Program-made: the position numbers and the translations under genes
In this document: piece after piece, positions 1 through 58,096 of the stretch
How the letters are laid out: the number at the start of each line of letters is the position of its first letter
Numbering within the stretch: the stretch's first letter is position 1
Virus record (IMG/VR): IMGVR_UViG_3300027609_000006
Coordinates: 1-58,096 of that record
DNA length: 58,096 bases
Reading direction: 5' to 3' (one strand)
Origin: a virus
Notes under the pieces: model-generated
Database searches by the model: none
Seen by the model: the letters and a program-made list of their open reading frames with translations, nothing else
Told to the model about the DNA's origin: nothing

Positions 1-99
1 ATCTCTTCCCCGCCTACTTTCTCGGTGACAAAGTGGTACCCGTCGATTTCGACCACGCGGTTATTTCGGGTGGAGTAGCGGCCGCGTGCCATGGGTGCC
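1..99. repeat. Terminal direct repeat, left copy (identical to 57998..58096)
   Basis: 99/99 nt identical to the window end. This implies a circular or terminally redundant genome of about 57,997 bp. Confidence 0.95.
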
Positions 100-186
100 G
101 GTTTGCCGTTTGAGAAAGTGAGTGCTAGGGCCATAATTTGGAAGTGTACAGGATATTGGTTTGCGTTTACAAGTACTGATTATGTG

Positions 187-240
187 TTGGCCTCGCCGCT
201 AACCGTTCTTCGCGTCGGACCGGGTGCGCTCGACATGGGC
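187..240 (-). repeat. SAR arm, R-form (variant CATGTCGAGCGCAC..GGCGAGGCCAA)
   Basis: Minus strand reads GCCCATGTCGAGCGCAC..GCGGCGAGGCCAACA. Lies in the 3' end of the GT2 ORF. Atypically 95 nt upstream of the next ATG (92 = 58089). Confidence 0.7.
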
Positions 241-897
241 AAGCAGCCTGCCCATTTGATAACGCTGTCTGATCAGGGTTCCGATTCCGTTTCTGTGGAC
301 TTCCTTGACCATCGATAGATCCTCCTTGATTCCGGCCATGAGACCGCGCTTTGTGCTTTTCGTAGGATTGCGGACGCCCGGCCATGGCACAACCCGAATC
401 GAGCAGCGCGCGCCGATGATCGCGCGGTTAATGGCGACCTCCATCCCCATCGATGGACAGAGTTCCAAATGGCATCCGAGCAGCATCCCGATTGGAAGGA
501 CTCGTTCTCCCGACAACACATCGAGCTCCATGCGGAAAACGCCGTAGGAGCGGCGCGAACTGATCGAGACATCCACTTCGCGATCCCGGACGGGGCGAAC
601 CAGCGCTTCTAAATCGGTTGGCGTTAGACCCTCCAGGTCCGCATCGAGCAGACAGACGGTATCGATGGACCACAGCAGTTTCGGCAACGCCCGAGCAACG
701 GCGGCGCTCTTGCCGCATCTCGGCAGCCTCAGCAGCTCTATGCCGGGGAAAGCCTGCACGGATTGCGCCGTTCCATCTTCCGATCCATCGTCCGAAACAA
801 CAATTCGGCTGAACAGGCTGGAGCCGACGGCAGCATCAAGCACTGCGGCGATTCTCGTTTCCTCGTTGTGGGCCGGGATGACGCATCCTATTTTCAT
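199..897 (-). CDS. Glycosyltransferase family 2-like
   Basis: ORF 199..1038 trimmed to MKIGCVIPAHNEE. Motifs: VSDDGSEDGT, LLDADL (DxD). The C-terminal tail is encoded by a SAR arm. Confidence 0.75.
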   Translation of the reverse strand: MKIGCVIPAHNEETRIAAVLDAAVGSSLFSRIVVSDDGSEDGTAQSVQAFPGIELLRLPRCGKSAAVARALPKLLWSIDTVCLLDADLEGLTPTDLEALVRPVRDREVDVSISSRRSYGVFRMELDVLSGERVLPIGMLLGCHLELCPSMGMEVAINRAIIGARCSIRVVPWPGVRNPTKSTKRGLMAGIKEDLSMVKEVHRNGIGTLIRQRYQMGRLLAHVERTRSDAKNG

Positions 898-1045
898 TTT
901 GTTCCGATATGAAAACGTGAAAGCCATGACTTGACGATGGGCACAGCGGAAGCTACAACCGCCTTCCGCGCGTCCCATCCTGCCGCAGCCAAGAATGGAA
1001 GATGGCTGAGTAACTTCGTGCGCAATGACGACAGCCACATATTTC

Positions 1046-1321
1046 TCATTCGACTAAGAGAGGGTTTTGATCCTTCGACAGGGATTCTGCCGCTTCCTCC
1101 ACCAATTGCCGCAAGCCGCCGATTAGCATATTCGTGGTCACGATTCCGCCGTTGCTTTCGAACTGGACTGACAAGTGCTCCCCGTCGTGACTGAATCGCA
1201 CGAATCCCATCGGGTGATCTGCCGTTCCGCGTTCCATGTCCACCGTGGCGCCGAATCCGCGCAATTGATCAGCGATCAGGGGAAGCGCGGCGGCGGGGCA
1301 TGGGAACATCACGGTCTTCAT
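1046..1321 (-). CDS. Hypothetical protein
   Basis: ORF 1046..1381 trimmed to MKTVMF. The ATG lies 8 nt after AGGGAG at the end of F-form arm 1328..1384. Confidence 0.45.
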   Translation of the reverse strand: MKTVMFPCPAAALPLIADQLRGFGATVDMERGTADHPMGFVRFSHDGEHLSVQFESNGGIVTTNMLIGGLRQLVEEAAESLSKDQNPLLVE

Positions 1322-1327
1322 CGATAT

Positions 1328-1384
1328 CTCCCTGTCGAACGGGAAAGGCCCCACCGAAGCATTTAACCACGATGAGGCCAAGCC
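1328..1384 (-). repeat. SAR arm, F-form
   Basis: Minus strand reads TTGGCCTCATCG..CCGTTCGACAGGGAG. Confidence 0.75.
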
Positions 1385-1385
1385 A

Positions 1386-1808
1386 TCAGGCAGCAGGTGC
1401 GCTGAAGTACAGAATATTCACGAACACCGGCAAGTACCCGCCAACCACGGGTCCAACGAAGTCTTGATCATTTACCGGCCCTCCAGACTGCGTTCCCTTC
1501 CCGACAGGCTCCCTGGTGTAGCCGTAGATCGTCACCCGTTCGTACATCGTTTCGTACGGATCTTCGCCCTGATAATCGATCTCTTCATCGTACGGGACGC
1601 CGGCTGCGGTGAGGCTGTTCGCGAGCGCGTCCCGCTGGTCTTGGGTAAGCTCGGTTCCGGTCTCGCCACCCGGGCGGTTATAGAAAAACGGTTGGAGCTG
1701 TGCGGAACGGCTCTGGTAATACGCTGTGTTGAATGCGGTCTGGTAATCGCTATTCGGAGGCCCCGGCGGAGGTGGGGGAGTGGGCATGGTGATTTGAGTA
1801 GGATTCAT
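1386..1808 (-). CDS. Hypothetical Pro-rich protein
   Basis: ORF 1386..1901 trimmed to MNPTQITMPTPPPPPG, downstream of an R-form arm. Confidence 0.6.
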   Translation of the reverse strand: MNPTQITMPTPPPPPGPPNSDYQTAFNTAYYQSRSAQLQPFFYNRPGGETGTELTQDQRDALANSLTAAGVPYDEEIDYQGEDPYETMYERVTIYGYTREPVGKGTQSGGPVNDQDFVGPVVGGYLPVFVNILYFSAPAA

Positions 1809-1823
1809 AGGTTTTCTTCTTTC

Positions 1824-1880
1824 TTTGGCCTCATTCGGCCTGAGTTTGCAAATCGGTTTCGGTGCGTTCGACAGTCGGAG
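1824..1880 (-). repeat. SAR arm, R-form
   Basis: Plus strand TTTGGCCTCATTCGG..GCGTTCGACAGTCGGAGG. GAGGCCAAAG sits 16 nt before ATG 1808. Confidence 0.8.
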
Positions 1881-2232
1881 GTTCGGACCCGCAATCGACA
1901 AAGGCCCAGACTACAGCCTTGAAGAGATGGTCTTTGATCCGCTGTTCTACCGGCAGCGCGTCGTATGGCACCATGCACGGATGTTCCTTTTTGTCGGGAT
2001 CCTTGATAGGCGCGAACTTCCATCCATCCCTGGTTTTGTCCGCCAACCATGCGTCATGCTGAGCAGAGGCCTCGGCTCCCGGATTGTCGATAGCGAACTT
2101 GACACCATTGATCGCGGAATCGCGCTGCCATTGGTCGGCAATCTCCCACGGCTTCTGTGAAAAGTCTCCGATGGATTCACAATATGCGCGATTCGTTTCG
2201 TGACACACCATAGCGATTTGTCGAACATCCAT
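1831..2232 (-). CDS. RyR-domain protein
   Basis: MVCHETNRAYCESIGD..PWEIADQWQRDSAINGV matches the phage RyR-domain pattern. Start lies 8 nt after the GGGAGGG of an F-form arm. Confidence 0.7.
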   Translation of the reverse strand: MDVRQIAMVCHETNRAYCESIGDFSQKPWEIADQWQRDSAINGVKFAIDNPGAEASAQHDAWLADKTRDGWKFAPIKDPDKKEHPCMVPYDALPVEQRIKDHLFKAVVWAFVDCGSEPPTVERTETDLQTQAE

Positions 2233-2240
2233 CACAAAAC

Positions 2241-2298
2241 CCTCCCATGTCGAACCCACAGCCTTAGACGCGAAGCGCTAGGCTCGGGTAGGCCAAAA
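2241..2298 (-). repeat. SAR arm, F-form
   Basis: Minus strand TTTTGGCCTACCC..GTGGGTTCGACATGGGAGGG, then TTTTGTG and ATG 2232. Confidence 0.8.
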
Positions 2299-2307
2299 CA
2301 AAAATCT

Positions 2308-2652
2308 TCAGTTCGTGATCAACCCCGAACCCTGACTCTTCAACTCCTCCAGCATCGCCTGCCGGATCGCGACTTCGCTTTTCAACTCTGCAATCGTAAC
2401 CTCGATCACAGCCCGCTCCGCCTTCTCCTGCTGCTGGTGCGTCGTGTTCCACAGCTTCACAGGTTCCGGTGTCACATCGGGCGAAGAGTGCGTGATGTAC
2501 CGCGCCAGGTAGGTCACCAGCCGCCGGGTCATGTCTGAGTGCTTCGTCAACGCCGCGAGCTTCTCCTGCTGCATACCGATCTTAGCTTCGAGCAGCTTGA
2601 TGGCGTTTTCTACTTGCAAGGGGTTTATGGGGATGGAGCGCGAAGGGTTCAT
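2308..2652 (-). CDS. Hypothetical coiled-coil protein
   Basis: ORF track. ATG is preceded by GAGGCCAAACC. Confidence 0.65.
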   Translation of the reverse strand: MNPSRSIPINPLQVENAIKLLEAKIGMQQEKLAALTKHSDMTRRLVTYLARYITHSSPDVTPEPVKLWNTTHQQQEKAERAVIEVTIAELKSEVAIRQAMLEELKSQGSGLITN

Positions 2653-2840
2653 GGTTTGGCCTCGCCGGGATTTGCGGCTCGGATTGGTACTGAAGGCTCG
2701 ACAGGGGAAACTACCTTTCGGATAAACGGATTGCGCATCGCAGGAAGAACACTATCTTTGCTTCTTTTTAAACATTTCCGCCAATTGCGCAAGAACGCCA
2801 AGTATTCCGGAGAATAGTTCGTGACGTAGATTTTGGTCAA
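2649..2840 (-). CDS. Small cassette ORF (start uncertain)
   Basis: Lies between an F-form arm (2845..2903) and an R-form arm (2653..2708). TTG start follows GGAGGGG. Ends ..NPGEAKP with an ATGA overlap. Confidence 0.35.
   Translation of the reverse strand: MTKIYVTNYSPEYLAFLRNWRKCLKRSKDSVLPAMRNPFIRKVVSPVEPSVPIRAANPGEAKP
2653..2708 (-). repeat. SAR arm, R-form
   Basis: Minus strand CCCCTGTCGAGCC..CGGCGAGGCCAAACC, then ATG 2652. Confidence 0.85.
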
Positions 2841-2844
2841 AATC

Positions 2845-2903
2845 CCCTCCTGGTCGTACGCACGATCGCACCCCGAAGCCACGGTGCCCTAAAAGGCCAA
2901 ACC
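2845..2903 (-). repeat. SAR arm, F-form
   Basis: Minus strand TGGTTTGGCCTTTTAGG..GCGTACGACCAGGAGGGG. Begins at the TGATG stop/start overlap. Confidence 0.7.
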
Positions 2904-2904
2904 A

Positions 2905-3429
2905 TCATCGCCTCCAAAACTCAAACCATCTCGGCTTAGCCCGAAGCATGATCCCCTGAGCCATCTCGAAAATGGTTGAGTTCCGCGCTTCCGCATCTGC
3001 GACATCTTCCTCGAAATGCTCTTTCATGAAGCTTCGGAACTGCGCCTGCTTCCGCTGATTCTCGATATGCGCGCGTCCGATGTCGGCCTGAATTGCGAGG
3101 GCGAGCTTGTTTGAAAACTCCGTCGAATATCCTAGCGCCAGTTCGCGGACCTGAAGGCGCACGATGCGGAATGGCTCAAGCGGTAACGCAGCGAGATCGG
3201 CAGCATGGTCTGCGGACCAATCGTCCAGTTCCTTTTCGAGGAAGTTGACTTTGTCGGCGACTTCGCCGGCGGGGAGTCCCATCACCGCCGCTGCTGCTTT
3301 CGTATCAACGTAGGAGAAGTTGTTTGATGTCATCTCCTCTTTTCCTCTCTGACCAGGTGGGAGTGAGTGCTTTTCCGGTTCGAACGGGATGCCGTCCTGG
3401 TTGGATGCTTTGGTGGTTTCTGTGCTCAT
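2905..3429 (-). CDS. Hypothetical protein
   Basis: ORF track, 174 aa. ATG preceded by GAGGCCAAACC. Confidence 0.7.
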   Translation of the reverse strand: MSTETTKASNQDGIPFEPEKHSLPPGQRGKEEMTSNNFSYVDTKAAAAVMGLPAGEVADKVNFLEKELDDWSADHAADLAALPLEPFRIVRLQVRELALGYSTEFSNKLALAIQADIGRAHIENQRKQAQFRSFMKEHFEEDVADAEARNSTIFEMAQGIMLRAKPRWFEFWRR

Positions 3430-3647
3430 GGTTTGGCCTCGGTCGGTATCGCGGTGCTGTCGAATTGCGTGCCCTCGACATGGGCAAACTGTGGACGCTC
3501 GGCGTAAAGAAATTTCCTAAGCTCCTCGGCGCACTTCGGGCACAAGTCGAGAAACTCTCCCGGTTGCCCTTCGGGCTGCAGTTTTACTGTAGTCCAAGGG
3601 CCGTCCTTGGTGGCCATGAAAGTCTTACACCAGTCGCAAGCCATCAT
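3426..3647 (-). CDS. Small zinc-ribbon protein
   Basis: MMACDWCKTF..CPKCAEEL. Ends ..IPTEAKP inside an R-form arm. Confidence 0.6.
   Translation of the reverse strand: MMACDWCKTFMATKDGPWTTVKLQPEGQPGEFLDLCPKCAEELRKFLYAERPQFAHVEGTQFDSTAIPTEAKP
3430..3486 (-). repeat. SAR arm, R-form
   Basis: Minus strand GCCCATGTCGAGGGCAC..CCGAGGCCAAACC, then ATG 3429. Confidence 0.85.
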
Positions 3648-3979
3648 ATGATCTTCTCTCCCCACCAAGCCCCACCACCCGAAACAATCATCCCGCCCGT
3701 ACCTCTCGCCACCCCTATTCGATAATGCAGCCGCACCTTATCCCCCAGTGAGAGTTCCGCTTTCTTCGGCGTATCCTGCGGGAGTTCCATGAGGACATAT
3801 GCACCATACGCGATGAGAAGGAAACAAGCCGCGAGCACCCCGAAGTACCATCCCCAGTGCCGGTCATAAACGCCGAACTGCAAGTCCCAGAACGCATAGA
3901 AAGAAACAATCAGTCCAACAGCGACCGCGAGCACCGCCTCCGATTGTGGAGAAACGATCAATTTTTCGATAAGAGACAT
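3644..3979 (-). CDS. Membrane protein with shared C-terminal module
   Basis: Two hydrophobic segments. C-terminus GDKVRLHYRIGVARGTGGMIVSGGGAWWGEKII is shared with 4059..4469. Confidence 0.6.
   Translation of the reverse strand: MSLIEKLIVSPQSEAVLAVAVGLIVSFYAFWDLQFGVYDRHWGWYFGVLAACFLLIAYGAYVLMELPQDTPKKAELSLGDKVRLHYRIGVARGTGGMIVSGGGAWWGEKII
3648..3737. repeat. Direct repeat copy 1 (~90 bp, about 88% identical to 4063..4152)
   Basis: ATGATCTTCTCTCCCCACCAAGC..GATAATGCAGCCG. Encodes the shared C-terminal module. Confidence 0.85.
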
Positions 3980-3997
3980 GTCGGGAGGAATCACAAA

Positions 3998-4056
3998 CCC
4001 TCCCTGTCGAGCGCACACCGACCGACGCGAAGATCGATTAGCGGCGAGGCCAAAGA
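3998..4056 (-). repeat. SAR arm, F-form
   Basis: Minus strand TCTTTGGCCTCGCCGCTAATCG..GCGCTCGACAGGGAGGG. Begins at the TGATG overlap with the stop of 4059..4469. Confidence 0.8.
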
Positions 4057-4058
4057 CA

Positions 4059-4469
4059 TCAAATGATCTTCTCTCCCCACCAAGCTCCACCACCCGAAAC
4101 AATCATGCCGCCCGTACCTCGCTCCACTCCAACCCGATAATGCAGCCGGACCCGGTCACCCAGTTGCAGCGCCCAGAGTCCCTGCATGCAATGCGGACAA
4201 GCTCCCCGTGATTTCTGACGTTCCATTTCCCATACCGATGTTTTGCAGCGCGGACACCAGTAGATGTAAGTTTCCCCGATCAGCCGCATGTGCCCGTGGT
4301 CGGCGACCTGACCGATTTCTTTCGAGTCCGTTTTGATCAGGATCGAGTATTCCGTAACTTGCTCGACTCTGCCGAAGACAAAGATGGGTTTACCCCAGGG
4401 GTCCAGTTGCGTGGCTTTCCCTGGCAGGTGGCGGGTGAGTCCGATTTTGGGGTAGATCACTTCGCCCAT
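4059..4469 (-). CDS. Zinc-ribbon protein with shared C-terminal module
   Basis: CPRCKTS..CPHCMQ, plus the C-terminus shared with 3644..3979. Confidence 0.65.
   Translation of the reverse strand: MGEVIYPKIGLTRHLPGKATQLDPWGKPIFVFGRVEQVTEYSILIKTDSKEIGQVADHGHMRLIGETYIYWCPRCKTSVWEMERQKSRGACPHCMQGLWALQLGDRVRLHYRVGVERGTGGMIVSGGGAWWGEKII
4063..4152. repeat. Direct repeat copy 2
   Basis: See 3648..3737. Confidence 0.85.
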
Positions 4470-4798
4470 TTTTTGGCCTCTTTCGGCAGTTCGCTGCGCA
4501 TCGGCGGTTCTCGTTCCACATTCGTAGGTTGGATCGACTGCCGGCGGAACTCTTCGACCATTTGCAAGGCTTGAATCCAGGAGATGCTCTGTCGGATCGA
4601 GCCGGGGATATCGTTCTCGCTCGGCAGAACGATGGCCAGCCGGTTATCGTCGCAATAAACCATGCGAACGATTCCGGCTTTGCGCATCTCGATCAGACCG
4701 GTGATGATCGTCATTCGCGATTCGAAAGCGTCGAACTCCATCTGTCCCGATGGCGGGCGCCGGAGCCTTCCCAACTCGCAAATGAGATCCGCATTCAC
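4457..4798 (-). CDS. Hypothetical protein
   Basis: GTG start 9 nt after AGGAGG. GTGA overlap with the upstream ORF. Confidence 0.6.
   Translation of the reverse strand: MNADLICELGRLRRPPSGQMEFDAFESRMTIITGLIEMRKAGIVRMVYCDDNRLAIVLPSENDIPGSIRQSISWIQALQMVEEFRRQSIQPTNVEREPPMRSELPKEAKKWAK
4470..4528 (-). repeat. SAR arm, R-form, degenerate
   Basis: Plus strand TTTTGGCCTCTTTCGG..GTTCCACATTCGTAGG. AGAGGCCAAAAA then ATG 4469. Confidence 0.55.
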
Positions 4799-4965
4799 CG
4801 GCTTCTTGCCTCCTGGATTACCCTACGTATCTCCGTCTCAAATGCGTCCATGTACCCCATAATCCTCGCCGTGGGAAGCATGACGGGACCAAGGAACTCC
4901 TCGAAACGTTTAATGGAGGCGGCGACAAGTTTTTCTAGTTCGGGAGCGAGTCGGACGGCGGGCAT
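4795..4965 (-). CDS. Small hypothetical protein (56 aa, below the ORF-track cutoff)
   Basis: Hand translation MPAVRLAPELEKLV..QEARSR. Fills the gap, with stop/start overlaps on both sides. Confidence 0.4.
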   Translation of the reverse strand: MPAVRLAPELEKLVAASIKRFEEFLGPVMLPTARIMGYMDAFETEIRRVIQEARSR

Positions 4966-4968
4966 GTT

Positions 4969-5226
4969 TTATCCGAGCACGTTCCCATCTTCGTCTTTGA
5001 TCTCTTCGGCCGGCTTCAGAATCGTTCCGACCTTGACGAGCTGGTAGACCGAGTTCTGCTGAAGGCCTTCAAGATCCGCGCCTTCGAGAACAACGACGTA
5101 GCAGCCGCCCGAGTGGTGGAGCATCATCGATTCGTCTGAGTCGTTGATTTCTTCGGTCCAGGATAAGCTTCCTACTTTTACTTCAAGGGCGGTGTGGTTG
5201 GGATTATAACGGAGTGTGGAGGACAT
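4969..5226 (-). CDS. Hypothetical protein
   Basis: ORF track, 85 aa. Confidence 0.6.
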   Translation of the reverse strand: MSSTLRYNPNHTALEVKVGSLSWTEEINDSDESMMLHHSGGCYVVVLEGADLEGLQQNSVYQLVKVGTILKPAEEIKDEDGNVLG

Positions 5227-5239
5227 AGGGGTTCCTTTT

Positions 5240-5300
5240 TCTTTAGCCTCAGTCGAATTTGGTTTGCACTTCAGGTTCAGAGCGTTCGACCAGGAGTGGT
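5240..5300 (-). repeat. SAR arm, R-form
   Basis: Minus strand CCACTCCTGGTCGAACGCTC..GACTGAGGCTAAAG, 15 nt before ATG 5226. Confidence 0.8.
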
Positions 5301-5317
5301 TTTGGAGCGTTCACAGG

Positions 5318-5536
5318 CTATCCTCGTGAATTTTGCGCATCAATCAGCCGCTTCTCGCATTCCCAATCCTCAACCCCCAGAGTCACCAGCCAAGCCGGAG
5401 CCTGCCCGGAAGCGACATCGGGGCGATTCAGGATTTCGGCTTGTTCCCGCGCGCAACGCTCCACCGCTTCGCCTGGTCGAACGGGCAACCGGGCGGGCGT
5501 CAGATCGGTGCTCGATGAGGCTAATTCCAAATCCAT
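5318..5536 (-). CDS. Small cassette ORF (start uncertain)
   Basis: MDLELASSS..LPVRPGE is F-form arm translation. The body contains WECEKRL. Confidence 0.35.
   Translation of the reverse strand: MDLELASSSTDLTPARLPVRPGEAVERCAREQAEILNRPDVASGQAPAWLVTLGVEDWECEKRLIDAQNSRG
5467..5528 (-). repeat. SAR arm, F-form
   Basis: Minus strand GGAATTAGCCTCATCGAGC..CCCGTTCGACCAGGCGAAG. Confidence 0.7.
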
Positions 5537-5631
5537 ACGAAGTGTCAACCCTAGCAAATCCCTCCGTAATCGTCAATACAGTACTACCGTCTCACGAGTA
5601 CCATAACCCGGCATGGACCCCTAGAAAACCG

Positions 5632-5678
5632 CTAAGGCGAACCTGCAACCAAATCGGTACCTCCGCTCTATTTCCGCA
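5632..5678 (+). promoter_or_regulatory. Bipartite conserved intergenic motif, copy A
   Basis: CTAAGGCGAA-N14-GGTACCTCCGCTCTATTTCCGCA. Same two boxes and same spacing as 9228..9274. Upstream of a small membrane-protein gene. Confidence 0.5.
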
Positions 5679-5724
5679 CACTCCAGTCGGGCGTACGATG
5701 GTTCTATTGAAAGGAGCAAATTCG

Positions 5725-5862
5725 ATGCTTAAACTCTTCCTGATGGCTTGGCCGTTCTGCTTTTTGTTCATCGATTTCGTCTATTGGCAGGAAATGAAGG
5801 TGGTCCGGTTCGAGCAACTCCGCGCCCGCATCCTGACGGCACTAGGGGATCGCGATGTTTGA
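5725..5862 (+). CDS. Small membrane protein
   Basis: AAGGAG 8 nt before the ATG. Sequence MLKLFLMAWPFCFLFIDFVYW. Confidence 0.45.
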   Translation: MLKLFLMAWPFCFLFIDFVYWQEMKVVRFEQLRARILTALGDRDV

Positions 5863-6097
5863 TCTTTTTTTGCAGTTCTTTCCCGCTTGCGCGCTGCTGG
5901 TGACGTGGTTCTTTATCATGGCGGATAATCAGTTGCAGGAGGATCGAAAGATTCGCCGGCTGCTGCATGGACGGCTCATTGAGATCGATGGCAAATTTCG
6001 AATTTTACAAGAAGACGGCAACCATCTTTGCGATGTGGATATCGCCACGTACTTTGATGAGCTTCCTTGTGTGAGATGGGATGGGAGGAGAGAGTAG
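5855..6097 (+). CDS. Small membrane protein
   Basis: ORF track. Overlaps the upstream stop. Confidence 0.55.
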   Translation: MFDLFLQFFPACALLVTWFFIMADNQLQEDRKIRRLLHGRLIEIDGKFRILQEDGNHLCDVDIATYFDELPCVRWDGRRE

Positions 6098-6099
6098 GT

Positions 6100-6543
6100 A
6101 TGCGCAATATTTTGGCCTCATTCGGAATGTGGCTGACGCGTCGGTTCGGAATCGTTCGACCAGGAGAGGCACCGATTCCCCGCGTCCTAGTTCCAGCAGG
6201 ATCTACGATCATGGTCGATATTGGCGGGTCACCATACGAATACAGGGATTCCGACTTCTTTCGTGATGAACTGGCTATGGCGTACTGGCGCACAGGTCCG
6301 GAATGTTCGATGCGCATGGAGCACAGCATGTTCATTCCCCTGACGCCCTGGAATCCAGATCGGTTGTTTGCCTGCAAAAACTGTCACAAGGGTTTTAGTG
6401 CGATAGGTCCAGATGCCAAACCGATCGGGCTTCCCAAAGGGCAATTCCCGGCCTTTCGCATGGAGGAGTTTCGAGAGCCACCCTTAGCGCGAACGGAGGG
6501 GCAGACGGCCAAACCGAACGCCGAGGGGAGCGCCAAACCATGA
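6100..6543 (+). CDS. Cassette ORF, zinc-finger protein (paralog of 7804..8076)
   Basis: N-terminus MRNILAS..IVRPGE is F-form arm translation. Contains CKNCHKGF. C-terminus PLARTEGQTAKP..EGSAKP is a d-type R arm. Confidence 0.5.
   Translation: MRNILASFGMWLTRRFGIVRPGEAPIPRVLVPAGSTIMVDIGGSPYEYRDSDFFRDELAMAYWRTGPECSMRMEHSMFIPLTPWNPDRLFACKNCHKGFSAIGPDAKPIGLPKGQFPAFRMEEFREPPLARTEGQTAKPNAEGSAKP
6108..6169 (+). repeat. SAR arm, F-form
   Basis: TATTTTGGCCTCATTCGG..ATCGTTCGACCAGGAGAGG. Confidence 0.85.
6481..6539 (+). repeat. SAR arm, R-form, d-type
   Basis: CCCTTAGCGCGAACGGAGG..GAGGGGAGCGCCAAACC, then ATG 6540 (ATGA). Confidence 0.8.
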
Positions 6544-7022
6544 GTCCCTACGAGCTCGAAGTAGCAGCCTACGTAGCAGCTCACAAAATCTATGCTGGGC
6601 TTCCAACGCCAGATCGTCCATGTCCCGGAGGATACCGGTCACGAATGATTGATGAGATTGCGGAAGCGATCAAACAAGCATTTTCGGTGCATTTTTCTTT
6701 GGCCTCATCGGAATCGAGTCCTTCACCTGAAGTTGAGAGCGTTCGACATTCGGAGCTTTCTATTCCGGCGGTCTATGTCGCAAATGACCGCGAGTTCTGG
6801 GATGGCATGCATGCTCTTGAACAAACCCGACACTGGCGCACCCTGCGACACGCGTTAGACATGGGCGGCGGACACGGAATCACGGATCGACCCTGCCTCA
6901 AATGCGGAATGCCGGATCGTTTCACGATGCATTTTTCGCCCACCGGTGAACCGCTCCAACCTGCCCATGTCGAACCCACAATCTCCGACGAAGCCGCGAT
7001 CCCCGGTGAGGCCAAACCATGA
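6540..7022 (+). CDS. Hypothetical protein with an in-frame internal SAR arm
   Basis: ORF track, 160 aa. F-form arm 6696..6756 is read in frame with no stop. Contains CLKCGMPDRF. Ends ..IPGEAKP. Confidence 0.55.
   Translation: MSPYELEVAAYVAAHKIYAGLPTPDRPCPGGYRSRMIDEIAEAIKQAFSVHFSLASSESSPSPEVESVRHSELSIPAVYVANDREFWDGMHALEQTRHWRTLRHALDMGGGHGITDRPCLKCGMPDRFTMHFSPTGEPLQPAHVEPTISDEAAIPGEAKP
6696..6756 (+). repeat. SAR arm, F-form (inside an ORF)
   Basis: CTTTGGCCTCATCGG..GAGCGTTCGACATTCGGAGC. Confidence 0.85.
6964..7018 (+). repeat. SAR arm, R-form
   Basis: CCCATGTCGAACCCAC..CCGGTGAGGCCAAACC, then ATG 7019 (ATGA). Confidence 0.9.
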
Positions 7023-7294
7023 AAACCTTCTCCGAAGCCTGCGAATCCACCTTCATGCGAACAGTTCCGGTAGGTTCGGCAGACCACAAAAGCACTATGG
7101 AAGCCATCGATACACGCATAGGCCCGTTCATTTCAATGGTGGATGAAATCCAGAATGCGCCAGAAACCCACGCCTTTGCGGCCGTGCTGCTCGAAATGGC
7201 AAGCGGAGAAGATTTGAACATGGCCGAGGTTATCAAAATCGCCTTCTCCCACGGCGTGATGGTGGGAGTGGAAATGGAGAAGCCCGATGCTTAG
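7019..7294 (+). CDS. Hypothetical protein
   Basis: ORF track. Confidence 0.6.
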   Translation: MKTFSEACESTFMRTVPVGSADHKSTMEAIDTRIGPFISMVDEIQNAPETHAFAAVLLEMASGEDLNMAEVIKIAFSHGVMVGVEMEKPDA

Positions 7295-7598
7295 CGTCAT
7301 GTGCTGCGGCTGCTTGCGGCTACTGGGAAAAGACAACCAGATGCTCGGCGAGCGCGACAATATGGGCGGTGCCATTGATCTCGCTGAATTGGCTAACAGA
7401 TTCCGATTCATGCGCGAAATGGCGCTATCCTTCCCGACCAAACAGGAATGCGATAAAGCCGCACTCGGCGCTGGCTGGACAGTCGCGGATCCGGATGGAA
7501 CGCCGAACCACAGATGCCCCAACTGCCGACTGCCGGATTCGTGGACCCCGGGCGGATTCGAAAGGCGGGGAGCGTACATCGATTGGGGAGAGAATTGA
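7287..7598 (+). CDS. Hypothetical Cys-containing protein
   Basis: ORF track. Contains CPNCRLPDSW. Confidence 0.6.
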   Translation: MLSVMCCGCLRLLGKDNQMLGERDNMGGAIDLAELANRFRFMREMALSFPTKQECDKAALGAGWTVADPDGTPNHRCPNCRLPDSWTPGGFERRGAYIDWGEN

Positions 7599-7807
7599 TG
7601 GCGACAATCACGATAATGCTGTCTGTCCAGGATTGCGGAGACAATGAGTATCTAGTGCGCGCGGTGGAGACTGGCGGGACGTTTTCAACTAAAATGGCGC
7701 GAGGTTTCGATGGGGCTATATCGGTCGCCGTCGACACGGTTGCTTTGCTTATGGAGGCCGAAAGAAGCACCTGGCGGGAGATCAATAATCTCGGGACTTC
7801 CGAATGA
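7598..7807 (+). CDS. Hypothetical protein
   Basis: ATG overlaps the upstream TGA (TGATG). Sequence MATITIMLSVQDCG. Confidence 0.5.
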   Translation: MATITIMLSVQDCGDNEYLVRAVETGGTFSTKMARGFDGAISVAVDTVALLMEAERSTWREINNLGTSE

Positions 7808-8076
7808 TCCGGCCTGTGGAATTGAAGCGGCTGTCTATTTGTCCATGCGGTTTTAGTACGTTGCGCGATGATATTTCGATCGGTAAAATCTACAATCTTG
7901 AAACATCCAGTTTGAACCGGGCGTTGTACGTATGCGGCGGGTGCCATCGCGGATTCAAGGTTGATGTGATCCAAGCCGACAATGGTCTCTGGCTTCCGCG
8001 CGATCTATTTACGCCCCTAGCGCGAACGGAAGAGCAGTCGGCAAAACCGGGATCCGAGGAGAGCGCCAACCCATGA
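7804..8076 (+). CDS. Zinc-finger protein (paralog of 6100..6543)
   Basis: Contains CGGCHRGF. C-terminus PLARTEEQSAKP..EESANP is a d-type R arm. Confidence 0.55.
   Translation: MIRPVELKRLSICPCGFSTLRDDISIGKIYNLETSSLNRALYVCGGCHRGFKVDVIQADNGLWLPRDLFTPLARTEEQSAKPGSEESANP
8014..8072 (+). repeat. SAR arm, R-form, d-type
   Basis: CCCCTAGCGCGAACGGAAG..GAGGAGAGCGCCAACCC, then ATG 8073. Confidence 0.8.
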
Positions 8077-8459
8077 TCGCTCGCCGCACCTACCTCAAAC
8101 GCTCCTGGCTCAAGCGCAAGCCGCGCCGCCACGTCGTGCCGCCGGAGATTCTCGCCTATTGGGACTGGATCAGAACCCAGCCGTGTGCGGTGTGCGGATG
8201 TCGACGGGTCATCGAAGTAGCCCATGTCGGGATGCGCGGACTCGGACAACTCTGCAACGGGTGGGAGGTCCTGCCGTTCTGTAAAATCCACCATGAGCGA
8301 GGTTATCCGACTTCGCATCACGATCTCGGAAAACGATTCTGGGTTTTTCACAATCTGGACAGGTACGAGCTGATTCGAAGGTATCGGTTACGATATTTCG
8401 GCCTCACCGGGATTTCGTCTGCGATAGAAGGCTGCTCGTTCGACAGGGAGGCAGCGTGA
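8073..8459 (+). CDS. HNH/DUF968-like putative nuclease
   Basis: CAVCG..EVAHV..LPFCKIHHERG pattern. C-terminal tail is encoded by an F-form arm. Confidence 0.45.
   Translation: MIARRTYLKRSWLKRKPRRHVVPPEILAYWDWIRTQPCAVCGCRRVIEVAHVGMRGLGQLCNGWEVLPFCKIHHERGYPTSHHDLGKRFWVFHNLDRYELIRRYRLRYFGLTGISSAIEGCSFDREAA
8396..8451 (+). repeat. SAR arm, F-form
   Basis: TTTCGGCCTCACCGG..CTCGTTCGACAGGGAGG, 4 nt before GTG 8456. Confidence 0.8.
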
Positions 8460-9220
8460 GCACTGATCCTAGCCTAATCTGGAGCTGTGGTGGTGGAACT
8501 CAAAGCGGGGCGATTGCGGCGCTCATCAAGAGGGGGAAACTGGCCCGTCCCGACATCGCGTTCATGATAAATACGGGGCGGGAACGGTCTTCGACGTGGC
8601 CTTTTGTCGACGGATTCATACGCCCGGCGCTCGCCGAAGTCGGATTGGAATTGCAAATCGTGAACAAGTCCGATTTCGCGACCGTTGATCTGTTCAGCCA
8701 TAAGGGATCTGTCTTGATGCCCGGCTTTACGAACATCAACGGTACAGTCGGCAAGTTGGACCCATACTGTTCCGGCGAGTGGAAACGCGAAGTTGGGATG
8801 CGCTGGTTGCGGTCCATCGGCGTTCAAAAAGCCACGATGTGGATCGGGATTTCCATAGACGAAGCCAGCCGCATCAGAAATCAGCGCGTCAAATGGCTTT
8901 CGCTTTTCTACCCCCTCATCTTCACGATTCCGACCCGGCGCTACCAGTGTGTCGATATGATTCGTGCGGAAGGTTGGACGGGCCATATTCCGCATTCTGC
9001 CTGCTTCATGTGTCCGAACCTGAGCGATGCGGAATGGATCGACATGAAGATGAACTGGCCGGAAGATTTCGCGCTTGCGTGCTCCCTCGAAACCGAAGTG
9101 CGAATCAAAGATGCGAACTTCTTTTTGCATCCCTCCTGCGTTCCGCTTGCGGAAGTCGACTTCTTCGCGCAGTCCACAATGTTTCCCGAACGCGGCTGCA
9201 CGCAAGGATGTTTCACTTAG
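8456..9220 (+). CDS. PAPS-reductase/PP-loop ATP-pyrophosphatase-like protein
   Basis: N-terminal WSCGGGTQS resembles the SGGKDS PP-loop. Size and layout are typical of phage PAPS-reductase-family proteins. Confidence 0.5.
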   Translation: MSTDPSLIWSCGGGTQSGAIAALIKRGKLARPDIAFMINTGRERSSTWPFVDGFIRPALAEVGLELQIVNKSDFATVDLFSHKGSVLMPGFTNINGTVGKLDPYCSGEWKREVGMRWLRSIGVQKATMWIGISIDEASRIRNQRVKWLSLFYPLIFTIPTRRYQCVDMIRAEGWTGHIPHSACFMCPNLSDAEWIDMKMNWPEDFALACSLETEVRIKDANFFLHPSCVPLAEVDFFAQSTMFPERGCTQGCFT

Positions 9221-9227
9221 CCTGAAC

Positions 9228-9274
9228 CTAAGGCGAAATCCGCCACAAAACAGTACTCCCGCTCTATTTGCGCA
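9228..9274 (+). promoter_or_regulatory. Bipartite conserved intergenic motif, copy B
   Basis: CTAAGGCGAA-N14-AGTACTCCCGCTCTATTTGCGCA, 28 nt before ATG 9302. Confidence 0.5.
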
Positions 9275-9301
9275 GCATCCGACCAGCCGCATAATCGAAG
9301 C

Positions 9302-9712
9302 ATGAAACACGCACTTTGCTTTCTCGCTGGCACGGTCTTAACGACAATCGCAGTGGTCCTCAACGGCGGCCACGTCCTCGGCTTCGCGATTCTCGGCTTC
9401 CTGGTCGCCTGCTCGCTCCTCACCGCAATTCTCTACTTCGCAGGCCTCCGCCGCACGGCGCGGTTTTTGAATGCGCTCATGGACGCGCTGGAGGGCACGA
9501 AGGCGGCTAGCCCGGCGCGCGTTACCGATCGCTCGGGCTACGTGAAGCCGTCCCGGAAGAATCAGATTCAGATAGTCGCGGATACGATCGAAGAGTACAA
9601 GGCCCGGCAGTCGGAGCGGCACGTGGGACGCGAGATTGACCCGGTGACGGCGGCGGTGCTCCGCGATCCTGAATTGTTCGGTGAGAATGAGAGCAAAGGG
9701 AAGGTGGCGTGA
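9302..9712 (+). CDS. Membrane protein
   Basis: Two N-terminal hydrophobic helices. Confidence 0.6.
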   Translation: MKHALCFLAGTVLTTIAVVLNGGHVLGFAILGFLVACSLLTAILYFAGLRRTARFLNALMDALEGTKAASPARVTDRSGYVKPSRKNQIQIVADTIEEYKARQSERHVGREIDPVTAAVLRDPELFGENESKGKVA

Positions 9713-9924
9713 ACGATCCGCGCGGGCCAATCCGAGAGATCGTCTCCATCGAAGAACGATCAGATGCCACAATGATCACAATGAGCTGCGGACATACCGG
9801 AAGATTCAATCAGATTTTCCACTACAAGATCGGTGCAAGTGTGCATTGTTTTCAGTGCGGCCAATTGGAAAAGTACTCCTCCTGGTCGGGCGATCCAGTA
9901 CTGAGGCCGAAGGACCGGACTTGA
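9709..9924 (+). CDS. Small Cys protein
   Basis: GTGA overlap with the upstream ORF. Contains SCGH..CFQCG. Confidence 0.5.
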   Translation: MNDPRGPIREIVSIEERSDATMITMSCGHTGRFNQIFHYKIGASVHCFQCGQLEKYSSWSGDPVLRPKDRT

Positions 9925-9936
9925 CGGAGGCCAAAT
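9876..9936 (+). repeat. SAR arm, R-form (orphan at operon end)
   Basis: CTCCTCCTGGTCGGGCG..TTGACGGAGGCCAAATAA. No gene follows. Confidence 0.8.
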
Positions 9937-9992
9937 AATCATCTACAATATCCCCGTTTGTATCCTCCGATGTGAAACTCGCCTCACGGCAA

Positions 9993-10019
9993 CCGGGTCA
10001 GAAATGGCCCGGTATTTTT
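9993..10019 (+). terminator. Rho-independent-type terminator between convergent genes
   Basis: CCGGGTC-AGAAAT-GGCCCGG followed by TATTTTT. Confidence 0.6.
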
Positions 10020-10377
10020 ACGCTCCGATAAAATTCCACATAGGCACGGTCGCATCTGGGACAGATGCCCATTTCATCACGTCCGCGATGTAGGCCGAGT
10101 CGTTATTGTGGTCCGCTCCCGGTGCGAAACCCGCGTAAATGTTGGGCGCCCCGGCGATGAACTGGGTTAGCGTGTTCCCCTCGGCGATGTGCAGGGCCAC
10201 CAGGTGCGCAAGGCCGGCCACTCCTTCAGCGCGTGATGATGGTTTCCAGAATCCCGAGACGATCACGGGTCCATCAAGCCATGGGGCGCCGCGCAAATTT
10301 CCAGGATTATCCGCGAGTGCCGGCTCACCTTCCTGCCGGATGATTGCGTTTACGATGCGCTCGATGAGGTCGTTCAT
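10018..10377 (-). CDS. Conserved-domain protein (EG..NPGNL family, paralog of 56450..57058)
   Basis: IRQEGEPALADNPGNLRG..TLTQFIAG..YAGFAP aligns with 56450..57058. Function unknown, possibly cell-wall related. Confidence 0.55.
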   Translation of the reverse strand: MNDLIERIVNAIIRQEGEPALADNPGNLRGAPWLDGPVIVSGFWKPSSRAEGVAGLAHLVALHIAEGNTLTQFIAGAPNIYAGFAPGADHNNDSAYIADVMKWASVPDATVPMWNFIGA

Positions 10378-10388
10378 AGGTGCTGAGA

Positions 10389-10447
10389 TTTTAGCCTCAT
10401 TGTAGTTCGGTTTGCAACCGGATTCGAGAGCGTTCGACCACGTCGGG
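10389..10447 (-). repeat. SAR arm, R-form
   Basis: Minus strand CCCGACGTGGTCGAACGCTC..CAATGAGGCTAAAATC, 12 nt before ATG 10377. Confidence 0.8.
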
Positions 10448-10472
10448 TTGTTTCGAGTACGGAAAACCAAAC

Positions 10473-10516
10473 TTGACAACTTAGGATCTTTCGGAGTATC
10501 TTTTCTGTGCTACAAT
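10473..10516 (+). promoter_or_regulatory. Candidate sigma70-type promoters for the replication operon
   Basis: TTGACA (10473) N18 TATCTT, then extended -10 TGCTACAAT (10508..10516). Confidence 0.4.
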
Positions 10517-10606
10517 TTCGAAGACGGAAATAAGCTCCCCGTCTAGTCCGCTCGCGGGGCCGGTGCCACGAACGCCGGCTCCAACCTTTTTCGTGGAAAG
10601 GCTGGG

Positions 10607-11422
10607 ATGTCTATTTATCGAATATGCAATTGGAATCACCGTTTCGAAAACTCCTCCAGTAGAAAATTAAAACGCCTTGATTGGGTAGCTCTTCCGAATG
10701 CGATGGATATCGAGGGCTACATCGTCCTTGTCGATCACCCCAACGGAGCCGCTCATTTTGGTGCGTGGATCGCTATCGTCCAGATCGCTTCGAAGCAAGA
10801 TCCGCGTGGCACTCTGCCAAATGGGAAAACTTCCCAGTCGCTTGGCGGAATCTGCCAATCACTCGGCAGAATCTCCCGGTTGCCCGCCGGTTTATTCGAA
10901 GAAGTTCTACCTCGTCTAATAGAGATAGGATTTTTGGAAATATCGGCAGAATCTCCCGGTACGTCGGCAGATTCTCCCGGTACGTCGGCAGATTCTCCCG
11001 GTACGTCGGCAAAATCCGCCGATACAGACATACATACAGGGAAGACAGACAAACAGACAGAACAGAGAAAGACTGTTGAAACTAGTAGTTCTATTTCAAA
11101 CCAGAAAATACATGCGCATATGCAAAACGAAAATGGCGCGCACGGCTGGGCCGAATTCGCGGAAGCCTACATCGCAACCGGACGGGAAACAACAGCAGCC
11201 GATCTCGCCAACTCGAAACCGGTCTGGACAAAACTCAGTTTGGGAGATCAGGTCGCCTGCCTCAGCGGGATTCGCCGCGACATCGAGCACCATAAATATT
11301 CCGAGCCGGCATTCTGGCCAAAACCCAAAAAATACCTTCTCGAACGGGAATGGACGCGAGGTCCGCAGGCGCCAAAGAAAAATTCAAAACGAAATTTACT
11401 GGAGGGAGTTTTCGATGCTTAA
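10607..11422 (+). CDS. Replisome-organizer-like replication initiator (carries internal iterons)
   Basis: N-terminus W.ALPN..G..FGAWIAIVQIASK..RGTL..LPRLIEIGFLE fits the Phage_rep_org_N pattern. The middle holds SPGTSAD x3, encoded by 21-bp iterons. Confidence 0.5.
   Translation: MSIYRICNWNHRFENSSSRKLKRLDWVALPNAMDIEGYIVLVDHPNGAAHFGAWIAIVQIASKQDPRGTLPNGKTSQSLGGICQSLGRISRLPAGLFEEVLPRLIEIGFLEISAESPGTSADSPGTSADSPGTSAKSADTDIHTGKTDKQTEQRKTVETSSSISNQKIHAHMQNENGAHGWAEFAEAYIATGRETTAADLANSKPVWTKLSLGDQVACLSGIRRDIEHHKYSEPAFWPKPKKYLLEREWTRGPQAPKKNSKRNLLEGVFDA
10842..10883. repeat. Two degenerate 21-bp iteron copies
   Basis: TTGGCGGAATCTGCCAATCAC and TCGGCAGAATCTCCCGGTTGC. Confidence 0.6.
10943..11005. 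repeat. Three tandem 21-bp iterons, TCGGCAGA(A/T)TCTCCCGGTACG
   Basis: Copies at 10943, 10964 and 10985, plus a degenerate fourth to 11026. Followed by an A-rich ACAGAC-repeat tract to about 11130. Confidence 0.85.
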
Positions 11423-11957
11423 ATATTTAATCGGCGCGACCGATCCGGTGTGGGGCGAACTCATGAAACAGATCACCCGGCTCGAGCAACTCGATAAGTT
11501 TCCGTTTGGTCCGGAGGCCAAGAAAGATTTGGGCGCCGCGCTCGCGAACGCGGAATCGCTTGACGAAGCTCGGTTCACGATCGATGAATTCGTGCAGGGC
11601 GCCAGAGCTGGCGAAAAGTGTCCACTGTCGGGCGACATTGTGGCGTTGATCCAACAGCGGCATGCGCGCTCGCATCCGGTACTTGTGATGCCGGCCGCAG
11701 AAACACAGGCGCCGAAGAGCACGCATTGCGGCAAGTGCCAGGGCTTCGGATATTTCGGCGGCTACATCGGCGGCGGCCGGCACGCGCCGTGGGAATGGTG
11801 CGATTGCAGGAACGCGCAGCGAGCTTGCTACGAATCACCGGACCTGGTCGATGAAGCGAATCGCGTTCGCGAAAAACTGATCAAGCGTTTCGCCGGCCGG
11901 TTGTCATCGATGGTCACCACCGACGGATTACGCGACGAATCTCGCGGAGACTTCTGA
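11415..11957 (+). CDS. Hypothetical protein (replication module)
   Basis: GGAGGGAG lies 6 nt before the ATG. Contains CGKCQGFGYFGG. Confidence 0.6.
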   Translation: MLKYLIGATDPVWGELMKQITRLEQLDKFPFGPEAKKDLGAALANAESLDEARFTIDEFVQGARAGEKCPLSGDIVALIQQRHARSHPVLVMPAAETQAPKSTHCGKCQGFGYFGGYIGGGRHAPWEWCDCRNAQRACYESPDLVDEANRVREKLIKRFAGRLSSMVTTDGLRDESRGDF

Positions 11958-11962
11958 TCGCG

Positions 11963-12172
11963 ATGGAACCGACGCGCACCTCGCGTGATTTAAAAATTCT
12001 CCGGAGCGAAGATCGACTCCGCGCCGTGCTCAATCTTCCGCCGCGCCAGCCAATCACGATTCACGGACCCGGTAAACGATCGCCAGAGGAAACCGCCCGT
12101 CTGATCGCCGATCTGGAGGCGAAAACCGGGATCAAACACGATTTTGCCACCGGCAACCCGCCAAAGTCTTAA
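11963..12172 (+). CDS. Hypothetical protein
   Basis: ORF track. Confidence 0.5.
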   Translation: MEPTRTSRDLKILRSEDRLRAVLNLPPRQPITIHGPGKRSPEETARLIADLEAKTGIKHDFATGNPPKS

Positions 12173-12182
12173 TACAATCCAT

Positions 12183-12210
12183 GCGTGGACGCTTGTAGAT
12201 GCGTCCACGC
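12183..12210 (+). promoter_or_regulatory. Perfect 10-bp-stem hairpin (attenuator, operator or terminator)
   Basis: GCGTGGACGC-TTGTAGAT-GCGTCCACGC. TAGAAT follows at 12217. Confidence 0.45.
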
Positions 12211-12230
12211 AAGGTGTAGAATGTTTTTGG

Positions 12231-12698
12231 ATGCCAAGTACCAGACAGTCCTTAAAAACGCGTCTGACGACGCCGGGAGCCGAAACGCTCAAGCGAAAAA
12301 AGAGGCCAAAACCGCCCGCCGCGCCAGTCGCCAAAAAGAAGTGGCCGAAACGCAGATGTGACAACTGCGGCGATTGGTTCGACAAAAAACGAAAGACGCA
12401 AAAATTCTGCCCTAAAAACAACGGCGCATGCCGAAAAGAATTTTTCCGTTACGGAGCTGCATTTGGTCCACTGAAACTCGGTTTAGAAAAAACCATCGAG
12501 AAAAAATGCGCCGGCCTCCGTGCTCAGGTTGCCGAGCAGTTGAGAATCGCCGCCGATGTAATCGCGAAGTTGGAAACGCGAATAGCTCGCATTGAACAAC
12601 TCTGCGAGGGCGTCCAAAAACAAGAAGCGTACGAGCGCGAGTTCAGCCTCGCGAATGTCGAACGCTCAGAAAGACGCGCGAAGCAGAATGCCGGATGA
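12231..12698 (+). CDS. Basic zinc-ribbon plus coiled-coil protein
   Basis: KKKWPKRRCDNCGDWF..FCPKNNGACRKEFF. Confidence 0.6.
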   Translation: MPSTRQSLKTRLTTPGAETLKRKKRPKPPAAPVAKKKWPKRRCDNCGDWFDKKRKTQKFCPKNNGACRKEFFRYGAAFGPLKLGLEKTIEKKCAGLRAQVAEQLRIAADVIAKLETRIARIEQLCEGVQKQEAYEREFSLANVERSERRAKQNAG

Positions 12699-12707
12699 GG
12701 CCAAACC
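12653..12707 (+). repeat. SAR arm, R-form
   Basis: GAATGTCGAACGCTC..CCGGATGAGGCCAAACC. Confidence 0.8.
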
Positions 12708-12711
12708 ATCA

Positions 12712-12900
12712 TTGGTTCCTGTTGAGCAAAATCTCGATGCTCTACAAAAATGGTTTGGTCCCAAATGGACATGGACGCAGATGGCCGAATGGATTGAGGC
12801 ACGGGCTAGGAGTTCTGAGATGCCCAGATTCGCGGTCAATTGGAGTGGTGAGTTTTTGAGGATGAGAAGAGAGCAGGAGAAGATGTGGAAGGGTGAGTAG
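12712..12900 (+). CDS. Small hypothetical protein (TTG start, uncertain)
   Basis: First in-frame start after GAGGCCAAACCATCA. Confidence 0.35.
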   Translation: MVPVEQNLDALQKWFGPKWTWTQMAEWIEARARSSEMPRFAVNWSGEFLRMRREQEKMWKGE

Positions 12901-12908
12901 GTGATGAT

Positions 12909-12965
12909 GGTTTGGCCTCACCGCTATTGAGATCGGGCGTCGGGGCCGTGGGTTCGACATGGAGG
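12909..12965 (+). repeat. SAR arm, F-form
   Basis: GGTTTGGCCTCACCGC..GTGGGTTCGACATGGAGG, 3 nt before ATG 12969. Confidence 0.85.
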
Positions 12966-12968
12966 TTT

Positions 12969-13469
12969 ATGGATTGGCGCGAAAATGATAGAATCTGCTC
13001 CGCTGTTTTGTTCGGACGACCGTTCGAGGGAAAACCAAAATTGGAACAACCTCCACCACAAATCGAACATCGGGACCGCATTGTCGAAGCGCCGCCGCCA
13101 ATTTCGAAAATAGAAATAATCCACGCCGTGGAAGAGGACCTCCGCCAAGAGATATCGGTCCTTCGCCATGATATGCAGGAGTTGAGGGATCACGAACGGA
13201 TCGCCAAATTGGAAGGGGAAGAATTACGGGACAGAATCGCTCGCGAAGCAGAGGATCGCGAACGCAATATCTCAATCGATGTCGTTAGGCATCAACTCCA
13301 AAACCACGGCGGGCGATTCCTCTCGGTTCGGGACCTTTTGCTCGAAGGAACCCTCTCGAAGAGCGCAATCGAATACGCGATTTCAGAACTCGATAAAACT
13401 GGCGCTCTTGTGTGGGAGCGACAGGGAAGCGAGAAGATTTATCAGCTGAGCCAGCGGAGAATTTTATGA
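12969..13469 (+). CDS. Coiled-coil protein with C-terminal winged-helix-like domain
   Basis: LSVRDLLLEGTLSKSAIEYAISELDKTGALVWERQG. Confidence 0.5.
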   Translation: MDWRENDRICSAVLFGRPFEGKPKLEQPPPQIEHRDRIVEAPPPISKIEIIHAVEEDLRQEISVLRHDMQELRDHERIAKLEGEELRDRIAREAEDRERNISIDVVRHQLQNHGGRFLSVRDLLLEGTLSKSAIEYAISELDKTGALVWERQGSEKIYQLSQRRIL

Positions 13470-13885
13470 GCGATGGATGCGGTGTCTGTATTAGCGGGTC
13501 CGATTACGATGAGGGACCAGAGTTCTACGAAGCGATTGAGGTGAAAGCGAGAAAGCCCCATGTATGCGGCGAATGCCATCGCGCGATTCCAAAGGGAACC
13601 ATCTATGAGCGCGTCACGGGAAAATGGGAAGGTGATGTTAAGACAATTAAAACTTGCCTCGATTGCATGAATATTCGTGATGGGCTTTCATGTGATGGCG
13701 GATTCACCCACGGTACCCTTTGGGAAAGTATCCGCGAGGTTTTCGATCAGATGAATACAGGATGTCTCGCTAAAATAGAGACTGCATCCGCAAAGGCATA
13801 TCTCGTTTCGCGCTGGAGAAAATGGAAAGGGCTAGACAAGATCACCCATGTCGAGCCCGCACAACCTGACGTGAAAACGGATTAG
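13466..13885 (+). CDS. Cys-rich hypothetical protein
   Basis: ATGA overlap with the upstream ORF. Contains CGVC..CGECH..CLDC. Confidence 0.6.
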   Translation: MSDGCGVCISGSDYDEGPEFYEAIEVKARKPHVCGECHRAIPKGTIYERVTGKWEGDVKTIKTCLDCMNIRDGLSCDGGFTHGTLWESIREVFDQMNTGCLAKIETASAKAYLVSRWRKWKGLDKITHVEPAQPDVKTD

Positions 13886-13890
13886 CGGTG
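13845..13890 (+). repeat. SAR arm, R-form, 3'-truncated
   Basis: CCCATGTCGAGCCCGCACAACCTGACGTGAAAACGGATTAGCGGTG. It shares an identical 27-nt core with arm 56382..56438 but lacks the AGGCCAAA end. The accessory island starts here. Confidence 0.7.
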
Positions 13891-13929
13891 TTATGAAGCC
13901 ACGCCAGCGCAGAGGAAAACGAAAAAGTG

Positions 13930-14799
13930 TTACCGCTGGGAGGCTATGAGTCTTTCGGTAAATGCTTCCAGTTCGCGCCGTTTCCAATCATGAGTAAAGG
14001 TTCTGACTTGCATAAGCCTTGTCATATTGTCGTCTACCGTACCATCCTCGTAATATCGCCGATGATGCCAACAAAGAACATCAGCCATCTGGAGGGGGTT
14101 GCGCGTGATCGGATCAACAGGCAGTACGTCGCCAATCAAGCCAGGTTCAGGCCAGCGCTTGTGCAGATCATCTACATAGGTCTTGTAGTGACCCGTTATT
14201 TTCCCGTTTCTAGACACTACAAAATCGATCTTTTCAGTATCGGGGAACAATGTTCGCGTGAAATTCAGAACAGTTTCCGCGTAAGCGAAGAAACATAGAT
14301 AATCAGGTAGATCCATGGTTCCACTGGGGACACGAATGCCTTGACTCTCAAGAAGTAGTAGCATGTCCCAGAGATCTGATCTTTGAATCACCGAAAGTAC
14401 AGAGTGTATGACTGGCGAACCAGGATGAGCACCAGCGGCGATCTCAGAGAGAAGTTCCGTTGCCAGAGAGACCTTTTCGTCTGCTTGGGCGGAAGTCAGT
14501 TTATTTTCTTTTTGGAACTCTTCGCGGCGGATCTCTCTCATGTGAAGATGTTTTATTTTTGGAGATGATGAGAGAATCCGGTTATTCCAGAGATCGGCAT
14601 ATTGTCCCCAGTAACTTTCCTTAGCGACGAACCCACCGACTAGAAATACACCTTCGATGTCGCCCGTGCCGCTCTCATCGGAAAATGCTACAAAAACCGC
14701 CAATCTTCTCTCCTGATTCAGACCGCAGAATAGCGAACGTACGAGGGACCCGGCCAATCCCGACATGCAACAATTGTTCTCTGTAGTGACCATCACCAA
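13930..14799 (-). CDS. DUF3800-like protein
   Basis: FSDESGTGD near the N-terminus and LQMADVLCW near the C-terminus, as in DUF3800. GC is visibly lower. Confidence 0.5.
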   Translation of the reverse strand: MVMVTTENNCCMSGLAGSLVRSLFCGLNQERRLAVFVAFSDESGTGDIEGVFLVGGFVAKESYWGQYADLWNNRILSSSPKIKHLHMREIRREEFQKENKLTSAQADEKVSLATELLSEIAAGAHPGSPVIHSVLSVIQRSDLWDMLLLLESQGIRVPSGTMDLPDYLCFFAYAETVLNFTRTLFPDTEKIDFVVSRNGKITGHYKTYVDDLHKRWPEPGLIGDVLPVDPITRNPLQMADVLCWHHRRYYEDGTVDDNMTRLMQVRTFTHDWKRRELEAFTERLIASQR

Positions 14800-14836
14800 A
14801 AGCCTACTTTCGTAAGCTTACAGAGTACACCCGATG

Positions 14837-15004
14837 TCAACGCAAAGACTTAAATACTATAGAACCGATCAACGGAACCAATGCGACAAACAACTGCCAT
14901 CCCTTATCCGTTGGCTCCGACATGTTCACGGTTTCGGCGTTCACATTCACCTGAATATAGTTCTGTTCAGGCAATAGTTGATCGGGTCTAAGATACTCTT
15001 TCAT
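14837..15004 (-). CDS. Small tail-anchored membrane protein
   Basis: GAGG lies 6 nt before the ATG. C-terminus WQLFVALVPLIGSIVF. Confidence 0.35.
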   Translation of the reverse strand: MKEYLRPDQLLPEQNYIQVNVNAETVNMSEPTDKGWQLFVALVPLIGSIVFKSLR

Positions 15005-15126
15005 TGGAGACCTCGCGAGGCGCACTGTTACAGCGCATGACGTGATCCGAACGAACGAGTATGGTAGGATTGCTTTGGGAAATCCCCATCTCATCCGTGC
15101 TCGAATCACGGATCGGATGAAAAGAT

Positions 15127-15152
15127 CGGGGCAGCCCCCTAAGGCTGCCCCG
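15127..15152 (-). terminator. 10-bp-stem GC hairpin
   Basis: CGGGGCAGCC-CCCTAA-GGCTGCCCCG. On the minus strand it is followed by ATCTTTTC. Confidence 0.4.
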
Positions 15153-15160
15153 TCTCAAAA

Positions 15161-15379
15161 ATGTTTCCCCTCGATTATACGCCTTTTGCGGAGTATGATG
15201 GGTTCAACATGAGACCGCTACCGCCCGCCCCAAATGTCCCTGGAAGTACGGACGCGGAACGCATGAGCAACGCTCTGAACATGGTTCTGAAGGTATCTAA
15301 AGCAGACCTGTTGAAAGAGGAAGCTCGGATCAAGGCCGCGAACGAAAAGAAGCGAGTTCCGAAGAAACCCGCTTCCTGA
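15161..15379 (+). CDS. Small protein, paralog of 43168..43329
   Basis: PPAPNVPGSTDAERM..VSKADLLKEEA versus PAPAPNVPGDTEQERM..VSKEDVVKEEA. The true start may be ATG 15209. Confidence 0.45.
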   Translation: MFPLDYTPFAEYDGFNMRPLPPAPNVPGSTDAERMSNALNMVLKVSKADLLKEEARIKAANEKKRVPKKPAS

Positions 15380-15451
15380 AATTCCACCAGCCTGTCATGT
15401 CGTAGTCTACGATAGCGGTCTGCGGCATGAGTTGTCAACTATATTCTTGCC

Positions 15452-17032
15452 TTAATTCGGCGCCACCTGCTCATCGTAATTTAAAAACTCACTAAGGAAC
15501 AGTTGGTACTTCGGAAGATTCTGTTCGATCACTCTCCACATCGGTTCGTAGGATCGAATCAACGGATCGAGCCCACATTGATTCGATCCAGGTTTAAATC
15601 CGAAATGCTGTTTGATCCAGTTGTAGTTCGACCGCCCGGCGACCGTTTCAATCCCCGTCCCTTCGGTCACGATTTGATTCGCAAACGTGAACCCGTTCGA
15701 ATCCGGTGATACCAGGTGTCCCATAAACATCGGCTCAATGCGTTTCAAAAACACAATACCGGGAGGATCTGCGGGGGGAGGTGGCTGCTGCGGTGGTGCT
15801 TGCTGCATTGGTTGCTGGGGTTGCTGGCCGTTCGCGATGGGCGGCGCTCCATTGGCAGTCCCCGTCAACTTGATCGTAATCGCCTGCATCAGAGGTCCCA
15901 GGATCGTCATACCCATCTGGATGATAGGACCCCATTCTTCCATCACGGATTTCGCTGGAGTTGCGTTCGCGGCTCCTCCATTGCGCGAGTATCCGAGCAG
16001 TTCCGCGTTCGTCTTCATTTCGAGAAGTTGCTCGCCAACGGATTTCTGAGTCGTTAGCGCTGTTGATGGCTGGTTTCGCATCGCATTGAGGTCCGCACGA
16101 AGCGCCGCAATCTGGTTATCCTGCATTGCAGCGAGTCGCGCGTTCGCCTGATCCAGCGAACTCATCAGCGCCGTGAGCGCGGTATTATCCGGCTTCGGCA
16201 GGATATTCAAAATTTCGGTCGCGACCTTCACGGGGTCTGGTGGATCGTAGCGAGCTCCCGCGTGGCTCATGACGGAATCCACGACTTTACTCGCCGATGA
16301 CATCGCTAGGTCGATCGCACCATTGACCGCATGTTGAGCCGGATTAGAACCATTTGGCTGTGTCTGTTCCCGCAATCGCGCAGCTTCATCTTTAGCTCGG
16401 TCTGCGTCTTTCTGCGCATTATCGATTTGTTTATCCGCGAGTCCTAGGAATCCCTGGACCAACACGGCGGCCGTTGCATTTGAATTGGGATTCGGTTTCC
16501 CGGTCGAGCCTTCCATAAAAAAATCATCTCCTTCGTTTGGTGCCGGTTCAGATCCAGCGACCGGATCGCCGCGGCGAAATCGCCAGTCAATATAATCTTT
16601 CGCGGCTGGCTTATCGACGCACAACGTTCGGTCATCGATCTTCGGCGGGAAGCCTTCGCGGTCGGGAAGTGTGAACCAGATATCGCAAACCCGGCCGCTC
16701 AGTCCCTGCTCCTCGACGATCACCTTATATGCTCCAGCCCCGTATTTGTGATAAAACGCAGTTTCGTATTCTTCCGCCTTGAACGCCAGCGGTCCTTCCC
16801 AAATATCGATCGTGGTCGACGTCTCGCCGATTTTCTTCATGTCGATGGGAGGATCGAGCCGGTAGACCCGGCATCGAAGGATCGCGGACAGTTCAACCGG
16901 CAGCGTTTCGCAATATTCGAAGCCCAGTATCGCATCCTGCGACCGTTTCCCATCACGAAATGACGTTTTCGATGGGACCGGGAACGAACATTTAGATTTC
17001 AGTTGAGGGTGATCAAGGTACTGTTTGGCCAT
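15452..17032 (-). CDS. Large hypothetical protein (526 aa), central coiled coil and Q/P-rich linker
   Basis: ORF track. No motif I can name. Confidence 0.75.
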   Translation of the reverse strand: MAKQYLDHPQLKSKCSFPVPSKTSFRDGKRSQDAILGFEYCETLPVELSAILRCRVYRLDPPIDMKKIGETSTTIDIWEGPLAFKAEEYETAFYHKYGAGAYKVIVEEQGLSGRVCDIWFTLPDREGFPPKIDDRTLCVDKPAAKDYIDWRFRRGDPVAGSEPAPNEGDDFFMEGSTGKPNPNSNATAAVLVQGFLGLADKQIDNAQKDADRAKDEAARLREQTQPNGSNPAQHAVNGAIDLAMSSASKVVDSVMSHAGARYDPPDPVKVATEILNILPKPDNTALTALMSSLDQANARLAAMQDNQIAALRADLNAMRNQPSTALTTQKSVGEQLLEMKTNAELLGYSRNGGAANATPAKSVMEEWGPIIQMGMTILGPLMQAITIKLTGTANGAPPIANGQQPQQPMQQAPPQQPPPPADPPGIVFLKRIEPMFMGHLVSPDSNGFTFANQIVTEGTGIETVAGRSNYNWIKQHFGFKPGSNQCGLDPLIRSYEPMWRVIEQNLPKYQLFLSEFLNYDEQVAPN

Positions 17033-17069
17033 CAGACAGGGCTCCGAGGGGGGCGGTTAATTGTAAGTA

Positions 17070-17098
17070 TATATATAGAGCCGGTTGACACGTGTCAA
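17070..17098. promoter_or_regulatory. Divergent promoter core: palindrome TTGACACGTGTCAA plus a minus-strand -10 TATATA
   Basis: Palindrome at 17085..17098 places TTGACA on both strands. On the minus strand a 17-nt spacer leads to TATATA (17070..17075). Confidence 0.55.
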
Positions 17099-17140
17099 AA
17101 TTCTAGTGCAAACTAGTACCCAACGCAAGTACCGGTACTA

Positions 17141-17824
17141 ATGAACACGGCGTACCATCCCGACTTCGGCGTCAAAGTGGCGTACCACTTCGACCGCATG
17201 TCCGAGGACCCGGACGCTCAGGTCCGTCAATCAGTTGCGAAGGCAATCTGCTACATTCGGCAGGACGCATCATCCGCCCCGATCCGCCAGGACGCCGCCC
17301 GCGCGGCCCAAGGAGGTGATCCGATCTCCGGGGTCTGGAAGCTTATCAAGCCGTCCATGAAGTTCAAGCAGGATGTCGACATCGCCCGCGAACTGGACGT
17401 AGACGATCCGCGTAAAGAGGACATCGTCGAGGTTTTCATCCGGCCTGTAGATCAGTCGATGCTGATTGGGTTGCGAGGCGTCGGGGTCGAGGACTGCGAC
17501 GGGTTCACGATGTACGGCGCGTGCCTGCTCACTGCGTTGGGGATTCCATGCGAGCTGGTCACGGTCGCAGCGGATGACAAGCGGCCTCGGGAGTACACGC
17601 ACATCTACGTTGCGGCTTATCCGAATGGACCGGGAACACATCCGAGAATTCCGCTTGATTTTTCACACGGTGAATATCCGGGCTGGGAATGTCCGTCAAC
17701 TCGATTGCGGGAATGGCCGGTGTATGAGACGGCGATGGAGAAGATTACTTTGGCCGCTACTCCTTTGGTCATTGCCGGTGCGGTTTATGGGTTGGTCCGG
17801 TGGATGAATGGGGGGAGCCGTTGA
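17141..17824 (+). CDS. Transglutaminase-like cysteine peptidase-fold protein, C-terminal TM
   Basis: EDCDGFTMYGACLLTALGIPCELV..THIYV..LDFSHG (Cys-His-Asp layout). Confidence 0.55.
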   Translation: MNTAYHPDFGVKVAYHFDRMSEDPDAQVRQSVAKAICYIRQDASSAPIRQDAARAAQGGDPISGVWKLIKPSMKFKQDVDIARELDVDDPRKEDIVEVFIRPVDQSMLIGLRGVGVEDCDGFTMYGACLLTALGIPCELVTVAADDKRPREYTHIYVAAYPNGPGTHPRIPLDFSHGEYPGWECPSTRLREWPVYETAMEKITLAATPLVIAGAVYGLVRWMNGGSR

Positions 17825-17969
17825 ATATTTTAGCCTCATCGAACATTTCCGCTTCGCCCGCGTCCGTGAGCGTTCGACCACGTCAGGTTTTATCGGGCAC
17901 CGGCCAAAAACCCCACCTGGTCGGGCGCTCACAAATCGACGGGGCAAAAAATCGGACGGAGGCCAAATC
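17825..17969 (+). repeat. Complete SAR hairpin (F-form plus R-form) filling the intergenic gap
   Basis: F: TTTTAGCCTCATCGAAC..GAGCGTTCGACCACGTCAGG. R: CCCCACCTGGTCGGGCGCTC..GACGGAGGCCAAATC. Open 50-codon micro-ORF 17821..17973 (TTGA overlap in, GTGA overlap out). Confidence 0.9.
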
Positions 17970-18719
17970 GTGAGCATCATAAATGTAGGATCAGAATACC
18001 CGCCAGGCTACACCGGAAACCCCTACAGCGCCCTGGACATCTCCGTGTTCTTCGATATGAACTGGCCGGATCATGCGGGAATCATGGCGCAAGGATCACC
18101 GGCTTATTCGTCAGGCCTCGGCAGATTGGGACAAGCCGGATGCGCTACCGCGACATGTGACGACTATGCAGATGATGGCGTCACATGTTTGGAATATGAC
18201 AATTCGAGTTGTACCAACGTTACGATCCCCGTTGCTGGCAACACGGCGGTTCCGATCCCCGCGGCGCCGGGATGTGCCACCAGCACTTGTATCGTAATGA
18301 ATCAAGGCGTTTGCACGGGTTACGACGATTCGAGTTGTTCGGCCTCGGTGAATGCAACGACCGCCGCGGCCCTCAATAATCAACTTATAGCTTCAGGGCT
18401 CCCTCAGACAGTGAATCTTAGCGCGACACAAACGGCGGCCCTCACCGCGAGCTTGACACCCGCTCAGCAAGCACAACTGATAGCCGCGGCGGGCAATTCC
18501 GCAGTCAGTCTCATTCGCACGGCTGAAGGTGGACCCTACACGGTCGCCGGAACGAACCTCGTTTACAATCCAGCCACCGGACAACTGACGACCGCCGCCG
18601 CGACGAATGCGACCGCAACCCTCACGGCCGGCCTCTCGGCAATTCAGCCCTACATTCCGATGATTCTACTTGCGGTCGCGGCCATCATCATAGTCCCGAT
18701 GATCACGGGTAAAAAATAA
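17970..18719 (+). CDS. Tail-anchored Cys/Thr/Ala-rich membrane protein
   Basis: GTG start after GGAGGCCAAATC. C-terminus IPMILLAVAAIIIVPMITGKK. Confidence 0.65.
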   Translation: MSIINVGSEYPPGYTGNPYSALDISVFFDMNWPDHAGIMAQGSPAYSSGLGRLGQAGCATATCDDYADDGVTCLEYDNSSCTNVTIPVAGNTAVPIPAAPGCATSTCIVMNQGVCTGYDDSSCSASVNATTAAALNNQLIASGLPQTVNLSATQTAALTASLTPAQQAQLIAAAGNSAVSLIRTAEGGPYTVAGTNLVYNPATGQLTTAAATNATATLTAGLSAIQPYIPMILLAVAAIIIVPMITGKK

Positions 18720-18955
18720 TGCGGGAACTCCGCGTCGTCAAAGTCACGCCAGGCAAATTGGTCGATGGCAGATTTGTGCCCAACCCGGAAAAGATCACGC
18801 GCGCCGGAAAAAAGGCGAAGCGCAAGAGACTGGCTGAGATGATCGCGGCGGCGAAGAACCCGGCATCGAAGAAACTGCCAACCGGGAAATTCGTCAAGGT
18901 CCATGCGATGCGCGTGAAGAAAAACGGGACGGTCGATGTGGTGGTGACTCGATGA
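18719..18955 (+). CDS. Small highly basic protein
   Basis: TAATG overlap with the upstream ORF. K/R-rich: KKAKRKRLAEMIAAAKNPASKK. Confidence 0.6.
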   Translation: MRELRVVKVTPGKLVDGRFVPNPEKITRAGKKAKRKRLAEMIAAAKNPASKKLPTGKFVKVHAMRVKKNGTVDVVVTR

Positions 18956-19725
18956 CCCCATACTGCCCCATCCCGCGAAATCCCGCGCACTACATCCCAC
19001 GGAATCCGTATGTCGATTGGGGTACGGGGATGGGGCAGGTGGTTCCCACATCGGTATCGACCGCAGCTTCAATCGCAGCGACCGGCATCACGACAACGAC
19101 CTCGATCTTGGGGGCGCTGGGTTCCACAATGACCGTCTTAGGATTGGCTCTGCCAGTCGTCGGAACGGCTATAGCCGCACTGGTGGCCATCGGAATTGCG
19201 GTTGCAAATCTATTCAAGGGTTGCGGAGTCACCTGCACCGAAGCGACGACGCTGGCGAATCAGGCGGACGGGATCATGGTCCAGAATGTGACCGCGTACA
19301 CGTCTTCGTCGATTCGCTACGTGTCGATGCAGCAGGCAGCGCTCAATACTTTCGACACGACCTGGGCAGCTTTGCAGCAGGCCTGTGGGCAGTCGGCGCT
19401 TGGAGCCGCCGGCCAGCGGTGCATCACGGATCGGCAGGAAGGCGCATGCACCTGGAAAGCATCGCAGGGAGGTTGGAATTCGGATGGAACCTACACCCCT
19501 TGGGGCGCGGCCGGCTCGGGAGATGTCTGCTGGAACTGGTTTGTCGGCATGCGTGATCCGATCGCGAATGATCCTTTCGTCCAACCGGACCCAACGTCTT
19601 CGAGTGTTGCATCTTCGTCTGTGGGATCGACGGCGGCGACATCAGGCACACCAGCGACTACGGCGACCGATTATTCCGGGTTGCTGATTGCGGCGGCTAT
19701 TGTTGCTGCGGTGGTGCTGCTGTGA
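18952..19725 (+). CDS. Membrane protein (central and C-terminal TM segments)
   Basis: ORF track, ATGA overlap with the upstream ORF. Confidence 0.7.
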   Translation: MTPYCPIPRNPAHYIPRNPYVDWGTGMGQVVPTSVSTAASIAATGITTTTSILGALGSTMTVLGLALPVVGTAIAALVAIGIAVANLFKGCGVTCTEATTLANQADGIMVQNVTAYTSSSIRYVSMQQAALNTFDTTWAALQQACGQSALGAAGQRCITDRQEGACTWKASQGGWNSDGTYTPWGAAGSGDVCWNWFVGMRDPIANDPFVQPDPTSSSVASSSVGSTAATSGTPATTATDYSGLLIAAAIVAAVVLL

Positions 19726-20024
19726 ATATTTTGGCCTCAGTTAGCATGTGGCTTGCGCGCCTCCTTTTGAGCGTTCGACCAGGAGGGGCCGTGGAGCTTC
19801 CCTGGCCAAACACCGCGACCTTCCGATTGTTCTTTGTTTCGAGAAAAGATCCGAAATGGGCGATGGTGGTTCACCAATTTCCCGACGGGACGATGTACGG
19901 GCTGGGTTGCAATATCCCTTTCGTGCAGTCGGCCGATTGGGATCTGAAATGGATCAAACGTCGCCCTGTCGAGGTTGCTCAATCCGAAGGCTCGGAAAAG
20001 CAGAGCGAGGCCAAACCATGCTAA
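19722..20024 (+). CDS. Cassette ORF between F and R arms (start uncertain)
   Basis: MNILAS..SVRPGG is F-arm translation and ..QSEAKPC is R-arm translation. Confidence 0.4.
   Translation: MNILASVSMWLARLLLSVRPGGAVELPWPNTATFRLFFVSRKDPKWAMVVHQFPDGTMYGLGCNIPFVQSADWDLKWIKRRPVEVAQSEGSEKQSEAKPC
19727..19788 (+). repeat. SAR arm, F-form
   Basis: TATTTTGGCCTCAGTTAGC..GAGCGTTCGACCAGGAGGGG. Confidence 0.9.
19962..20017 (+). repeat. SAR arm, R-form
   Basis: CGCCCTGTCGAGGTTGC..AGAGCGAGGCCAAACC, then ATG 20018. Confidence 0.85.
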
Positions 20025-20755
20025 TGGGAATGGGCCTCACCTGTCCCGAAGGTCAGCAGCCGACCAATACACCGAACGGAATGCAATGCTGCGGAGTGCC
20101 GGGCACCTCCTGCGAAGCAGATCCTTGCTCTTATTGCAATACCCCGCAGTACATCGCAACCCAGACCGCCGCTGCCGCCGCTGCGCTACAACCGGGAGGT
20201 GCCGGTCCGCTCGGAGCTTCGATTCTCGAATCCATCGCCAGCTATCCGCAAAATATCCAATCGGACGCGATCGACTGCGTGAGCAACCCAGGTTTGACCT
20301 TTACTGACGAAGAAGGAATTTCGGTCACCTGCCCGCAAGCCTACACGATGGACAATGGGATTCCGGTTTCGATTTACACTGCGGCGCAACTCGCGCAGAT
20401 GTTGTCTGCGGCAGCCACTCCAACCACGGAAACACCCATCAACGTAATCGGCACTTCCATTCCAGCCGCCGCAATCAATGTCACCACGCCGAATCTGCCA
20501 GCCGTCACGTCGGGAACTGTCGCTGCACCGGTTTCAACTACAGCCGCAGGATCGACCTCATCCAGTTCCCCATCGGGCAGTTCGTCAAGTTCATCCACTT
20601 CAACATCGGGCGCATCTTCGACTTCGGGAACTTCGACGCTTGATCTCTCGTTTCTGACGGACGATTCCCTGATTTCGGGAGTGCCTAACTGGGGCGTTGC
20701 GGTCGCAGCGATCGTGGCCTTGATGCTGCTGCCAAAACTGATCGGAGGCAGATAA
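20018..20755 (+). CDS. Tail-anchored Cys-rich, Ser/Thr-rich membrane protein
   Basis: N-terminus MLMGMGLTC, poly-Ser tract, C-terminus WGVAVAAIVALMLLPKLIGGR. Confidence 0.7.
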   Translation: MLMGMGLTCPEGQQPTNTPNGMQCCGVPGTSCEADPCSYCNTPQYIATQTAAAAAALQPGGAGPLGASILESIASYPQNIQSDAIDCVSNPGLTFTDEEGISVTCPQAYTMDNGIPVSIYTAAQLAQMLSAAATPTTETPINVIGTSIPAAAINVTTPNLPAVTSGTVAAPVSTTAAGSTSSSSPSGSSSSSSTSTSGASSTSGTSTLDLSFLTDDSLISGVPNWGVAVAAIVALMLLPKLIGGR

Positions 20756-20756
20756 A

Positions 20757-21236
20757 ATGGGGCTCGGACAATACGCAGGAGCCGCTTCGATCACGCTTTA
20801 TGACGGGACGGTTATTTCGGATCCCGCCAACACGCAGGCTACCCAAGCGCAATGCCTCCCATTCGAATGCGGAGTCGATCCGACCAATTCCGATGTCCGC
20901 TACTGGTGCGGATTCTGGGGACAAATCCAGACTCCTTCGTGCGTCGATCCGGAGTGCGCACCGTATCGGTCTGCGTCTCCCGGCTGTAATGTAGTCGCTC
21001 CCACGCCGCAGATTCCGAACCCGCCGCAACCCGCCGTTGCTCCGGTGATGCTGACGCCTCAGAATATCGTGCAGCCGATGCCGAATATCACGCAGGCGAA
21101 TGCGCCGGTACCGCTTCCGGTTTCCGATGGTTCGTGCTGGTGCGCAGTAAATCAGTGGATCGATCAGAATCCGATTCTTGCGGCTCTTGTTCTTGTGGGT
21201 TTTGGATTGGCTGTTTTGCCCGGGAGAAGCAGATGA
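20757..21236 (+). CDS. Tail-anchored Cys-rich membrane protein
   Basis: N-terminus MGLGQY, C-terminus PILAALVLVGFGLAVLPGRSR. Confidence 0.7.
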   Translation: MGLGQYAGAASITLYDGTVISDPANTQATQAQCLPFECGVDPTNSDVRYWCGFWGQIQTPSCVDPECAPYRSASPGCNVVAPTPQIPNPPQPAVAPVMLTPQNIVQPMPNITQANAPVPLPVSDGSCWCAVNQWIDQNPILAALVLVGFGLAVLPGRSR

Positions 21237-21240
21237 ACAA

Positions 21241-21387
21241 TATTTTGGCCTCATCGAACATCGATCTTCGCCCGCCTGTCCGCACGTTCGACCAGGATAA
21301 GTTGTTGGACTGCGCGGGTCCGAGCAACCACTCCTGGTCGGGCGCGTTCAATCCGCACGAAGCCTCAAATCCGACGGAGGCCAAATA
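21241..21387 (+). repeat. Complete SAR hairpin (F-form plus R-form)
   Basis: F: TATTTTGGCCTCATCGAAC..GCACGTTCGACCAGGA. R: CCACTCCTGGTCGGGCGCG..CCGACGGAGGCCAAATA. Micro-ORF 21233..21388, 51 aa (ATGA overlap in, TAATG overlap out). Confidence 0.95.
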
Positions 21388-22041
21388 ATGGACGAAGACA
21401 CCAAGCAATTAATCAAGTGGGGCGCCATCGGACTCGCGGGCTACTTCGTCTATCAGTGGCTCCAGAGCTCCGGCCTATGGGCGCAGTGGTTCGGAACGTC
21501 CACCGCTTCGAACTCGTTCAACACTTCGACCACCCTTCTCACCTACTGCCAGGCGAACCCCAACGGGACAGCGATTTACGTGGACCCCACGACGGGCGCG
21601 AGTTCGACCGCGACCTGTGCGCAATGGATCGCTTCGAATTCCAACGCCGCACTCCCGGTGACATCGGCCGCTTCCGGACTTGCCCCGAATTATCAGCAGG
21701 CAATTTCGCTGATGCAGCAAGCTGCCGGCAACGATTCGCAGACCGTCAATAACTGGTCCTACTATTGGCAGAACGGCACGATGTTCGATGGCGGGCCTCC
21801 TGGATTCGGAGTGCAGGGCTCAATTTCCCCGGCCCAGTTCAATCAGATTCTTGGATTGAACGCGAATGACGACACGGACCCGGTCACCTCAGAGCAATTC
21901 GTGGCGTGGCTCGTTCAAACCAGTTCCGATCCCAGCTCGGCTGGTGTAGCGACTCCCGCCGGCGTGATGGTGACCGGCGGAACTGGCGCGGGAATGCAGG
22001 GCTACGATTTCAATAGCGATTACAGCGGGTGGGTAAACTGA
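21388..22041 (+). CDS. Membrane protein (N-terminal TM)
   Basis: ORF track. N-terminus WGAIGLAGYFVYQWL. Confidence 0.7.
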   Translation: MDEDTKQLIKWGAIGLAGYFVYQWLQSSGLWAQWFGTSTASNSFNTSTTLLTYCQANPNGTAIYVDPTTGASSTATCAQWIASNSNAALPVTSAASGLAPNYQQAISLMQQAAGNDSQTVNNWSYYWQNGTMFDGGPPGFGVQGSISPAQFNQILGLNANDDTDPVTSEQFVAWLVQTSSDPSSAGVATPAGVMVTGGTGAGMQGYDFNSDYSGWVN

Positions 22042-22646
22042 TGGCGAAAGACGATTACACTTCGATCATTGCTCTCGCCGCAATCGGCGGGATCGCGTGG
22101 TACGGCTATGAACAGGGCTGGTTTTCCAGCCTGTTCGGAACTGCGGCAGCGGCGACCACTGGAACGCCGGCAGCCGCGATCAATTGTCCGTCTCCAAATA
22201 CGCTGGTTGCCGGCGTCTGTACCGCGCCAGTGACGTGCCCATCTCCGAACACAATTATCAACGGAGTATGCACCGCTCCCGTAGTGGCCGCAGCCGGCGG
22301 TTCGTCATCGACTACAGTGGCTCCGCAGGCGATCCCGACGGCCAGCGTCAGCGTCACCGATCAACCGTGGTATGACCAGGTCGCCGCGCTGGCATCGACC
22401 AATTCGCTCGATATGGACCAATGGGATTATTACTACAACCAGATTTTCTCCAGTGCCCCGATCACCGGAACGCAGGTCAACGCGATGCTCGCGGCGCTTA
22501 CCAATCTGGGCCAGACGCGAAGTACGCCGATGACGATGCCGCAGTGGTATTGGCTGCTGACGGCGGGCGGCGGGGGAGTCAGCGGACTGGGCATGTTTGG
22601 AAATTATTTTGGAATCCCGGCTAGCGCGATTCATGGAGGGTGGTAG
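22041..22646 (+). CDS. Membrane protein (N-terminal TM)
   Basis: TGATG overlap with the upstream ORF. Contains IIALAAIGGIAWYGY and repeated CPSPNT..GVCTAPV. Confidence 0.7.
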   Translation: MAKDDYTSIIALAAIGGIAWYGYEQGWFSSLFGTAAAATTGTPAAAINCPSPNTLVAGVCTAPVTCPSPNTIINGVCTAPVVAAAGGSSSTTVAPQAIPTASVSVTDQPWYDQVAALASTNSLDMDQWDYYYNQIFSSAPITGTQVNAMLAALTNLGQTRSTPMTMPQWYWLLTAGGGGVSGLGMFGNYFGIPASAIHGGW

Positions 22647-23171
22647 ATGCTGGTAGGACTCGCCCAAACCACGCCAATTCCGGTTCCGCTGACAACTAGC
22701 GGGGAAACTCTCGCTCAATCGTGCGCGGCGGAACTCGCGGCCAGTGGCGGGCAACCATTGGCGACCAATCCCTATATCCTAAACATGGCACTCGAAGGCA
22801 GTGGGATGGAAGGTCAGAATTTGACGGGATGCCCTCCGGGATACACACTGACGCAGGCGGGTCCGCCGAACGTGAATCAGCCATGCGGATATTACCAATG
22901 CCTGAATGCCGCTGGTCAAAACGTCTCGACGGCCGTCGTTGGTCCAGGGTCCACAAATCCATGTACGGGCTTTAAGGCAATCCCCACAGAGTCGTGGGTT
23001 ATCGGTGGTGCCGGACTGGTCATGTTCCTTTTGTTGGGAGGATGGCTCAAGATTCTCGCGATTCCGGTAGTTGGTTTCGCTGTGCTGAACGTGGCGCTGA
23101 CGAATCTCGGCCCGCAGGTGAATTTGCAAACCGGGCAGATCGAATGCGTGGCACAAGGATTGGAGATGTGA
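22647..23171 (+). CDS. Membrane protein
   Basis: N-terminus MLVGLAQT, two C-terminal TM segments. Confidence 0.7.
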   Translation: MLVGLAQTTPIPVPLTTSGETLAQSCAAELAASGGQPLATNPYILNMALEGSGMEGQNLTGCPPGYTLTQAGPPNVNQPCGYYQCLNAAGQNVSTAVVGPGSTNPCTGFKAIPTESWVIGGAGLVMFLLLGGWLKILAIPVVGFAVLNVALTNLGPQVNLQTGQIECVAQGLEM

Positions 23172-23329
23172 TGGGCGATCTTTCAAGCTGCTACTCCTGG
23201 GAAGCGACCTTCTCACCCCAAGTGTCTTGCGGAACTTCAAACCTGACCCAGAGCGTTTGTCCAGATGCGACGTGGTTTTGGGTGATCGCGGCCGGTATCA
23301 GCTTGGTTGCCATTTTTAAAAAGAAGTGA
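23171..23329 (+). CDS. Small tail-anchored membrane protein
   Basis: TGATG overlap with the upstream ORF. C-terminus WFWVIAAGISLVAIFKKK. Confidence 0.5.
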   Translation: MGDLSSCYSWEATFSPQVSCGTSNLTQSVCPDATWFWVIAAGISLVAIFKKK

Positions 23330-23727
23330 TGATCACAGCACAACATCTCGGAATGGGAAGCGTAACGCGCCTGACGTGTGCCTTCAATCGCAACCGCGGC
23401 GTGATGCTGGCAACCAGGGTGCGAACCGCCGAAACCTTTTCCGATCGCTGTATCGGGCTCTTGGAGCGCGATCATTTCCGGGTGGGCGAAGGCCTTCACA
23501 TCGTGCCGTGCTCCTCCATTCACACCGTCGGTATGAAATTCTCGATCGATGTTGCGTTTCTGGACGAAAATGGCGTGGTGCTCGAAACCTTCAAAGATTT
23601 GCAGCCGGGCCATCGCCGCATCGAATGTTTTAACGCGGTCTCCGCACTGGAATTGCCGTGTTGTGTATTGCGCGCGACCGGAACGCAGCCGGGTGACATT
23701 CTCGAATTCGCGGAGGTCTCATGCTGA
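23329..23727 (+). CDS. DUF192-like protein
   Basis: GLL..GEGLHIVPCSSIHTVGMKFSIDVAFLDENGVV is the DUF192 pattern. Confidence 0.6.
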   Translation: MITAQHLGMGSVTRLTCAFNRNRGVMLATRVRTAETFSDRCIGLLERDHFRVGEGLHIVPCSSIHTVGMKFSIDVAFLDENGVVLETFKDLQPGHRRIECFNAVSALELPCCVLRATGTQPGDILEFAEVSC

Positions 23728-24035
23728 TCGGAATGGGCCAAACCTGCGCGGACGGCACGGCATATGTTGCGAATTTCGGTTGTGACGATGGCAGCACCCC
23801 GACTTGCCCATCTGGATATACGCTGAGCACAGCTTCCGGGCAATATAGTTGCGTCAGCAGTTCAGGTGCAGCTCCGCTGATTGGCGTCACGGCACCAACT
23901 GCAACAACATCCACTTGTCCGGTTGGTTCGACCTGTTCAATAGTCGCGGGAATCTCGAACACGAATATCTATCTGGCCGTAGGCGCCGTTGTCTCGATGT
24001 TCTTGTTGGCATCGGTATTCGGGGGCAAAAGATGA
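23721..24035 (+). CDS. Tail-anchored Cys-rich membrane protein
   Basis: N-terminus MLIGMGQTC, C-terminus IYLAVGAVVSMFLLASVFGGKR. Confidence 0.65.
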   Translation: MLIGMGQTCADGTAYVANFGCDDGSTPTCPSGYTLSTASGQYSCVSSSGAAPLIGVTAPTATTSTCPVGSTCSIVAGISNTNIYLAVGAVVSMFLLASVFGGKR

Positions 24036-24445
24036 CGCCTTACGACATCTTGCAAGTCTCTCACTCCGCGCCGCAAGAAGTGATCCGCGCCGCGTGGTCC
24101 GCGCTCATCCGCCAGTGCCATCCGGACAGCCCGCATGCCGACGAAAAGCGAACGCGCCATTTGAACGAAGCTTACGCGATCCTGAAGGATCCGAAGAAAC
24201 GCGCGGCGCTTGATGCGCACATCAAGGCACGCGCGCAAAGTGGAAGGGAACGGGTTCGCCAGGCGGCACGATCCACCGCGCCCGATCCGCACTCGGCGGA
24301 AATGGCCTATCCACAAGCATATGAGGGATTCTCTCCGGAACGCATCGACGAAGCGATTGAGGAACTGACGCGCGCCGCGGGAGCGCCTCCGATCGTCGGA
24401 GAGTTCATGCAGTTTCTTCACCAGCAAGCGAGGAAAAAGAAATGA
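24032..24445 (+). CDS. J-domain (DnaJ-like) protein
   Basis: TPYDILQVS..AWSALIRQCHPD..LNEAYAILKDPKKRAALD, with the HPD motif. Confidence 0.85.
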   Translation: MTPYDILQVSHSAPQEVIRAAWSALIRQCHPDSPHADEKRTRHLNEAYAILKDPKKRAALDAHIKARAQSGRERVRQAARSTAPDPHSAEMAYPQAYEGFSPERIDEAIEELTRAAGAPPIVGEFMQFLHQQARKKK

Positions 24446-25041
24446 GTCTGATCGGTCTGTCGGCACTCGCCCAAGCATGTTCCTCATCGCTGAGTCCCAG
24501 CAACTGTGGCACAGCCGGCGGAAGTTACGACGGAGACAACGAAGTGTGCGTGTGTGCTGCGGACAGCAGCGGTTTCACCTTGGCACAGCAGCAAGCCCTA
24601 TGTACCTCGGCGGGCGCTGATACGACTTGGGATGCCACAACGAACACATGCGTTCCAATTGGCTCGGCACCCGCGCCAGCTAGTAGTGGCGCATCGTGTC
24701 CAAACAACACGCTCCCGGGCACGCCATCGGATGTGAATTGCCCATGGTGGTGCAACTTCATCGCGTTTCAATCTACTTCCTGTACCCCGTGTACGCAGGT
24801 CTGCCCCACCGGAATGCAATGGGACACCACGAATAATGTGTGCTCGGCGAATCCGGCGTCCAACAATTGCAGCGGTGCCGGAACGGGATCGCCCTGTCCG
24901 AGTTATTGCAACGTTCCTTTGATCGGCGGGTTATTTTCGGCCTGTGCGCCATGCGCCGGGAACACGAGCGCCAGTTCAATCCTTGCCGCATTGGGAGCGG
25001 TTGCCGTTCTCTACCTTGGATACAAGTTGGTGAAAAAATGA
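24442..25041 (+). CDS. Tail-anchored Cys-rich membrane protein
   Basis: Many CxxC-type Cys residues. C-terminus ILAALGAVAVLYLGYKLVKK. Confidence 0.7.
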   Translation: MSLIGLSALAQACSSSLSPSNCGTAGGSYDGDNEVCVCAADSSGFTLAQQQALCTSAGADTTWDATTNTCVPIGSAPAPASSGASCPNNTLPGTPSDVNCPWWCNFIAFQSTSCTPCTQVCPTGMQWDTTNNVCSANPASNNCSGAGTGSPCPSYCNVPLIGGLFSACAPCAGNTSASSILAALGAVAVLYLGYKLVKK

Positions 25042-25355
25042 TCATCTCGGAGCCGATGACATACGGTCTTGGAGACCTAGGCCAGCTCACGATTTCGAGC
25101 GATGTCACGCAGTGGGGATTCGGACAATGGACCGCCGTGATCGTCGGTTCGTATCTGGCTTACAAGTTGATTCTGGACACGAAAACTGTGGGCGGGAAAG
25201 CTTTGAAACACACGAAAAAGGCCCGGCGTAAGATCGCAAAGGCGGCGGTGGGTAACACGAGTAAAATTGGCACGGTCGTAACGGTGGGAGCTCTCGCGGC
25301 AGCCGGTTTTGTGGCTTACGAAGCCTATTCCCAATCTCAGGCGGTGACGCAATGA
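25038..25355 (+). CDS. Membrane protein
   Basis: ATGA overlap with the upstream ORF. Contains GLGDLGQLT and one TM segment. Confidence 0.6.
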   Translation: MIISEPMTYGLGDLGQLTISSDVTQWGFGQWTAVIVGSYLAYKLILDTKTVGGKALKHTKKARRKIAKAAVGNTSKIGTVVTVGALAAAGFVAYEAYSQSQAVTQ

Positions 25356-25365
25356 AAGGATTTTT

Positions 25366-25836
25366 ATGCTACTAGGAATGAATTCTCTGCGCGATTTCGT
25401 ACCGGCGAAGGTGGTTCCCGGATCGCTTCTGACGACAGGAATGAGCGGCCGCCGGGGTGTGGCGGATTTCGTCAACGGCCAGGTGGTGCCCGGCTATTTG
25501 CTTTCAACAGGCATGAGCGCGTTGACTCCCAGCTCTCCCACCGGAATGACGATCCCAAACAATTCAGTCATGACCGCGTGGCAGGGTGCCGGGATGTCGG
25601 GGTGTGACGACGGGTGCGGGTGCGGGGGCAAATGTGGCGGCGGTGGAGGATGCGGCTCGGGCATGGGTCAGTTGTCCCTCAGCTCGATCACGGCTCCGTT
25701 CTCGCAGGCATGGACCGACATTCAGGCCGCGATTTCGGCGGGGTCCATCACTCCTTTGACGGGTGAAGATTGGTTAGTGATTGCTGGTACTGCCGCTGCT
25801 GCGTGGTGGATGTTCGGGAAGAAGGGGAGACGGTAG
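25366..25836 (+). CDS. Tail-anchored Gly/Cys-rich membrane protein
   Basis: N-terminus MLLGMNS, repeated VVPG.LL.TGMS, GCGCGGKCGGGGGCG, C-terminal TM. Confidence 0.65.
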   Translation: MLLGMNSLRDFVPAKVVPGSLLTTGMSGRRGVADFVNGQVVPGYLLSTGMSALTPSSPTGMTIPNNSVMTAWQGAGMSGCDDGCGCGGKCGGGGGCGSGMGQLSLSSITAPFSQAWTDIQAAISAGSITPLTGEDWLVIAGTAAAAWWMFGKKGRR

Positions 25837-25847
25837 GAATTCTTTTT

Positions 25848-25904
25848 ATGTCGGCCTGGCCGCACATTTCGGAGACGCGAACATTGGATGCTCGACGGGG
25901 CAGG
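25848..25904 (+). repeat. SAR arm, F-form, degenerate
   Basis: ATGTCGGCCTGGCCGC..GATGCTCGACGGGGCAGG. The upstream TAGGAATTCTTTTTATGTCGGCC resembles the junction at 46230. Confidence 0.5.
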
Positions 25905-26324
25905 ATCATCCGACACTTCGGAACCCTCATGACTAATCTCCATATCATCGCGACCGATCGCGCCGGGAACATTTGGGATTGCGGCCCCACCCCGAGTCAC
26001 GATTGGGCAAAGGTGCGCGCGAGTCTCGAATCTTCCGTTGGTACGCCATTCTTCGGAATGCCAGGAAAGACGCCATTGCGAAAAGGTTGGCATCCGGAGT
26101 ATGACGAAATTGTGGGACGGACAGAACACGGCTTAGATATCCCGCGAATCACCCTTGAAACGGTTTTCAATGATTGGGACACGCTCAATCGAGATCACGG
26201 CGCTGGAACTTTCGAATCTGTTGCAAACTTCGATGAGATGGCGGTTTTAAAAGTCGCTCTCGAAGCCTATAAGCACCTCCTGGTCGAACGCGAAAAAGGG
26301 CGCGCGAAGAGGGGTGTGCAATGA
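25848..26324 (+). CDS. Hypothetical protein (between F and R arms)
   Basis: ORF 25770..26324 trimmed to ATG 25848. Confidence 0.55.
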   Translation: MSAWPHISETRTLDARRGRIIRHFGTLMTNLHIIATDRAGNIWDCGPTPSHDWAKVRASLESSVGTPFFGMPGKTPLRKGWHPEYDEIVGRTEHGLDIPRITLETVFNDWDTLNRDHGAGTFESVANFDEMAVLKVALEAYKHLLVEREKGRAKRGVQ

Positions 26325-26333
26325 GGCCAAAAC
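26274..26333 (+). repeat. SAR arm, R-form
   Basis: CACCTCCTGGTCGAACGCG..GTGCAATGAGGCCAAAAC. ATG 26321 lies inside the arm terminus. Confidence 0.8.
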
Positions 26334-27079
26334 ATAATCCCGCCAAATTCGACCGTTGCGTAAAGGACGTGAAGCGTTCCAAATCCGCCCGTAGCGCCTA
26401 CGCTATCTGCACAGCAGCCGGAACCCGCAACCCCGGTACCGGAGCCATGGTCGCCTCAGCACTCAGCCACTCCGCCGCCGGCCGCAAAGCACAAGTTGCG
26501 ATTAAAAAGCTTTTCTCGAAGGCAAAGAACCCGCAGGACGCCTCTGAGCAGATGTTCGAAATCTTCCACGGCATGGCGCCGAATGAAATCCTGCACATCG
26601 TGGAGCGCGTTCACGTGCACGCGAACCTGTGGACGGCCGGCACACTCACATCAATGGTGATCCAAACAGAGTATGGCTATCAGTTCGATTTAAACGCGCC
26701 GGACCCGGACACCGCGAAGCCGAAGGATGTGGTGTACGTCACCTTCAACGAAGCCGGAAACCAGATCTACTTCCGCGGCGGCAATCAGGAAATCCCGAGA
26801 TCGTGGCTCGAAAAAGCCGGGCTCAAATCCGACGACTTCCGGGAGCACATGATTATCGGCGCGGTGGTCGAACTGACATACCGGACGAAAAAGAAATTCG
26901 AGAAGGGCGGAAAAGAACTAGTGGACTTCTATCACGGCTTGGGAAAAGAGCACTCGCGCGGAGTTTTGCCGATGCTGGTTTACAAGCCGCGTGATCCGAG
27001 CATGGCGCTCTACGGAGGGCGATATAAAGTGTTGCCCAAGAGGGCGGATTTGGGCGCGAGTCCGGGAATCGGCGGATGA
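26321..27079 (+). CDS. Hypothetical (possibly virion) protein
   Basis: NPAKFDRCVKDVKRS..SAYAICTAAG. Confidence 0.7.
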   Translation: MRPKHNPAKFDRCVKDVKRSKSARSAYAICTAAGTRNPGTGAMVASALSHSAAGRKAQVAIKKLFSKAKNPQDASEQMFEIFHGMAPNEILHIVERVHVHANLWTAGTLTSMVIQTEYGYQFDLNAPDPDTAKPKDVVYVTFNEAGNQIYFRGGNQEIPRSWLEKAGLKSDDFREHMIIGAVVELTYRTKKKFEKGGKELVDFYHGLGKEHSRGVLPMLVYKPRDPSMALYGGRYKVLPKRADLGASPGIGG

Positions 27080-27282
27080 GAATGATGCATTTCAAGTACT
27101 GGGACAACGGAACGCCGTGGCGCAATTTCAACGAGAGAAAGCTACTGTTCGAAGTGGCGGCAGAGAATATTTTCAAAGCCGATGAATGCTACCAGAGAGC
27201 GACGGGCGATGATCCTACCAAACAACCGTACGTCGGCAGGGAAATACGATTGATGGAGAATGGGGAGGCGCGGGACTGCTGA
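27076..27282 (+). CDS. Hypothetical protein
   Basis: ORF track, ATGA overlap with the upstream ORF. Confidence 0.55.
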   Translation: MRMMHFKYWDNGTPWRNFNERKLLFEVAAENIFKADECYQRATGDDPTKQPYVGREIRLMENGEARDC

Positions 27283-27536
27283 TGAACGAACTGATTCAGT
27301 ACGCGCAAACGGTGCCTTACTTCCCCGCGAACTCGTGCGCATGGGGACACGCTGCGCTTGGGTTCGGAACGAGCATCTACCTCACGGATCCGTGGGCGCA
27401 AGCCGCCGCCGCGGTGGCGTTCATTATGTACGAGGTTTGGCGCGAGAAGCCCACCAATGAAAAGGTCGGAGCGGTCGCCGAGTTTGCAACGGGATATTTA
27501 GCGGGAAAGGTTGTCGGGGGGATGAATACGAAATGA
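27282..27536 (+). CDS. Small membrane protein
   Basis: ORF track. C-terminus GYLAGKVVGGMNTK is duplicated at 27800..27843. Confidence 0.6.
   Translation: MNELIQYAQTVPYFPANSCAWGHAALGFGTSIYLTDPWAQAAAAVAFIMYEVWREKPTNEKVGAVAEFATGYLAGKVVGGMNTK
27493..27536 (+). repeat. Gene-end duplication, copy 1 (about 31/43 nt versus 27800..27843)
   Basis: Both copies encode YLAGKVVGGM..K followed by an ATGA junction. Confidence 0.65.
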
Positions 27537-27844
27537 ATAATGTTTTGGCCTCATCGGGCGTTGAGACACGTAAAGCGCAGAACGTTCGACAGTCGAAGTG
27601 CCTGCATTGCCCCAATGAGGCGGTGGATGGCTCGATTTTCTGTCAAGTTCACATCGACATTGATGCAGCATTCCACCTTCGCATCAGAGAAGGCCGGAAG
27701 CAGTGCGCGATATGGCCGGGCGCAGGGATGCTGCAATGCGCTTGGCCCACGTGCGGATGTCCTTCCGATGTGGAACAGGCACGAAGGCAGGCGGAATCCT
27801 TATATCTGGCAGGCAAGGTAGTTGGAGGGATGAGCAGCAAATGA
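27533..27844 (+). CDS. Cassette ORF, Cys/His-rich protein
   Basis: MNNVLAS is F-arm translation. Contains CLHCPNEAVDGSIFCQVH. Ends with a duplicate of the upstream gene's C-terminus. Confidence 0.5.
   Translation: MNNVLASSGVETRKAQNVRQSKCLHCPNEAVDGSIFCQVHIDIDAAFHLRIREGRKQCAIWPGAGMLQCAWPTCGCPSDVEQARRQAESLYLAGKVVGGMSSK
27541..27598 (+). repeat. SAR arm, F-form
   Basis: TGTTTTGGCCTCATCGGGCG..GAACGTTCGACAGTCGAAG. Confidence 0.85.
27800..27843 (+). repeat. Gene-end duplication, copy 2
   Basis: See 27493..27536. Confidence 0.65.
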
Positions 27845-28053
27845 ATGAGCGGATGTTGAAATACACGCTGAAGGAAGCGGAGACGGGAATTCGGATGATG
27901 GCGCGCAACAAATCCCCGATGCACTTCTTTGACTGGGGAACCGACACCGCCGGAACAAAGCATGTATTTGTAATGGCAATCCTGCCCGAGGATGCCGTAG
28001 CTGCCTTCGAATCGCAAATGAACCCGTCAGAACCGGTGGAGTCCAACGCATGA
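27841..28053 (+). CDS. Hypothetical protein
   Basis: ATGA overlap with the upstream ORF. N-terminus MNERMLKYTLKEAE. Confidence 0.55.
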   Translation: MNERMLKYTLKEAETGIRMMARNKSPMHFFDWGTDTAGTKHVFVMAILPEDAVAAFESQMNPSEPVESNA

Positions 28054-29177
28054 ACTTCATCTTCCTGAGCGTTCCAACATTCGAGCCGTGGGACTGGACC
28101 AACCCGGATACCGTGGGAATCGGCGGCTCCGAAACCTCGCACATCGAGATGAGCAACCGGCTCTCAGACCGCGGCCACAGCGTCTATTCGTACGGCCCCA
28201 CGCCGTTCAAGGAGCCGACCGTCAACCCGCACGGCGTGACCTGGGAGCGCTGCGACAACGATCAGAATATCTGGCGCCGCGAGGGCGTCTGGGTCATCTA
28301 TCGCGATCCGCAGTCTATTGACGATGTGCACCCGGACCAACCTGCATGGTTGATCTGCCAGGATGTGGATTATCCGCAGCTCACTGAGGAGCGCGCCCGC
28401 AAGTTCACCCGCATCGTGACCCTCTGCGAAACACACGCGTTCTATATGCGCCTTCGCTTTCCGCATCTCGCGGATCGGATTTGCGTTTCGTCGAATGGCA
28501 TCAAGTCGGAGCTAATCGAAGCTGCGCTGAAGAATCCGCCCACGCGCAACCCCAAGCGGCTGATGTACGCATCGAGCCCCGACCGGGGACTGATCCACCT
28601 AGCGACGGTTTTCAGCCGGGCGCGCGAAGTGATCTCCGATCTGGAATTACACGTGTACTACGGCTTCAATAATATCGACAAGGTCGTAGAGAAAAGCCAG
28701 CACGTCCGCAGAATCACGAACGACATCCGCCGGCAGCTCGACCAGCCGGGCATCGAGTGGCACGGCCGCACCGCGCAACCGGAGTTGATTCAGGAGTGGC
28801 TCAAGGCGGGCATCTGGTGCCACCCATCGAGCTTTACGGAAACCTCCTGCATCACCTGCATGGACGCGCAGGCGCTGGGGGCGATCCCGATCACAACTCC
28901 CACCTGGGCCATCGGCGACAACGTCAAGCACGGCGTGTTCATCGAAGGCGATCCGTACAACGATAATCTGACGCGGGCGCGGTACACGCTGGAGTTGATC
29001 CGCCTCGCGAGCGATGAAAAACGGCAGGCCGAAATTCGCGCGGAGATGATGCCCTGGGCGCAAGGCTTTTTCGGCTGGGAGAAGTTCGTGGACCAGTGGG
29101 AAGAGTGGGCGCGGGAAGATCTGAGCCAATCCCAGATTCGGCTTGTCCCGCGAGTCCTTCAGGAGGCAGTGGCGTGA
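28050..29177 (+). CDS. Glycosyltransferase, GT-B (group 1/GT4-like)
   Basis: GIGGSETSHIEMSNRLSDRGHSV and a C-terminal E..E region (FTETSCITCMDAQALGAIPI). Confidence 0.7.
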   Translation: MNFIFLSVPTFEPWDWTNPDTVGIGGSETSHIEMSNRLSDRGHSVYSYGPTPFKEPTVNPHGVTWERCDNDQNIWRREGVWVIYRDPQSIDDVHPDQPAWLICQDVDYPQLTEERARKFTRIVTLCETHAFYMRLRFPHLADRICVSSNGIKSELIEAALKNPPTRNPKRLMYASSPDRGLIHLATVFSRAREVISDLELHVYYGFNNIDKVVEKSQHVRRITNDIRRQLDQPGIEWHGRTAQPELIQEWLKAGIWCHPSSFTETSCITCMDAQALGAIPITTPTWAIGDNVKHGVFIEGDPYNDNLTRARYTLELIRLASDEKRQAEIRAEMMPWAQGFFGWEKFVDQWEEWAREDLSQSQIRLVPRVLQEAVA

Positions 29178-29725
29178 ACGACTCCATTAAAGATCCCATG
29201 ATCTACCAGGGCCAGTTCGGTTTTCAGGCGCGTTACGCAACCGGGAAGGTGCTCAACGTCGGCTGCAACAGCGATGGGGCCAAGTTCCGCGAGCGCGGCG
29301 GGGTCAATATCGACCTGTTCCGAAAGGACGATCACACGGGCTGGGATCTGCCGGTGGACGTGCAAGCCGACGCGCGGCGGTTGCCGTTCGGTCCGAACTC
29401 TTTCGATTCCGTTGTGCTCGGAGAAATTCTAGAACACATGCAGACCCACGACGCCGTTGCATCGCTGATCGAAGCGAAAACGGTGTTAAAGTCGGGCGGG
29501 CGCGTGGTGGCAACGATCCCGCACGATGACCGCGGCGGGCCGGATCACATACCGGAATATGCACCAGGAATCGCGGCCTATCACTACCGAGAAATCACGC
29601 GCGTTGAGTTTTTCGATTGGATCCGCGCGGCAGGCCTGAAAATTCAGGCGTGGGCGAAGATCGTGCATGTGTGGGGGAAAACGGGGACGGGGATTATGGC
29701 TGTTCCCAGGGAAGGGGGCCTGTGA
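29174..29725 (+). CDS. Class I SAM-dependent methyltransferase
   Basis: VLNVGCN, DSVVLGEILEHM, LKSGGRVV. Confidence 0.7.
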   Translation: MNDSIKDPMIYQGQFGFQARYATGKVLNVGCNSDGAKFRERGGVNIDLFRKDDHTGWDLPVDVQADARRLPFGPNSFDSVVLGEILEHMQTHDAVASLIEAKTVLKSGGRVVATIPHDDRGGPDHIPEYAPGIAAYHYREITRVEFFDWIRAAGLKIQAWAKIVHVWGKTGTGIMAVPREGGL

Positions 29726-30009
29726 CGCTTCCCACGATAGGCCGAGGCCCGATCATGAGCATACAAAATGCAGAGCGGAGCATCGCCGCAGACAGTGATC
29801 CGGTCTGTCATCAGCGATGGGGCAGGTTGGCGTTGATCGATATCGGGGACAGTGTTTATATCGCAAAGGAGCGCCCTGACGGCGGTCGCGACATCATCGC
29901 AATCATAACTCTCGATGATAGATGGACGCCATACACACGAACGGGCGCTGTTGAGCGATCAGGCTCTCTCCAAGTCGCAGTTCAGAACGAGGCCAAAACG
30001 TCATGCTGA
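29722..30009 (+). CDS. Hypothetical protein
   Basis: GTGA overlap with the upstream ORF. Ends ..NEAKTSC in a degenerate R arm. Confidence 0.45.
   Translation: MTLPTIGRGPIMSIQNAERSIAADSDPVCHQRWGRLALIDIGDSVYIAKERPDGGRDIIAIITLDDRWTPYTRTGAVERSGSLQVAVQNEAKTSC
29947..30002 (+). repeat. SAR arm, R-form, degenerate
   Basis: GCTGTTGAGCGATC..CAGAACGAGGCCAAAACGTC, then ATG 30003. Confidence 0.55.
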
Positions 30010-30710
30010 CGCGAAAGAAAACCATCGGGACGGTCGGATACATGGGCGGCGTCATGGCCCTGCCGGAGCCCTTCGTCTACTCCTGGACGCAGATGATCGA
30101 ATTCAATCAGGACGCGCTCTGCCAGGAGGATCAGCAGATCCATTACACGCGAACGCAGTACAGCTTGCATTCGGCGGCGCGTAACGACCTGGTCGAGCGG
30201 ATGCGCGGCGACTGGCTGTTGCAGCTCGACACCGATATCGTGTTCGATCCCGACTTCTGCGCACGCCTGGTGCGGGTGATGGAAGTTTATAATCTCGATA
30301 TCGTCACGGGCGTCTACCCGTACAAAAGCAACCCCGGCGTTCCGACGCTCTATCGCCACAATTCCGAAATTGGCCGGCATGATCCAATCGCGGTTCCTGA
30401 AGAAGCGATGGGCATGGAAGTTTTCGAAGTGGATTCCGCCGGCGGCGGCTGCTTGCTGGTAAAGCGCTCCGTCTTCGCGCGAATCCTCAACGAGCTGAAG
30501 CAACATCCCTTCGAGATGATTCCCCCGATGGGGGAAGACCACTCGTTTTTCGCGCGCGCCCGCAAATTGGCAATCAAAGCCCATTGCGCCTGGCAAGTGC
30601 AGGCCGCGCACCTCGGATTTAAACAGGTCGTGTACCAGCACAATCCCGACCTGCCAATTTTGAACCAATACGCGGCGACCGCCGCCAGAAAAGGAGAACT
30701 ACACGCATGA
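30003..30710 (+). CDS. Glycosyltransferase family 2-like
   Basis: LQLDTDIVF (DxD), GGGCLLVKRSVF, GEDHSFF. Confidence 0.65.
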   Translation: MLTRKKTIGTVGYMGGVMALPEPFVYSWTQMIEFNQDALCQEDQQIHYTRTQYSLHSAARNDLVERMRGDWLLQLDTDIVFDPDFCARLVRVMEVYNLDIVTGVYPYKSNPGVPTLYRHNSEIGRHDPIAVPEEAMGMEVFEVDSAGGGCLLVKRSVFARILNELKQHPFEMIPPMGEDHSFFARARKLAIKAHCAWQVQAAHLGFKQVVYQHNPDLPILNQYAATAARKGELHA

Positions 30711-31054
30711 TCGTAAACTACCTGAACGCAGGCGGGCCGGGCAACGTCGCTCCGACAGTGGCTCAAGCGCTCACGTTCAATACGCTGAACGTGTCGCTGA
30801 GTCCGTCATCGACTCTCGACACATCGCAGGCCATCACCACCAACTGGGGACTCCCGCCCTCGGATATTTCCGCCGGTTGGCCGTTCATCCACATTCAACC
30901 GATGGATTTCACGGCTGGATCTTCGGGATGGTACAACATCAGCCAGGCTCCGAGTTTTGTGATTGTCGGTCGCGTCGGAACCACGGCGGGAATCGATACC
31001 GCGAACGCTCAGGTGATTGTCTCAATCGCACGTCCGATTTCGTTAGTTCGATAA
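30707..31054 (+). CDS. Hypothetical beta-rich protein
   Basis: ORF track. Confidence 0.6.
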   Translation: MIVNYLNAGGPGNVAPTVAQALTFNTLNVSLSPSSTLDTSQAITTNWGLPPSDISAGWPFIHIQPMDFTAGSSGWYNISQAPSFVIVGRVGTTAGIDTANAQVIVSIARPISLVR

Positions 31055-31055
31055 T

Positions 31056-31201
31056 ATGTCGGCCTCAGTCAAATCCGGTCTGCGCATCAACGCTCTATCG
31101 TTCGGCCAGGAGAGGGTTTCGCCCTTCGCGGGTCCAAAACACTTCTCCTGGTCGGGCGCTCCGGAACCAACCGAAGCCACTCCGTCGAAGGAGGCCAAAA
31201 C
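31056..31201 (+). repeat. Complete SAR hairpin (F-form plus R-form)
   Basis: F: ATGTCGGCCTCAGTC..ATCGTTCGGCCAGGAGAGG. R: CTTCTCCTGGTCGGGCGCTC..GAAGGAGGCCAAAAC. Micro-ORF 31056..31220, 54 aa. Confidence 0.9.
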
Positions 31202-31357
31202 ATGTTCATCACCCGAGTAACGAAGGTCGTCAATCCGCATCATGCATCTGCTCACCGGAGCAGGTCCGTAGCGGAATCAGGGGGAAGTCCGTCTTTCTCG
31301 AACCCAGCGGCTCACATGCTGACGCTGGGATTTATCAATCCCAAAGGGAGGGTCTTA

Positions 31358-31891
31358 ATGGCAAAAAGCAAAGCCAGCAGACCGCGTCACGCGTCTGCCA
31401 AAGGTTCGCATCATCACAAGAGCTCGAATCCGCATAAGAAGCGGCGAAAAAATCCTCAGTTTCTCGGCACCGCAGTAAAGCCGATGAAAATGGTGGAACT
31501 GGTCGCCGGAGGTCTGGTCGGACTCGGGGTTAACAACCTCGCCATGGCCGCGCTTCCGACGGCGCTGACGGGTAATGCCTTCGGTGCAGTCGCCGGATCG
31601 GTGGTTATCGCGCTCGCGTCCGGCTGGGCCGGCGCGTTCGTCGATAAGGAATTCGGCGCGGCGATCGCGTTCGGCGGGCTCATGGCCGCCGGTCAGATCG
31701 CGATCAACCAATGGATTCCGTCCGTTGGTTCGACGATCGGACTGTCGGGCCGCGGCACGGGTGATTTCGTCGGCGGAAAAGTGGTACCGGGCGGGTTGCT
31801 CAGCTCGGGCATCACCATGAACGCAGGCGGCAATTCAATGGGTGGTGGTCCTACGAGCGCATATCCGGCTCCGTACGCCATCGCAGCGTAG
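31358..31891 (+). CDS. Basic N-terminus plus Gly/Ala-rich membrane protein (alternative start 31202)
   Basis: GGGAGGG lies 6 nt before ATG 31358. KKRRKNPQ, then hydrophobic segments. Carries the same VVPGGLLSSG motif as 25366..25836. Confidence 0.55.
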   Translation: MAKSKASRPRHASAKGSHHHKSSNPHKKRRKNPQFLGTAVKPMKMVELVAGGLVGLGVNNLAMAALPTALTGNAFGAVAGSVVIALASGWAGAFVDKEFGAAIAFGGLMAAGQIAINQWIPSVGSTIGLSGRGTGDFVGGKVVPGGLLSSGITMNAGGNSMGGGPTSAYPAPYAIAA

Positions 31892-31947
31892 CAGTGTTTG
31901 GGTCAACTGACTCCGAATAAAAAGAAAGGAAATCAGGAGAAACTATC

Positions 31948-32646
31948 ATGTCCATGTCCGCAGCAATGGCCCAGCAGGCCACGCAAACGGCGATTAACAA
32001 TGTGTCTGCCAATATGCAGGCCAACGCAGTCGCCGCCATCACCGCGCAACAGCAGTTCATTATCAATTCGTTCCGCGGTCAGATTTACATTTCAAACCAG
32101 CTTGACGTCGAGGACACCCCGCTGTACGACACGATCACGTACACCGCGGGCCAGTCGATCACCGGCAACCAGGGAGGCAATTCGTCCTGGTTCACCAACG
32201 TCGAAAATAGCTCCGGAAAGACGCTCGCTCAGACCAATATGACGCAGAACGGGAAACTGGACGCGCCCAAGGCGTTCTCGGTTTTCGGTATCCGGCTCAA
32301 CTGGTCCGAGGGGATTCTGCGCTCGGATCTGCAAACGCTGCTCGATAGTTGGGCTTTCGACTTCTGGCTGGGCGATAAGTCGTACCAGCGCGGAAATATC
32401 CGCCACTTCTCTTCGGGGATGGGGATTTCCGGCTACACCACCAAGACTGCGGAATCGTTCTACACCAACGGCCTGCCCGGCCGTCAGTCGATGAACATGC
32501 TGTCGGTGAAACTGGTGATCGCGAATCAGATGAGCTTCCAGGCTTATCTGACCGGCTCGAACACTGCGCAGGTGCTGTCGTCTTCAGGCGCCGGGCTGAT
32601 CTTCCTGTGCGAATTAGTGGGTCTGTTCGCTCGCGGCGTGCAGTAG
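31948..32646 (+). CDS. Candidate major virion (jelly-roll-like) protein
   Basis: Strong AGGAG 8 nt before the ATG, followed by a 136-nt non-coding gap. Beta-rich composition. Function is inferred only. Confidence 0.6.
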   Translation: MSMSAAMAQQATQTAINNVSANMQANAVAAITAQQQFIINSFRGQIYISNQLDVEDTPLYDTITYTAGQSITGNQGGNSSWFTNVENSSGKTLAQTNMTQNGKLDAPKAFSVFGIRLNWSEGILRSDLQTLLDSWAFDFWLGDKSYQRGNIRHFSSGMGISGYTTKTAESFYTNGLPGRQSMNMLSVKLVIANQMSFQAYLTGSNTAQVLSSSGAGLIFLCELVGLFARGVQ

Positions 32647-32782
32647 AATTGATCTGAGAGGTGGGAGCGGTAGTTCTGGGAGGAACGTTTCCACTTTTTG
32701 ATCTTCCCTCGGGTTCGCTTGGGGGATTTGAAAGAGAGGGTGGGGTGACATCACCTCCGAGTGTTACTCCGCCTTCTTTTTG

Positions 32783-32840
32783 TTTTGGCCTCACCGCTAA
32801 TCGATCTTTCGCATCAAGGCGGTGGGTTCGACATGGGAGG
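32783..32840 (+). repeat. SAR arm, F-form
   Basis: TTTTGGCCTCACCGCTAATCG..GGTGGGTTCGACATGGGAGG, 4 nt before GTG 32845. Confidence 0.9.
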
Positions 32841-32844
32841 TTCT

Positions 32845-33021
32845 GTGAACAGAACAGAGCAAATTCGGCAGTGGTTGAGCGTGGTTCTCGGACCCACCGC
32901 GCGGGTCGAAGCTTATTCACCGGAGTACGTCTGGCAGCGGTTCCGGGACATGTGGGGATTTTACGGCGTTGAGATCATGAGCGCGTGGGGCGCTCCGCCG
33001 TTGCACTTTACGATATTCTGA
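32845..33021 (+). CDS. Small hypothetical protein
   Basis: GTG start after GGGAGG. Sequence MNRTEQIRQWLS. Confidence 0.4.
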   Translation: MNRTEQIRQWLSVVLGPTARVEAYSPEYVWQRFRDMWGFYGVEIMSAWGAPPLHFTIF

Positions 33022-33035
33022 CGGGGAGAAAAAAC

Positions 33036-33218
33036 ATGGCACTCAAATTTGGTTCGCCCGCGTGGCGCAAGAAGTACGCACCTAAGAAGAAAAAGCGATC
33101 CGCGAACAAGAAGCGCAAACCGGCGAAACGGAAGACCGCCAAGAAAAAGCGGACACCGAATCCGTGGAAGCGGCCGAAGCAGGTGCGCGTCCGCAAGGGC
33201 AAATTGGAAGTTCGGTAA
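33036..33218 (+). CDS. Very basic 60-aa protein (DNA-condensing candidate)
   Basis: KKYAPKKKKRSANKKRKPAKRKTAKKKRTPNPWKRPK. Confidence 0.55.
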   Translation: MALKFGSPAWRKKYAPKKKKRSANKKRKPAKRKTAKKKRTPNPWKRPKQVRVRKGKLEVR

Positions 33219-33228
33219 CGATCCAGCG

Positions 33229-33284
33229 GGCGGTGTCGAGTAATCAAAACTTGGCCCTGCCGCGATTCAGAACGAGGCCAAATT
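33229..33284 (+). repeat. SAR arm, R-form
   Basis: GGCGGTGTCGAGTAATC..CAGAACGAGGCCAAATT, then ATG 33285. Confidence 0.75.
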
Positions 33285-33740
33285 ATGAGCACATATCCCA
33301 TCAACCAATTCGCACCAGACTATTTCCAGGGCCTCGCACTGGACCCGAACGCGTCTGTCGATCCCAAACCCTTCAACTACGTCTACAACCCGCCGAACGG
33401 CCAACTTACCGCAGATCAGGAGATCGACGGCGACACGGTCTCGATTCAAACGGACGCGGATTTCTACGCCTTCGGCTGGTACATCTCACTGTTCACTGGC
33501 GCGTTTCAGATCCGCCTCGCGGATTCGACCGGCTACCAGTTGCAAAGCGGCTTCATTAATTCGGGCGCGCTTTCGCAATCTTCAAACCAACCCACGGTGT
33601 TTTCGCCGGCGCATCTGTTCCCGGCTGGATCGAAGATCCTGATCGACATCGAAGATTTGTCGGATGCAACCAATCCGTTGCAAATCGTGTTTCCCGGTGT
33701 CAAGTTGTATAAGATCATTGGAAGGGCGGGGAAGGGGTAG
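33285..33740 (+). CDS. Beta-rich virion-protein candidate
   Basis: ORF track. FYAFGWYISLFTGAFQIRLADSTGYQL resembles the N-terminal half of 37227..38378. Confidence 0.65.
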   Translation: MSTYPINQFAPDYFQGLALDPNASVDPKPFNYVYNPPNGQLTADQEIDGDTVSIQTDADFYAFGWYISLFTGAFQIRLADSTGYQLQSGFINSGALSQSSNQPTVFSPAHLFPAGSKILIDIEDLSDATNPLQIVFPGVKLYKIIGRAGKG

Positions 33741-33750
33741 GAAGGTGTTT

Positions 33751-33808
33751 ATGTTGGCCTCATTCGAAACTGCGGACCTTCAAATCTCTCCCGTTCGACC
33801 AGGAGAGG
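33751..33808 (+). repeat. SAR arm, F-form (translated as an N-terminus)
   Basis: ATGTTGGCCTCATTCGAAAC..CCCGTTCGACCAGGAGAGG. GGAAGGTG lies 3 nt before the ATG. Confidence 0.85.
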
Positions 33809-33996
33809 TTATCCGGCTTGTAGCGGACGCAAGTTACAACGCAGGCAGCTCGGATGCGTGGTTTGTAGCAGCTTGGATCATGGCGGCGGGCGCGGCGTTC
33901 GCGATGTTCAATGCGGACAAACAGACCACGGCATTCATGGTCGGAGCGGCATTCGGATCGATGTGGAACGCGTACGACGCGGCAAGGAGTTCGTGA
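33751..33996 (+). CDS. Small membrane protein
   Basis: MLASFETADLQISPVRPGE.., then two TM segments. Confidence 0.55.
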   Translation: MLASFETADLQISPVRPGEVIRLVADASYNAGSSDAWFVAAWIMAAGAAFAMFNADKQTTAFMVGAAFGSMWNAYDAARSS

Positions 33997-34488
33997 GTGA
34001 GCACCGCACCCTATCCAATTCTCGACGGCTTCCGGCTCAATACGCTGCTGCGTTGCGATCTGACGTTCGGATCCATGGCCATCGATCAATACAACGCCTT
34101 GCGCCGCGTGCGCGCCTTTAGGTCCAAAGGCTGGTGCATCCCGAACGACACGCAATCGGAACTCATTCCCGCCTTCGACTCCTACGAGTATCAGGTCCAC
34201 ATGAAGCCTGGCTCCGCGATCTGGGGCTATACGTTCACTGGGGATTCGAGTGGCACGGATTCGTTTCAGGTGCGGGAGACGTGCACGGATGTCCCGTTGT
34301 TTTCCGAGGTTCTGACGAAGCAGCCGGAGACTGCGCCATTACTCGGAGAGGCATCCTGGGCTCAGCAGCAGATGCTTCCCAGTTTGTTGGTTGTTCCGGC
34401 GCCGGGCCTTTTGCACGTCGAGATTGCGACCACCAGCAGCACGCCCAGGGCGATTCAGCTTATTCTGTGGGGAGGGGAGCCTGCGTAA
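33997..34488 (+). CDS. Beta-rich virion-protein candidate
   Basis: ORF track, GTG start. Confidence 0.65.
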   Translation: MSTAPYPILDGFRLNTLLRCDLTFGSMAIDQYNALRRVRAFRSKGWCIPNDTQSELIPAFDSYEYQVHMKPGSAIWGYTFTGDSSGTDSFQVRETCTDVPLFSEVLTKQPETAPLLGEASWAQQQMLPSLLVVPAPGLLHVEIATTSSTPRAIQLILWGGEPA

Positions 34489-34832
34489 TGCTCACAGATA
34501 ACATTGATGTTTTGGCCTCGCCGGAATCAGGTGCTTCGCGTCCGGTTGAGAATGCTCGACAAGGGGAATTTCCTGACGCCCGTTATCAAGAGCGGTTTCA
34601 CCCTTTCGCCGGCGAATCAGAAAAACCATGCCTGATCTGCGGTGGAGAGCGAAAGCATAAATCTCACTACGATAAAAACGGATTTTTCGGCTATACAACG
34701 CTTGATGCAGCGCTGAATTCCACGGGCAGATGGGTATTCGAGACTAAGAAATATCCAGGACGGCCAAAAAGGGAGACTGTCGAACCCACGGCCTCCGACG
34801 AAGCTGGGGTTACCGGTGAGGCCAAACAATGA
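34488..34832 (+). CDS. Cassette ORF, zinc-ribbon protein
   Basis: TAATG overlap in. F arm near the N-terminus, CLICGGERKHKSH, R arm at the C-terminus (..TGEAKQ, ATGA overlap out). Confidence 0.5.
   Translation: MLTDNIDVLASPESGASRPVENARQGEFPDARYQERFHPFAGESEKPCLICGGERKHKSHYDKNGFFGYTTLDAALNSTGRWVFETKKYPGRPKRETVEPTASDEAGVTGEAKQ
34510..34567 (+). repeat. SAR arm, F-form
   Basis: TTTTGGCCTCGCCGGAATC..GAGAATGCTCGACAAGGGG. Confidence 0.8.
34774..34828 (+). repeat. SAR arm, R-form
   Basis: AGACTGTCGAACCCAC..CCGGTGAGGCCAAACA, then ATG 34829. Confidence 0.9.
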
Positions 34833-35152
34833 GATCGACCCACACCTACGTCACCCTCGAAATCAGCGCCGCCGGATACGATGAGATCGCGAAAAAGCTC
34901 CGAGACGCCGACTACGGCCACTGCTTCAACGCTGCGGGTGAAATCGACATGACAGGAATCGCAGTGATCCGCGCGGCCTGCGTTCGTGGCTGCGCGTTCT
35001 GTTCCTCGGCCGCGACATTCCCCGATGTTGATCTCTGCGATAAGTGCGCCGCCAAGTTCGCCGCCAAATTGAAGTCTCTCCCTGATTGGCCCTTAGCGCG
35101 AACGCAAGGGCAGTCGGCAGAGCACCACACTGAGGGGAGCGCCAAGCCATGA
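34829..35152 (+). CDS. Cys-containing hypothetical protein
   Basis: Contains CAFCSS..CDKCAAKF. C-terminus PLARTQGQSAE..EGSAKP is a d-type R arm. Confidence 0.55.
   Translation: MRSTHTYVTLEISAAGYDEIAKKLRDADYGHCFNAAGEIDMTGIAVIRAACVRGCAFCSSAATFPDVDLCDKCAAKFAAKLKSLPDWPLARTQGQSAEHHTEGSAKP
35090..35148 (+). repeat. SAR arm, R-form, d-type
   Basis: CCCTTAGCGCGAACGCAAG..GAGGGGAGCGCCAAGCC, then ATG 35149. Confidence 0.8.
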
Positions 35153-35376
35153 GTGATTCTGAGGCGGTTCGAACGCTGGAGCGACGTCAAAAGCATTTGA
35201 TCTCTCTTCTTGAGCCAAAACGCGGGTACGATGTGAATTCGCTACATTTCATTCGAGCCGAAGTTGCAGCGTTGTCAGTCGCTCTTTCGGCAATCGAGGA
35301 CCGTCGAAAACTTCTCCTGGTCGGACGCTTTACGCCGCACGAAGCCGCGCTGCCGACGGAGGCCAAAACATCATGA
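35149..35376 (+). CDS. Small hypothetical protein
   Basis: ORF track. Ends ..LLLVGRFTPHEAALPTEAKTS (R arm). Confidence 0.5.
   Translation: MSDSEAVRTLERRQKHLISLLEPKRGYDVNSLHFIRAEVAALSVALSAIEDRRKLLLVGRFTPHEAALPTEAKTS
35311..35372 (+). repeat. SAR arm, R-form (type specimen)
   Basis: CTTCTCCTGGTCGGACGCTTTACGCCGCACGAAGCCGCGCTGCCGACGGAGGCCAAAACATC, then ATG 35373. Confidence 0.95.
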
Positions 35377-36317
35377 GCCGCGGACTCGCAGACATCGTAC
35401 CCCTGAACATCCCCCCAGGAGCCGTAACCACACAAGCAGCGGGATGGTTAAACGGACCGGATGGAAACTGGTACTGGACAGGCTCCACTCCTCCCCCTTT
35501 GAATATCCCCATCACTTCCGGGCCGGGCATACCCTCAAACGCAGGTTGGGTCATTGCACCCAACGGACAACTGGTATGGACCGGCCCCGGCACTCAGCCG
35601 ACGATTCTTCCCGCGTCCGTGACGCCGCCGGGCAGCGTGATCTCCGTGCCTTCTGGTGCGCAAGGGCCGATCCTGAACTGGACGCCCCAGCCGCTGCTAC
35701 CCGATTCGATCCTTCCGCCGCCGCTACAGCGTTCGAACCCGCTGGCCGCACCTGCACAGTGGATTCCCAACAAATACGACTTCCAGATCATCGGAAGGGC
35801 CAAGAAATGGCAATGGGTCGCCGCGCACGGAGGCCTGAAGTCGTGCTGCCGTATCCCGGAGCTCGGCGCGCCAATTTACGATCTGCCGCCGTGGGAAAAG
35901 ATGCCGTCGAACAGCTTCGAATTCCAGGAAATGAATGGTTTGCCGATCGCAGATTTTCAGAGCGGTGGAATTTTCACAGGCGACGATGTCCTTATCCTAT
36001 CAATCCAGGTGCCTTCAGGTTACGACGGCGTCATCAACCGGTTCGTGGCCGGAACGACGGGAGTAACGGGCTACGCGGATTTCACGGATTCGATCAACTG
36101 GCGCCTGAAATACGGCATCCGCTATGCAAAGAACCTGGGCGATGTCGATAATACATTCGGATCGTTCAACAACGCTATCCAGGTTCCCCAGACGTATATT
36201 TGCCGGGTGATTTCCGGGCAAACAATCGAAGTTTACGCGAACGTGCCGGTGGGTTCCCCAATCGCGGGAGGCTCAATCAACGCCGGCGTTTTCGGATGGT
36301 TTTATCCGCGGCGGTAA
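35373..36317 (+). CDS. Beta-rich virion-protein candidate (314 aa)
   Basis: ORF track. Pro-rich N-terminus, then a beta-rich domain. Confidence 0.7.
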   Translation: MSRGLADIVPLNIPPGAVTTQAAGWLNGPDGNWYWTGSTPPPLNIPITSGPGIPSNAGWVIAPNGQLVWTGPGTQPTILPASVTPPGSVISVPSGAQGPILNWTPQPLLPDSILPPPLQRSNPLAAPAQWIPNKYDFQIIGRAKKWQWVAAHGGLKSCCRIPELGAPIYDLPPWEKMPSNSFEFQEMNGLPIADFQSGGIFTGDDVLILSIQVPSGYDGVINRFVAGTTGVTGYADFTDSINWRLKYGIRYAKNLGDVDNTFGSFNNAIQVPQTYICRVISGQTIEVYANVPVGSPIAGGSINAGVFGWFYPRR

Positions 36318-36343
36318 GGCCGCAAAGGAATAATGTTTATTTT

Positions 36344-36604
36344 ATGGCTATGCCCACTGACCAGCAAGTGAACAAGCTTTTCGATTTCCGGTTCAACATC
36401 ACCACCGTACTCTCCGTTTTCGCGATGCTCTGGGCGGCCGCGATGGGTATGGCGAAAATGGAGACGCAGGAAAGCCACGATAGGGACGTGAAGCGGATCG
36501 AATCCGACTACGTGCGGCGCGACGTGAACGACCTGACCGACCGCGAGCTACGGGAATGGCTTATCCGCATCGAGAAAAAGCTGGATGAGCGAAACCGAAG
36601 ATGA
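36344..36604 (+). CDS. Single-TM plus coiled-coil protein (holin- or spanin-like, speculative)
   Basis: ITTVLSVFAMLWAAAMGMA, then a charged helix. Confidence 0.5.
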   Translation: MAMPTDQQVNKLFDFRFNITTVLSVFAMLWAAAMGMAKMETQESHDRDVKRIESDYVRRDVNDLTDRELREWLIRIEKKLDERNRR

Positions 36605-36843
36605 CAGATGCCGTTCAAATTGAACTGATCCGCGCACTCGCTATCATCCCCGGATCGATTGGCGGAATTATAGCCGCATGGTTTTCATATAAGGCCGCGA
36701 CCCACGCTAAGGAAGCTGTGGATGTGGCGAAAAACGTCGAGAACAACACGAACGGCATGTCCCATGCGTTGAATGATCTCACGGCTAAGTCTTCATACGC
36801 GGCTGGGAGGCTGGATGAAAAAAACGAGGCCAACCAATTATGA
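36601..36843 (+). CDS. Small TM protein (holin-like, speculative)
   Basis: ATGA overlap with the upstream ORF. Contains ALAIIPGSIGGIIAAWFSY. Ends at GAGGCCAACCAATTATGA. Confidence 0.5.
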   Translation: MTDAVQIELIRALAIIPGSIGGIIAAWFSYKAATHAKEAVDVAKNVENNTNGMSHALNDLTAKSSYAAGRLDEKNEANQL

Positions 36844-36974
36844 GACGCATCTTTTTCGGATGCCTCTTCCTTTCTCTCTGCTGGTGCGGACGTGACGGCG
36901 TTCGCAGACAAGAGGGCGCTGTCGAGAAGTCACGAATTGACCAAGCCAAAAATCAGAGCGAGGCCAAAAAATAG
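36840..36974 (+). CDS. 44-aa putative lipoprotein (o-spanin-like, speculative)
   Basis: Hand translation MRRIFFGCLFLSLCWCGRDG..SEAKK. The stop TAG is formed at the junction with the TIR element. Confidence 0.3.
   Translation: MRRIFFGCLFLSLCWCGRDGVRRQEGAVEKSRIDQAKNQSEAKK
36915..36973 (+). repeat. SAR arm, R-form
   Basis: GGCGCTGTCGAGAAG..CAGAGCGAGGCCAAAAAATA. Its A-rich tail is the target of the TIR insertion. Confidence 0.75.
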
Positions 36975-37218
36975 GGAGTTATATATGAGTACAGGAAGGA
37001 TTAAAAATGACAAAAGAACAAATTAATAAAGCTGTGATCGGGGCTGCAAAACGCCTTTCAACTGGCAATAATGAGTACGATACCTATGGGATGGACGTTG
37101 AAATCCTACGAAAACACGCACTAGATAAGGACTTTTCATTTGTGGCTCATGCCGTGCAGCGAAAGATTCACCAAAAAAGGGCAGCGTAATCTTCCACTTA
37201 CTCATGTATATAGCTCCC
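36974..37218. mobile_element. 245-bp TIR element with 8-bp target-site duplication
   Basis: Ends are GGGAGTTATATATGAGTA and (reverse complement) GGGAGCTATATACATGAGTA. Flanked by AAAAAATA at 36966..36973 and 37219..37226. AT-rich interior. Confidence 0.75.
37007..37189 (+). CDS. 60-aa ORF carried by the TIR element
   Basis: ORF track. Function unknown. Confidence 0.4.
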   Translation: MTKEQINKAVIGAAKRLSTGNNEYDTYGMDVEILRKHALDKDFSFVAHAVQRKIHQKRAA

Positions 37219-37226
37219 AAAAAATA

Positions 37227-38378
37227 ATGCCAAGTTCCCGACTCTACACCCCGCCCCCAGGCTTCTACGATTTACCATACACCTACGCCTTCGACGCATC
37301 AACCTTGGTGAACGGGAACAGTTATCCCAACCAGCAGGTGTACATTCAGGGAGGATATGGAGACTTCGCAGTTCGGCGAGTAGTGGGGTTGAACCGGATC
37401 CTAGCCGGTAACGGAACCGGCACTTTCCAGCTAATGCGCGCCTCGCAAGGCGTCTACCAGTCCTCGAACCCGGTTCAAGCGCCGAACGCGCCCGAGCTCG
37501 CGATTGTTCCCGAAGAGTGGTATCCCGAAACCGGCCAAATCGGCTTTGACCTGTTCGGCATCGCCCTCCCATCTAACACAGCTACCGCGCAGATCGCATT
37601 CCAAGGCTCCAGAAGGCTCCCGGGCACCAGCCCCCTCATTGGATACAAGGCGGACCCCAGGACCTACACCTACATCGCGGAAGGCAACCTCACACAGGTC
37701 GCCTCACAGAACGCCCGGGTGGTCACCTACACACCCATCGACAATTACGACTTTCTGCTGTACCAACTTATGATATTTCAGGAGGCACCCGCATCGCTGG
37801 AGATCGATCAGAGCGATTCAGGATATAACATCACCCTGGTAGCGGTCGAACCTGGTCCGGCGGGCAACCAGATCAGTTTCGAAGTCACCGGAATCGGTAC
37901 CCCCAATTTGCCACTCGTGATCACAGTCGCCGGCAGCGCGATCTCCGTACAGCCGCAGACGAACGGATCCGGTTTGCCTGTTGCTTTGATGTCGGGGTTG
38001 GTCGCGCAGTTGAACGCCAATCCCGCAGTTGCCGCGCTGGTCACGATAACGACCACGACTCCGGCTGGATCCCCCTTCCTGGTATCCCCGGCTGAATTTC
38101 TCACCGGCGGCGGATTGAGTCCGATCACATCCCCGGTGTGCTCGATACAGGTCTTCGATCAGAATCAGGTGGGCATTTCAAACATACCTATTCTGGACAT
38201 CTTCTATAACGGAGCGCCCGGTACGCCTTACGAGAACGGGGCAGTGGTACCGCCGCTGATGTTCCGGCGAAACACGCTGGTGGAGATTGACTTTTACTCC
38301 CAGATCACAAACCCCGCTCTGTTGCCGCTGGGAATCGTCGTCTATCTGATCGGCCGCAAACTATATCCCTGTGGGTGA
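37227..38378 (+). CDS. Large beta-rich virion-protein candidate (383 aa, possibly two jelly-roll-like halves)
   Basis: ORF 37140..38378 trimmed to the ATG after the duplicated AAAAAATA. Function is inferred. Confidence 0.7.
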   Translation: MPSSRLYTPPPGFYDLPYTYAFDASTLVNGNSYPNQQVYIQGGYGDFAVRRVVGLNRILAGNGTGTFQLMRASQGVYQSSNPVQAPNAPELAIVPEEWYPETGQIGFDLFGIALPSNTATAQIAFQGSRRLPGTSPLIGYKADPRTYTYIAEGNLTQVASQNARVVTYTPIDNYDFLLYQLMIFQEAPASLEIDQSDSGYNITLVAVEPGPAGNQISFEVTGIGTPNLPLVITVAGSAISVQPQTNGSGLPVALMSGLVAQLNANPAVAALVTITTTTPAGSPFLVSPAEFLTGGGLSPITSPVCSIQVFDQNQVGISNIPILDIFYNGAPGTPYENGAVVPPLMFRRNTLVEIDFYSQITNPALLPLGIVVYLIGRKLYPCG

Positions 38379-38433
38379 GAAACAAATTTGCACACTGCTG
38401 GATCTAACCAGCGTTTACGAAAGGGATTTTCCG

Positions 38434-38637
38434 ATGTTTCCTCCATTTCTGATCAGTTTAATTGTCGGCTTGGTGGTGGTGGGGTTGGTCTTATGGGTGT
38501 TGGGTCAGATTCCGATTGATCCGGCGATTCAGCGCATTATCCGGGTGGTGATTATCGTTTGCGTTGTTCTTTGGCTGCTGTCGGTTTTGTTGGGATGGGG
38601 TGGGGGATTGGCGTATCCGGCGTATCCGCATCGATAG
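38434..38637 (+). CDS. Small two-TM membrane protein
   Basis: MFPPFLISLIVGLVVVGLVLWVLG..VVIIVCVVLWLLSVLLGW. Confidence 0.55.
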   Translation: MFPPFLISLIVGLVVVGLVLWVLGQIPIDPAIQRIIRVVIIVCVVLWLLSVLLGWGGGLAYPAYPHR

Positions 38638-38801
38638 GTTGGCGCTCCTCACGGATTATCGTTTTGGGCCGACTGCTCATCCGTTCGCGCTAAGGATTCT
38701 CCGCAGTAGAACCGTAAACGCCACGCCAGCTTGGAGCGGAACAACTCCTGGTCGGGCGCTCAAAAGCAGAGCGAAGCCACGCTGCTGACGGAGGCCAAAT
38801 C
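38637..38801 (+). repeat. Chimeric double arm: d-type F-form plus standard R-form, at the convergence point
   Basis: GGTTGGCGCTCCTCACGG..CCGTTCGCGCTAAGGATTC, then CAACTCCTGGTCGGGCGCTC..GACGGAGGCCAAATC. No gene follows. Confidence 0.75.
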
Positions 38802-38809
38802 ATAATCGT

Positions 38810-39079
38810 TCAACCACAGGACTGCCCCGAAGACTTCGGCATATTCGAAGTGCGGACCATTTCCATGAGGTCCAGATTGTAAGCCGTGAGCTTACCCAAC
38901 CGGACATCAATGCATATTCCCGTCGCATCAAATGGATATTCGAAACCGTTCTCCAAAACACCGATTATGACTAGTTCCTCAGCCAGCGGAGGAACGCCCT
39001 TGATCCGAACCAATTCCTTCCCGCCCCGCGTCCTATACACGCATCCGATTGAGGATTCCCACGCTTTTCGATCAAGCAT
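38810..39079 (-). CDS. Hypothetical protein
   Basis: ATG follows GGAGGCCGAAGAAA. Confidence 0.55.
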   Translation of the reverse strand: MLDRKAWESSIGCVYRTRGGKELVRIKGVPPLAEELVIIGVLENGFEYPFDATGICIDVRLGKLTAYNLDLMEMVRTSNMPKSSGQSCG

Positions 39080-40133
39080 TTTCTTCGGCCTCCTTGGGAT
39101 TGAGTTTTGCAACCCGAGACTTTTCCGCCCGACCAGGAGGAGTACTGGATTGCAACCGCTGTTTAATTGTCTCCAGATCCAACATCGAATGCGGCCTCAT
39201 CGCCGGCAACTTCGTAATCTGTCGGCTAACACCATCCGGAGCCTTGCTGGAATCGTACGTCGTAATGCGCGGGAACCTTCCAGACTCCAAAACTCCCAGT
39301 TCGGGCGCCCAAATCCATCCTTCACCGGTTCGGAGGGAAGCCAGCGATCGCAGCATTTCCCTGCCCTCGTGCGGTTGTGCCCATTCCCCAATCCAATCCT
39401 CGATCGCGCGGCGGTCCTGGGGGGCGATCAGCCGCAATACGATCAGCGTTTCGGACTGAGTAATCGAATCTTTGTGGACTTTCGCCGGGCGTTGGGAAAT
39501 GAGGACAATTCGTAGGCCAATTCCACGGCCGAGACTAACCAGGTTGTTGGCAGCATCGAGCATCCGCACGCCGGCGGCATCCGATGGCCGGGCTTGCGGC
39601 ATGAACAGGTGCGCTTCGTCGATCATTAGCGTGAGTGGGCCGCGGTTCGTCCGCAGCAGAGTTTCCGCGAAATCCGCGAAGAACGTCGTGCGCTCCTTGA
39701 TGGTCATGATGCGGGTGTCTAGCACGGCGGACGTGTCGGTGGTCCCGATGATTTCGCCCAGCGCGGTGCCGTGATGGGGCAGCAGAAATACATCATCCGG
39801 CGGCCGCGCTATCGGATGAGGTAGGCCATGTTCTCGCCCAAACAGATAGATCGGGAATCCCGGCTTCTTTCCAGTCGAATCCGCTCGCAAGCCCCACCAG
39901 ACGCCCGTGGGATCGATCACGCAGAGGCGCCGGTGTTTTGCCAAGAGCAGTTCCGCGAAGCCTTTCGCTGCGTAACTTTTTCCCGAGCCAGTTTTCCCCA
40001 GAATCGCGATATGCTGCTCCAGTAGTTTCATGAACAGTGCGCGCCGCTGGATCGGATTGGCCGGATCTCCACCTTCGGTGAGTGTGGAGACGAGCTGCTG
40101 AGCTGCTCGGTGTAATGAGGAGAGGTCTTTCAT
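39072..40133 (-). CDS. FtsK/HerA-superfamily ATPase (candidate genome-packaging ATPase)
   Basis: Walker A ILGKTGSGKS. Walker B LTLMIDEAHLF. RIVLISQRP. Confidence 0.75.
   Translation of the reverse strand: MKDLSSLHRAAQQLVSTLTEGGDPANPIQRRALFMKLLEQHIAILGKTGSGKSYAAKGFAELLLAKHRRLCVIDPTGVWWGLRADSTGKKPGFPIYLFGREHGLPHPIARPPDDVFLLPHHGTALGEIIGTTDTSAVLDTRIMTIKERTTFFADFAETLLRTNRGPLTLMIDEAHLFMPQARPSDAAGVRMLDAANNLVSLGRGIGLRIVLISQRPAKVHKDSITQSETLIVLRLIAPQDRRAIEDWIGEWAQPHEGREMLRSLASLRTGEGWIWAPELGVLESGRFPRITTYDSSKAPDGVSRQITKLPAMRPHSMLDLETIKQRLQSSTPPGRAEKSRVAKLNPKEAEENA
39084..39142 (-). repeat. SAR arm, R-form
   Basis: Minus strand CTCCTCCTGGTCGGGCGG..CCAAGGAGGCCGAAG. Confidence 0.8.
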
Positions 40134-40136
40134 CCT

Positions 40137-40457
40137 TTATTTGGCCTCGCCGGAGGGTCGGGCTTCGTCGGAAGCTGCACGCTCGACATGGGCGACGATC
40201 TCCCTTTTGGCTATTTCCCGGATGAATCCTGCTTCGTCGCGCCAATGCCCCAATTCCTCACCACATCTAGCACATCGAACATCCACTTGGAATTTGTACC
40301 CGCGAAAGCGATCTACCAGAAGAGCGCCACGATGAAAACAAAAAACGGGCCATCTGAACTCTGAGCGCGCGGCGACAATTTGCACCCCGCCCCTGACGTA
40401 CCCAGCTTTAATATATTCCAAAAACTTGTCAACGGAAGGTTTCTCTGATTGGCTCAT
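40137..40457 (-). CDS. Zinc-ribbon protein inserted between the two ATPase copies
   Basis: GGGAGGA lies 3 nt before the ATG. Contains CARCGEELGH. Ends ..PSGEAK in an R arm. Confidence 0.55.
   Translation of the reverse strand: MSQSEKPSVDKFLEYIKAGYVRGGVQIVAARSEFRWPVFCFHRGALLVDRFRGYKFQVDVRCARCGEELGHWRDEAGFIREIAKREIVAHVERAASDEARPSGEAK
40138..40194 (-). repeat. SAR arm, R-form
   Basis: Minus strand GCCCATGTCGAGCGTGC..CGGCGAGGCCAAATAAAGG, then ATG 40133. Confidence 0.85.
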
Positions 40458-40825
40458 AAATCCTCCCAAGCTGCGACGAGGGTGGCCCACGCGTGCGGAT
40501 CAAGCGGAAGGTCCGCGTGCTCCCCGCCAAAAACGTAGATCGGGAAGGCTGGCCGCTTCCCGGTTTTGTCGGATCGGAGGCCCCACCAGACGCCCGTGGG
40601 GTCCAGGATGCAGACGCGCTGCTTTTTTGCGAGCAATAATTCGGCGAATCCCTTCGCAGTGAAGGTTTTCCCGCAACCTGTTTTTCCCAAAATTGCGATG
40701 TGCTGCTCCAGCAGCTTCATGAACAGCGCGCGCTGCGCGATCGGATTGGCCGGATCTCCACCTTCGGTGAGCGTGGAGACGAGCTGTTGAGCTGCTCGGT
40801 GTAATGAGGAGAGGTCGCCTTTCAT
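40454..40825 (-). CDS. Truncated paralog of the FtsK/HerA ATPase (N-terminal ~105 aa, Walker A only; possibly a pseudogene)
   Basis: MKGDLSSLHRAAQQLVSTLTEGGDPANPI..ILGKTGCGKT..DPTGVWWGL aligns with residues 1-105 of 39072..40133. The first ~90 nt are nearly identical. Confidence 0.6.
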   Translation of the reverse strand: MKGDLSSLHRAAQQLVSTLTEGGDPANPIAQRALFMKLLEQHIAILGKTGCGKTFTAKGFAELLLAKKQRVCILDPTGVWWGLRSDKTGKRPAFPIYVFGGEHADLPLDPHAWATLVAAWEDL

Positions 40826-41241
40826 GGTTTAGCCTCCGTCGGCTTGGGAGTCTTCGCGCGAGGCTTTCGCGCCCGACCAGGAGAGGTTTCTGTCTCCGTC
40901 ATCACTCCTGCCAGGAATCCATTGATCGCCCCGATCATGAACAAACAAGACGCTACTGTATGGATAATCTGAAATGTTTCACCCCACGCCTTTTCAAATC
41001 CCTCCGTCGTCAACTCCTCGCGCTCTGAGTCCACCCAGTCTACGATTATCTTGAGTACATCGTCTGCTGAGCCAATTATGTTTCGCCGGTAGTCCTTGTT
41101 TTTTTGAAGAAACTTCGCGATCCTCTTTACCACGTCTTCATCTAATTCCGCGCCGCAATAACCAGCGTCCCTTAAGGCTTGCTTGAATTCCGGCCTCTCC
41201 TCCACGACCAGGGCGAGTGGATTTCTCTGCGGTTTTTTCAC
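40822..41241 (-). CDS. Hypothetical protein (C-terminal TM)
   Basis: GTG start 3 nt after the AGGAGAAGG of an F arm. Ends ..KPTEAKP. Confidence 0.6.
   Translation of the reverse strand: MKKPQRNPLALVVEERPEFKQALRDAGYCGAELDEDVVKRIAKFLQKNKDYRRNIIGSADDVLKIIVDWVDSEREELTTEGFEKAWGETFQIIHTVASCLFMIGAINGFLAGVMTETETSPGRARKPRAKTPKPTEAKP
40826..40887 (-). repeat. SAR arm, R-form
   Basis: Minus strand CTCTCCTGGTCGGGCGCG..GCCGACGGAGGCTAAACC, then ATG 40825. Confidence 0.9.
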
Positions 41242-41900
41242 AGTCCTTCTCCTGGTCGAACGATCCCGCTCCCAGTTGCAGCACCACCCTGCGATGAGGC
41301 CAAATTACTAAGCCTTTGAATTACCAGCCACACCCCAGCCCTGGACCTCCCCATCATCTTCGCAATCTCCGTGTCTGAAAGCCCCTGGTTGTGCAGATCC
41401 ATAATCTTCAACTCCTCAATCGGCGGGCTAGACTTGGGCCTCCCTAGCCGCACACCCTTCCGCCGCGCGTTGTCCAGGCCGGCCCTGACACGCTCCACGA
41501 TCATTTCCCGCTCGAACTCCGCGAAGGCTCCAACAGTTTGAAAGAAGAACCGGCCCATCGGTGTGGTGGTGTCGATGTCCTGGGTTGCGGAGATGAAATC
41601 GATGCCCAGTGCGCGAAACAACTCCAGGGCTTCCATCAGAGATTGGAGTGATCGGGCGAACCGGTCGAACTTCCAGACCAGCACGACGTCGAAGCGCTTC
41701 TGTTTCGAATCAGCCATTAATCGCTGGTATGCGGGTGCCTGCCCGGCCTTTCGTTTGGAAACCACTCCGGTCACCTGGTCGACGTACTGATTGAAGACTT
41801 CGAAGTTGCGGCGCTGGGAGTAGTCGATCAGGGATGTGATTTGAGAATCCGCTGATTGGTCTGAGGTCGAGACGCGAGCGTAGATCGCCACTTTTTTCAT
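41238..41900 (-). CDS. Small serine recombinase (resolvase/invertase family)
   Basis: VAIYARVSTSDQ, VWKFDRFARS, C-terminal HTH GLSDTEIAKMMGRSRAGV. The last ~20 aa are F-arm translation. Confidence 0.9.
   Translation of the reverse strand: MKKVAIYARVSTSDQSADSQITSLIDYSQRRNFEVFNQYVDQVTGVVSKRKAGQAPAYQRLMADSKQKRFDVVLVWKFDRFARSLQSLMEALELFRALGIDFISATQDIDTTTPMGRFFFQTVGAFAEFEREMIVERVRAGLDNARRKGVRLGRPKSSPPIEELKIMDLHNQGLSDTEIAKMMGRSRAGVWLVIQRLSNLASSQGGAATGSGIVRPGEGL
41245..41306 (-). repeat. SAR arm, F-form
   Basis: Minus strand AATTTGGCCTCATCGCAGG..GATCGTTCGACCAGGAGAAGG. Confidence 0.9.
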
Positions 41901-42151
41901 TTGGCCTCAGTCGATTTCTGGGCGCTGTCGGCTTGCGTGCGCTCGACAGTCGGATCTGGTCTCGCCGCGATCGCTATCAAAGCTGAAATGGTACCGATCC
42001 CAATGTTCACAATGACCGCCTGCAATTGCTTCGCATCGGTTAGCGGACTGGAGATTGTCCCAAACAACATGAGTAAGATTATTGACCCAAAGGCCCACAG
42101 AAAACCGAGAAAGCGCAGCATTTCCGTAATCCATCTTGGCAACAACGTCAC
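41897..42151 (-). CDS. Small multi-TM membrane protein
   Basis: GTG start 3 nt after GGGAGGG. Ends ..KSTEAK. Confidence 0.55.
   Translation of the reverse strand: MTLLPRWITEMLRFLGFLWAFGSIILLMLFGTISSPLTDAKQLQAVIVNIGIGTISALIAIAARPDPTVERTQADSAQKSTEAK
41900..41958 (-). repeat. SAR arm, R-form
   Basis: Minus strand CCAGATCCGACTGTCGAGCGCAC..GACTGAGGCCAA, directly followed by ATG 41900. Confidence 0.85.
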
Positions 42152-42154
42152 AAA

Positions 42155-42180
42155 CCCTCCCTGTCGAGCGCACAGCCGAT
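42155..42180 (-). repeat. SAR arm, F-form, 5'-truncated
   Basis: Only GTGCGCTCGACAGGGAGGG is retained. Confidence 0.55.
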
Positions 42181-42882
42181 CTACTCACAACTGCATTCGT
42201 CTTCCGGCTCTTCCCTGTACGCGCTGTCGTACGAATCGAGCACGATCCGGCTTTTCTGCATATAGAGTCCGATCAACAGCCGTTCGAAACCGTGATTGCG
42301 TGAAAGGAAAAACTTCTTATCTAGCGACTCGCCGTTGATCGTGACCGAGTATATTGTCCCCTCTTTGTTGAGGAACAGGGACATGTCGCGATGCGCGTAG
42401 GTCGATTTGCTGCTGCCGTCCGGATTCAGCCGTATGGTGGTGTAGCCGTAATCGGTATTTTCCACCTTGACGGAAACTCGATCCGCCCGCTTGCGCTCAT
42501 AATCCTTTTCGAAGTGCTCAATGAATGCGGCGACCAGCTCCGACAGTTTCAACTCGGCAGGCACCGGCTTGTGGAGATCATCCAGCAGTTTGTCGAATTC
42601 AACGGCAAACTCCTGCGTCATCTTCTCTTCAATTCGCTTTTTGACGATGCTGCGGATAATCAGATGGTACCGTTGAATATCGAAGTCGGTGGGGTCGAAT
42701 GTCAGCGCATCTCCCACGGCTTTATCCAGCGCTTTCTTGAACGACGAATAGTGCCCGAACTGTTCGGCGAACGCCTTCGAGACCGCGCTGTTGACGTTGT
42801 CCGCTACCAGTTTCTCAATTATCCCGCCCTCCAGCGACTTCGCTAGCGCATCGTTCACCGTCGTCTGTAGATCAAACCCCAT
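42181..42882 (-). CDS. Hypothetical protein (233 aa)
   Basis: ATG 8 nt after the GGGAGGG of an F arm. Confidence 0.7.
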   Translation of the reverse strand: MGFDLQTTVNDALAKSLEGGIIEKLVADNVNSAVSKAFAEQFGHYSSFKKALDKAVGDALTFDPTDFDIQRYHLIIRSIVKKRIEEKMTQEFAVEFDKLLDDLHKPVPAELKLSELVAAFIEHFEKDYERKRADRVSVKVENTDYGYTTIRLNPDGSSKSTYAHRDMSLFLNKEGTIYSVTINGESLDKKFFLSRNHGFERLLIGLYMQKSRIVLDSYDSAYREEPEDECSCE

Positions 42883-42889
42883 GCTGTAT

Positions 42890-42951
42890 TCCCTCCCTGT
42901 CGAGCGCACATCCTTGGACGCCCCTCCCAAAATTCCGGCGAGGCCAAAACA
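42890..42951 (-). repeat. SAR arm, F-form
   Basis: Minus strand GTTTTGGCCTCGCCGGAAT..GTGCGCTCGACAGGGAGGG. Confidence 0.85.
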
Positions 42952-43167
42952 TAGTCTGCCACAAAACACCAGTTTTTCAAGGTACTAAAGTACTGTTATT
43001 AAGTACCATTGTTTTCAATCCCTGAAACCGCTAGGATGCAGAGAGGTTTTATAGCAGCCACCCAATGCCCCGAAAAGACCCCTACCGCGAGTTTCTCCGC
43101 AACAAAGGGTAATTATATAGTTGACAAACTTTCAGGAATTCGCTAACCTTGGTTTCGGCGTGACAGG

Positions 43168-43329
43168 TCAGGCGCGCTTCTTTGCCTTGGCTCTCTTCCG
43201 CGCCCGCGCCCGTTTCGCCTCTTCCTTGACCACATCCTCTTTCGAGACAGTGAACATCTTGCGGACGGCGTAGTCCATACGTTCCTGCTCTGTATCACCC
43301 GGAACGTTCGGTGCTGGCGCTGGCTTCAT
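43168..43329 (-). CDS. 53-aa basic protein, paralog of 15161..15379 (below the ORF-track cutoff)
   Basis: Hand translation MKPAPAPNVPGDTEQERMDYAVRKMFTVSKEDVVKEEAKRARARKRAKAKKRA. ATGA overlap with the PIN gene. Confidence 0.45.
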   Translation of the reverse strand: MKPAPAPNVPGDTEQERMDYAVRKMFTVSKEDVVKEEAKRARARKRAKAKKRA

Positions 43330-43841
43330 TCGTCGAAATCCTCCGGGGCAGGCCCAATGCGTTTCGGAGCCATGCCTTCAAATGTTGGCTGGTCCGACAT
43401 GAAGGAAGGCTCCTCTACGGTGATGCGATTAGCGACGCCACCGAAGTCTCGGTCCCATGCTTGCAGTGCGTCTATTTTCCACAAAATCGCGGAGGCCGCA
43501 TGGACGGCGTCCGCTGGTTGTAGCTCGTGGTCACGAGCGAGATCCGCAGCAAAGAAGGCAGTCCGAGGATCTAGCTCTATTGTTGTTAGAAACGGCCACC
43601 GAAACATCCCGTTAATCATTGTTATTTCGCCAGCCGTGAGCTTACGCGCGTTGGGTATGGACTTCTTCTTCGGTCTGATGACTTCCGCAATCGTGTAGGT
43701 TGAGGTGTACAATCGGATCTTTCCATCGGCGGCGTGCTGTAAAATGTCTTCGCAAATCCTTCGGCGCAATTCCTCGCCTATGCCCAGGAAGCATAGGAAA
43801 ATGGATGTATCCCAGTAAATTTGGCGGATTAACCTAGCCAT
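43326..43841 (-). CDS. PIN-domain (VapC-like) nuclease
   Basis: YWDTSIF, TIAEV, PADAVHAASA, AWDRDF give the acidic-residue pattern of PIN. Confidence 0.7.
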   Translation of the reverse strand: MARLIRQIYWDTSIFLCFLGIGEELRRRICEDILQHAADGKIRLYTSTYTIAEVIRPKKKSIPNARKLTAGEITMINGMFRWPFLTTIELDPRTAFFAADLARDHELQPADAVHAASAILWKIDALQAWDRDFGGVANRITVEEPSFMSDQPTFEGMAPKRIGPAPEDFDE

Positions 43842-44595
43842 TGCGCAGTTCGTCCATATGCTCTTTTAGGGACACGCCGCTATACAGATCGCTAAGCAGT
43901 CCAGACATCTCCTGAATGCCCGGAAACCCAATAGGCTTCAGCGCGGTGAACTCATGGACGTTTACGAGAAAGGGTTCGCCCTGGGCATTCCTGTGGACTT
44001 CTCCGAAGACTTCTACTTCCTGCTTGAGGTGCCTCGCCACCTGGGCCAGCATGGATTTCTTGAAGCGACAAGTCACAGCCTGCTTCGTCACCGCTGGCCA
44101 TATGCGAAATTCGTGACCATCGTGCACCGTTATAGCGTCAAGACTGCCACGGATTGAACCAAGGCTCACAGTGCCGGTTGCGATCAAATACTCGACGTTG
44201 TTGAATAGCCGCTGATCTACAAGAGACTGATGTGCTTCGGAATAGATGACCAGCCCTTTCACTTTCCTGGACTGCTCGGCTATATTTCTGGCGTTCTCAA
44301 GAGCGGAATACGAGTAGTTTTCTGGATGCTCGGGGCGTTCCGACAACCTGTCGAGACCATCCAAAATGGAGAATTGGACCTTCTCGGCGTAGTCCTTGGT
44401 TTTTGAGCGCAACACCGGCGCGTATTCAACAATTGCGGGACTGTTCTTACTCAACGCAGCCAAGTCCCAACCCAGGCTACCTCTGGATTGTTTTGAGACC
44501 GCTCTCTCAACGTCGTTGATTAGATCATAAAAATTGTTCAGACTCTTCGTGAATACGCCCGCAGAAACCTTTCCAGTGAATCGGATGCCGATCAT
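43834..44595 (-). CDS. Hypothetical protein co-transcribed with the PIN gene
   Basis: GGGAGG lies 4 nt before ATG 44595. 8-nt overlap with the PIN start. Confidence 0.6.
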   Translation of the reverse strand: MIGIRFTGKVSAGVFTKSLNNFYDLINDVERAVSKQSRGSLGWDLAALSKNSPAIVEYAPVLRSKTKDYAEKVQFSILDGLDRLSERPEHPENYSYSALENARNIAEQSRKVKGLVIYSEAHQSLVDQRLFNNVEYLIATGTVSLGSIRGSLDAITVHDGHEFRIWPAVTKQAVTCRFKKSMLAQVARHLKQEVEVFGEVHRNAQGEPFLVNVHEFTALKPIGFPGIQEMSGLLSDLYSGVSLKEHMDELRNG

Positions 44596-44739
44596 GCAAC
44601 CTCCCGGGATTCGCATTCACAGCTTCCCATTTTTTCGCCTTCCGCGTCCCTGCCTCTGTTGCGGACGCCAACGTTGGTCATGATCGTTGTTCCGCTGTTT
44701 CGGTCTTGCCCGTCAAAACCGATTCGTCAGCCGTTTTCA

Positions 44740-44968
44740 AAACCATCCTCCGCCACATCTGCCCATTGCAACTTCAGGTGACCGCGCGCGTCAAGCTGAA
44801 AGCGTCCGACCAGGAGAAGTTCTGAATCTTCACCGGAGGTTCTTGGGGGACTGTTGGCACCCGTCCTCCGGCGCGTTTGGTTCGGAGGACCGCGTCGGGA
44901 CCCGATCCAAAACTTTCTCCTGGTCGAACGCTCTGAACTCGATGGCTCACTCTTCCGAATGAGGCTAA
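44740..44968 (-). repeat. Complete SAR hairpin on the minus strand, with a ~95-nt apical insert
   Basis: Minus strand F: GGAATTAGCCTCATTCGG..GAGCGTTCGACCAGGAGAAAG. R: CTTCTCCTGGTCGGACGCTTTC.., with a degenerate 3' end GGCGGAGGATGG. Confidence 0.8.
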
Positions 44969-44971
44969 TTC

Positions 44972-45931
44972 CTACTTCAAAACCGCATTCCCGGTCAACT
45001 TCGCGTTTCCTGTGATGCTTCCAAGTGGGTTTGCCACTCCCAGCGGGATTACCGTCCCCTGCTTTGCCTGCGTTGCCGTGTTCGTCGTGAGGATCGGCGT
45101 TGTCCACGTTGCCCAATTGTCGGTTGAAACGCTGTAGAACAATTGCCCGCCCGAGATGCTGTCAAAATCGAGATCGAGGAAAAGCCTCCAGCTGCTGGTA
45201 CCCGTCCGGACCAGCGCCGGGCCTTCCACGCACCCCTGACTGACCAGCCCGGCCCAATTACCGGTTTTCACGTTGGTGTACGTCCCCAAAAGCGTGGCGC
45301 TGCTCGCATATTGGATGTTGCAGGAGCCGTCCTGGAGTTTGTACCAGAGGTAGTAGGTGCCGCTCAGATAGACCGGGAAAACGTCGATCAGCGTGCTGAC
45401 TCCGGTAACCGTGACGGCCTGCACATTCGACCATGTGGAGAAATCCGCTGCCGTCGGGTGAATCTCAAAAACCTGGAAGTTGCCGCCGCCGTTGGTGCTG
45501 ATCGTCAGAAACACGTGCACCGATGCGAGGCCGGAGCCGTTCGGGTCAATAAACCATTCGGGCGCCCACGCGAAAACGGCGTTTGGAATGCCCATCGTGG
45601 TCAGGTCCAGAGTGGCGTGGGGTGCCCAGTTGATTCCGTCCGTTGAGTGTGACCAGGCGATGACGTAGGAGTTGGGCGATGAGCAACTGTTCGTGTGGAT
45701 CAGATAGTAGAGCCCAGAGTACGTCATGATCGACGGGTCGCGTGGGCCGTTTGTTCCTGGAGGTGGAGTCAGGCAGTCATAGGTAGGGCTTTGGGAGGTC
45801 CAGTTTGTCAAATCCGTTGATGTGAATACTTCAAAGGTGACGTTGGTTCCGGAGTCGGCAAAGGAGACTAATTCGTAGGTCGTTTGGGCGAATAGGGGGA
45901 GTGTGAGGAGCAGCAGGAGGAGGCTTTTCAT
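44972..45931 (-). CDS. Secreted GH43-like five-bladed-propeller glycoside hydrolase
   Basis: Signal peptide MKSLLLLLLTLPLFAQT. GPRDPSIM, WAPEWF, CVEGPAL. Confidence 0.6.
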   Translation of the reverse strand: MKSLLLLLLTLPLFAQTTYELVSFADSGTNVTFEVFTSTDLTNWTSQSPTYDCLTPPPGTNGPRDPSIMTYSGLYYLIHTNSCSSPNSYVIAWSHSTDGINWAPHATLDLTTMGIPNAVFAWAPEWFIDPNGSGLASVHVFLTISTNGGGNFQVFEIHPTAADFSTWSNVQAVTVTGVSTLIDVFPVYLSGTYYLWYKLQDGSCNIQYASSATLLGTYTNVKTGNWAGLVSQGCVEGPALVRTGTSSWRLFLDLDFDSISGGQLFYSVSTDNWATWTTPILTTNTATQAKQGTVIPLGVANPLGSITGNAKLTGNAVLK

Positions 45932-46230
45932 GGTTTGGCCTCCATCGGTTGATCGGCTTCGTGCGGCGTGCCGCGTCCGACCAGGAGGGACTTCAGTAGG
46001 TTCTCGAAGGAAACAAAAGGATGATCACACCAGTAGTCGGCGTCGTGACCAGGCCACAGTTCGGCGCGAAGGCAGAACTTCCCGTATTCGCGTTCATACC
46101 AGAAGCACGGAGGGCCGCCGTTCCTCACCACCTGCCCCCAGTCGGCGGCCTTTGCGGCTACCAGAAGTTGAACGTCTCCTGGTCGAACGCTTTCAGGTGC
46201 GGGTGTCTCGCTGCTCGATGAGGCCGACAT
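45928..46230 (-). CDS. Cassette ORF (100 aa) bounded exactly by an F arm and an R arm
   Basis: GGGAGGA lies 6 nt before ATG 46230. MSASSSS..ESVRPGD is F-arm translation and ..LLVGRGTPHEADQPMEAKP is R-arm translation. Confidence 0.55.
   Translation of the reverse strand: MSASSSSETPAPESVRPGDVQLLVAAKAADWGQVVRNGGPPCFWYEREYGKFCLRAELWPGHDADYWCDHPFVSFENLLKSLLVGRGTPHEADQPMEAKP
45932..45990 (-). repeat. SAR arm, R-form
   Basis: Minus strand CCCTCCTGGTCGGACGCGG..CCGATGGAGGCCAAACC, then ATG 45931. Confidence 0.9.
46173..46230 (-). repeat. SAR arm, F-form (translated)
   Basis: Minus strand ATGTCGGCCTCATCGAGC..AAAGCGTTCGACCAGGAGACG. Confidence 0.9.
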
Positions 46231-46242
46231 AAAAATTCCTCC

Positions 46243-48312
46243 CTACGGATTGCTAATAGCCAAAGAATCCAGACGAAATTGAGACTGTGAAGCCCCACCG
46301 CCGAAGGTCACATGAAACCCGACGCCACTTTTCGACTCCGTTAAAAACGTCCCCGCCGCTTCCGAAAACACTGGAACGTAATCGACCCCATTGACCGAAT
46401 AGGAATAGGAGCGCGTCGTTGAGTTGTTTTTGATCTGAAGCCAGATGCTTTTCTGCGCCTGAAAGCTGGTCGGGCTAGCATAGGTGTTCGTGTTGAAACT
46501 GGTTGCATTGTTGAATTGGGCCACATTGAAGCCATTTCCGCCGTTGAAAACGTCGAACGTGATGAACTTCGTCCCGTCCCCGATTATTGCTGAACAGGCC
46601 GAACTAACTACCCCGTTCAAGCCGCACCAGATGTGCACCCGATATGTATACGGGATCGAAAGCGCCGTCCCGCTCATATACGCATCCGCGCAATCTCCCG
46701 TAGTCGTGCAACTGTTCGCCGTGTTCGCGATGATGTAATCCACATCGACCGCCGTCACTGTGGAGCCGTCCTGGTGCGTCCAGGTGTAGCCCGAGTTCGT
46801 GAAGCTGGTAAGCAAAACGCCCTGGCTGTCTCCGTTATAGGGGAGCCACGCCGAACCGCTATAGCCGAAGAGATGCGGTGAATTGTTCGCGAAAAAGAGG
46901 TCGCCAGCAGATGGAGTTCCGGGAAACGTGGGATACGTACCGAAGGTCACTTTGTTGCCGCCGCCAGGTCCACCGCCGCCGTACTCATACCCGATCTGGA
47001 CGTTTGGAGCCGCGACAACCGTGCCCGTGGTAGTGATCAAAATATCCAGCAAATCGCCCTGCGTAACGCTGAACGAATGCGTGAGGTCCGTGCATGTCTT
47101 CGCGCTTGCACCGGAGATTGTACAAGTCACGGCCTGTGAACTGCCGCCGTCCCGGAATGTGAAGCTGATCGAATTGCCGGTACCGATAGCCGTGCTGAGG
47201 TTTACGCCCAAGTCCGAAACGGTAGCGGTAACTGGAGCGGTCCATTGCACGTTAGCCTCAGTGGTGGACGGGAGCCCGCCGCCAACGGGAGGAATGAAGG
47301 TATTCCCCGCAGTCGGGAGCGTCACGGCTGGAGCCGAGTATCCATTCGAGGCCCCACCCGTCGCGGTCCCGGTTGAAGAAACCGTCAATGTATACGTTCC
47401 GCTGCCGGTTGGCACGAGGCTGATGTTCGACCCGGCCACAAAATTCAGAGTTGTCAGGCCGGTCAAGGGAGTTCCGTTCACCTGCACGCCGAATCCGCTG
47501 CCTCCGCTCGCGATCCACTGGAGTAGATGGCACGTCGTGGGATACCCGGCTGGCAGCGTCGGGCACGTGGTGGCGCCGCTGTCCGAGAGCACCTGCCCCG
47601 CTGTCCCATTGGTGGAGGGAAGGACGTACACAATGGCCGTTCCCGCGACATCCGCGACTGCCACGGTCACCCCGCCGGAGGTGAAGCCGTTCATCTGGAC
47701 GCTGCCGCTGAAAGCGCCATTCGCTGTGAATCCGGACGATGTCGTTACTCCCGGGAGCACGGGATTCGATGGGATGCTGATGTTGCAGGTGGCGGTCGAT
47801 CCAGTGGTGCACCCCGCGCCACTCGCGGTGATTTCGTTCGCTGTTCCGGTAATCGTCGGCCCGCCGCCTCCACCCCCCCCGCCGCCTTTGCTGATTACCG
47901 TCTGGGAGCCCTGGAGCACGCCATAAACCGTGCCCGATCCGGTTCCAGTGAAGACGACACGGAGCCATGGGGTTGCCACCGTCCCATTCGTAAAGGTGGC
48001 GACACCAGTTGTGGTGAGAGGGTTAGAGCCGGTCGCCGTCGTTCCCGTGTATGTGCCGAAGGTTCCCGGTGTGGAGGTCGTTGCCGCGAGCGCGCTTTGA
48101 AGCGTAACGGTGAAGGAACCGAAGCCCGCGTTGTAAACCGTCAACGTGAACTTGTCGCAACCAATTTGCTGGTTTGGCAGGTTCGCGCTGGTCAGATGTG
48201 TCGCGTCGAATGTGAAATTCAACGTACACGGTGGAATGATGGTGCTCTGGGTTGGTTGGGCGAAGCAGAGTGGGGCTATGAGCAGAGTAAGCAGTAGTTT
48301 CAGGGTCTGCAT
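46243..48312 (-). CDS. Secreted 689-aa Thr/Gly/Ser-rich beta protein (adhesin, spike or fibre-like)
   Basis: Signal peptide MQTLKLLLTLLIAPLCFAQP, poly-Gly tracts, no named domain. Confidence 0.8.
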   Translation of the reverse strand: MQTLKLLLTLLIAPLCFAQPTQSTIIPPCTLNFTFDATHLTSANLPNQQIGCDKFTLTVYNAGFGSFTVTLQSALAATTSTPGTFGTYTGTTATGSNPLTTTGVATFTNGTVATPWLRVVFTGTGSGTVYGVLQGSQTVISKGGGGGGGGGPTITGTANEITASGAGCTTGSTATCNISIPSNPVLPGVTTSSGFTANGAFSGSVQMNGFTSGGVTVAVADVAGTAIVYVLPSTNGTAGQVLSDSGATTCPTLPAGYPTTCHLLQWIASGGSGFGVQVNGTPLTGLTTLNFVAGSNISLVPTGSGTYTLTVSSTGTATGGASNGYSAPAVTLPTAGNTFIPPVGGGLPSTTEANVQWTAPVTATVSDLGVNLSTAIGTGNSISFTFRDGGSSQAVTCTISGASAKTCTDLTHSFSVTQGDLLDILITTTGTVVAAPNVQIGYEYGGGGPGGGNKVTFGTYPTFPGTPSAGDLFFANNSPHLFGYSGSAWLPYNGDSQGVLLTSFTNSGYTWTHQDGSTVTAVDVDYIIANTANSCTTTGDCADAYMSGTALSIPYTYRVHIWCGLNGVVSSACSAIIGDGTKFITFDVFNGGNGFNVAQFNNATSFNTNTYASPTSFQAQKSIWLQIKNNSTTRSYSYSVNGVDYVPVFSEAAGTFLTESKSGVGFHVTFGGGASQSQFRLDSLAISNP

Positions 48313-48328
48313 GGGGTGTATTTTACAT

Positions 48329-48389
48329 GATTTGGCCTCAAAGAGATAGGGGCTTCGCGCGGGGTTTGAAGCGTTCGACCAGGTGGGGT
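48329..48389 (-). repeat. SAR arm, R-form
   Basis: Minus strand CCCCACCTGGTCGAACGCTTC..CTTTGAGGCCAAATC, then ATGTAA. The real ATG 48312 lies 15 nt later. Confidence 0.8.
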
Positions 48390-48396
48390 TTTGCGG

Positions 48397-48903
48397 CTAA
48401 CAATAACACCGGAAGAAATATCTTCGTTCTTCGAGTTCCACATGTTTGCCTGTCACTTTCTCGAAATGGTACCAGAACTCTCCGGGCAAATCGAATCTGA
48501 TTTCGTTGTCTCCATCGAAAGCGCCGTCCAATAAATCGCTATAGGGCGTTTCTTGTTCCTTGGCAAAGTTCCGTAGATACGCCTCGGAAAGGGATATTTC
48601 ATCGCTCGTTCGGAATGCAGGATGAGCCCATTCGTGTCGAAGCGATGTAACTGTATTTGGATAAAGAAGCAGCCAGAAACAAGCTCCCTTCGGAATGGAT
48701 CTACGCAGGAAGGGATCAGCAATCCCGATGGGCTCCACTTGATCGCTGGACTTGTGGACGACATCGCACTTTCCAGTTTCAAATCCGATATGGTCTCCTG
48801 GCTTAATGTCCTCTCCTGCGATCACCGGGGCAATTGCCACATGAACCGCATCGCGATGCTCGGTACCTTTGATCATTTCGCCAATGTTTATCGAATTGCT
48901 CAT
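48397..48903 (-). CDS. Hypothetical protein
   Basis: ORF 48397..48954 trimmed to MSNSINIG. Confidence 0.6.
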   Translation of the reverse strand: MSNSINIGEMIKGTEHRDAVHVAIAPVIAGEDIKPGDHIGFETGKCDVVHKSSDQVEPIGIADPFLRRSIPKGACFWLLLYPNTVTSLRHEWAHPAFRTSDEISLSEAYLRNFAKEQETPYSDLLDGAFDGDNEIRFDLPGEFWYHFEKVTGKHVELEERRYFFRCYC

Positions 48904-48918
48904 AGATGATCTATGAAT

Positions 48919-48978
48919 CCTTAGCGCGAACGGAAGTGCAGTCGCCCAAAACACTCAGACCGAGAAGAGCGCCAACAA
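48919..48978 (-). repeat. SAR arm, F-form, d-type
   Basis: Minus strand TTGTTGGCGCTCTTCTCGG..CCGTTCGCGCTAAGGATTC. Its 5' part encodes the peptidase C-terminus. Confidence 0.75.
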
Positions 48979-50076
48979 ATCATCTCCATTCGGTGCTCCC
49001 AATCCTGAACACGCATCCGGTCCTCTTCGTGCCGAGTACGTCCCATTCTCTCCCCGCGTGATGTCCACAAAGCAATTGGGATTCAGAAACAGCTTCGGAG
49101 TCACAAATCCCAGTTTTTTTCCGAACGACGCGAACAACCCCGCATACAGTGGCGCAACCGCGCTCGTGCCCCCGATCACTTGTGACTGACCATAGACCAC
49201 GATTTGATACCCAGTATTGGGATCGGCGTTGGCCGTGACATCGGGAACCATCCGACCCAATCCCGCCGGCGGCTTCGGCGCGCCAATCTGAAAACTCTGC
49301 ACCGGGAAGAACGTTGAGAACCCGCCACCTGTCCCTTCGCCATTAGTCGTTCCCGGATTGTTGTTCCAAACCGTTTCGGAGTTCGTGACCTTCGTGGTTC
49401 CTCCGCAACCAACCACATGGGGACAGGAAGCCGGCGCATCGACGTTTGCCGCATTTGGTCCGCCATCCGAGGAGTCGTTATCCCCCGCCGCCGCGAACAC
49501 CGCCATGCCCGCAGTAACGGCCGCCAGAGCCGCGCTCTCCATCTGCTGGAGCCCTGCGTTGCCCCAATCCGCTTCGTCAGCTCCCCAGGAGATCGAGCAC
49601 ACGTCGCAGCCGTCGTTCATTGCCGCAGTGAGAGCTGGTGCGATGTCTTGCGCCCAGTAGACGCGGATGTTCGCCTGTTTGCCGGTGGCGTGCTGGTAGG
49701 CTGCTGCTGCTACCTGGATGTCCAGCGCCACTTCGAAGTCTGCATCGTTCTGCGGGTTTTGCAGGGAGTTCTGTGTCCCGTCGACGGAGACGTCGGTGAT
49801 GTTGGGGACGGGTTGGTTGATCGATGCGAAGAACGCGGCCATGTCGGATTGGACCCAGCCGCCGCCCAGTTCGATGATCGCGATGGTTGCGCCGCCTGGT
49901 GCTGTGCTCACTGGGAAGTGGTAGGAACCTAAGAGGGTGGGGAGTTTCCAGGGGCCAGTGTGCGGGTTGGTGATGAGACGCTGGACTGCCGCCCATGCGG
50001 AATTAACATGCGGGGCTCTCTTGAAGTATGGATGGCATTTGATCTGCCGTTGGGTGGGAGAGGATTGGGAGTTCAT
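48955..50076 (-). CDS. Sedolisin/kumamolisin-like S53 serine-carboxyl peptidase
   Basis: DFEVALDIQ, CSISWG, IGGTSAVAPLYAG. Confidence 0.75.
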   Translation of the reverse strand: MNSQSSPTQRQIKCHPYFKRAPHVNSAWAAVQRLITNPHTGPWKLPTLLGSYHFPVSTAPGGATIAIIELGGGWVQSDMAAFFASINQPVPNITDVSVDGTQNSLQNPQNDADFEVALDIQVAAAAYQHATGKQANIRVYWAQDIAPALTAAMNDGCDVCSISWGADEADWGNAGLQQMESAALAAVTAGMAVFAAAGDNDSSDGGPNAANVDAPASCPHVVGCGGTTKVTNSETVWNNNPGTTNGEGTGGGFSTFFPVQSFQIGAPKPPAGLGRMVPDVTANADPNTGYQIVVYGQSQVIGGTSAVAPLYAGLFASFGKKLGFVTPKLFLNPNCFVDITRGENGTYSARRGPDACSGLGAPNGDDLLALFSV

Positions 50077-50079
50077 TTT

Positions 50080-50140
50080 TGTTTTGGCCTCATCGGGATT
50101 CGGGATTCACGTCGGATTGGGAGCGTTCGACATTCAGGGT
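50080..50140 (-). repeat. SAR arm, R-form
   Basis: Minus strand CCCTGAATGTCGAACGCTC..CCGATGAGGCCAAAACAAAA, then ATG 50076. Confidence 0.85.
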
Positions 50141-50676
50141 TTGATCATCGATTTCGCTTTGATCGAAGTAGCAGCCAATTTCTTCTGAAGCCCTCCCAGC
50201 GCGTGCCGGTCACCCATCGATAAACTCAACGGCTTCGACCCTTCCACGCTGTGCGCCAACTTCACAGCCGTCGGCGAATTGATCTGAGACAGGAACAACT
50301 GCACCGCCGACGCGATCGCGTTCACTAGCGCCTGCACTTCCGGCCCCACGGTTGGACCCAGCGCGGGAACGGCGACATCCGCGAAGTAACCGATGATCTT
50401 CGTGTCCATCACGGAAACTGGATCTTTCGTCAGCAGCTCCGCGGCCGATTGAGATGCTGCCGTGCTCACGGCGCCCGTGTACGCCAGAATAATGTTGCCG
50501 ATTCCAGAGGGTAGAATTCCCGATGCTTCGACAATTGGGACGGCTACGGTTGCCGCAGTGCACGCGTCGGAAAGGACGGTCAAATCGGTGGAGAGTTGAG
50601 AAGTGGAGCAGGCTGAGAGGATCAGGACTGCTACGAAGATGAGGGAAAGCAGAAAGATCGTGATTGTGTTTTTCAT
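50134..50676 (-). CDS. Putative lipoprotein
   Basis: MKNTITIFLLSLIFVAVLILSAC (lipobox-like LSAC). Confidence 0.6.
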   Translation of the reverse strand: MKNTITIFLLSLIFVAVLILSACSTSQLSTDLTVLSDACTAATVAVPIVEASGILPSGIGNIILAYTGAVSTAASQSAAELLTKDPVSVMDTKIIGYFADVAVPALGPTVGPEVQALVNAIASAVQLFLSQINSPTAVKLAHSVEGSKPLSLSMGDRHALGGLQKKLAATSIKAKSMIKP

Positions 50677-50683
50677 TTGGTAA

Positions 50684-51712
50684 TTATATACATGAGTCCC
50701 GTGACATTGTGGTTTCAACGACTTCCCCTCTCAGTTCTGAAAATAACGAAGCGCGCAGGCAGTACGGGCTAAACCAGATTCTTTCCCGCGTCGAGTTCTC
50801 CCGCGCCGCGTTATCGCCCTGAGAGCCGTATCCGCCGCGCGCCTTCCACGGGATGCACTCCCAGGAAGTCGGCATGGCGTGCTCACCTTCGTAGCCGCAC
50901 AGCGCGATTCTGGCGCGGGAATCGTTACCCATTTCAATCGCCCACTCCCGGACGGCGTGTGCCACGTCTCCGCTGTCCTGCGAATAGAGGTCACTGGTCC
51001 GTTCGGCTTCGTCTGCGTAAGGCGGATCGAGGAAGACACCCGTAATGCCATGCTTGACCGTCACCGAAGGGCCGCACACCCGCTGCCAATCTCCGCAGCA
51101 TACCCTTACGCTCCGCAGCCGCTCGGCCAAGTCGCGCATATAGGCCAGCAATTGGCCGCGCCGCGTCCCCGAGGTGAGGTCGCTGGCGATGTCGCCCGTG
51201 CCCGCGTCCCCGAGGTGAGGTAGCTGGCGGTTTAGCCCTTTGCCCGCGTCCCCGAGGTGAGGTAGCTTACGATGTACGCCCGTGCCCGCGTTCCCGAGGT
51301 GAGGTAGCTGCTTCGCGCACCACCCGGCTCCGATCCAAATGCACTGTCCCCATACCCACCATCCTGCAATTTTGACATCATAAAACTCCGGGTCTACTTT
51401 CATTCGTTCGCGAAACTCAGCCTGCGAACAGAGCCATAAATGCCGGGCGTGTTGATCGGCTTCGTTCACCGGGTTGTCCGCGTGCTCTGCGACCGCCTCC
51501 GGTTCATGCTGGAGCGCCCGCCAGAAGTTCGCCACCAGACAATCGAGGTCGTTTATCGTCTCCGTGGACGGCGCGTGTGGACGATTCAGGAGCACCGCGC
51601 CGGAGCCAAAGAACGGCTCGACGTAGTTCTGAACATTGCCGAATCTCTCCCAGACCAATTCGGCAACACTCGACTTGCCCCCGAACCACGGAAATGGAGG
51701 TTTTAGGCTCAT
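50684..51712 (-). CDS. Dam-like (D12 class) N6-adenine DNA methyltransferase
   Basis: FPWFGGKS, EPFFGSGAV, FLDPPY. Has an internal 13-aa tandem repeat LPHLG(D/N)AG.G. The stop lies inside the left TIR. Confidence 0.85.
   Translation of the reverse strand: MSLKPPFPWFGGKSSVAELVWERFGNVQNYVEPFFGSGAVLLNRPHAPSTETINDLDCLVANFWRALQHEPEAVAEHADNPVNEADQHARHLWLCSQAEFRERMKVDPEFYDVKIAGWWVWGQCIWIGAGWCAKQLPHLGNAGTGVHRKLPHLGDAGKGLNRQLPHLGDAGTGDIASDLTSGTRRGQLLAYMRDLAERLRSVRVCCGDWQRVCGPSVTVKHGITGVFLDPPYADEAERTSDLYSQDSGDVAHAVREWAIEMGNDSRARIALCGYEGEHAMPTSWECIPWKARGGYGSQGDNAARENSTRERIWFSPYCLRASLFSELRGEVVETTMSRDSCI
51158..51312. repeat. 39-40-bp tandem repeat (3 good copies plus 1 degenerate) inside the MTase gene
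   Basis: Unit TGCCCGCGTCCCCGAGGTGAGGTAGCT plus a ~12-nt variable part. Confidence 0.75.
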
Positions 51713-51747
51713 TTTTTATCCACGGGACTCATGTATATAATTACCTT

Positions 51748-51966
51748 TCATTTTGAATCGGCCTCCGTCGGCTTTGTGGCTTCGTGCGGCGTGTCTCGCC
51801 CGACCATGAGGGAATCTTTTTGGGCTTTGAGGAAAGCCACTCCTTCCTCAGCAGTGTAGGGGCACCGGGTAGAGCCGAAGTGGATTCCTCCACAATTAGG
51901 ACAGTCCCCCACCTGGTGGAACGCATTCGACGCCGCGCGAAGAGTCGATCCCGATGAGGCCAACAT
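51748..51966 (-). CDS. Cassette ORF, zinc-ribbon protein
   Basis: MLASSGS..FHQVGD is F-arm translation. Contains CPNCGG..TRC. C-terminus ..MVGRDTPHEATKPTEADSK is R-arm translation. Confidence 0.5.
   Translation of the reverse strand: MLASSGSTLRAASNAFHQVGDCPNCGGIHFGSTRCPYTAEEGVAFLKAQKDSLMVGRDTPHEATKPTEADSK
51755..51815 (-). repeat. SAR arm, R-form
   Basis: Minus strand GATTCCCTCATGGTCGGGCGAG..GCCGACGGAGGCCGATTC. Its tail AAAATGAAA is the TIR target. Confidence 0.85.
51906..51966 (-). repeat. SAR arm, F-form (translated)
   Basis: Minus strand ATGTTGGCCTCATCGGGATCG..AATGCGTTCCACCAGGTGGGGG. Confidence 0.85.
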
Positions 51967-51971
51967 AAAAC

Positions 51972-52214
51972 CTAAGCCGCCATCACCAACGCCGAAATCT
52001 GCGCTGCCCAAGCGGAAGATGTCGGAGGAGCAAGATATCGATTCAGAACGATACCTAGCCCCTCCCACAATCCGCGCTCCCCTTCGGACGGCGTATACGC
52101 CGCACGCTTCAGCATCACCCGCAGCTCGGCCGCGAGCACCGTGTTGTTATCGCTGGCCGGGGCTGTGGCGAGGATGGCAAGAATTTGAGTCACGAGGTTA
52201 GAAAATTTGCTCAT
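51972..52214 (-). CDS. Hypothetical protein
   Basis: AAAGGAAAC lies before ATG 52214. Confidence 0.5.
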   Translation of the reverse strand: MSKFSNLVTQILAILATAPASDNNTVLAAELRVMLKRAAYTPSEGERGLWEGLGIVLNRYLAPPTSSAWAAQISALVMAA

Positions 52215-52225
52215 GGTGTTTCCTT

Positions 52226-53320
52226 TCAAACGAGTGGTCTTTCCGATCCGTAGAGGTTCGGATCGTCTTCCGTGCGGGACACGAAGTATTGGCGGATTTC
52301 ATCACGCAGCGCCGGTTTGTTCGGGGTCAACTGGAGAATACCCTGCGAATCCGGGAATACATCCGTGTACGGGGAATACTGATGCTTCGCGAGGATCTTG
52401 TCGCGCGATGAATACGCCCGCCGCGTCTTCGATCCGTGAAAGAAGTGGTTTGCGTGCCCATCCACATACCCAACGTTTTTCTTGATGACCTGTGCGCGCT
52501 CGCGCCAGCTCTCGACATAATGTTTGTAGTCGGGGTGGTAGTTCTGGGTATGGATATCAGGCGGTTGAATGCCTACCAGAGAATAGGCCACGTACCAATC
52601 AGCGTGTCCCAGGATGCAGCGATTCGGGAATCCTCCGACCGCATCGAATGCCGTTTTGCGAAATGCGATCGCGCCTCCGGTTGCTCCCACGCCGCGGCGG
52701 AACATCGCGCCCTCGTAACCGTCTTCATCCACGACACCATTCGGCACGTTCGAGTTATGGAAGACCGGAGAAACTTCGAAGCCGTTCTGGTGGTAGTTGA
52801 AAAAGAAACCGGAGTTGTAGTGCACCGGCAGATTTTTTTGGCCGTAGATGTTTCCGGAGAGGTCCGCATAGCTCGAAAAGCATTGGACGAAATCGTAATG
52901 CTGGAGCTGGTGGATGGTTTCGAGCGCCCAGTCGTGCCGGGTAAAATGGAAATCTGCGTCGATCATGGCGCCATACTTCCATCCCACATCGAAGTTTTGG
53001 ATCACCCGGTTGGCGATGTCCTCTTTGTGGAAGAGTTCGCAGGTGGTGCGCAGCGGGATGCTGACAATTGGTCGGACGAAGTGTCCAATGTCTTCCGCGA
53101 TCTCGAAGGGGCGGGCGCCGTACGCCAGTTCACCCACGTACACTTTCACGTTCGGACTGTTTCGCAGATGCCGGATGCAGTTGTTCGCCAACTCGCGCCG
53201 GGTTCTCCACCGGAAAGGGTTGGAGTAGCAGACGGCGACGTGGAGGGTTTGGTCTTCAGACCACTCGGACCAGGGCGAGTGGATATCGGGATGATTAAGG
53301 GAGTGGTTTACCGGGGGCAT
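52226..53320 (-). CDS. Putative GT-A-fold glycosyltransferase
   Basis: AMIDADFHF (DxD-like), GATGGAIAFRKTAFDAVGGF. Confidence 0.5.
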   Translation of the reverse strand: MPPVNHSLNHPDIHSPWSEWSEDQTLHVAVCYSNPFRWRTRRELANNCIRHLRNSPNVKVYVGELAYGARPFEIAEDIGHFVRPIVSIPLRTTCELFHKEDIANRVIQNFDVGWKYGAMIDADFHFTRHDWALETIHQLQHYDFVQCFSSYADLSGNIYGQKNLPVHYNSGFFFNYHQNGFEVSPVFHNSNVPNGVVDEDGYEGAMFRRGVGATGGAIAFRKTAFDAVGGFPNRCILGHADWYVAYSLVGIQPPDIHTQNYHPDYKHYVESWRERAQVIKKNVGYVDGHANHFFHGSKTRRAYSSRDKILAKHQYSPYTDVFPDSQGILQLTPNKPALRDEIRQYFVSRTEDDPNLYGSERPLV

Positions 53321-53526
53321 TATGGTTTGGCCTTTTTGGGGTTCGCGCCTTGGACGGATTCTGATCGGACGACACTCGCGGGTTGCGGCTCGGAGAGATA
53401 TAAATCAAGAGCATCCTCCACCACTTCTCTCATGGAGCGCTCATCCGCCCGGGCTCGCGATCTCAGTCGCTCATGAAGTTCGGGGGACAGATTGAACGTC
53501 GCCTGCACGGTGGGTTCTGCTGGCAT
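53320..53526 (-). CDS. Ribbon-helix-helix (CopG/Arc-like) DNA-binding protein
   Basis: TVQATFNLSPELHERLRSRARADERSMREVVEDAL. Confidence 0.6.
   Translation of the reverse strand: MPAEPTVQATFNLSPELHERLRSRARADERSMREVVEDALDLYLSEPQPASVVRSESVQGANPKKAKP
53324..53356 (-). repeat. SAR arm, R-form, short variant
   Basis: Plus strand GGTTTGGCCTTTTTGGGGTTCGCGCCTTGG. AAGGCCAAACCATAATG junction at 53320. Confidence 0.55.
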
Positions 53527-53795
53527 CAGGCGGTGGGCTCCTGGTAAGCTTTGGGATATGCGTTCTGATTTGCGGCCACCGAAGCATCGGCGATTTGCAA
53601 AGCGCGCGCGATGGTCTGGCACGTCGGACAAACGTCCAACCGATCGCCCATCACAACCAGATTGATCCATCCGGTCTTGACTAGATGAAGTAGCGCTTCG
53701 TCCGGATCAACCGGAACGCGCAAAACGGAGATGTTGCACAAATCGCAGGTTGCCCTCATGATTCGATCTGTCTCCGGTTCCGTTGCGTCCATCAT
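53526..53795 (-). CDS. Small Cys protein
   Basis: CDLCN..CPTCQ. TGATG overlap with the RHH gene. Confidence 0.5.
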   Translation of the reverse strand: MMDATEPETDRIMRATCDLCNISVLRVPVDPDEALLHLVKTGWINLVVMGDRLDVCPTCQTIARALQIADASVAANQNAYPKAYQEPTA

Positions 53796-53811
53796 CGGTA
53801 TCGCTCCAAAA

Positions 53812-53871
53812 CCCCACCTGGTCGAACGCCCTAAGTTGCGCGTAAAAACTCGATCCCGATGAGGCCAAATT
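53812..53871 (-). repeat. SAR arm, F-form
   Basis: Minus strand AATTTGGCCTCATCGGGATCG..GGGCGTTCGACCAGGTGGGG. Confidence 0.9.
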
Positions 53872-53887
53872 ATGCTCTTGCCTAAAT

Positions 53888-53904
53888 CTGTATACCTGTA
53901 TACC
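53888..53904. promoter_or_regulatory. Tandem CTGTATAC x2 (operator-like) in a divergent control region
   Basis: CTGTATACCTGTATACC, containing two GTATAC palindromes. Confidence 0.4.
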
Positions 53905-53932
53905 ATGGGAGTCATGAAAAAGTACACACTTA

Positions 53933-53993
53933 TTTTTTGGCCTCATTCGGCATGTGTTTTCACGCTGCCTTGCTCTCGTTCGACCAGGAGCGG
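53933..53993 (+). repeat. SAR arm, F-form
   Basis: TTTTTTGGCCTCATTCGGC..CTCGTTCGACCAGGAGCGG. Confidence 0.9.
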
Positions 53994-54020
53994 TTTGTGA
54001 TTCCAGGAGGAGTGTATCGT

Positions 54021-54629
54021 ATGATGCCCGGGCCACCGGTGCGCGACTTCGACGCTGACGAAGCGTCCCTGAAAGCGAACATCGCGCTGAACGAACGACT
54101 CGCGGATTCGATCTGGCGCATTCTCCCGGGGTTCGTGACCGACTCGGCAATCCAACGGATGGGCGGGATTGAAGGCATCGCGAATGTGTTGGAGGAATTC
54201 CACCGGACTTTTCGCGACTGGATGTGCCTAGGCCTTGAAGCAGAGCTCGAAACCCTGCGTGAAGAACGTGCCCGGCCGCCCCAAACATGGAAGCCTCCCA
54301 AGCCCACAATCGAGGAACTCGCATCCGCACAGATGAACGTGCAGCGGCTGGAAGACGCAATCGCGGCCATGGACAATTTGGGAGAGAAAGAAAGCTATGC
54401 GTTCGGAGCGTATGTCGCAATGATGCGCCCCATTCTTGAAGGCAGTGTGGATCAGGCCCGGAGTTATCTCAATTCTATGCAAGCGCGAATGGACGACACT
54501 GACGACGAAGCCATCGAAACCTCCGTGTCGAACGGACCAGTGGATGGCGAAGAGAAAAATCGCGATGAGGCCAAAATATGTGCAGCATGCGGACTATCGA
54601 CATCGGAGTGTACTTGCATTCCGTCCTAG
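54021..54629 (+). CDS. Hypothetical acidic protein
   Basis: AGGAGGAG lies 9 nt before ATG 54021. An R arm sits near its 3' end. Confidence 0.6.
   Translation: MMPGPPVRDFDADEASLKANIALNERLADSIWRILPGFVTDSAIQRMGGIEGIANVLEEFHRTFRDWMCLGLEAELETLREERARPPQTWKPPKPTIEELASAQMNVQRLEDAIAAMDNLGEKESYAFGAYVAMMRPILEGSVDQARSYLNSMQARMDDTDDEAIETSVSNGPVDGEEKNRDEAKICAACGLSTSECTCIPS
54521..54577 (+). repeat. SAR arm, R-form (inside the 3' end of an ORF)
   Basis: CTCCGTGTCGAACGGACC..CGCGATGAGGCCAAAAT, followed by an ATG at 54578. Confidence 0.75.
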
Positions 54630-54687
54630 TACTATTTCTAAGGTGTTTCTCCTTATATTTCAGTACTTCCGGTCCATTTCCACATCG

Positions 54688-54704
54688 TTATCCACTGTGG
54701 ATAA
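54688..54704. promoter_or_regulatory. Palindromic pair of DnaA-box-like 9-mers
   Basis: TTATCCACTGTGGATAA. The bottom strand reads TTATCCACA (perfect consensus) and the top strand TTATCCACT. Confidence 0.55.
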
Positions 54705-54711
54705 TCGATCC

Positions 54712-54882
54712 ATGGAACAATCCACCATCGACAAACTTGAAACAGCGCGGGAGATTGACGATCTGAACGACACGATCCACAGCCAGCGCTTAACTATCAC
54801 GTTTCAAGAGCAGCAACTTCGCTCGCTCCGCGTTCGCCTCAACCGGTACGAGGCCATTCTGGGAATGGAGGAAGCAGCGTGA
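54712..54882 (+). CDS. Small coiled-coil protein
   Basis: MEQSTIDKLETAREIDDLNDTIH. Confidence 0.45.
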   Translation: MEQSTIDKLETAREIDDLNDTIHSQRLTITFQEQQLRSLRVRLNRYEAILGMEEAA

Positions 54883-55346
54883 CCGCCTCAACTCCCTCGA
54901 ACATCCTGAAACTGGAGCCGAACGTTCAAACCGAAATAGCGCTGGTAACCAGCAGCGGTCTGGAAGTGCGCGGCAACTACGGCCCGCAGATGCTGTTCTC
55001 GCTCACCAGCAACCGCCGCCTCTACGTGCCGCTTGAAGTGGGCAAGGAAATCCAATCTCTCACTCTCACTCCCGGCCAGCCGTTCATCCTCACGAAGGCC
55101 ACGCGCGAGGGCCAGCGCGGTTTCGACTGGAAGGTGGAGCGGAAGCCCGTCGAGCAGATCGCAGCGCCGCACAGCCCGGCGAATCGCCCGCCTACCCAGC
55201 TTGAAACCGCACTGAAGACTGCGGTTCATGCCGCGAAGGAAGCGGAGCATTATGGATCTGCAATCGGCTACACGGTGCGGTTCAGCGAACAATCGATTAA
55301 GTCCATGGCTATCTCGCTGTTGATCGGCGTGCAGAGGGCGGCATGA
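54879..55346 (+). CDS. Hypothetical protein
   Basis: ORF track, GTGA overlap with the upstream ORF. Confidence 0.6.
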   Translation: MTASTPSNILKLEPNVQTEIALVTSSGLEVRGNYGPQMLFSLTSNRRLYVPLEVGKEIQSLTLTPGQPFILTKATREGQRGFDWKVERKPVEQIAAPHSPANRPPTQLETALKTAVHAAKEAEHYGSAIGYTVRFSEQSIKSMAISLLIGVQRAA

Positions 55347-56362
55347 AATTTGCAACCTTCGTAAACAAAGAAACGGGCGAGATCTTGATGGAAGCTTTCG
55401 GCCCGCCAAATGCGCGACTGGATGGAGATTCCCTCTCAGAGGCGATATATGCCCTTTCCGAAACCCTGATACGTGGCTGGAAACCGGAGAAGCGCGGTGG
55501 CTTTTTCGGTGGTGATTTCGGCTACGGTGTGGATTACGAAAACGATGTCTTCCTGATGCACCCAGACTACCAGGATTCCAAGTGCAAGTGCGGCCACGAT
55601 AGAGCCCGGCGCCGCATGGAAAAACAGCACATCCACTCAGAAGACTGCTTTACATCAATCGTTCAAAGAAAACTAGCGTTATGGCCAGAACCGTGTTTAA
55701 TTAACTGTTCGTCTCGGTGGGACCTTGAAGAAAAGATGGTTTTGAGATTGGGCGAGTCATTCGGCCTTCAAAAAGCCAATCAATGGGACTGCACATGCGG
55801 TGTTGACCAAAAGCGTAGGGCATGGTTCGACGAACATCCCCATGATTTTCGTTGCCCTATCGTTCTCCCCCAGTTCTGGTATAAGCCAACGAATTTAAAA
55901 GTGGACTGGTACAAATACATCGGTCGCGATATGGAGCCGAGTTCGCCCCTTAATTCCGATCAGTTTCGCGAGATCTTTTTAACCTGCTGGGAATCTATAC
56001 CAGAGGAAATCCGGGCCGCAGCGTTACGCGACGAAAAAGAGGAACAGGCAAATCGGCCCTCAGAGGAAGAACGCCGGGTGCTTGATGGCCACATGTTTGC
56101 CGTGATTGAACGCGTCATGCAATCGGATACCCTGTGTTGGCGCTGTTCCAAGGCAGGTCCGCTTGCCCGCATAGGCGGCATGTTTTCCAGTGGACCACAT
56201 GGTTGCGTAGCTAAGACATGCAAAGACAAAAGAGATCGGTGCAGGAATTGCGGCCGAGTCACCACGCCACTACAGGCCAGGATTTTGATGGAGCGTGAAA
56301 AGCGGAACAATGCGGGAATGTTCAAGGATCGGGTTTCGATCGGAGACAAGTTGCCGATTTAG
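55343..56362 (+). CDS. Cys/His-rich hypothetical protein (339 aa)
   Basis: ORF track, ATGA overlap with the upstream ORF. Confidence 0.7.
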   Translation: MKFATFVNKETGEILMEAFGPPNARLDGDSLSEAIYALSETLIRGWKPEKRGGFFGGDFGYGVDYENDVFLMHPDYQDSKCKCGHDRARRRMEKQHIHSEDCFTSIVQRKLALWPEPCLINCSSRWDLEEKMVLRLGESFGLQKANQWDCTCGVDQKRRAWFDEHPHDFRCPIVLPQFWYKPTNLKVDWYKYIGRDMEPSSPLNSDQFREIFLTCWESIPEEIRAAALRDEKEEQANRPSEEERRVLDGHMFAVIERVMQSDTLCWRCSKAGPLARIGGMFSSGPHGCVAKTCKDKRDRCRNCGRVTTPLQARILMEREKRNNAGMFKDRVSIGDKLPI

Positions 56363-56381
56363 CCATTCGCGGGATAGCCCC

Positions 56382-56438
56382 GCCATGTCGAACCCACCAA
56401 ACCTGACGTGAAAACGGATTAGCGGTGAGGCCAAACCA
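56382..56438. repeat. SAR arm at a convergent junction (R-form on the plus strand)
   Basis: CGCCATGTCGAACCCACC..AGCGGTGAGGCCAAACC. Confidence 0.85.
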
Positions 56439-56449
56439 TCCAAAAACGC

Positions 56450-57058
56450 CTACCTGGCAATCGCCCATCCACCCACCAACACGAGAGCCAACCCTCCGAC
56501 CAGCACTCCCCAGTCGGTGTCTGTGACTCCAGAGAAGTCTCCGGATGAGATTGCAGTTCCCAGATCGCTAAACGCCGTGTCCACCGAATCAAACACCCCC
56601 GACGTATCAACCGCCGGCACTCCCGCGGTTGCGTTTCCTGCCAGCGCATCGGCAATTGTGCTGTCTGGTGATACTCCGAGTGCGCTCGCGATCGTGTTGG
56701 CGTAGGCGGTGGGATCGTTCCCCGTCGGATTGCCGTTTGCGTCGGTTGCTGGCGCATACTTCGCCATCATCTGATTGATCGTCAGTCCCTGATTCGCGTA
56801 GGTTTGGATTTGGTTGACCAGCGCCTGTTCGCCGGCATCGTAGGTCGAAAAGGACGCGTAGTAGTATGGTGTACCCTTCATCGCAGGACCTTGTGTTGCT
56901 CCCGATTGCCCCATGTAGATCAGATTTCCCGGGTTGTTATTCGAATATGCCAGTGAGCCGGGATAGTAGCCTTCTACGGTTTGGATGGTCGAGGCGATGG
57001 TGGAGATGGCGGGTGATGTTTGTCCGAATCCTGAGAGGCCGATTAATCCGATGAGCAT
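56450..57058 (-). CDS. Tail-anchored protein with EG..NNPGNL domain (paralog of 10018..10377)
   Basis: N-terminus MLIGLIGLSGFGQT, then VEGYYPGSLAYSNNNPGNL, C-terminus WGVLVGGLALVLVGGWAIAR. Confidence 0.65.
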   Translation of the reverse strand: MLIGLIGLSGFGQTSPAISTIASTIQTVEGYYPGSLAYSNNNPGNLIYMGQSGATQGPAMKGTPYYYASFSTYDAGEQALVNQIQTYANQGLTINQMMAKYAPATDANGNPTGNDPTAYANTIASALGVSPDSTIADALAGNATAGVPAVDTSGVFDSVDTAFSDLGTAISSGDFSGVTDTDWGVLVGGLALVLVGGWAIAR

Positions 57059-57116
57059 GGTTTGGCCTCAGCGGGCAATGTGGCTTCGTGCGTCGTCTCG
57101 CGTTCGACATTCGAAG
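57059..57116 (-). repeat. SAR arm, R-form
   Basis: Minus strand CTTCGAATGTCGAACGCGAG..CCCGCTGAGGCCAAACC, then ATG 57058. It starts 3 nt after the tRNA 3' end. Confidence 0.9.
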
Positions 57117-57119
57117 TGT

Positions 57120-57194
57120 TGGAGCCTCTCCCGGGAATCGAACCCAGAACCTCCTGATTACGAATCAGGTGCTCTACCCTTGAGCTAGACAGGC
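57120..57194 (-). tRNA. trnT: tRNA-Thr (anticodon CGU), CCA encoded
   Basis: Minus strand GCCTGTC-TA-GCTC-AAGGGTA-GAGC-A-CCTGA-TTCGTAA-TCAGG-AGGTT-CTGGG-TTCGATT-CCCGG-GAGAGGC-T-CCA. Folds as a cloverleaf with one G-G mismatch in the acceptor stem. Confidence 0.9.
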
Positions 57195-57207
57195 CTTCTT
57201 CGAACGC

Positions 57208-57238
57208 ATTGTAACCAAACACTTTTATGGCATCGCAA
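57208..57238 (-). promoter_or_regulatory. Candidate promoter for the tRNA
   Basis: Minus strand TTGCGA-N19-TACAAT, with the -10 box 13 nt upstream of the tRNA 5' end. Confidence 0.35.
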
Positions 57239-57268
57239 ATAGGACACCAGCCGATAGGACACCAGCCG
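57239..57268. repeat. 15-bp perfect tandem duplication ATAGGACACCAGCCG x2
   Basis: Immediately upstream of the candidate tRNA promoter. Confidence 0.8.
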
Positions 57269-57458
57269 AAGGATGCTGGCATGGCGAGAACGAAACGTCT
57301 ATCCCGTATCAGTCGATTTACGACGCTCATCAGCCGATTGTGACGGGCACCTGGATTTCTATTCAACTGATCGCGGAATCGCTTGTCCCGTTTCTGGACC
57401 CCAACCAGTAGATAATGCTGGATGATGTGGCCTTTAGTGCAGAAGCGAAGCTTTATGC

Positions 57459-57516
57459 CGGCATGTCGAACGCTCCAAACTTCTGACGAAGCGCTCGACT
57501 GCGATGAGGCCGACAT
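57459..57516 (-). repeat. SAR arm, F-form
   Basis: Minus strand ATGTCGGCCTCATCGCAGTCG..GGAGCGTTCGACATGCCGGC. Confidence 0.9.
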
Positions 57517-57522
57517 AAAGAA

Positions 57523-58089
57523 TTAGGATTTGGCAGCTTCCGGAAGCGACGCGACCTGACGCTGTGCCGTGTCTCGTTCCTCGATGATCCGGGTGATTCC
57601 AGCGGTTGCGGTTTCGCCCTCTTTCAACTCGGGAACGAGCACTTCGCGGATGTGCCAAAGCAGCTCGGTTTGATCAGAGTGCGCGTCCCGTTCATCAAGA
57701 ACCCGAGTCAACGTATCCACCGGGGTTTCGTCGCCTTGCTTTTTGTCTTTCAGCAACTCGCACAGTGCCACACAGAGGATCTGGTTTTCGAGCACTGCCG
57801 AATTAGCTGTCGTGTCGATCGCGGCGGCCGGCGGCTCGGGATCCGGTTCGGCTTCCTGCGAAATCACGGTCGCCAGGTCGAACGAACTCCCCACACCTTC
57901 GTTATGCAGATAACGGCCGTCGTTGGACCAGGTCGCTTTGGACTCGATGTTGATACCGTTGGCTTCGTAGATGCACCCGTCCCAAATGCGCTTCTTGATC
58001 TCTTCCCCGCCTACTTTCTCGGTGACAAAGTGGTACCCGTCGATTTCGACCACGCGGTTATTTCGGGTGGAGTAGCGGCCGCGTGCCAT
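57523..58089 (-). CDS. Hypothetical protein (188 aa)
   Basis: ORF track. Its first 92 nt are repeated at 1..92 because of the terminal overlap. Confidence 0.65.
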   Translation of the reverse strand: MARGRYSTRNNRVVEIDGYHFVTEKVGGEEIKKRIWDGCIYEANGINIESKATWSNDGRYLHNEGVGSSFDLATVISQEAEPDPEPPAAAIDTTANSAVLENQILCVALCELLKDKKQGDETPVDTLTRVLDERDAHSDQTELLWHIREVLVPELKEGETATAGITRIIEERDTAQRQVASLPEAAKS

Positions 58090-58096
58090 GGGTGCC
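57998..58096. repeat. Terminal direct repeat, right copy
   Basis: Identical to 1..99. Confidence 0.95.

Follow-up and report, generated by a model that had tools for sequence, protein, structure and literature searches.

Repeat arms at gene junctions of a viral genome, halves of a palindromic element that may mark variable gene slots

The window, a 58,096-nt stretch of viral DNA, is a circular contig with a terminal overlap of 99 nt, and repeat arms of about 60 nt lie at its gene junctions on both strands. We found that each arm is one half of an imperfect palindrome of ~150 nt: the intact element is a doublet of two arms in F→R order, with TTTGGCCTC / GAGGCCAAA at its outer ends, CCAGGAG / CTCCTGG at its inner ends, and a conserved centre. 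The genomes that we compared show this anatomy, polymorphic junctions, variable cargo, and conservation that is independent of orientation; on balance, we favour reading the family as a clade-specific palindromic junction element of soil viruses that marks variable gene slots.

The arm family and its palindromic anatomy

An iterated nhmmer profile search of the genome recovered 61 arms on both strands, and an HMM for the d-type added 5 further copies, for a total of 66 arms that occupy 4,500 nt (7.8%) of the 57,997-bp genome. The preliminary description had counted about 67 arms making up 6-7% of the genome, and the consensus, sub-variants, and d-type that it gave all agree with the profile-derived arms. 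The comparison with shuffles that it proposed placed both motifs far above chance: 64 matches to TTTGGCCTC at ≤1 mismatch vs 16.3 ± 4.3, and 30 matches to GTTCGACCAGGAG at ≤2 mismatches vs 1.7. The repeat observation as such is confirmed. Three blocks are conserved within the arm, GTCGAAC, CGAAG, and GAGGCCAAA, at a spacing of ~21-23 nt. As had been noted by eye, arm orientation alternates, in 41 of 56 neighbours (permutation p=0.0006). Arms were absent from 13.9-17.8 kb and 21.4-26.2 kb in the profile search; of two islands previously described as free of arms, the one beginning at 13.9 kb is indeed empty, while that at 43.0-44.7 kb has one partial match at its edge and nothing else.

The arms are listed below with strand and E-value (nhmmer, unless the d-type HMM is named), along with a tRNA gene and a recombinase gene.

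177..245, -, R-sense arm, 7e-13
1321..1389, +, F-sense arm, 1e-10
1817..1890, -, R-sense arm, 3e-10
2233..2305, +, F-sense arm, 5e-11
2647..2717, -, R-sense arm, ATG 2652, 4e-10
2835..2909, +, weak arm, F-sense by position, 2e-4
3423..3496, -, R-sense arm, ATG 3429, 6e-10
3990..4054, +, F-sense arm, 2e-12
4465..4533, -, R-sense arm, ATG 4469, 6e-6
5235..5308, -, R-sense arm, divergent region, ambiguous, 6e-13
5462..5533, +, arm, divergent region, ambiguous, 4e-6
6106..6173, -, F-sense arm, crossed by an ORF from ATG 6100 that reaches the d-type arm at 6481, 4e-13
6481..6545, +, d-type arm, R-sense, d-type HMM 6e-18
6690..6761, -, F-sense arm, 7e-13
6956..7025, +, R-sense arm, GAGGCCAAACCATGA junction, ATG 7019, 1e-13
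8014..8078, +, d-type arm, R-sense, ATG 8073, d-type HMM 7e-18
8389..8453, -, F-sense arm, inner GGGAGG, GTG 8456, 5e-11
9868..9944, +, arm, R form, at + operon end, left boundary of a lone reversed gene, 5e-11
10383..10454, -, R-sense arm for the reversed gene 10018-~10370, 7e-10
12647..12713, +, R-sense arm, 4e-12
12902..12970, -, F-sense arm, inner GGAGG, ATG 12969, 9e-8
13835..13890, +, R-sense arm, outer end truncated, 1e-6
17822..17895, -, F half of doublet 17822-17977, 6e-13
17902..17977, +, R half of the same doublet, GTG 17970, 1e-11
19722..19795, -, F-sense arm of F-ORF-R unit 19722-20024, 5e-12
19954..20025, +, R-sense arm, ATG 20018, 3e-7
21237..21310, -, F half of doublet 21237-21393, 3e-13
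21322..21393, +, R half of the same doublet, ATG 21388, 3e-12
26267..26340, +, R-sense arm, ATGA overlap 26321, 6e-13
27536..27601, -, F-sense arm, ATGA 27533, 1e-8
29937..30005, +, R-sense arm, in a 285-nt insertion, 1e-7
31049..31123, -, F half of doublet 31049-31209, 9e-11
31135..31209, +, R half of the same doublet, ATG 31202, 1e-12
32776..32848, -, F-sense arm, inner GGGAGG, GTG 32845, 3e-10
33233..33291, +, R-sense arm, ATG 33285, 7e-8
33744..33813, -, F-sense arm of the 33.74-kb slot (cargo differs in every relative), 3e-10
34502..34577, -, F-sense arm of unit ~34485-34832, 2e-15
34776..34834, +, R-sense arm, ATG 34829, 4e-10
35090..35154, +, d-type arm, R-sense, ATG 35149, d-type HMM 2e-18
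35303..35376, +, R-sense arm, ATG 35373, 5e-14
36917..36973, +, R-sense arm, 2e-6
38634..38695, -, d-type arm, reverse orientation, d-type HMM 2e-11
38738..38809, +, arm, R form, at + operon end, convergent junction, 5e-13
39080..39150, -, R-sense arm, 2e-9
40133..40197, -, R-sense arm upstream of ATPase gene 39072-40133, 7e-10
40820..40893, -, R-sense arm upstream of a truncated ATPase paralog, 1e-9
41238..41900, -, small serine recombinase gene, Pfam Resolvase 1.7e-40
41241..41310, +, F-sense arm, inner GGAG, GTG 41241, 7e-11
41893..41954, -, R-sense arm upstream of the serine recombinase gene, 1e-7
42148..42175, +, partial arm, inner end only, 7e-3
42890..42956, +, F-sense arm, start 42882, 3e-11
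44787..44828, -, partial arm, 4e-5
44907..44970, +, F-sense arm, 1e-9
45925..45996, -, R-sense arm, ATG 45931, 7e-10
46170..46235, +, F-sense arm of unit 45928-46230, 2e-7
48322..48395, -, R-sense arm upstream of a 689-aa gene, 5e-13
48919..48976, +, d-type arm, F-sense in - operon, d-type HMM 7e-9
50076..50147, -, R-sense arm, ATG 50076, 6e-15
51748..51818, -, R half of loose doublet 51748-51970, 8e-9
51901..51970, +, F half of the same loose doublet, 2e-10
53318..53367, -, weak partial arm, 1e-2
53804..53877, +, arm, divergent region, ambiguous, 5e-13
53928..54000, -, arm, divergent region, R for the - gene with start 53927, inner GGAG ahead of GTG 53997 (would-be start of a + gene), 1e-11
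54513..54583, +, R-sense arm, 3e-9
56374..56442, +, arm, convergent junction, 8e-13
57051..57123, -, R-sense arm, ATG 57058, abuts tRNA-Thr 3' end, 3e-11
57120..57194, -, tRNA-Thr(CGT), cargo of F...R unit 57519->57051, ARAGORN + Rfam, 62.4 bits
57455..57519, +, F-sense arm of the tRNA-holding unit, 3e-9

Tight pairs, defined by a gap under 40 nt, are almost uniformly arranged in the window and its close relatives, with 28 running F→R and 1 running R→F. Twenty-two distinct doublets could be aligned over ~155 nt, palindromic centre included, and doublets fold as long hairpins (z=-4.5 to -4.9, the latter for 21237-21393). A purely regulatory role, exerted through RNA hairpins or protein binding, could exist beside a cassette-boundary function or in place of it. 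We found no support for an intra-arm hairpin, sense-strand RNA selection, promoters, or terminators, and no Rfam family for the arm was found. Partner-specific pairing likewise had no support, and partner arms are no more alike than random arms. The closest pair of copies is 88-91% alike over 45-52 nt and none are near-identical, which, given the equal likeness of partner and random arms, leaves no sign of recent copying. The preliminary description had missed the arm as a palindrome half, the F→R bracketing of hypervariable cargo, and the gain and loss between relatives.

Start codons and Shine-Dalgarno signals at the arms

The previously claimed association with gene starts was borne out. 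At 26 of the 33 R-sense arms, an ORF of 50 or more codons starts 2-27 nt after GAGG (exactly 7 nt past it in 14 of the 26), vs 10.6 ± 2.7 such starts (maximum 18) at random positions. Among the 24 F-sense arms, the inner GGAG is followed at 4-10 nt by a start in 10-12 cases, those at 8456, 12969, 32845, 41241, and 42882 among them. ATGA-type stop/start overlaps are common at arms, and upstream ORFs cross ~22 R arms in the GAG-GCC-AAA frame to end 12-27 nt past GAGG. These read-through ORFs are no evidence of translation, because the antisense strand of the arms is just as stop-free as the sense strand and one such "ORF" spans the tRNA gene. Stop codons are depleted in the arms on both strands (1.95 open frames vs 1.54 in shuffles).

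The interpretation of the repeat as an ambisense SD is partly supported, in that both ends are SD-like purine blocks at a workable distance from real starts. What failed was the supply of a ribosome-binding site in either orientation as what the repeat is for. We rejected this purpose on several grounds. R-sense and F-sense arms are equally conserved column by column (r=0.90), a constraint at the DNA level, and GAGGCC and GTCG are kept in 23 and 22 of the 24 F-sense arms, respectively, where they lie on the wrong strand or end for SD action. Moreover, in the related lineage L037 the architecture and the adjacency to start codons are the same ("GTCGCCAAACCATCATGA") but GAGG is missing at SD distance, and relatives without arms use ordinary SDs at the same junctions.

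Junction polymorphism and variable cargo

The sequences of relatives span only part of the genome, and all 5 comparable junctions were polymorphic among them, being empty or holding a doublet, an F-cargo-R unit, or a single arm. L007 and L030 both have the doublet at 31049-31209, L028 lacks it, and L029 retains a remnant, "GGGCCTC GAAG GAGGCTTAAAGC ATG", in which the two outer ends are fused. Similarly, the L016 doublet 8866-9025 is absent from two other genomes, and alignment indicated that the 285-nt ORF-plus-arm insertion that includes arm 29937..30005 is absent in relatives. An SD+ATG module lies on both sides of a filled site, and two filled/empty junctions showed no visible target-site duplication. 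The three assemblies obtained from different samples do not differ at all (100% identity), so no ongoing rearrangement was seen.

Cargo is mostly ORFan and lies at the centre of the palindrome, and the slot that it occupies can differ from one genome to another. In L016, an ORF of 180 aa, complete with an SD, start, and stop of its own, is exactly central in a doublet that matches the window's 17822-17977; the window, L017, L020, and L029 have nothing in this slot. At the 33.74-kb slot, the F arm is conserved and four genomes hold unrelated cargo of ~60, 83, 110, and 181 aa, and the cargo of one slot is tRNA-Thr. No window cargo ORF was matched in the corresponding slot of any relative, and 9 of the 11 cargo ORFs tested lacked a homologue in any relative compared. 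Cargo 53937-54629 matches L005, and homologues of 34829-35152 occupy another slot in L022 and L030, with L009 having them in both slots. Median coverage by relatives was 0.30 for F→R interiors vs 0.80 for between-unit segments (MWU p=0.011).

Only relatives whose GT protein reaches 70% aa identity or more were found to carry the family, and more distant relatives have analogous repeat families of their own. The family was not found in cellular genomes or large metagenome contigs, and no host-genome copy was found. Scanning ~50 ORFs identified no transposase or integrase. The genome's only recombinase is the serine recombinase encoded at 41238..41900, a protein matched best in the PDB by Gin invertase (2.6e-26); the arms contain no recognisable site for it and gave no support for invertase-type sites, and we regard it as only a candidate trans factor.

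A possible role as cassette boundaries

We propose that the doublet is a unit gained and lost between relatives and that its centre may serve as a slot for a small lineage-specific gene or tRNA. A filled site would then read resident gene, F arm, cargo, R arm, resident gene, a layout that would explain both the alternating orientations and the apparent bracketing of genes. The element may be built to be harmless within operons that are polycistronic and translationally coupled: at its outer end, the R arm would supply the downstream resident gene with an SD (GAGG) and, after a spacer of 7 nt, an ATG that is often part of an ATGA overlap; at its inner end, the F arm would offer GGAG to the cargo; and the scarcity of stop codons on either strand would be part of the same design. 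The three conserved blocks and their lineage-specific variants may reflect recognition by a clade-specific DNA-level factor or a recombination process, and turnover might come about when arms of co-infecting relatives recombine or when the centre of the palindrome is broken and repaired.

Among known elements, mobile regulatory cassettes and MITE/ERIC-type repeats come nearest, and the PeSL cassettes of T4-type phages are functionally like the proposed boundaries; the density and layout of the arms are unusual for a virus. As boundaries, the arms would allow accessory genes to be inserted, lost, duplicated, and swapped while the expression of neighbouring genes may continue unbroken.

Genome setting and the arm family

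The first 99 nt of the window recur exactly at its end (1-99 = 57998-58096), so that 57,997 bp are unique and the molecule is either circular or circularly permuted. About 56% of its bases are G or C, and the same 58.1-kb contig was present in three soil samples, 100% identical across the parts compared. Deposited phages included no near relative, and in IMG/VR we found syntenic contigs of 41-63 kb; we treated the window as the genome of an uncultivated soil virus. It encodes two HerA/FtsK-type ATPase paralogs (one of them truncated), a subtilase, several glycosyltransferases, a GH43 hydrolase, a D12 DNA methylase, a SAM methyltransferase, a PIN protein, a DUF3800 protein, a small serine recombinase, and one tRNA-Thr. 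Most window proteins gave no match of any kind, and four large ones had no sequence match in the PDB. Apart from the arms (copies of a ~60-nt repeat with two mutually reverse-complementary forms, F and R, read along local transcription), the window contains two islands and several other repeats:

13.9-17.0 kb: arm-free island of lower G+C (50-52%), with the DUF3800 protein and a 526-aa protein
43.0-44.7 kb: arm-free island of lower G+C (50-52%), with the PIN-domain protein and a 260-aa protein
10842-11025 (core 10943-11016): 21-nt tandem repeat TCGGCAGAATCTCCCGGTACG, 3.5 near-perfect copies with degenerate copies on both sides
51161-51310: 42-nt tandem repeat, 3.6 copies, 86% matches, inside the D12 DNA methyltransferase ORF 50684-51712 (minus strand)
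3638-3749 and 4053-4164: direct duplication of 112 nt, 87% identity, adjoining arms in the left-hand minus-strand operon
39829-40127 and 40518-40816: duplication of 299 nt, 79% identity, in the ATPase region

Both islands look like recent acquisitions. Judged from its sequence, the 21-nt repeat could be an iteron-like origin or else a seven-codon coding repeat within ORF 10607-11422. The 299-nt duplication yields ORF 40454-40825 (minus strand), a 123-aa truncated paralog of the N-terminal part of the HerA/FtsK-type ATPase, and an R arm precedes the full ATPase gene as well as its adjoining truncated copy.

The repeat is real: arm motifs were 4- to 18-fold commoner in the window than in shuffled sequences. 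An iterated profile recovered 61 arms, and with five copies of a diverged variant, the d-type, the total came to 66 arms covering 4,500 nt, or 7.8% of the genome, in good agreement with the preliminary description, which had counted about 67 arms by eye and estimated 6-7%. The alternation of F and R along operons that it reported was likewise beyond chance (41 of 56 neighbours, p=0.0006), and both orientations were common, with 33 arms R-sense and 24 F-sense. In R orientation the consensus reads CnAAAACCnCTCCTGGTCGAACGC..CGCGAAGC..CCGAyGAGGCCAAAnc and is usually followed by ATG. Three blocks are conserved, GTCGAAC, CGAAG, and GAGGCCAAA, which lie 21-23 nt apart with near-random sequence between them, and arms are only ~55% identical to one another. 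The ATGAGGCC subfamily is F-sense for most of its arms, and the d-type arms constitute a second repeat family within the one genome. The central block CGCGAAGC contains GCGAAGC (arm alignment A1 columns 36-43, for example at 12680-12688), a heptamer that forms an unusually stable DNA mini-hairpin. The tetramer CGAA recurs along the arm at a spacing of ~20 nt and is also found, as TCGAAG, at the centre of the doublet, an F→R arm pair that makes up an imperfect palindrome of ~150 nt.

Start signals, reading frames and RNA folding

The preliminary description regarded the arms mainly as translation-initiation and coupling modules, offering a Shine-Dalgarno (SD) sequence in either orientation and coupling the stop of one gene to the start of the next. 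The association of R arms with starts was confirmed: an ORF of 50 or more codons follows 26 of the 33 R-sense arms, with exactly 7 nt from GAGG to the start in 14 cases, compared with 10.6 +/- 2.7 for random positions and only 2 of the 24 F-sense arms read on their own strand. Stops adjoining starts were also found: about 22 R-sense arms are traversed by the upstream ORF in the frame GAG-GCC-AAA, with the stop 12-27 nt past GAGG, and doublets have ATGA, TTGA, and GTGA overlaps at both of their ends. Starts next to F arms stood up in part, lying 4-10 nt after the inner GGAG in 10-12 of the 24 F-sense arms. A role in initiation is further suggested by the subfamily GTCGGRC...GGAGGCC, with a perfect GGAGG, whose arms are all in R orientation with respect to the operon upstream; eight of these arms precede a gene start, and two (9868-9944 and 38738-38809) end an operon without a downstream start.

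However, the arms are conserved equally well where the motif cannot act as an SD. Per-column information content is near-equal in R-sense (n=33) and F-sense (n=24) arms (r=0.90), and F-sense arms keep GAGGCC in 23 of 24 cases and GTCG in 22 of 24. The arm family of one distant relative, contig L037, shares this architecture but has no suitably spaced SD; the same junctions function in relatives that lack arms there; and 58 nt with three conserved blocks far exceeds what a ribosome-binding site needs. Such a three-block pattern would not be expected from the neutral decay of one ancestor, nor would a ribosome-binding site need it in both orientations. Start signals are thus present at both ends, as the ambisense-SD reading proposed, but an SD role does not explain the conservation, and we consider it unlikely that initiation and coupling are what the arms are mainly for.

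Conservation of an encoded peptide was rejected, as similar arms translate differently (LLVGR vs WSGA); because 1-nt indels change the translations of similar arms, their conservation is at the nucleotide level. Sense-specific translation was rejected as well: stop-freeness is equal on the two strands (open on sense vs antisense, 19/22 vs 18/22 for doublets and 1.94 vs 1.93 open frames for arms), and one of the read-through 'ORFs' contains a tRNA. Arms are less stop-rich than their own shuffles (1.95 vs 1.54 open frames, sd 0.07), and since this openness is the same on both strands, the element seems to be open either way as a family property. Three doublets in the window (21233-21388, ~17821-17972, and 31056-31228) are complete mini-ORFs of ~51 codons with a stop/start overlap at both ends, which need not mean that their translation matters.

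A different explanation places the function in the transcript: F and R arms would pair in the polycistronic mRNA, either as doublet hairpins or as long-range stems around the cargo (the gene in the centre, or slot, of a doublet), sequestering the SD by pairing UUUGGCCUC with GAGGCCAAA and thereby coupling or regulating translation, or else forming processing or stabilising sites for RNase III/E. Folded as RNA, doublets do form long hairpins (z=-4.5 to -4.9), in which an apical helix of 13-17 bp tops a basal helix UUUGGCCUC/GAGGCCAAA that covers the SD of the next gene, and a remnant of the element in one relative (L029) retains just the SD-sequestering mini-hairpin. In the apical helix, transition mismatches between F and R on the sense strand also favour G.U over A.C (54 vs 33; p=0.03, the copies not being independent). 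Over whole arms, however, the two kinds of mismatch are equally frequent (G.U 90 vs A.C 95), and the middle region shows the opposite tendency. Partner arms are no more complementary than random ones (identity of 0.34 vs 0.38 at variable columns), and there are hybrid units in which the F arm is of the main type and the R arm of the d-type. These three comparisons indicate that the hairpin potential is what any DNA palindrome gives automatically; together with the lack of a consensus structure within the arm (RNAalifold, 57 arms), they make pairing in the mRNA an improbable function.

Several narrower candidates were set aside. Selection on the sense-strand RNA gained no clear support, with G.U about equal to A.C overall and a weak excess in the apical helix, and partner-specific complementarity and same-copy TIRs were rejected by the comparison of partner with random arms. 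A hairpin within the arm, the GTCGRRC/YYCGAY stem seen by eye, was 53% paired, the same as in shuffles, and the apparent covariation in arms comes from correlated sub-variants, which are the subfamilies. Promoter-like sites numbered 6 in 20 kb against 8.6 expected, none of them at arms, and no terminator-like site was found at arms. A search of Rfam returned only the tRNA above the gathering threshold and, in 17.7-21.5 kb, nothing at arms even at E<=1.

Polymorphic junctions, cargo and turnover

Arms that lie less than 40 nt apart in the window and its close relatives are paired almost exclusively in one order, with 28 F→R pairs and one R→F pair. Across the clade we counted 243 distinct arms and 22 distinct doublets; the latter align over ~155 nt, and their centre is itself palindromic (..CCAGGAGAnGGTTTTc-TnCCCTCGAAGnAG-AAAAACCnTCTCCTGG..). 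In the window the median spacing is 416 nt from F to R and 668 nt from R to F.

Doublet junctions that could be compared across genomes were polymorphic in five of five cases, appearing as empty sites, doublets, F-cargo-R units, or single arms. At 31.05 kb, the window and two relatives (L007 and L030) carry a doublet, the genes abut in L028, and L029 has the remnant GGGCCTC-GAAG-GAGGCTTAAAGC-ATG, in which the two outer ends are fused. At 17.8 kb, the doublet is empty in the window, L017, L020, and L029, and in L016 and L030 it holds, exactly between ..CCAGGAGAAAGTTTTCG and GAAAAAACCTCTCCTGG.., an ORF of 180 aa with its own SD, start, and stop. At 29.7-30.0 kb, the window carries a small ORF and an R arm, L028 the R arm alone, and five other genomes nothing. 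In the slot at 33.74 kb the F arm is kept, and four genomes hold unrelated interiors of ~60, 83, 110, and 181 aa. A second junction for which filled and empty states were available reads ..GGAGGCCnnnG-ATG-A.. at the empty sites and ..GGAGGCCGACG-ATG-ATGC[TTTGGCCTC...CGGAGGCCAAATC]ATG-AGC.. at the filled site. Comparison of the two therefore places an SD and an ATG on both sides of the unit: the left pair opens an ORF that enters the element, and the right pair is the outer end of the R arm and serves the resident gene.

The content of the slots differed from that of the surrounding genome. Median coverage by translated searches of the relatives was 0.30 for F→R interiors vs 0.80 for the segments between units (MWU p=0.011). 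No cargo ORF of the window was matched in the slot at the corresponding position of any relative compared, and 9 of the 11 cargo ORFs tested had no homologue in these relatives, the exceptions being 53937-54629, which matches L005, and 34829-35152. Homologues of the latter (87-90% at the amino acid level over the N-terminal 49 residues) are found in the 33.74-kb slot in L022 and L030, and in both slots in L009. The cargo of one slot, about 230 nt plus a tRNA whose 3' end touches the R arm, includes the following feature:

57120-57194 (minus strand): tRNA-Thr(CGT), 62.4 bits with Rfam

An ORF of 157 codons (57043-57516) is open right through this tRNA, and a 15-nt tandem repeat (2.4 copies, 57239-57273) lies just upstream of it.

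Genes flanked by inverted repeats are also what would be seen if the arms were crossover sites of a Gin-like serine invertase and the F...R units invertible switches, the whole genome forming a shufflon. The sole recombinase found, a serine recombinase of 220 aa, is most similar to the Gin invertase, and one gene runs against its plus-strand operon (10018-~10370, minus strand) between the inverted arms 9868-9944 (plus) and 10383-10454 (minus), an arrangement that inversion between arms would produce. However, the dyad-symmetric crossover sites of invertase switches and shufflons were not found at the arms: the site CAAAACCNNGGTTTTG, with up to 3 mismatches allowed, gave five weak matches in comparison with 2.9 expected, none of them at arms. 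In the units examined the cargo is on the same strand as its operon, no inversion variant is seen at the level of the assemblies, three of which are 100% identical, and arms share only ~55% identity with each other. We consider such a system very improbable.

Among the ~50 ORFs scanned against Pfam, PHROGs, and NCBIfam there was no transposase or integrase, and the window ORFs scanned contained neither a tyrosine recombinase nor a Y1 transposase; a mobilising enzyme may be encoded by the host. No short direct duplication (TSD) was detected at the two filled/empty junctions, where divergence of ~25% limits the power of the comparison, and the only feature repeated there was the SD+ATG module, which belongs to the end of the element itself. 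The most similar arm copies are 88-91% identical over 45-52 nt, which indicates that no very recent copying has taken place. Because transposase or integrase, invertase site, TSD, and very recent copying were all lacking, we infer that turnover may proceed by recombination between the arms of co-infecting relatives, by breakage and repair at the palindrome centre, or by both. Fragility is typical of long palindromes, in which deletions and insertions arise at the centre. Both the L029 remnant and the location of cargo at the centre would fit breakage and repair at that point.

The conserved blocks and their lineage-specific variants suggest that some factor recognises the arms. This factor might be a viral or host protein for which the arms are binding sites without a role in gene turnover; examples would be a 'stoperator'-type repressor, a protein of the nucleoid or of packaging, and a replication factor. 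Conservation independent of orientation, blocks spaced about two helical turns apart, and lineage variants that keep the architecture, as expected from coevolution with a protein, are all consistent with this explanation. It nevertheless leaves unexplained why a palindromic doublet should be the unit of insertion and deletion, why cargo is central, and why slot content varies, and no candidate binding protein was found; as a full account of the arms we hold it to be decidedly unlikely. For a palindromic junction element that marks variable gene slots, the reading towards which we lean, the same factor could also be an enzyme. The elements would then constitute a genome-wide platform for gene acquisition, a distributed integron-like system run by the virus, whose enzyme, specific to the clade, would recognise either the three blocks or the palindrome in its folded form. 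Promoterless cassettes (ORFans, tRNAs) would be inserted or exchanged at the palindrome centre, with the ends guaranteeing translational coupling on both sides. This extension is speculative, and we would not expect it to prove correct.

Distribution, known systems and significance

Relatives with a glycosyltransferase identity of at least 70% carry the window's family at a density of 0.3-1.7 arms per kb, and those below that identity lack it. More distant relatives carry arm families of their own, with the same layout and other sequences (L037 1595-20231; L033 14537-21098; L038 9942; L039 6131). The L037 family, CGGGGAACGACC..CGTGAAAC..GGTGTCGCCAAnC, is present in both orientations, and its outer end abuts ATG with no SD at the proper distance; the L033 family reads ..GAGAAGAGCGCCAA. 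Common to the families is the core GAAC...CGnGAA...GCCAA, followed by ATG. In cellular genomes, the matches listed comprised single chance-level pattern hits only, and among 120 cellular loci listed the profile hit only two, once each, so that none held several arms; on these listed matches, an origin from REP-like repeats of the host was rejected. A 23-base pattern of the doublet centre occurred in only 11 stretches of the metagenome collection, the largest contig being 62.9 kb. Together, the cellular and metagenome scans and the lineage families therefore indicate a viral element that is specific to the clade and undergoes concerted evolution within each lineage.

Three of the distant relatives also share, at similar positions, several copies of a ~60-nt coding repeat (..GDLVPS.PGLPFWP..GMG..), which is probably a repeated peptide motif of structural or fibre-like proteins:

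L033 8074-8201 and 13599-13654: GDLVPS coding repeat
L034 7832-8437 and 13445-13508: GDLVPS coding repeat
L037 8089-8289 and 13534-13596: GDLVPS coding repeat

The arm element can be compared with several classes of dispersed repeat. ERIC, Correia, and BIME elements are imperfect palindromes of 100-160 nt, present in many copies and in either orientation at transcribed intergenic sites near starts and stops; they can form RNA hairpins, exist also as partial copies, and are families of cellular chromosomes. The likeness is structural, in that both are long imperfect palindromic repeats, but the arm family is confined to viruses (it was not found in cellular genomes among the matches listed), reaches ~1 copy per kb, and has genes at the palindrome centre, and no TA or other target duplication was seen. 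In REP/BIME, each unit is itself an imperfect palindrome of ~35 nt that forms a hairpin, and there is an associated RAYT. A single arm, in contrast, is not a hairpin, either by RNAalifold or by stem pairing at the level of shuffles (53%), and no Y1 transposase was found. Integron attC sites are imperfect palindromes of 57-141 nt that delimit promoterless cassettes, mostly of unknown function, in a co-transcribed array; one attC follows each cassette in the same orientation, beside the tyrosine integrase IntI and attI. Imperfect palindromic sites also delimit cassettes here, but the cargo lies inside a split palindrome, the sites are spread over the genome, the arms alternate, and no tyrosine recombinase was found. 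Rickettsia palindromic elements (RPEs) lie in or overlap ORFs, are tolerated through an open frame, insert within cellular genes, and carry neither start/SD signals nor cargo. They resemble the arm element as palindromic repeats open in frame and differ from it in that the latter has both start/SD signals and cargo.

Among phage repeats, PeSLs (promoter-early stem-loops) of T4-type phages are mobile regulatory cassettes of which each genome has ~50 scattered copies, mostly bordering ORFan or variable genes; the repeat ends with an SD and a downstream start codon, and the indels and replacements by which close relatives differ map to it (Arbiol et al. 2010, PMC2839356). They contain a sigma-70 promoter and a terminator stem-loop, have a single orientation, and recombine as direct repeats into mini-circles (PMC2839356). 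Arms likewise have an SD and a start at their 3' end and lie at the boundaries of variable ORFan genes. Unlike PeSLs, they have no sigma-70-like promoter, terminator, or local stem-loop, and they form inverted pairs, with a ~150-nt palindrome, cargo inside it, and ORFs running through the repeat. By analogy, the PeSL cassette is the closest functional counterpart of the arms.

Viral MITEs (vMITEs) are short, non-autonomous, multi-copy, TIR-flanked elements in viral contigs (Nadal-Molero et al. 2024, PMC11602168). They are reported to be rare, with a density of 0.18 per kb in positive viruses and two copies in the majority of these, and to be often shared with the host; IMG/VR phages assigned to the soil group Acidobacteriae UBA7540 have unusually many, 99 (PMC11602168), and these may or may not be the window's clade. 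The doublet, at ~155 nt, has the inverted halves, the many copies, and the absence of an internal transposase that characterise a MITE. It differs in its density of ~1 arm per kb, with no host copy found, no TSD at the two junctions (where ~25% divergence limits power), and no transposase in the ~50 viral ORFs scanned. The start-associated SAS repeats of cluster K mycobacteriophages have an asymmetric 13-bp consensus, GGGATAGGAGCCC, located 3-7 bp upstream of starts in 11-19 copies with essentially one orientation, and ESAS add a local pair of 17-bp inverted repeats (Pope et al. 2011, PMC3203893). Upstream genes often have their stop inside SAS, the consensus has lineage-specific variants, and a role in DNA binding is suspected (PMC3203893). 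The arms share with them an SD-like core a few nucleotides before starts, stops within the repeat, and lineage variants, although of the features that define membership only the position is similar. The arm consensus is a different one of ~60 nt and occurs in both orientations (33 R-sense, 24 F-sense), and SAS/ESAS lack 60-nt arms, palindromic doublets, cargo, and indel behaviour. We have filed the arm element as a dispersed palindromic or regulatory cassette-boundary repeat.

Little is understood of how viruses can gain and lose small ORFans while tightly packed, translationally coupled operons stay intact. In this viral genome one repeat family takes up nearly 8% of the sequence and marks where the gene content of relatives differs, and signals at the ends of the repeat keep the adjoining genes expressed. 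The versions of the element found in different lineages offer a comparative system for finding the factor that recognises it, and the arm family is a marker with which members of this uncultivated soil virus clade can be recruited. If arms promote cassette exchange, they would represent a second, structurally different answer to the problem that PeSLs solve in T4-type phages, and a natural 'plug-in' junction design usable in phage engineering.

Follow-up and report, generated by a model that had tools for sequence, protein, structure and literature searches.

What occupies the gap between the ORFs at 17141-17824 and 17970-18719 of an uncultivated soil virus? The gap lies in a window of 58 kb (the whole stretch of DNA analyzed) and had been described in an initial annotation as a complete hairpin that carries a 50-codon ORF and is a recent copy of a similar element at 21233-21388. 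The features of the locus, all on the plus strand, are as follows.

17141-17824, +: upstream gene, 227 amino acids (ORF list), with its TGA stop codon at 17822-17824, 4 nt 5' of the outer helix.
17821-17973, +: 50-codon micro-ORF of the initial annotation, an open frame with the translation (L/M)NILASSNISASPASVSVRPRQVLSGTGQKPHLVGRSQIDGAKNRTEAKS followed by a stop codon.
17825-17890, +: stop-side arm (T), a reverse-complement copy of the repeat module; the mRNA strand reads TTTAGCCTCATCG...GAGCGTTCGACCAcGtc.
17829-17837, +: 5' strand of the outer helix, TTTAGCCTC, which pairs with GAGGCCAAA at 17959-17967 with one A·C mismatch.
17866-17880, +: 5' strand of the inner helix, GTGAGCGTTCGACCA, with T17873 and T17874 in U·G wobbles (MFE fold).
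17881-17917, +: apical region, a degenerate continuation of the helix (GGTTTT/AAAACC) and then a variable tip (predicted fold).
17908-17969, +: start-side arm (S), a sense copy of the module whose end, GACGGAGGCCAAATC, abuts the start codon.
17918-17932, +: 3' strand of the inner helix, TGGTCGGGCGCTCAC (MFE fold).
17958-17962, +: Shine-Dalgarno sequence GGAGG of the downstream gene, 7 nt 5' of GTG 17970 and within the outer helix.
17970-18719, +: downstream gene, 249 amino acids from GTG 17970.

The hairpin at 17825-17969 consists of two inverted copies of a single repeat module, T followed by S. On the minus strand, nhmmer matches the T arm from 17889 to 17823 (35.5 bits, E 4.4e-10), and on the plus strand it matches the S arm from 17909 to 17972 (39.3 bits, E 2.9e-11). 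The central helix is as initially described, with GAGCGTTCGACCA (17868-17880) pairing with TGGTCGGGCGCTC (17918-17930) and wobbles at T17873·G17925 and T17874·G17924; the MFE fold lengthens it from 13 to 15 bp. The likeness in architecture to 21233-21388 also held up, with a real hairpin in both. The predicted folding energy of the sense RNA is -59.6 kcal/mol (z = -3.41), a value that 1 of 200 shuffles matched, and the sister element at 21233-21388 has a z of -4.58. The antisense strand of the locus folds better overall (-71.6 kcal/mol, z = -4.97). The strand-specific G·U pattern that had been proposed thus applies to the central helix and not to the element as a whole, because the antisense strand folds better and the outer helix has an A·C mismatch on the sense strand. 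The sense strand has no advantage in whole-element folding energy, and a comparison of sense and antisense energies is uninformative as a test of strand. The 5' halves of the two elements (17829-17890 and 21244-21304) are identical at 50 of 62 positions (~81%, or 76% with gap columns counted), in agreement with the earlier figure.

Searches for known RNA and transcription signals gave no assignment for the hairpin. At the Rfam gathering threshold a tRNA was the sole match, and at E up to 1 the segment 17600-18200 gave sub-threshold chance matches only. A scan of 15000-33000 for intrinsic terminators lists none at any module, with the total count at the level of shuffles, and the sequence 3' of the hairpin's 3' arm (ACAAATCGACGG) has no terminator-type U tract. 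Sigma-70 promoter-like sites number 7, as compared with 8.3 ± 2.9 in shuffles, and 0 of these are inside modules.

The module has the consensus ccTCCtGGTCGRRCGc-N~33-GAGGCCAAA-nn-ATG and is ~65 nt in length. Its two fixed boxes, ctCCTGGTCGRRCGc and GAGGCCAAA, have 5' ends 40 ± 1 nt apart; of 211 copies, 113 have 40 nt between the start of GTCG and the start of GAGG, and 194 have 39-41 nt. By nhmmer, the window has 56 copies (27 plus-strand and 29 minus-strand), which make up ~6% of the viral genome length, and ten first-order Markov resamples of the window gave 0 matches. A similar density of ~1 per kb occurs in at least six related IMG/VR viral contigs. We gathered 63 related metagenome loci. 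Three contigs (L095, L097, and L098) have the variant boxes CGTTGGCGGTCC / GGACCGCCAACG, with both arms changed together. A pattern scan of 185,579 representative genomes gave single, chance-level matches only and found no prophage or host. One module copy is present on a 3.8-kb Bryobacteraceae MAG contig. Cultured-phage records had no match to 24 kb of the window by megablast or to the doublet by blastn, and a second pattern scan of viral contigs, for doublets, added chance loci only. Our literature search found analogous elements and no published description of the module. The initial annotation had overlooked that each hairpin arm is a copy of a module found 56 times in the window.

The module sits at ~56 gene boundaries, and its two orientations have different positions with respect to genes. 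About 22 sense (S) copies end 2-8 nt 5' of the start codon of an ORF (minimum length 45 codons), including 17959-17967 before GTG 17970, and for this reason GAGG, 7 nt 5' of the start codon in this orientation, is taken to be a Shine-Dalgarno sequence. About 19 antisense (T) copies begin 0-22 nt 3' of a stop codon that closes an opposite-strand ORF (60 codons or longer), and about half of all copies are antisense to local genes. At T-only junctions, GGAG is located 0-8 nt 5' of the next start, and the far end of the antisense module, CCAGGAG, can serve as the ribosome-binding site (RBS) of the next gene. The GGAGG variant is found in 44% of start-context copies versus 13% of stop-context copies, and some S modules without a partner likewise have the GG variant of box A. 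Modules extend into the 3' ends of real genes as well.

Single modules constitute the majority of copies. The possibility that a single module folds on itself to sequester its Shine-Dalgarno sequence was considered and rejected: no pair probability exceeds 0.16, the mean z versus shuffles is -0.43, and GTCGRR does not covary with the bases preceding GAGG. As single modules are no more structured than shuffles, RNA folding does not explain the conserved ~50 nt 5' of the Shine-Dalgarno sequence.

Inverted T and S pairs also occur elsewhere in the window.

21239-21391, +: sister doublet, T 21239-21303 and S 21326-21391 (module matches).
31051-31206, +: third short-loop doublet, T 31051-31117 and S 31141-31206 (module matches).
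19724-20022, +: T...S pair with a 169-nt 'loop' that holds a 77-codon ORF (19791-20024).

We collected 19 short-loop doublets from six genomes, each 156-160 nt in length with a gap of 17-21 nt and each spanning the entire stop-to-start interval. Seventeen of these have CGTTCGACC as the stop-side arm and GGTCGGGCG as the start-side arm, with U·G in 17/17 at both columns; the two wobbles are therefore recurrent and not peculiar to the copy at 17821. The consensus outer helix is 97% paired in the 17 doublets, and 94% of cells are paired over both helices. There was no excess of covariation (16 of 23 pairs never vary; score reached by 51 of 500 shuffles), and such support is unobtainable for these helices because the boxes are invariant. 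The predicted probability that GAGG is unpaired is 0.04 in doublets versus 0.27 in single S modules (p = 3.6e-5). When the outer helix was modeled with its 5' strand held open, as a mimic of a terminating ribosome, the predicted accessibility of the RBS rose just from 0.16 to 0.25, a weak effect. In the pair with the 169-nt loop, the ORF at 19791-20024 starts 2 nt 3' of the T arm's GGAGGGGCC, and its TAA overlaps ATG 20018.

The 50-codon ORF is present as annotated, with TTG 17821 overlapping the upstream TGA (17822-17824) and TGA 17971-17973 overlapping GTG 17970. Comparison of its sequence between copies suggests that this open frame is probably not a gene. In the 3' arm, the frame reads HLVGRS here versus SWSGA at 21233 and in the ortholog in L082, and conservation of the peptide is confined to the DNA boxes. 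The frame is open in 59% of doublets, as compared with 24-53% for the remaining sense frames; in two doublets all sense frames are closed. No Shine-Dalgarno sequence precedes TTG 17821. The downstream gene's frame is likewise open through this stretch, beginning at ATG 17808. A longer reading of that gene from this codon (303-amino acid ORF) is unsupported, as its homologues (L019, L084/L017, and L082) start at residue 1-3, right after their own S module. Homologues of the upstream protein occur in L019, L082, L017, and L083 (63-83% identity), with the alignment reaching residue 223 of 227.

At the orthologous junction, the doublet is retained in L019, L082/L022, and L093. The upstream proteins flanking it are 63-83% identical, and the downstream proteins are ~40% identical or partly alignable. 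This does not agree with the earlier suggestion of recent copies: since the doublet is kept at orthologous junctions of diverged genomes, in four genomes whose upstream proteins are 68-83% identical and whose downstream proteins are ~40% identical or partly alignable, the similarity to the arm at 21244 reflects a conserved repeat family and not recency. In L017, L084, and L094, the same junction has a 180-amino acid ORF inside the loop (L017 5507-6082). Doublets are present in some relatives and absent from others at the junctions 20755/20757 and 22646/22647. A doublet in L017 (8869-9022) separates two orthologues that are direct neighbors both in the window (20755/20757) and in L082, and is flanked by the direct repeat GGAGGCCnnnnnATGA; the orthologue of 22029-22646 is followed by a doublet in L017 and L019 and has none in the window. 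Modules are the boundaries at which related genomes have gained or lost genes and entire doublets.

Our favored, tentative explanation, to which we assign a probability of roughly 0.45, is that the locus is an 'empty' doublet of a clade-specific intergenic cassette that carries an RBS, that the doubled form occludes this RBS in an mRNA hairpin, and that the modules act as gene-shuffling boundaries. In a polycistronic mRNA, the T and S arms would pair through the 15-bp inner helix with its conserved tandem U·G, and the 9-bp outer helix would tie the GGAGGCCAAA RBS to bases just 3' of the upstream stop. Such pairing would therefore place the stop and start codons side by side and keep the RBS occluded until the helix opens. 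The ribosome that terminates upstream might open it (translational coupling), or the long helix might be cleaved. We infer that the hairpin forms in vivo and controls translation.

The module might instead be a double-stranded DNA site for a putative virus-encoded DNA-binding protein (a repressor or regulator), with two boxes at a fixed 40-bp spacing and in either orientation. Stoperators are a possible parallel. Coding sequence could not accommodate such sites, which would explain their position at gene boundaries, and the GGAG/GAGG ends would have been co-opted as RBSs. We consider this unlikely. In its favor, the two orientations are equally frequent and equally conserved, as expected of such a site; the box spacing is fixed (40 nt in 113/211 copies); single modules have no predicted RNA structure, and covariation is absent; HTH proteins are encoded in the window; and the boxes differ between clades with the arms changing together, as in the extended start-associated sequences (ESAS) of mycobacteriophages (PMC3203893). 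It does not account for sequence that depends on orientation (GGAGG versus TGAGG, and GG versus AA in box A), which is unexpected for a symmetric site, or for nucleotide-exact placement relative to start (2 nt) and stop codons. Similarly unlikely is a selfish or recombination-driven repeat (MITE- or REPIN-like), in which the ~158-nt doublet spreads or is lost whole, singles are remnants, and the hairpin is non-regulatory; the element would be tolerated because it carries an RBS. The gain and loss of doublets at 20755/20757 and after the 22029-22646 orthologue, the insertions of genes between T and S, and the closer resemblance of doublet arms to the arms of other doublets than to nearby singles are consistent with this idea. 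However, the 72 ORFs of the window include no RAYT/Y1, DDE, or other transposase (Pfam and PHROGs), the doublet is kept at the same junction though the downstream protein is ~40% identical, and the boxes are far more conserved than the proteins. Of the features of MITEs, terminal inverted repeats and presence/absence polymorphism are observed, but there is no clear target-site duplication of fixed length, the direct repeat GGAGGCCnnnnnATGA occurring at one site only.

Processing is a rather improbable possibility. Host RNase III would putatively cut the ~25-bp imperfect inner helix as a processing or stability site, separating the cistrons and freeing the downstream RBS, and the upstream mRNA would keep a protective 3' hairpin, in the manner of the intergenic sites of phage T7. 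An intergenic helix of at least two turns with a conserved non-Watson-Crick tandem U·G, and an RBS held in the outer helix, would suit such a model. Single modules, in contrast, cannot be substrates. RNase III processing sites of the T7 type have helices of at least ~20 bp, and the predicted helix has 15 bp and a degenerate extension. The micro-ORF might also be translated as a relay, with termination at TGA 17822, restart at TTG 17821, melting of the hairpin by the translating ribosomes, and transfer from TGA 17971 to GTG 17970, such that the act of translation and not the peptide matters. All three doublets in the window (3/3) have a start codon a few nt from the upstream stop and a frame that reaches or just passes the downstream start. 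In the five doublets with ATGA/GTGA starts, no stop interrupts the frame that terminates at that TGA, and over 14 doublets this frame has 3 stops versus about 11 and 13 in the other two, counts that are not independent because the doublet copies are homologous. The two doublets without an open sense frame, the differing reading frames of the 3' arm, and TTG 17821 without a Shine-Dalgarno sequence make the relay highly doubtful. A bolder extension of the cassette, which we regard as improbable, is that the inverted T...S pair is a dedicated gene-docking site of the virus clade, where the apical loop of the intergenic hairpin would take up new genes. Capture might involve palindrome breakage or the conserved serine recombinase, and the captured gene would immediately obtain the T-arm RBS (CCAGGAG) as well as a coupled stop/start (…GAGGCCAAAccATGA) at the S arm.

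Several known systems resemble the module and its doublets in part. The intergenic RNase III sites of phage T7 are ~50-60 nt in length, number ~10 per genome, and are demonstrably cleaved. They too are related hairpins with conserved noncanonical positions between cistrons of a polycistronic phage mRNA, but here most copies are single arms and cleavage of the hairpin is putative. The PeSL cassettes of T4-type phages (Arbiol et al. 2010) reportedly combine an early promoter with a stem-loop in direct orientation. As here, the cassettes are regulatory, recur between genes, flank small ORFs, and coincide with sites where related phages have gained, lost, or shuffled genes; the present modules, in contrast, have no promoter consensus, are inverted in orientation, and supply an RBS instead of a promoter. 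Integron attC sites are imperfect palindromes of 57-141 nt with an R''/R' core (RYYYAAC ... GTTRRRY). The doublets share with them imperfect palindromes at cassette boundaries, strand-specific imperfections, and small genes with no assigned function between repeats. Unlike in integrons, genes are located both inside and outside the inverted pair, the doublet termini (TTTGGCCTC ... GAGGCCAAA) do not match the core, and the window has no Pfam match to a tyrosine recombinase (IntI type). The sole recombinase among the 72 ORFs scanned is a serine resolvase/invertase; the PHROG 'integrase' and 'invertase' matches, from a scan of pooled ORFs, are best read as the serine recombinase at 41238-41900.

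Closer parallels are found in two families of repeats. The start-associated sequences (SAS) of Cluster K mycobacteriophages are 13 bp (GGGATAGGAGCCC), occur in 11-19 copies in one orientation, and end 3-7 bp 5' of the start codon with the Shine-Dalgarno core included (Pope et al. 2011, PMC3203893). ESAS are 17-bp inverted repeats with a 4-13 bp spacer; these were interpreted by Pope et al. as sites for a DNA-binding protein, and the function of SAS and ESAS is undemonstrated (PMC3203893). Both the SAS and the module are genome-wide repeats that end a few nt before starts with a Shine-Dalgarno core (in the module, GAGGCCAAA 2-8 nt 5' of the start in ~22 copies), have an associated upstream inverted repeat, are conserved across related phages before unrelated genes, and vary in consensus by sub-clade. 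The module differs in being ~65 nt in length with 56 copies, in occurring in both orientations (27 plus, 29 minus) with distinct roles at each end, in forming doublets that are ~150-nt stop-to-start hairpins, and in its host, a soil bacterium and not Mycobacterium. The sequences are unrelated, and the 13-bp SAS consensus is not matched by the module boxes (ctCCTGGTCGRRCGc and GAGGCCAAA). REP units are ~20-40 nt and each forms a hairpin, and REPINs require the RAYT transposase (Bertels and Rainey 2011, PMC3116915). Like REP, BIME, and REPIN elements, the modules are extragenic repeats between co-directional genes, occur as singlets and as short-spacer inverted doublets (many singles, and 19 doublets whose gap is 17-21 nt), have doublet arms that differ at fixed positions, and are polymorphic for presence and absence. 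They differ in residing in a viral genome and in that the single module is not a stable palindrome (mean z -0.43, pair probabilities at most 0.16), while REPs have no RBS and do not abut starts. We infer that the module family is a variant on phage start-associated and REP-like repeats.

As a practical matter, the modules mislead gene callers, giving rise to spurious micro-ORFs (17821-17973) and to N-terminal extensions (17808-18719 as compared with the true start at 17970). They add to the unexplained 'start-associated sequences' of actinophages a second example, independent of the first and much larger, with many natural variants to compare. If captured genes do dock in the hairpin, this virus would have integron-like 'plug-and-express' cassettes built on RNA or DNA hairpins without a known integrase. 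If some RBSs are indeed locked in a stop-to-start hairpin, this would be a compact design for translational coupling across 145 nt. Should the proposed working of the cassette hold, ~40% of the genes of this virus would take their RBS from one repeated and exchangeable module, and the cassette could explain how unrelated genes are swapped between relatives with expression kept.

Both arms of the hairpin at 17821–17973 are members of a repeat family that motif searches and a repeat finder place across the whole window. The repeat unit (module) is ~65 nt long and in one orientation consists of ..ccTCCtGGTCGRRCGc, ~33 nt with a half-conserved CGAAG, and GAGGCCAAA nn ATG. It has a GTCGRR box (box A, in a GG or AA variant) and ends in a GAGG. 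Sense copies (S) lie ahead of start codons and antisense copies (T) after stop codons; a T and an S arm that together fill a stop-to-start gap are called a doublet here. A profile built from 44 copies identified 56 modules in the 58,096 bases (plus strand 27, minus strand 29) and had no match in ten resamples of the window from a first-order Markov model. Of 211 distinct copies, 113 have 40 nt between the starts of GTCG and GAGG, and 194 have 39–41 nt. It is almost certain that 17821–17973 is an ‘empty’ doublet of this intergenic repeat, which carries the ribosome-binding site (RBS). Its parts are as follows.

17141–17824: upstream gene; its TGA stop is overlapped by TTG 17821
17821–17973: 50-codon micro-ORF, from TTG 17821 to TGA 17971–17973, overlapping GTG 17970
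17825–17969: doublet
17829–17837 with 17959–17967: outer helix, TTTAGCCTC with GAGGCCAAA
17868–17880 with 17918–17930: central helix, GAGCGTTCGACCA with TGGTCGGGCGCTC, including wobbles T17873.G17925 and T17874.G17924
17970–18719: downstream gene

The micro-ORF, both overlaps, and the central helix with its two wobbles are as described in the initial annotation, and the 5' half, said to be ~80% identical to that of the sister doublet at 21233–21388, has ~81% identity to 21244–21304. In the minimum free energy fold the central helix is longer than first described (15 bp), and the outer helix is added. The sense strand has a folding energy of −59.6 kcal/mol (z = −3.41), equalled by 1 of 200 shuffles. 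The proposed strand-specific G.U pattern holds for the central helix but not for the whole element, since the antisense strand folds better overall (−71.6 kcal/mol) and the outer helix is interrupted on the sense strand by an A.C mismatch.

Modules are located at gene boundaries. About 22 S copies end 2–8 nt ahead of an ORF start, which places GAGG at the canonical Shine-Dalgarno distance, and ~19 T copies begin 0–22 nt past the preceding stop. At junctions having only a T copy, the far end of the module, CCAGGAG(G), is 0–8 nt ahead of the next start codon. Within co-directional gene blocks the order alternates T, S, T, S, with an S copy next after 13 of 15 T copies (our count from profile matches in the window). 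The T-to-S distance is 20–24 nt in the window's three short-loop doublets and ~95 nt to 2.4 kb elsewhere. The S end is often GAGGCCAAAccATGA, and at several S modules the ORF upstream, of 100–236 codons, reads through the module and stops at the TGA of GAGGCCAAAccATGA. Such read-through occurs at 26273–26338, 6958–7023, 34777–34832, and 40821–40888, where the module encodes the last ~20 protein residues (…EAKP*) yet is conserved at the nucleotide level. One copy, 57116–57054, lies 3 nt from tRNA-Thr(CGT) (57120–57194, minus strand) and ends 2 nt ahead of the start of ORF 56450–57058 (minus strand).

We gathered 19 short-loop doublets, drawing on six related contigs as well as the window. These are 156–160 nt in total length with a gap of 17–21 nt, and in 17 of them the start-side arm is GGTCGGGCG...GACGGAGGCCAAA and the stop-side arm TTTGGCCTCATCG...CGTTCGACC. 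Aligned with one another, these 17 have UG throughout in both wobble columns; 94% of their helix cells are paired, and 16 of 23 helix pairs are invariant. Covariation in these 17 was not above that of shuffles; as the helices are conserved as sequence, covariation neither proves nor disproves pairing. Sense and antisense folding energies of the doublets showed no consistent difference. Single modules were ruled out as structured RNAs (mean z = −0.43): the best intramodule pair probabilities are ≤0.16, and box A does not covary with the bases preceding the GAGG.

Our favoured reading is that the doublet acts as an mRNA hairpin that would occlude the downstream RBS and bring the upstream stop codon next to the downstream start. 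The downstream gene would then rely on the helix being opened, through translation of the upstream gene or through processing. Consistent with occlusion, the predicted probability that GAGG is unpaired is 0.04 in doublets, compared with 0.27 where an S module stands alone (p = 3.6e-5). When the outer helix was forced open on its 5' strand to mimic a terminating ribosome, predicted accessibility rose only modestly, from 0.16 to 0.25. A DNA-binding site is a rival explanation, as are a REPIN/MITE-like selfish repeat and an RNase III site. In close doublets, 17 of 20 start-side arms have the GG variant of box A, versus ~15–20% of all other modules, and GGAGG (not TGAGG) precedes CCAAA in 44% of start-context versus 13% of stop-context copies. 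These differences follow gene direction, and are the main argument that selection probably acts on the transcript and its translation rather than on double-stranded DNA alone. REP/BIME/REPIN elements, T4-type PeSL cassettes and integron attC sites have some features in common with the module family, which lacks certain defining features of each; T7 RNase III sites also resemble it in part, but most modules are single arms. The closest known elements are the SAS/ESAS of Cluster K mycobacteriophages (PMC3203893), which have the same position and the same unexplained conservation; the module differs from these in size, copy number, sequence, and use in two orientations. Literature searches found no published description of the element.

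A further rival is translation of the micro-ORF as a relay. Of the doublets, 59% have the micro-ORF frame open, compared with 24% and 53% for the other sense frames; in two, every sense frame is closed. The frame ending at the TGA of ATGA/GTGA is stop-poor (3 stops versus ~11 and ~13 for the two remaining frames, in 14 non-independent copies), which makes a relay possible. A conserved small protein is excluded, since the peptides are alike only where the DNA boxes are, and the 3'-arm reading frame differs from those at 21233 and in the ortholog. From ATG 17808, the downstream gene's frame is likewise open through this stretch; that homologues begin directly after their own S module supports GTG 17970 as the probable start instead.

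The window is an element of genome size with many genes of unknown function. Its recognizable genes and other repeats include the following.

HerA/FtsK-type ATPase, matched by PHROG ‘terminase large subunit’
Endolysin and tail tape-measure protein, PHROG matches so annotated
Serine resolvase/invertase
D12 methyltransferase; glycosyltransferases
PIN/RHH toxin-antitoxin pair
One tRNA-Thr
6481–6545, 8014–8078, 35090–35154, 48918–48982: second, unrelated start-associated family (D7), CCCTTAGCGCGAACGgAgGGGCAGtCGGC...GAGGgGAGCGCCAAaCCATGA, ending in an ATGA stop/start overlap
10842–11025: 21-nt repeats TCGGCAGAATCTCCCGGTACG, 3.5 tandem copies at 10943–11016 and spaced copies upstream; iteron-like, and may mark a replication origin or regulator-binding array
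51161–51310: 42-nt tandem repeat (3.6 copies, 86% matching) inside ORF 50684–51712, which has an N-terminal match to the D12 adenine methyltransferase family
39829–40127 and 40518–40816: 299 nt duplicated internally (79% identity); ORF 40454–40825 (minus strand) repeats the N-terminal part of HerA-like ATPase gene 39072–40133 (minus strand) and matches the same relatives

No cultured-phage record matched in a megablast of 24 kb or a blastn of the doublet. Relatives of 57–63 kb occur in IMG/VR and JGI soil and peat metagenomes, and carry the module at ~1 per kb. Representative bacterial and archaeal genomes gave single chance matches only. The sole match from genome collections also recognized by the profile is at 380–433 of a 3.8-kb contig of a Bryobacteraceae MAG (DATLVQ010000036.1), which has no protein homology to the window; this hints weakly at an Acidobacteriota host, or the contig may be a mis-binned viral fragment.

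We compared the junction after homologues of 17141–17824 (63–83% identical) across genomes. The doublet is kept at the orthologous junction in related contigs L019, L082/L022, and L093, where the downstream protein shares only ~40% identity or aligns only partially. In contig 3300050821_013320 and a near-identical metagenome contig, a 180-aa ORF lies exactly in the apical loop of the orthologous doublet (...CCAGGAGAAAGTTTTCGTC - 17 nt - ATG ... TGA - GAAAAAACCTCTCCTGG...). At L017 5448–6146, and likewise in L084 and L094, this ORF lies between ...GTTTTCGTC and GAAAAAACC... and has no homologue in the window. L083 has a short insertion of ~110 nt at this junction. Similarly, in the window pair 19724–20022 the T and S arms enclose a 77-codon ORF, and a homologue of window gene 34829–35152 is inside a different T...S pair in L025. 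A full doublet, flanked by the direct repeat GGAGGCCnnnnnATGA, separates orthologues that adjoin each other in the window (20755/20757) and in L082; another, after the orthologue of 22029–22646, is present in L017 and L019 and absent from the window. A more distant clade (227-aa protein 50–55% identical) has modules with different boxes.

L095, 1440–1725
L097, 630–700
L098, 2590–2740

Here the stop-side arm is CCTCCGGCG...CGTTGGCGGTCC and the start-side arm GGACCGCCAACG...CCGGAGGCAAcACATGA, with CCGGAGGCAA in place of GGAGGCCAAA and the U.G wobble absent. The layout is unchanged, and here too a small ORF separates the arms. That the two arms have changed jointly is equally compatible with pairing, with a shared binding protein, and with concerted evolution. 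Whichever functional reading is right, the modules are boundaries of gene gain and loss.
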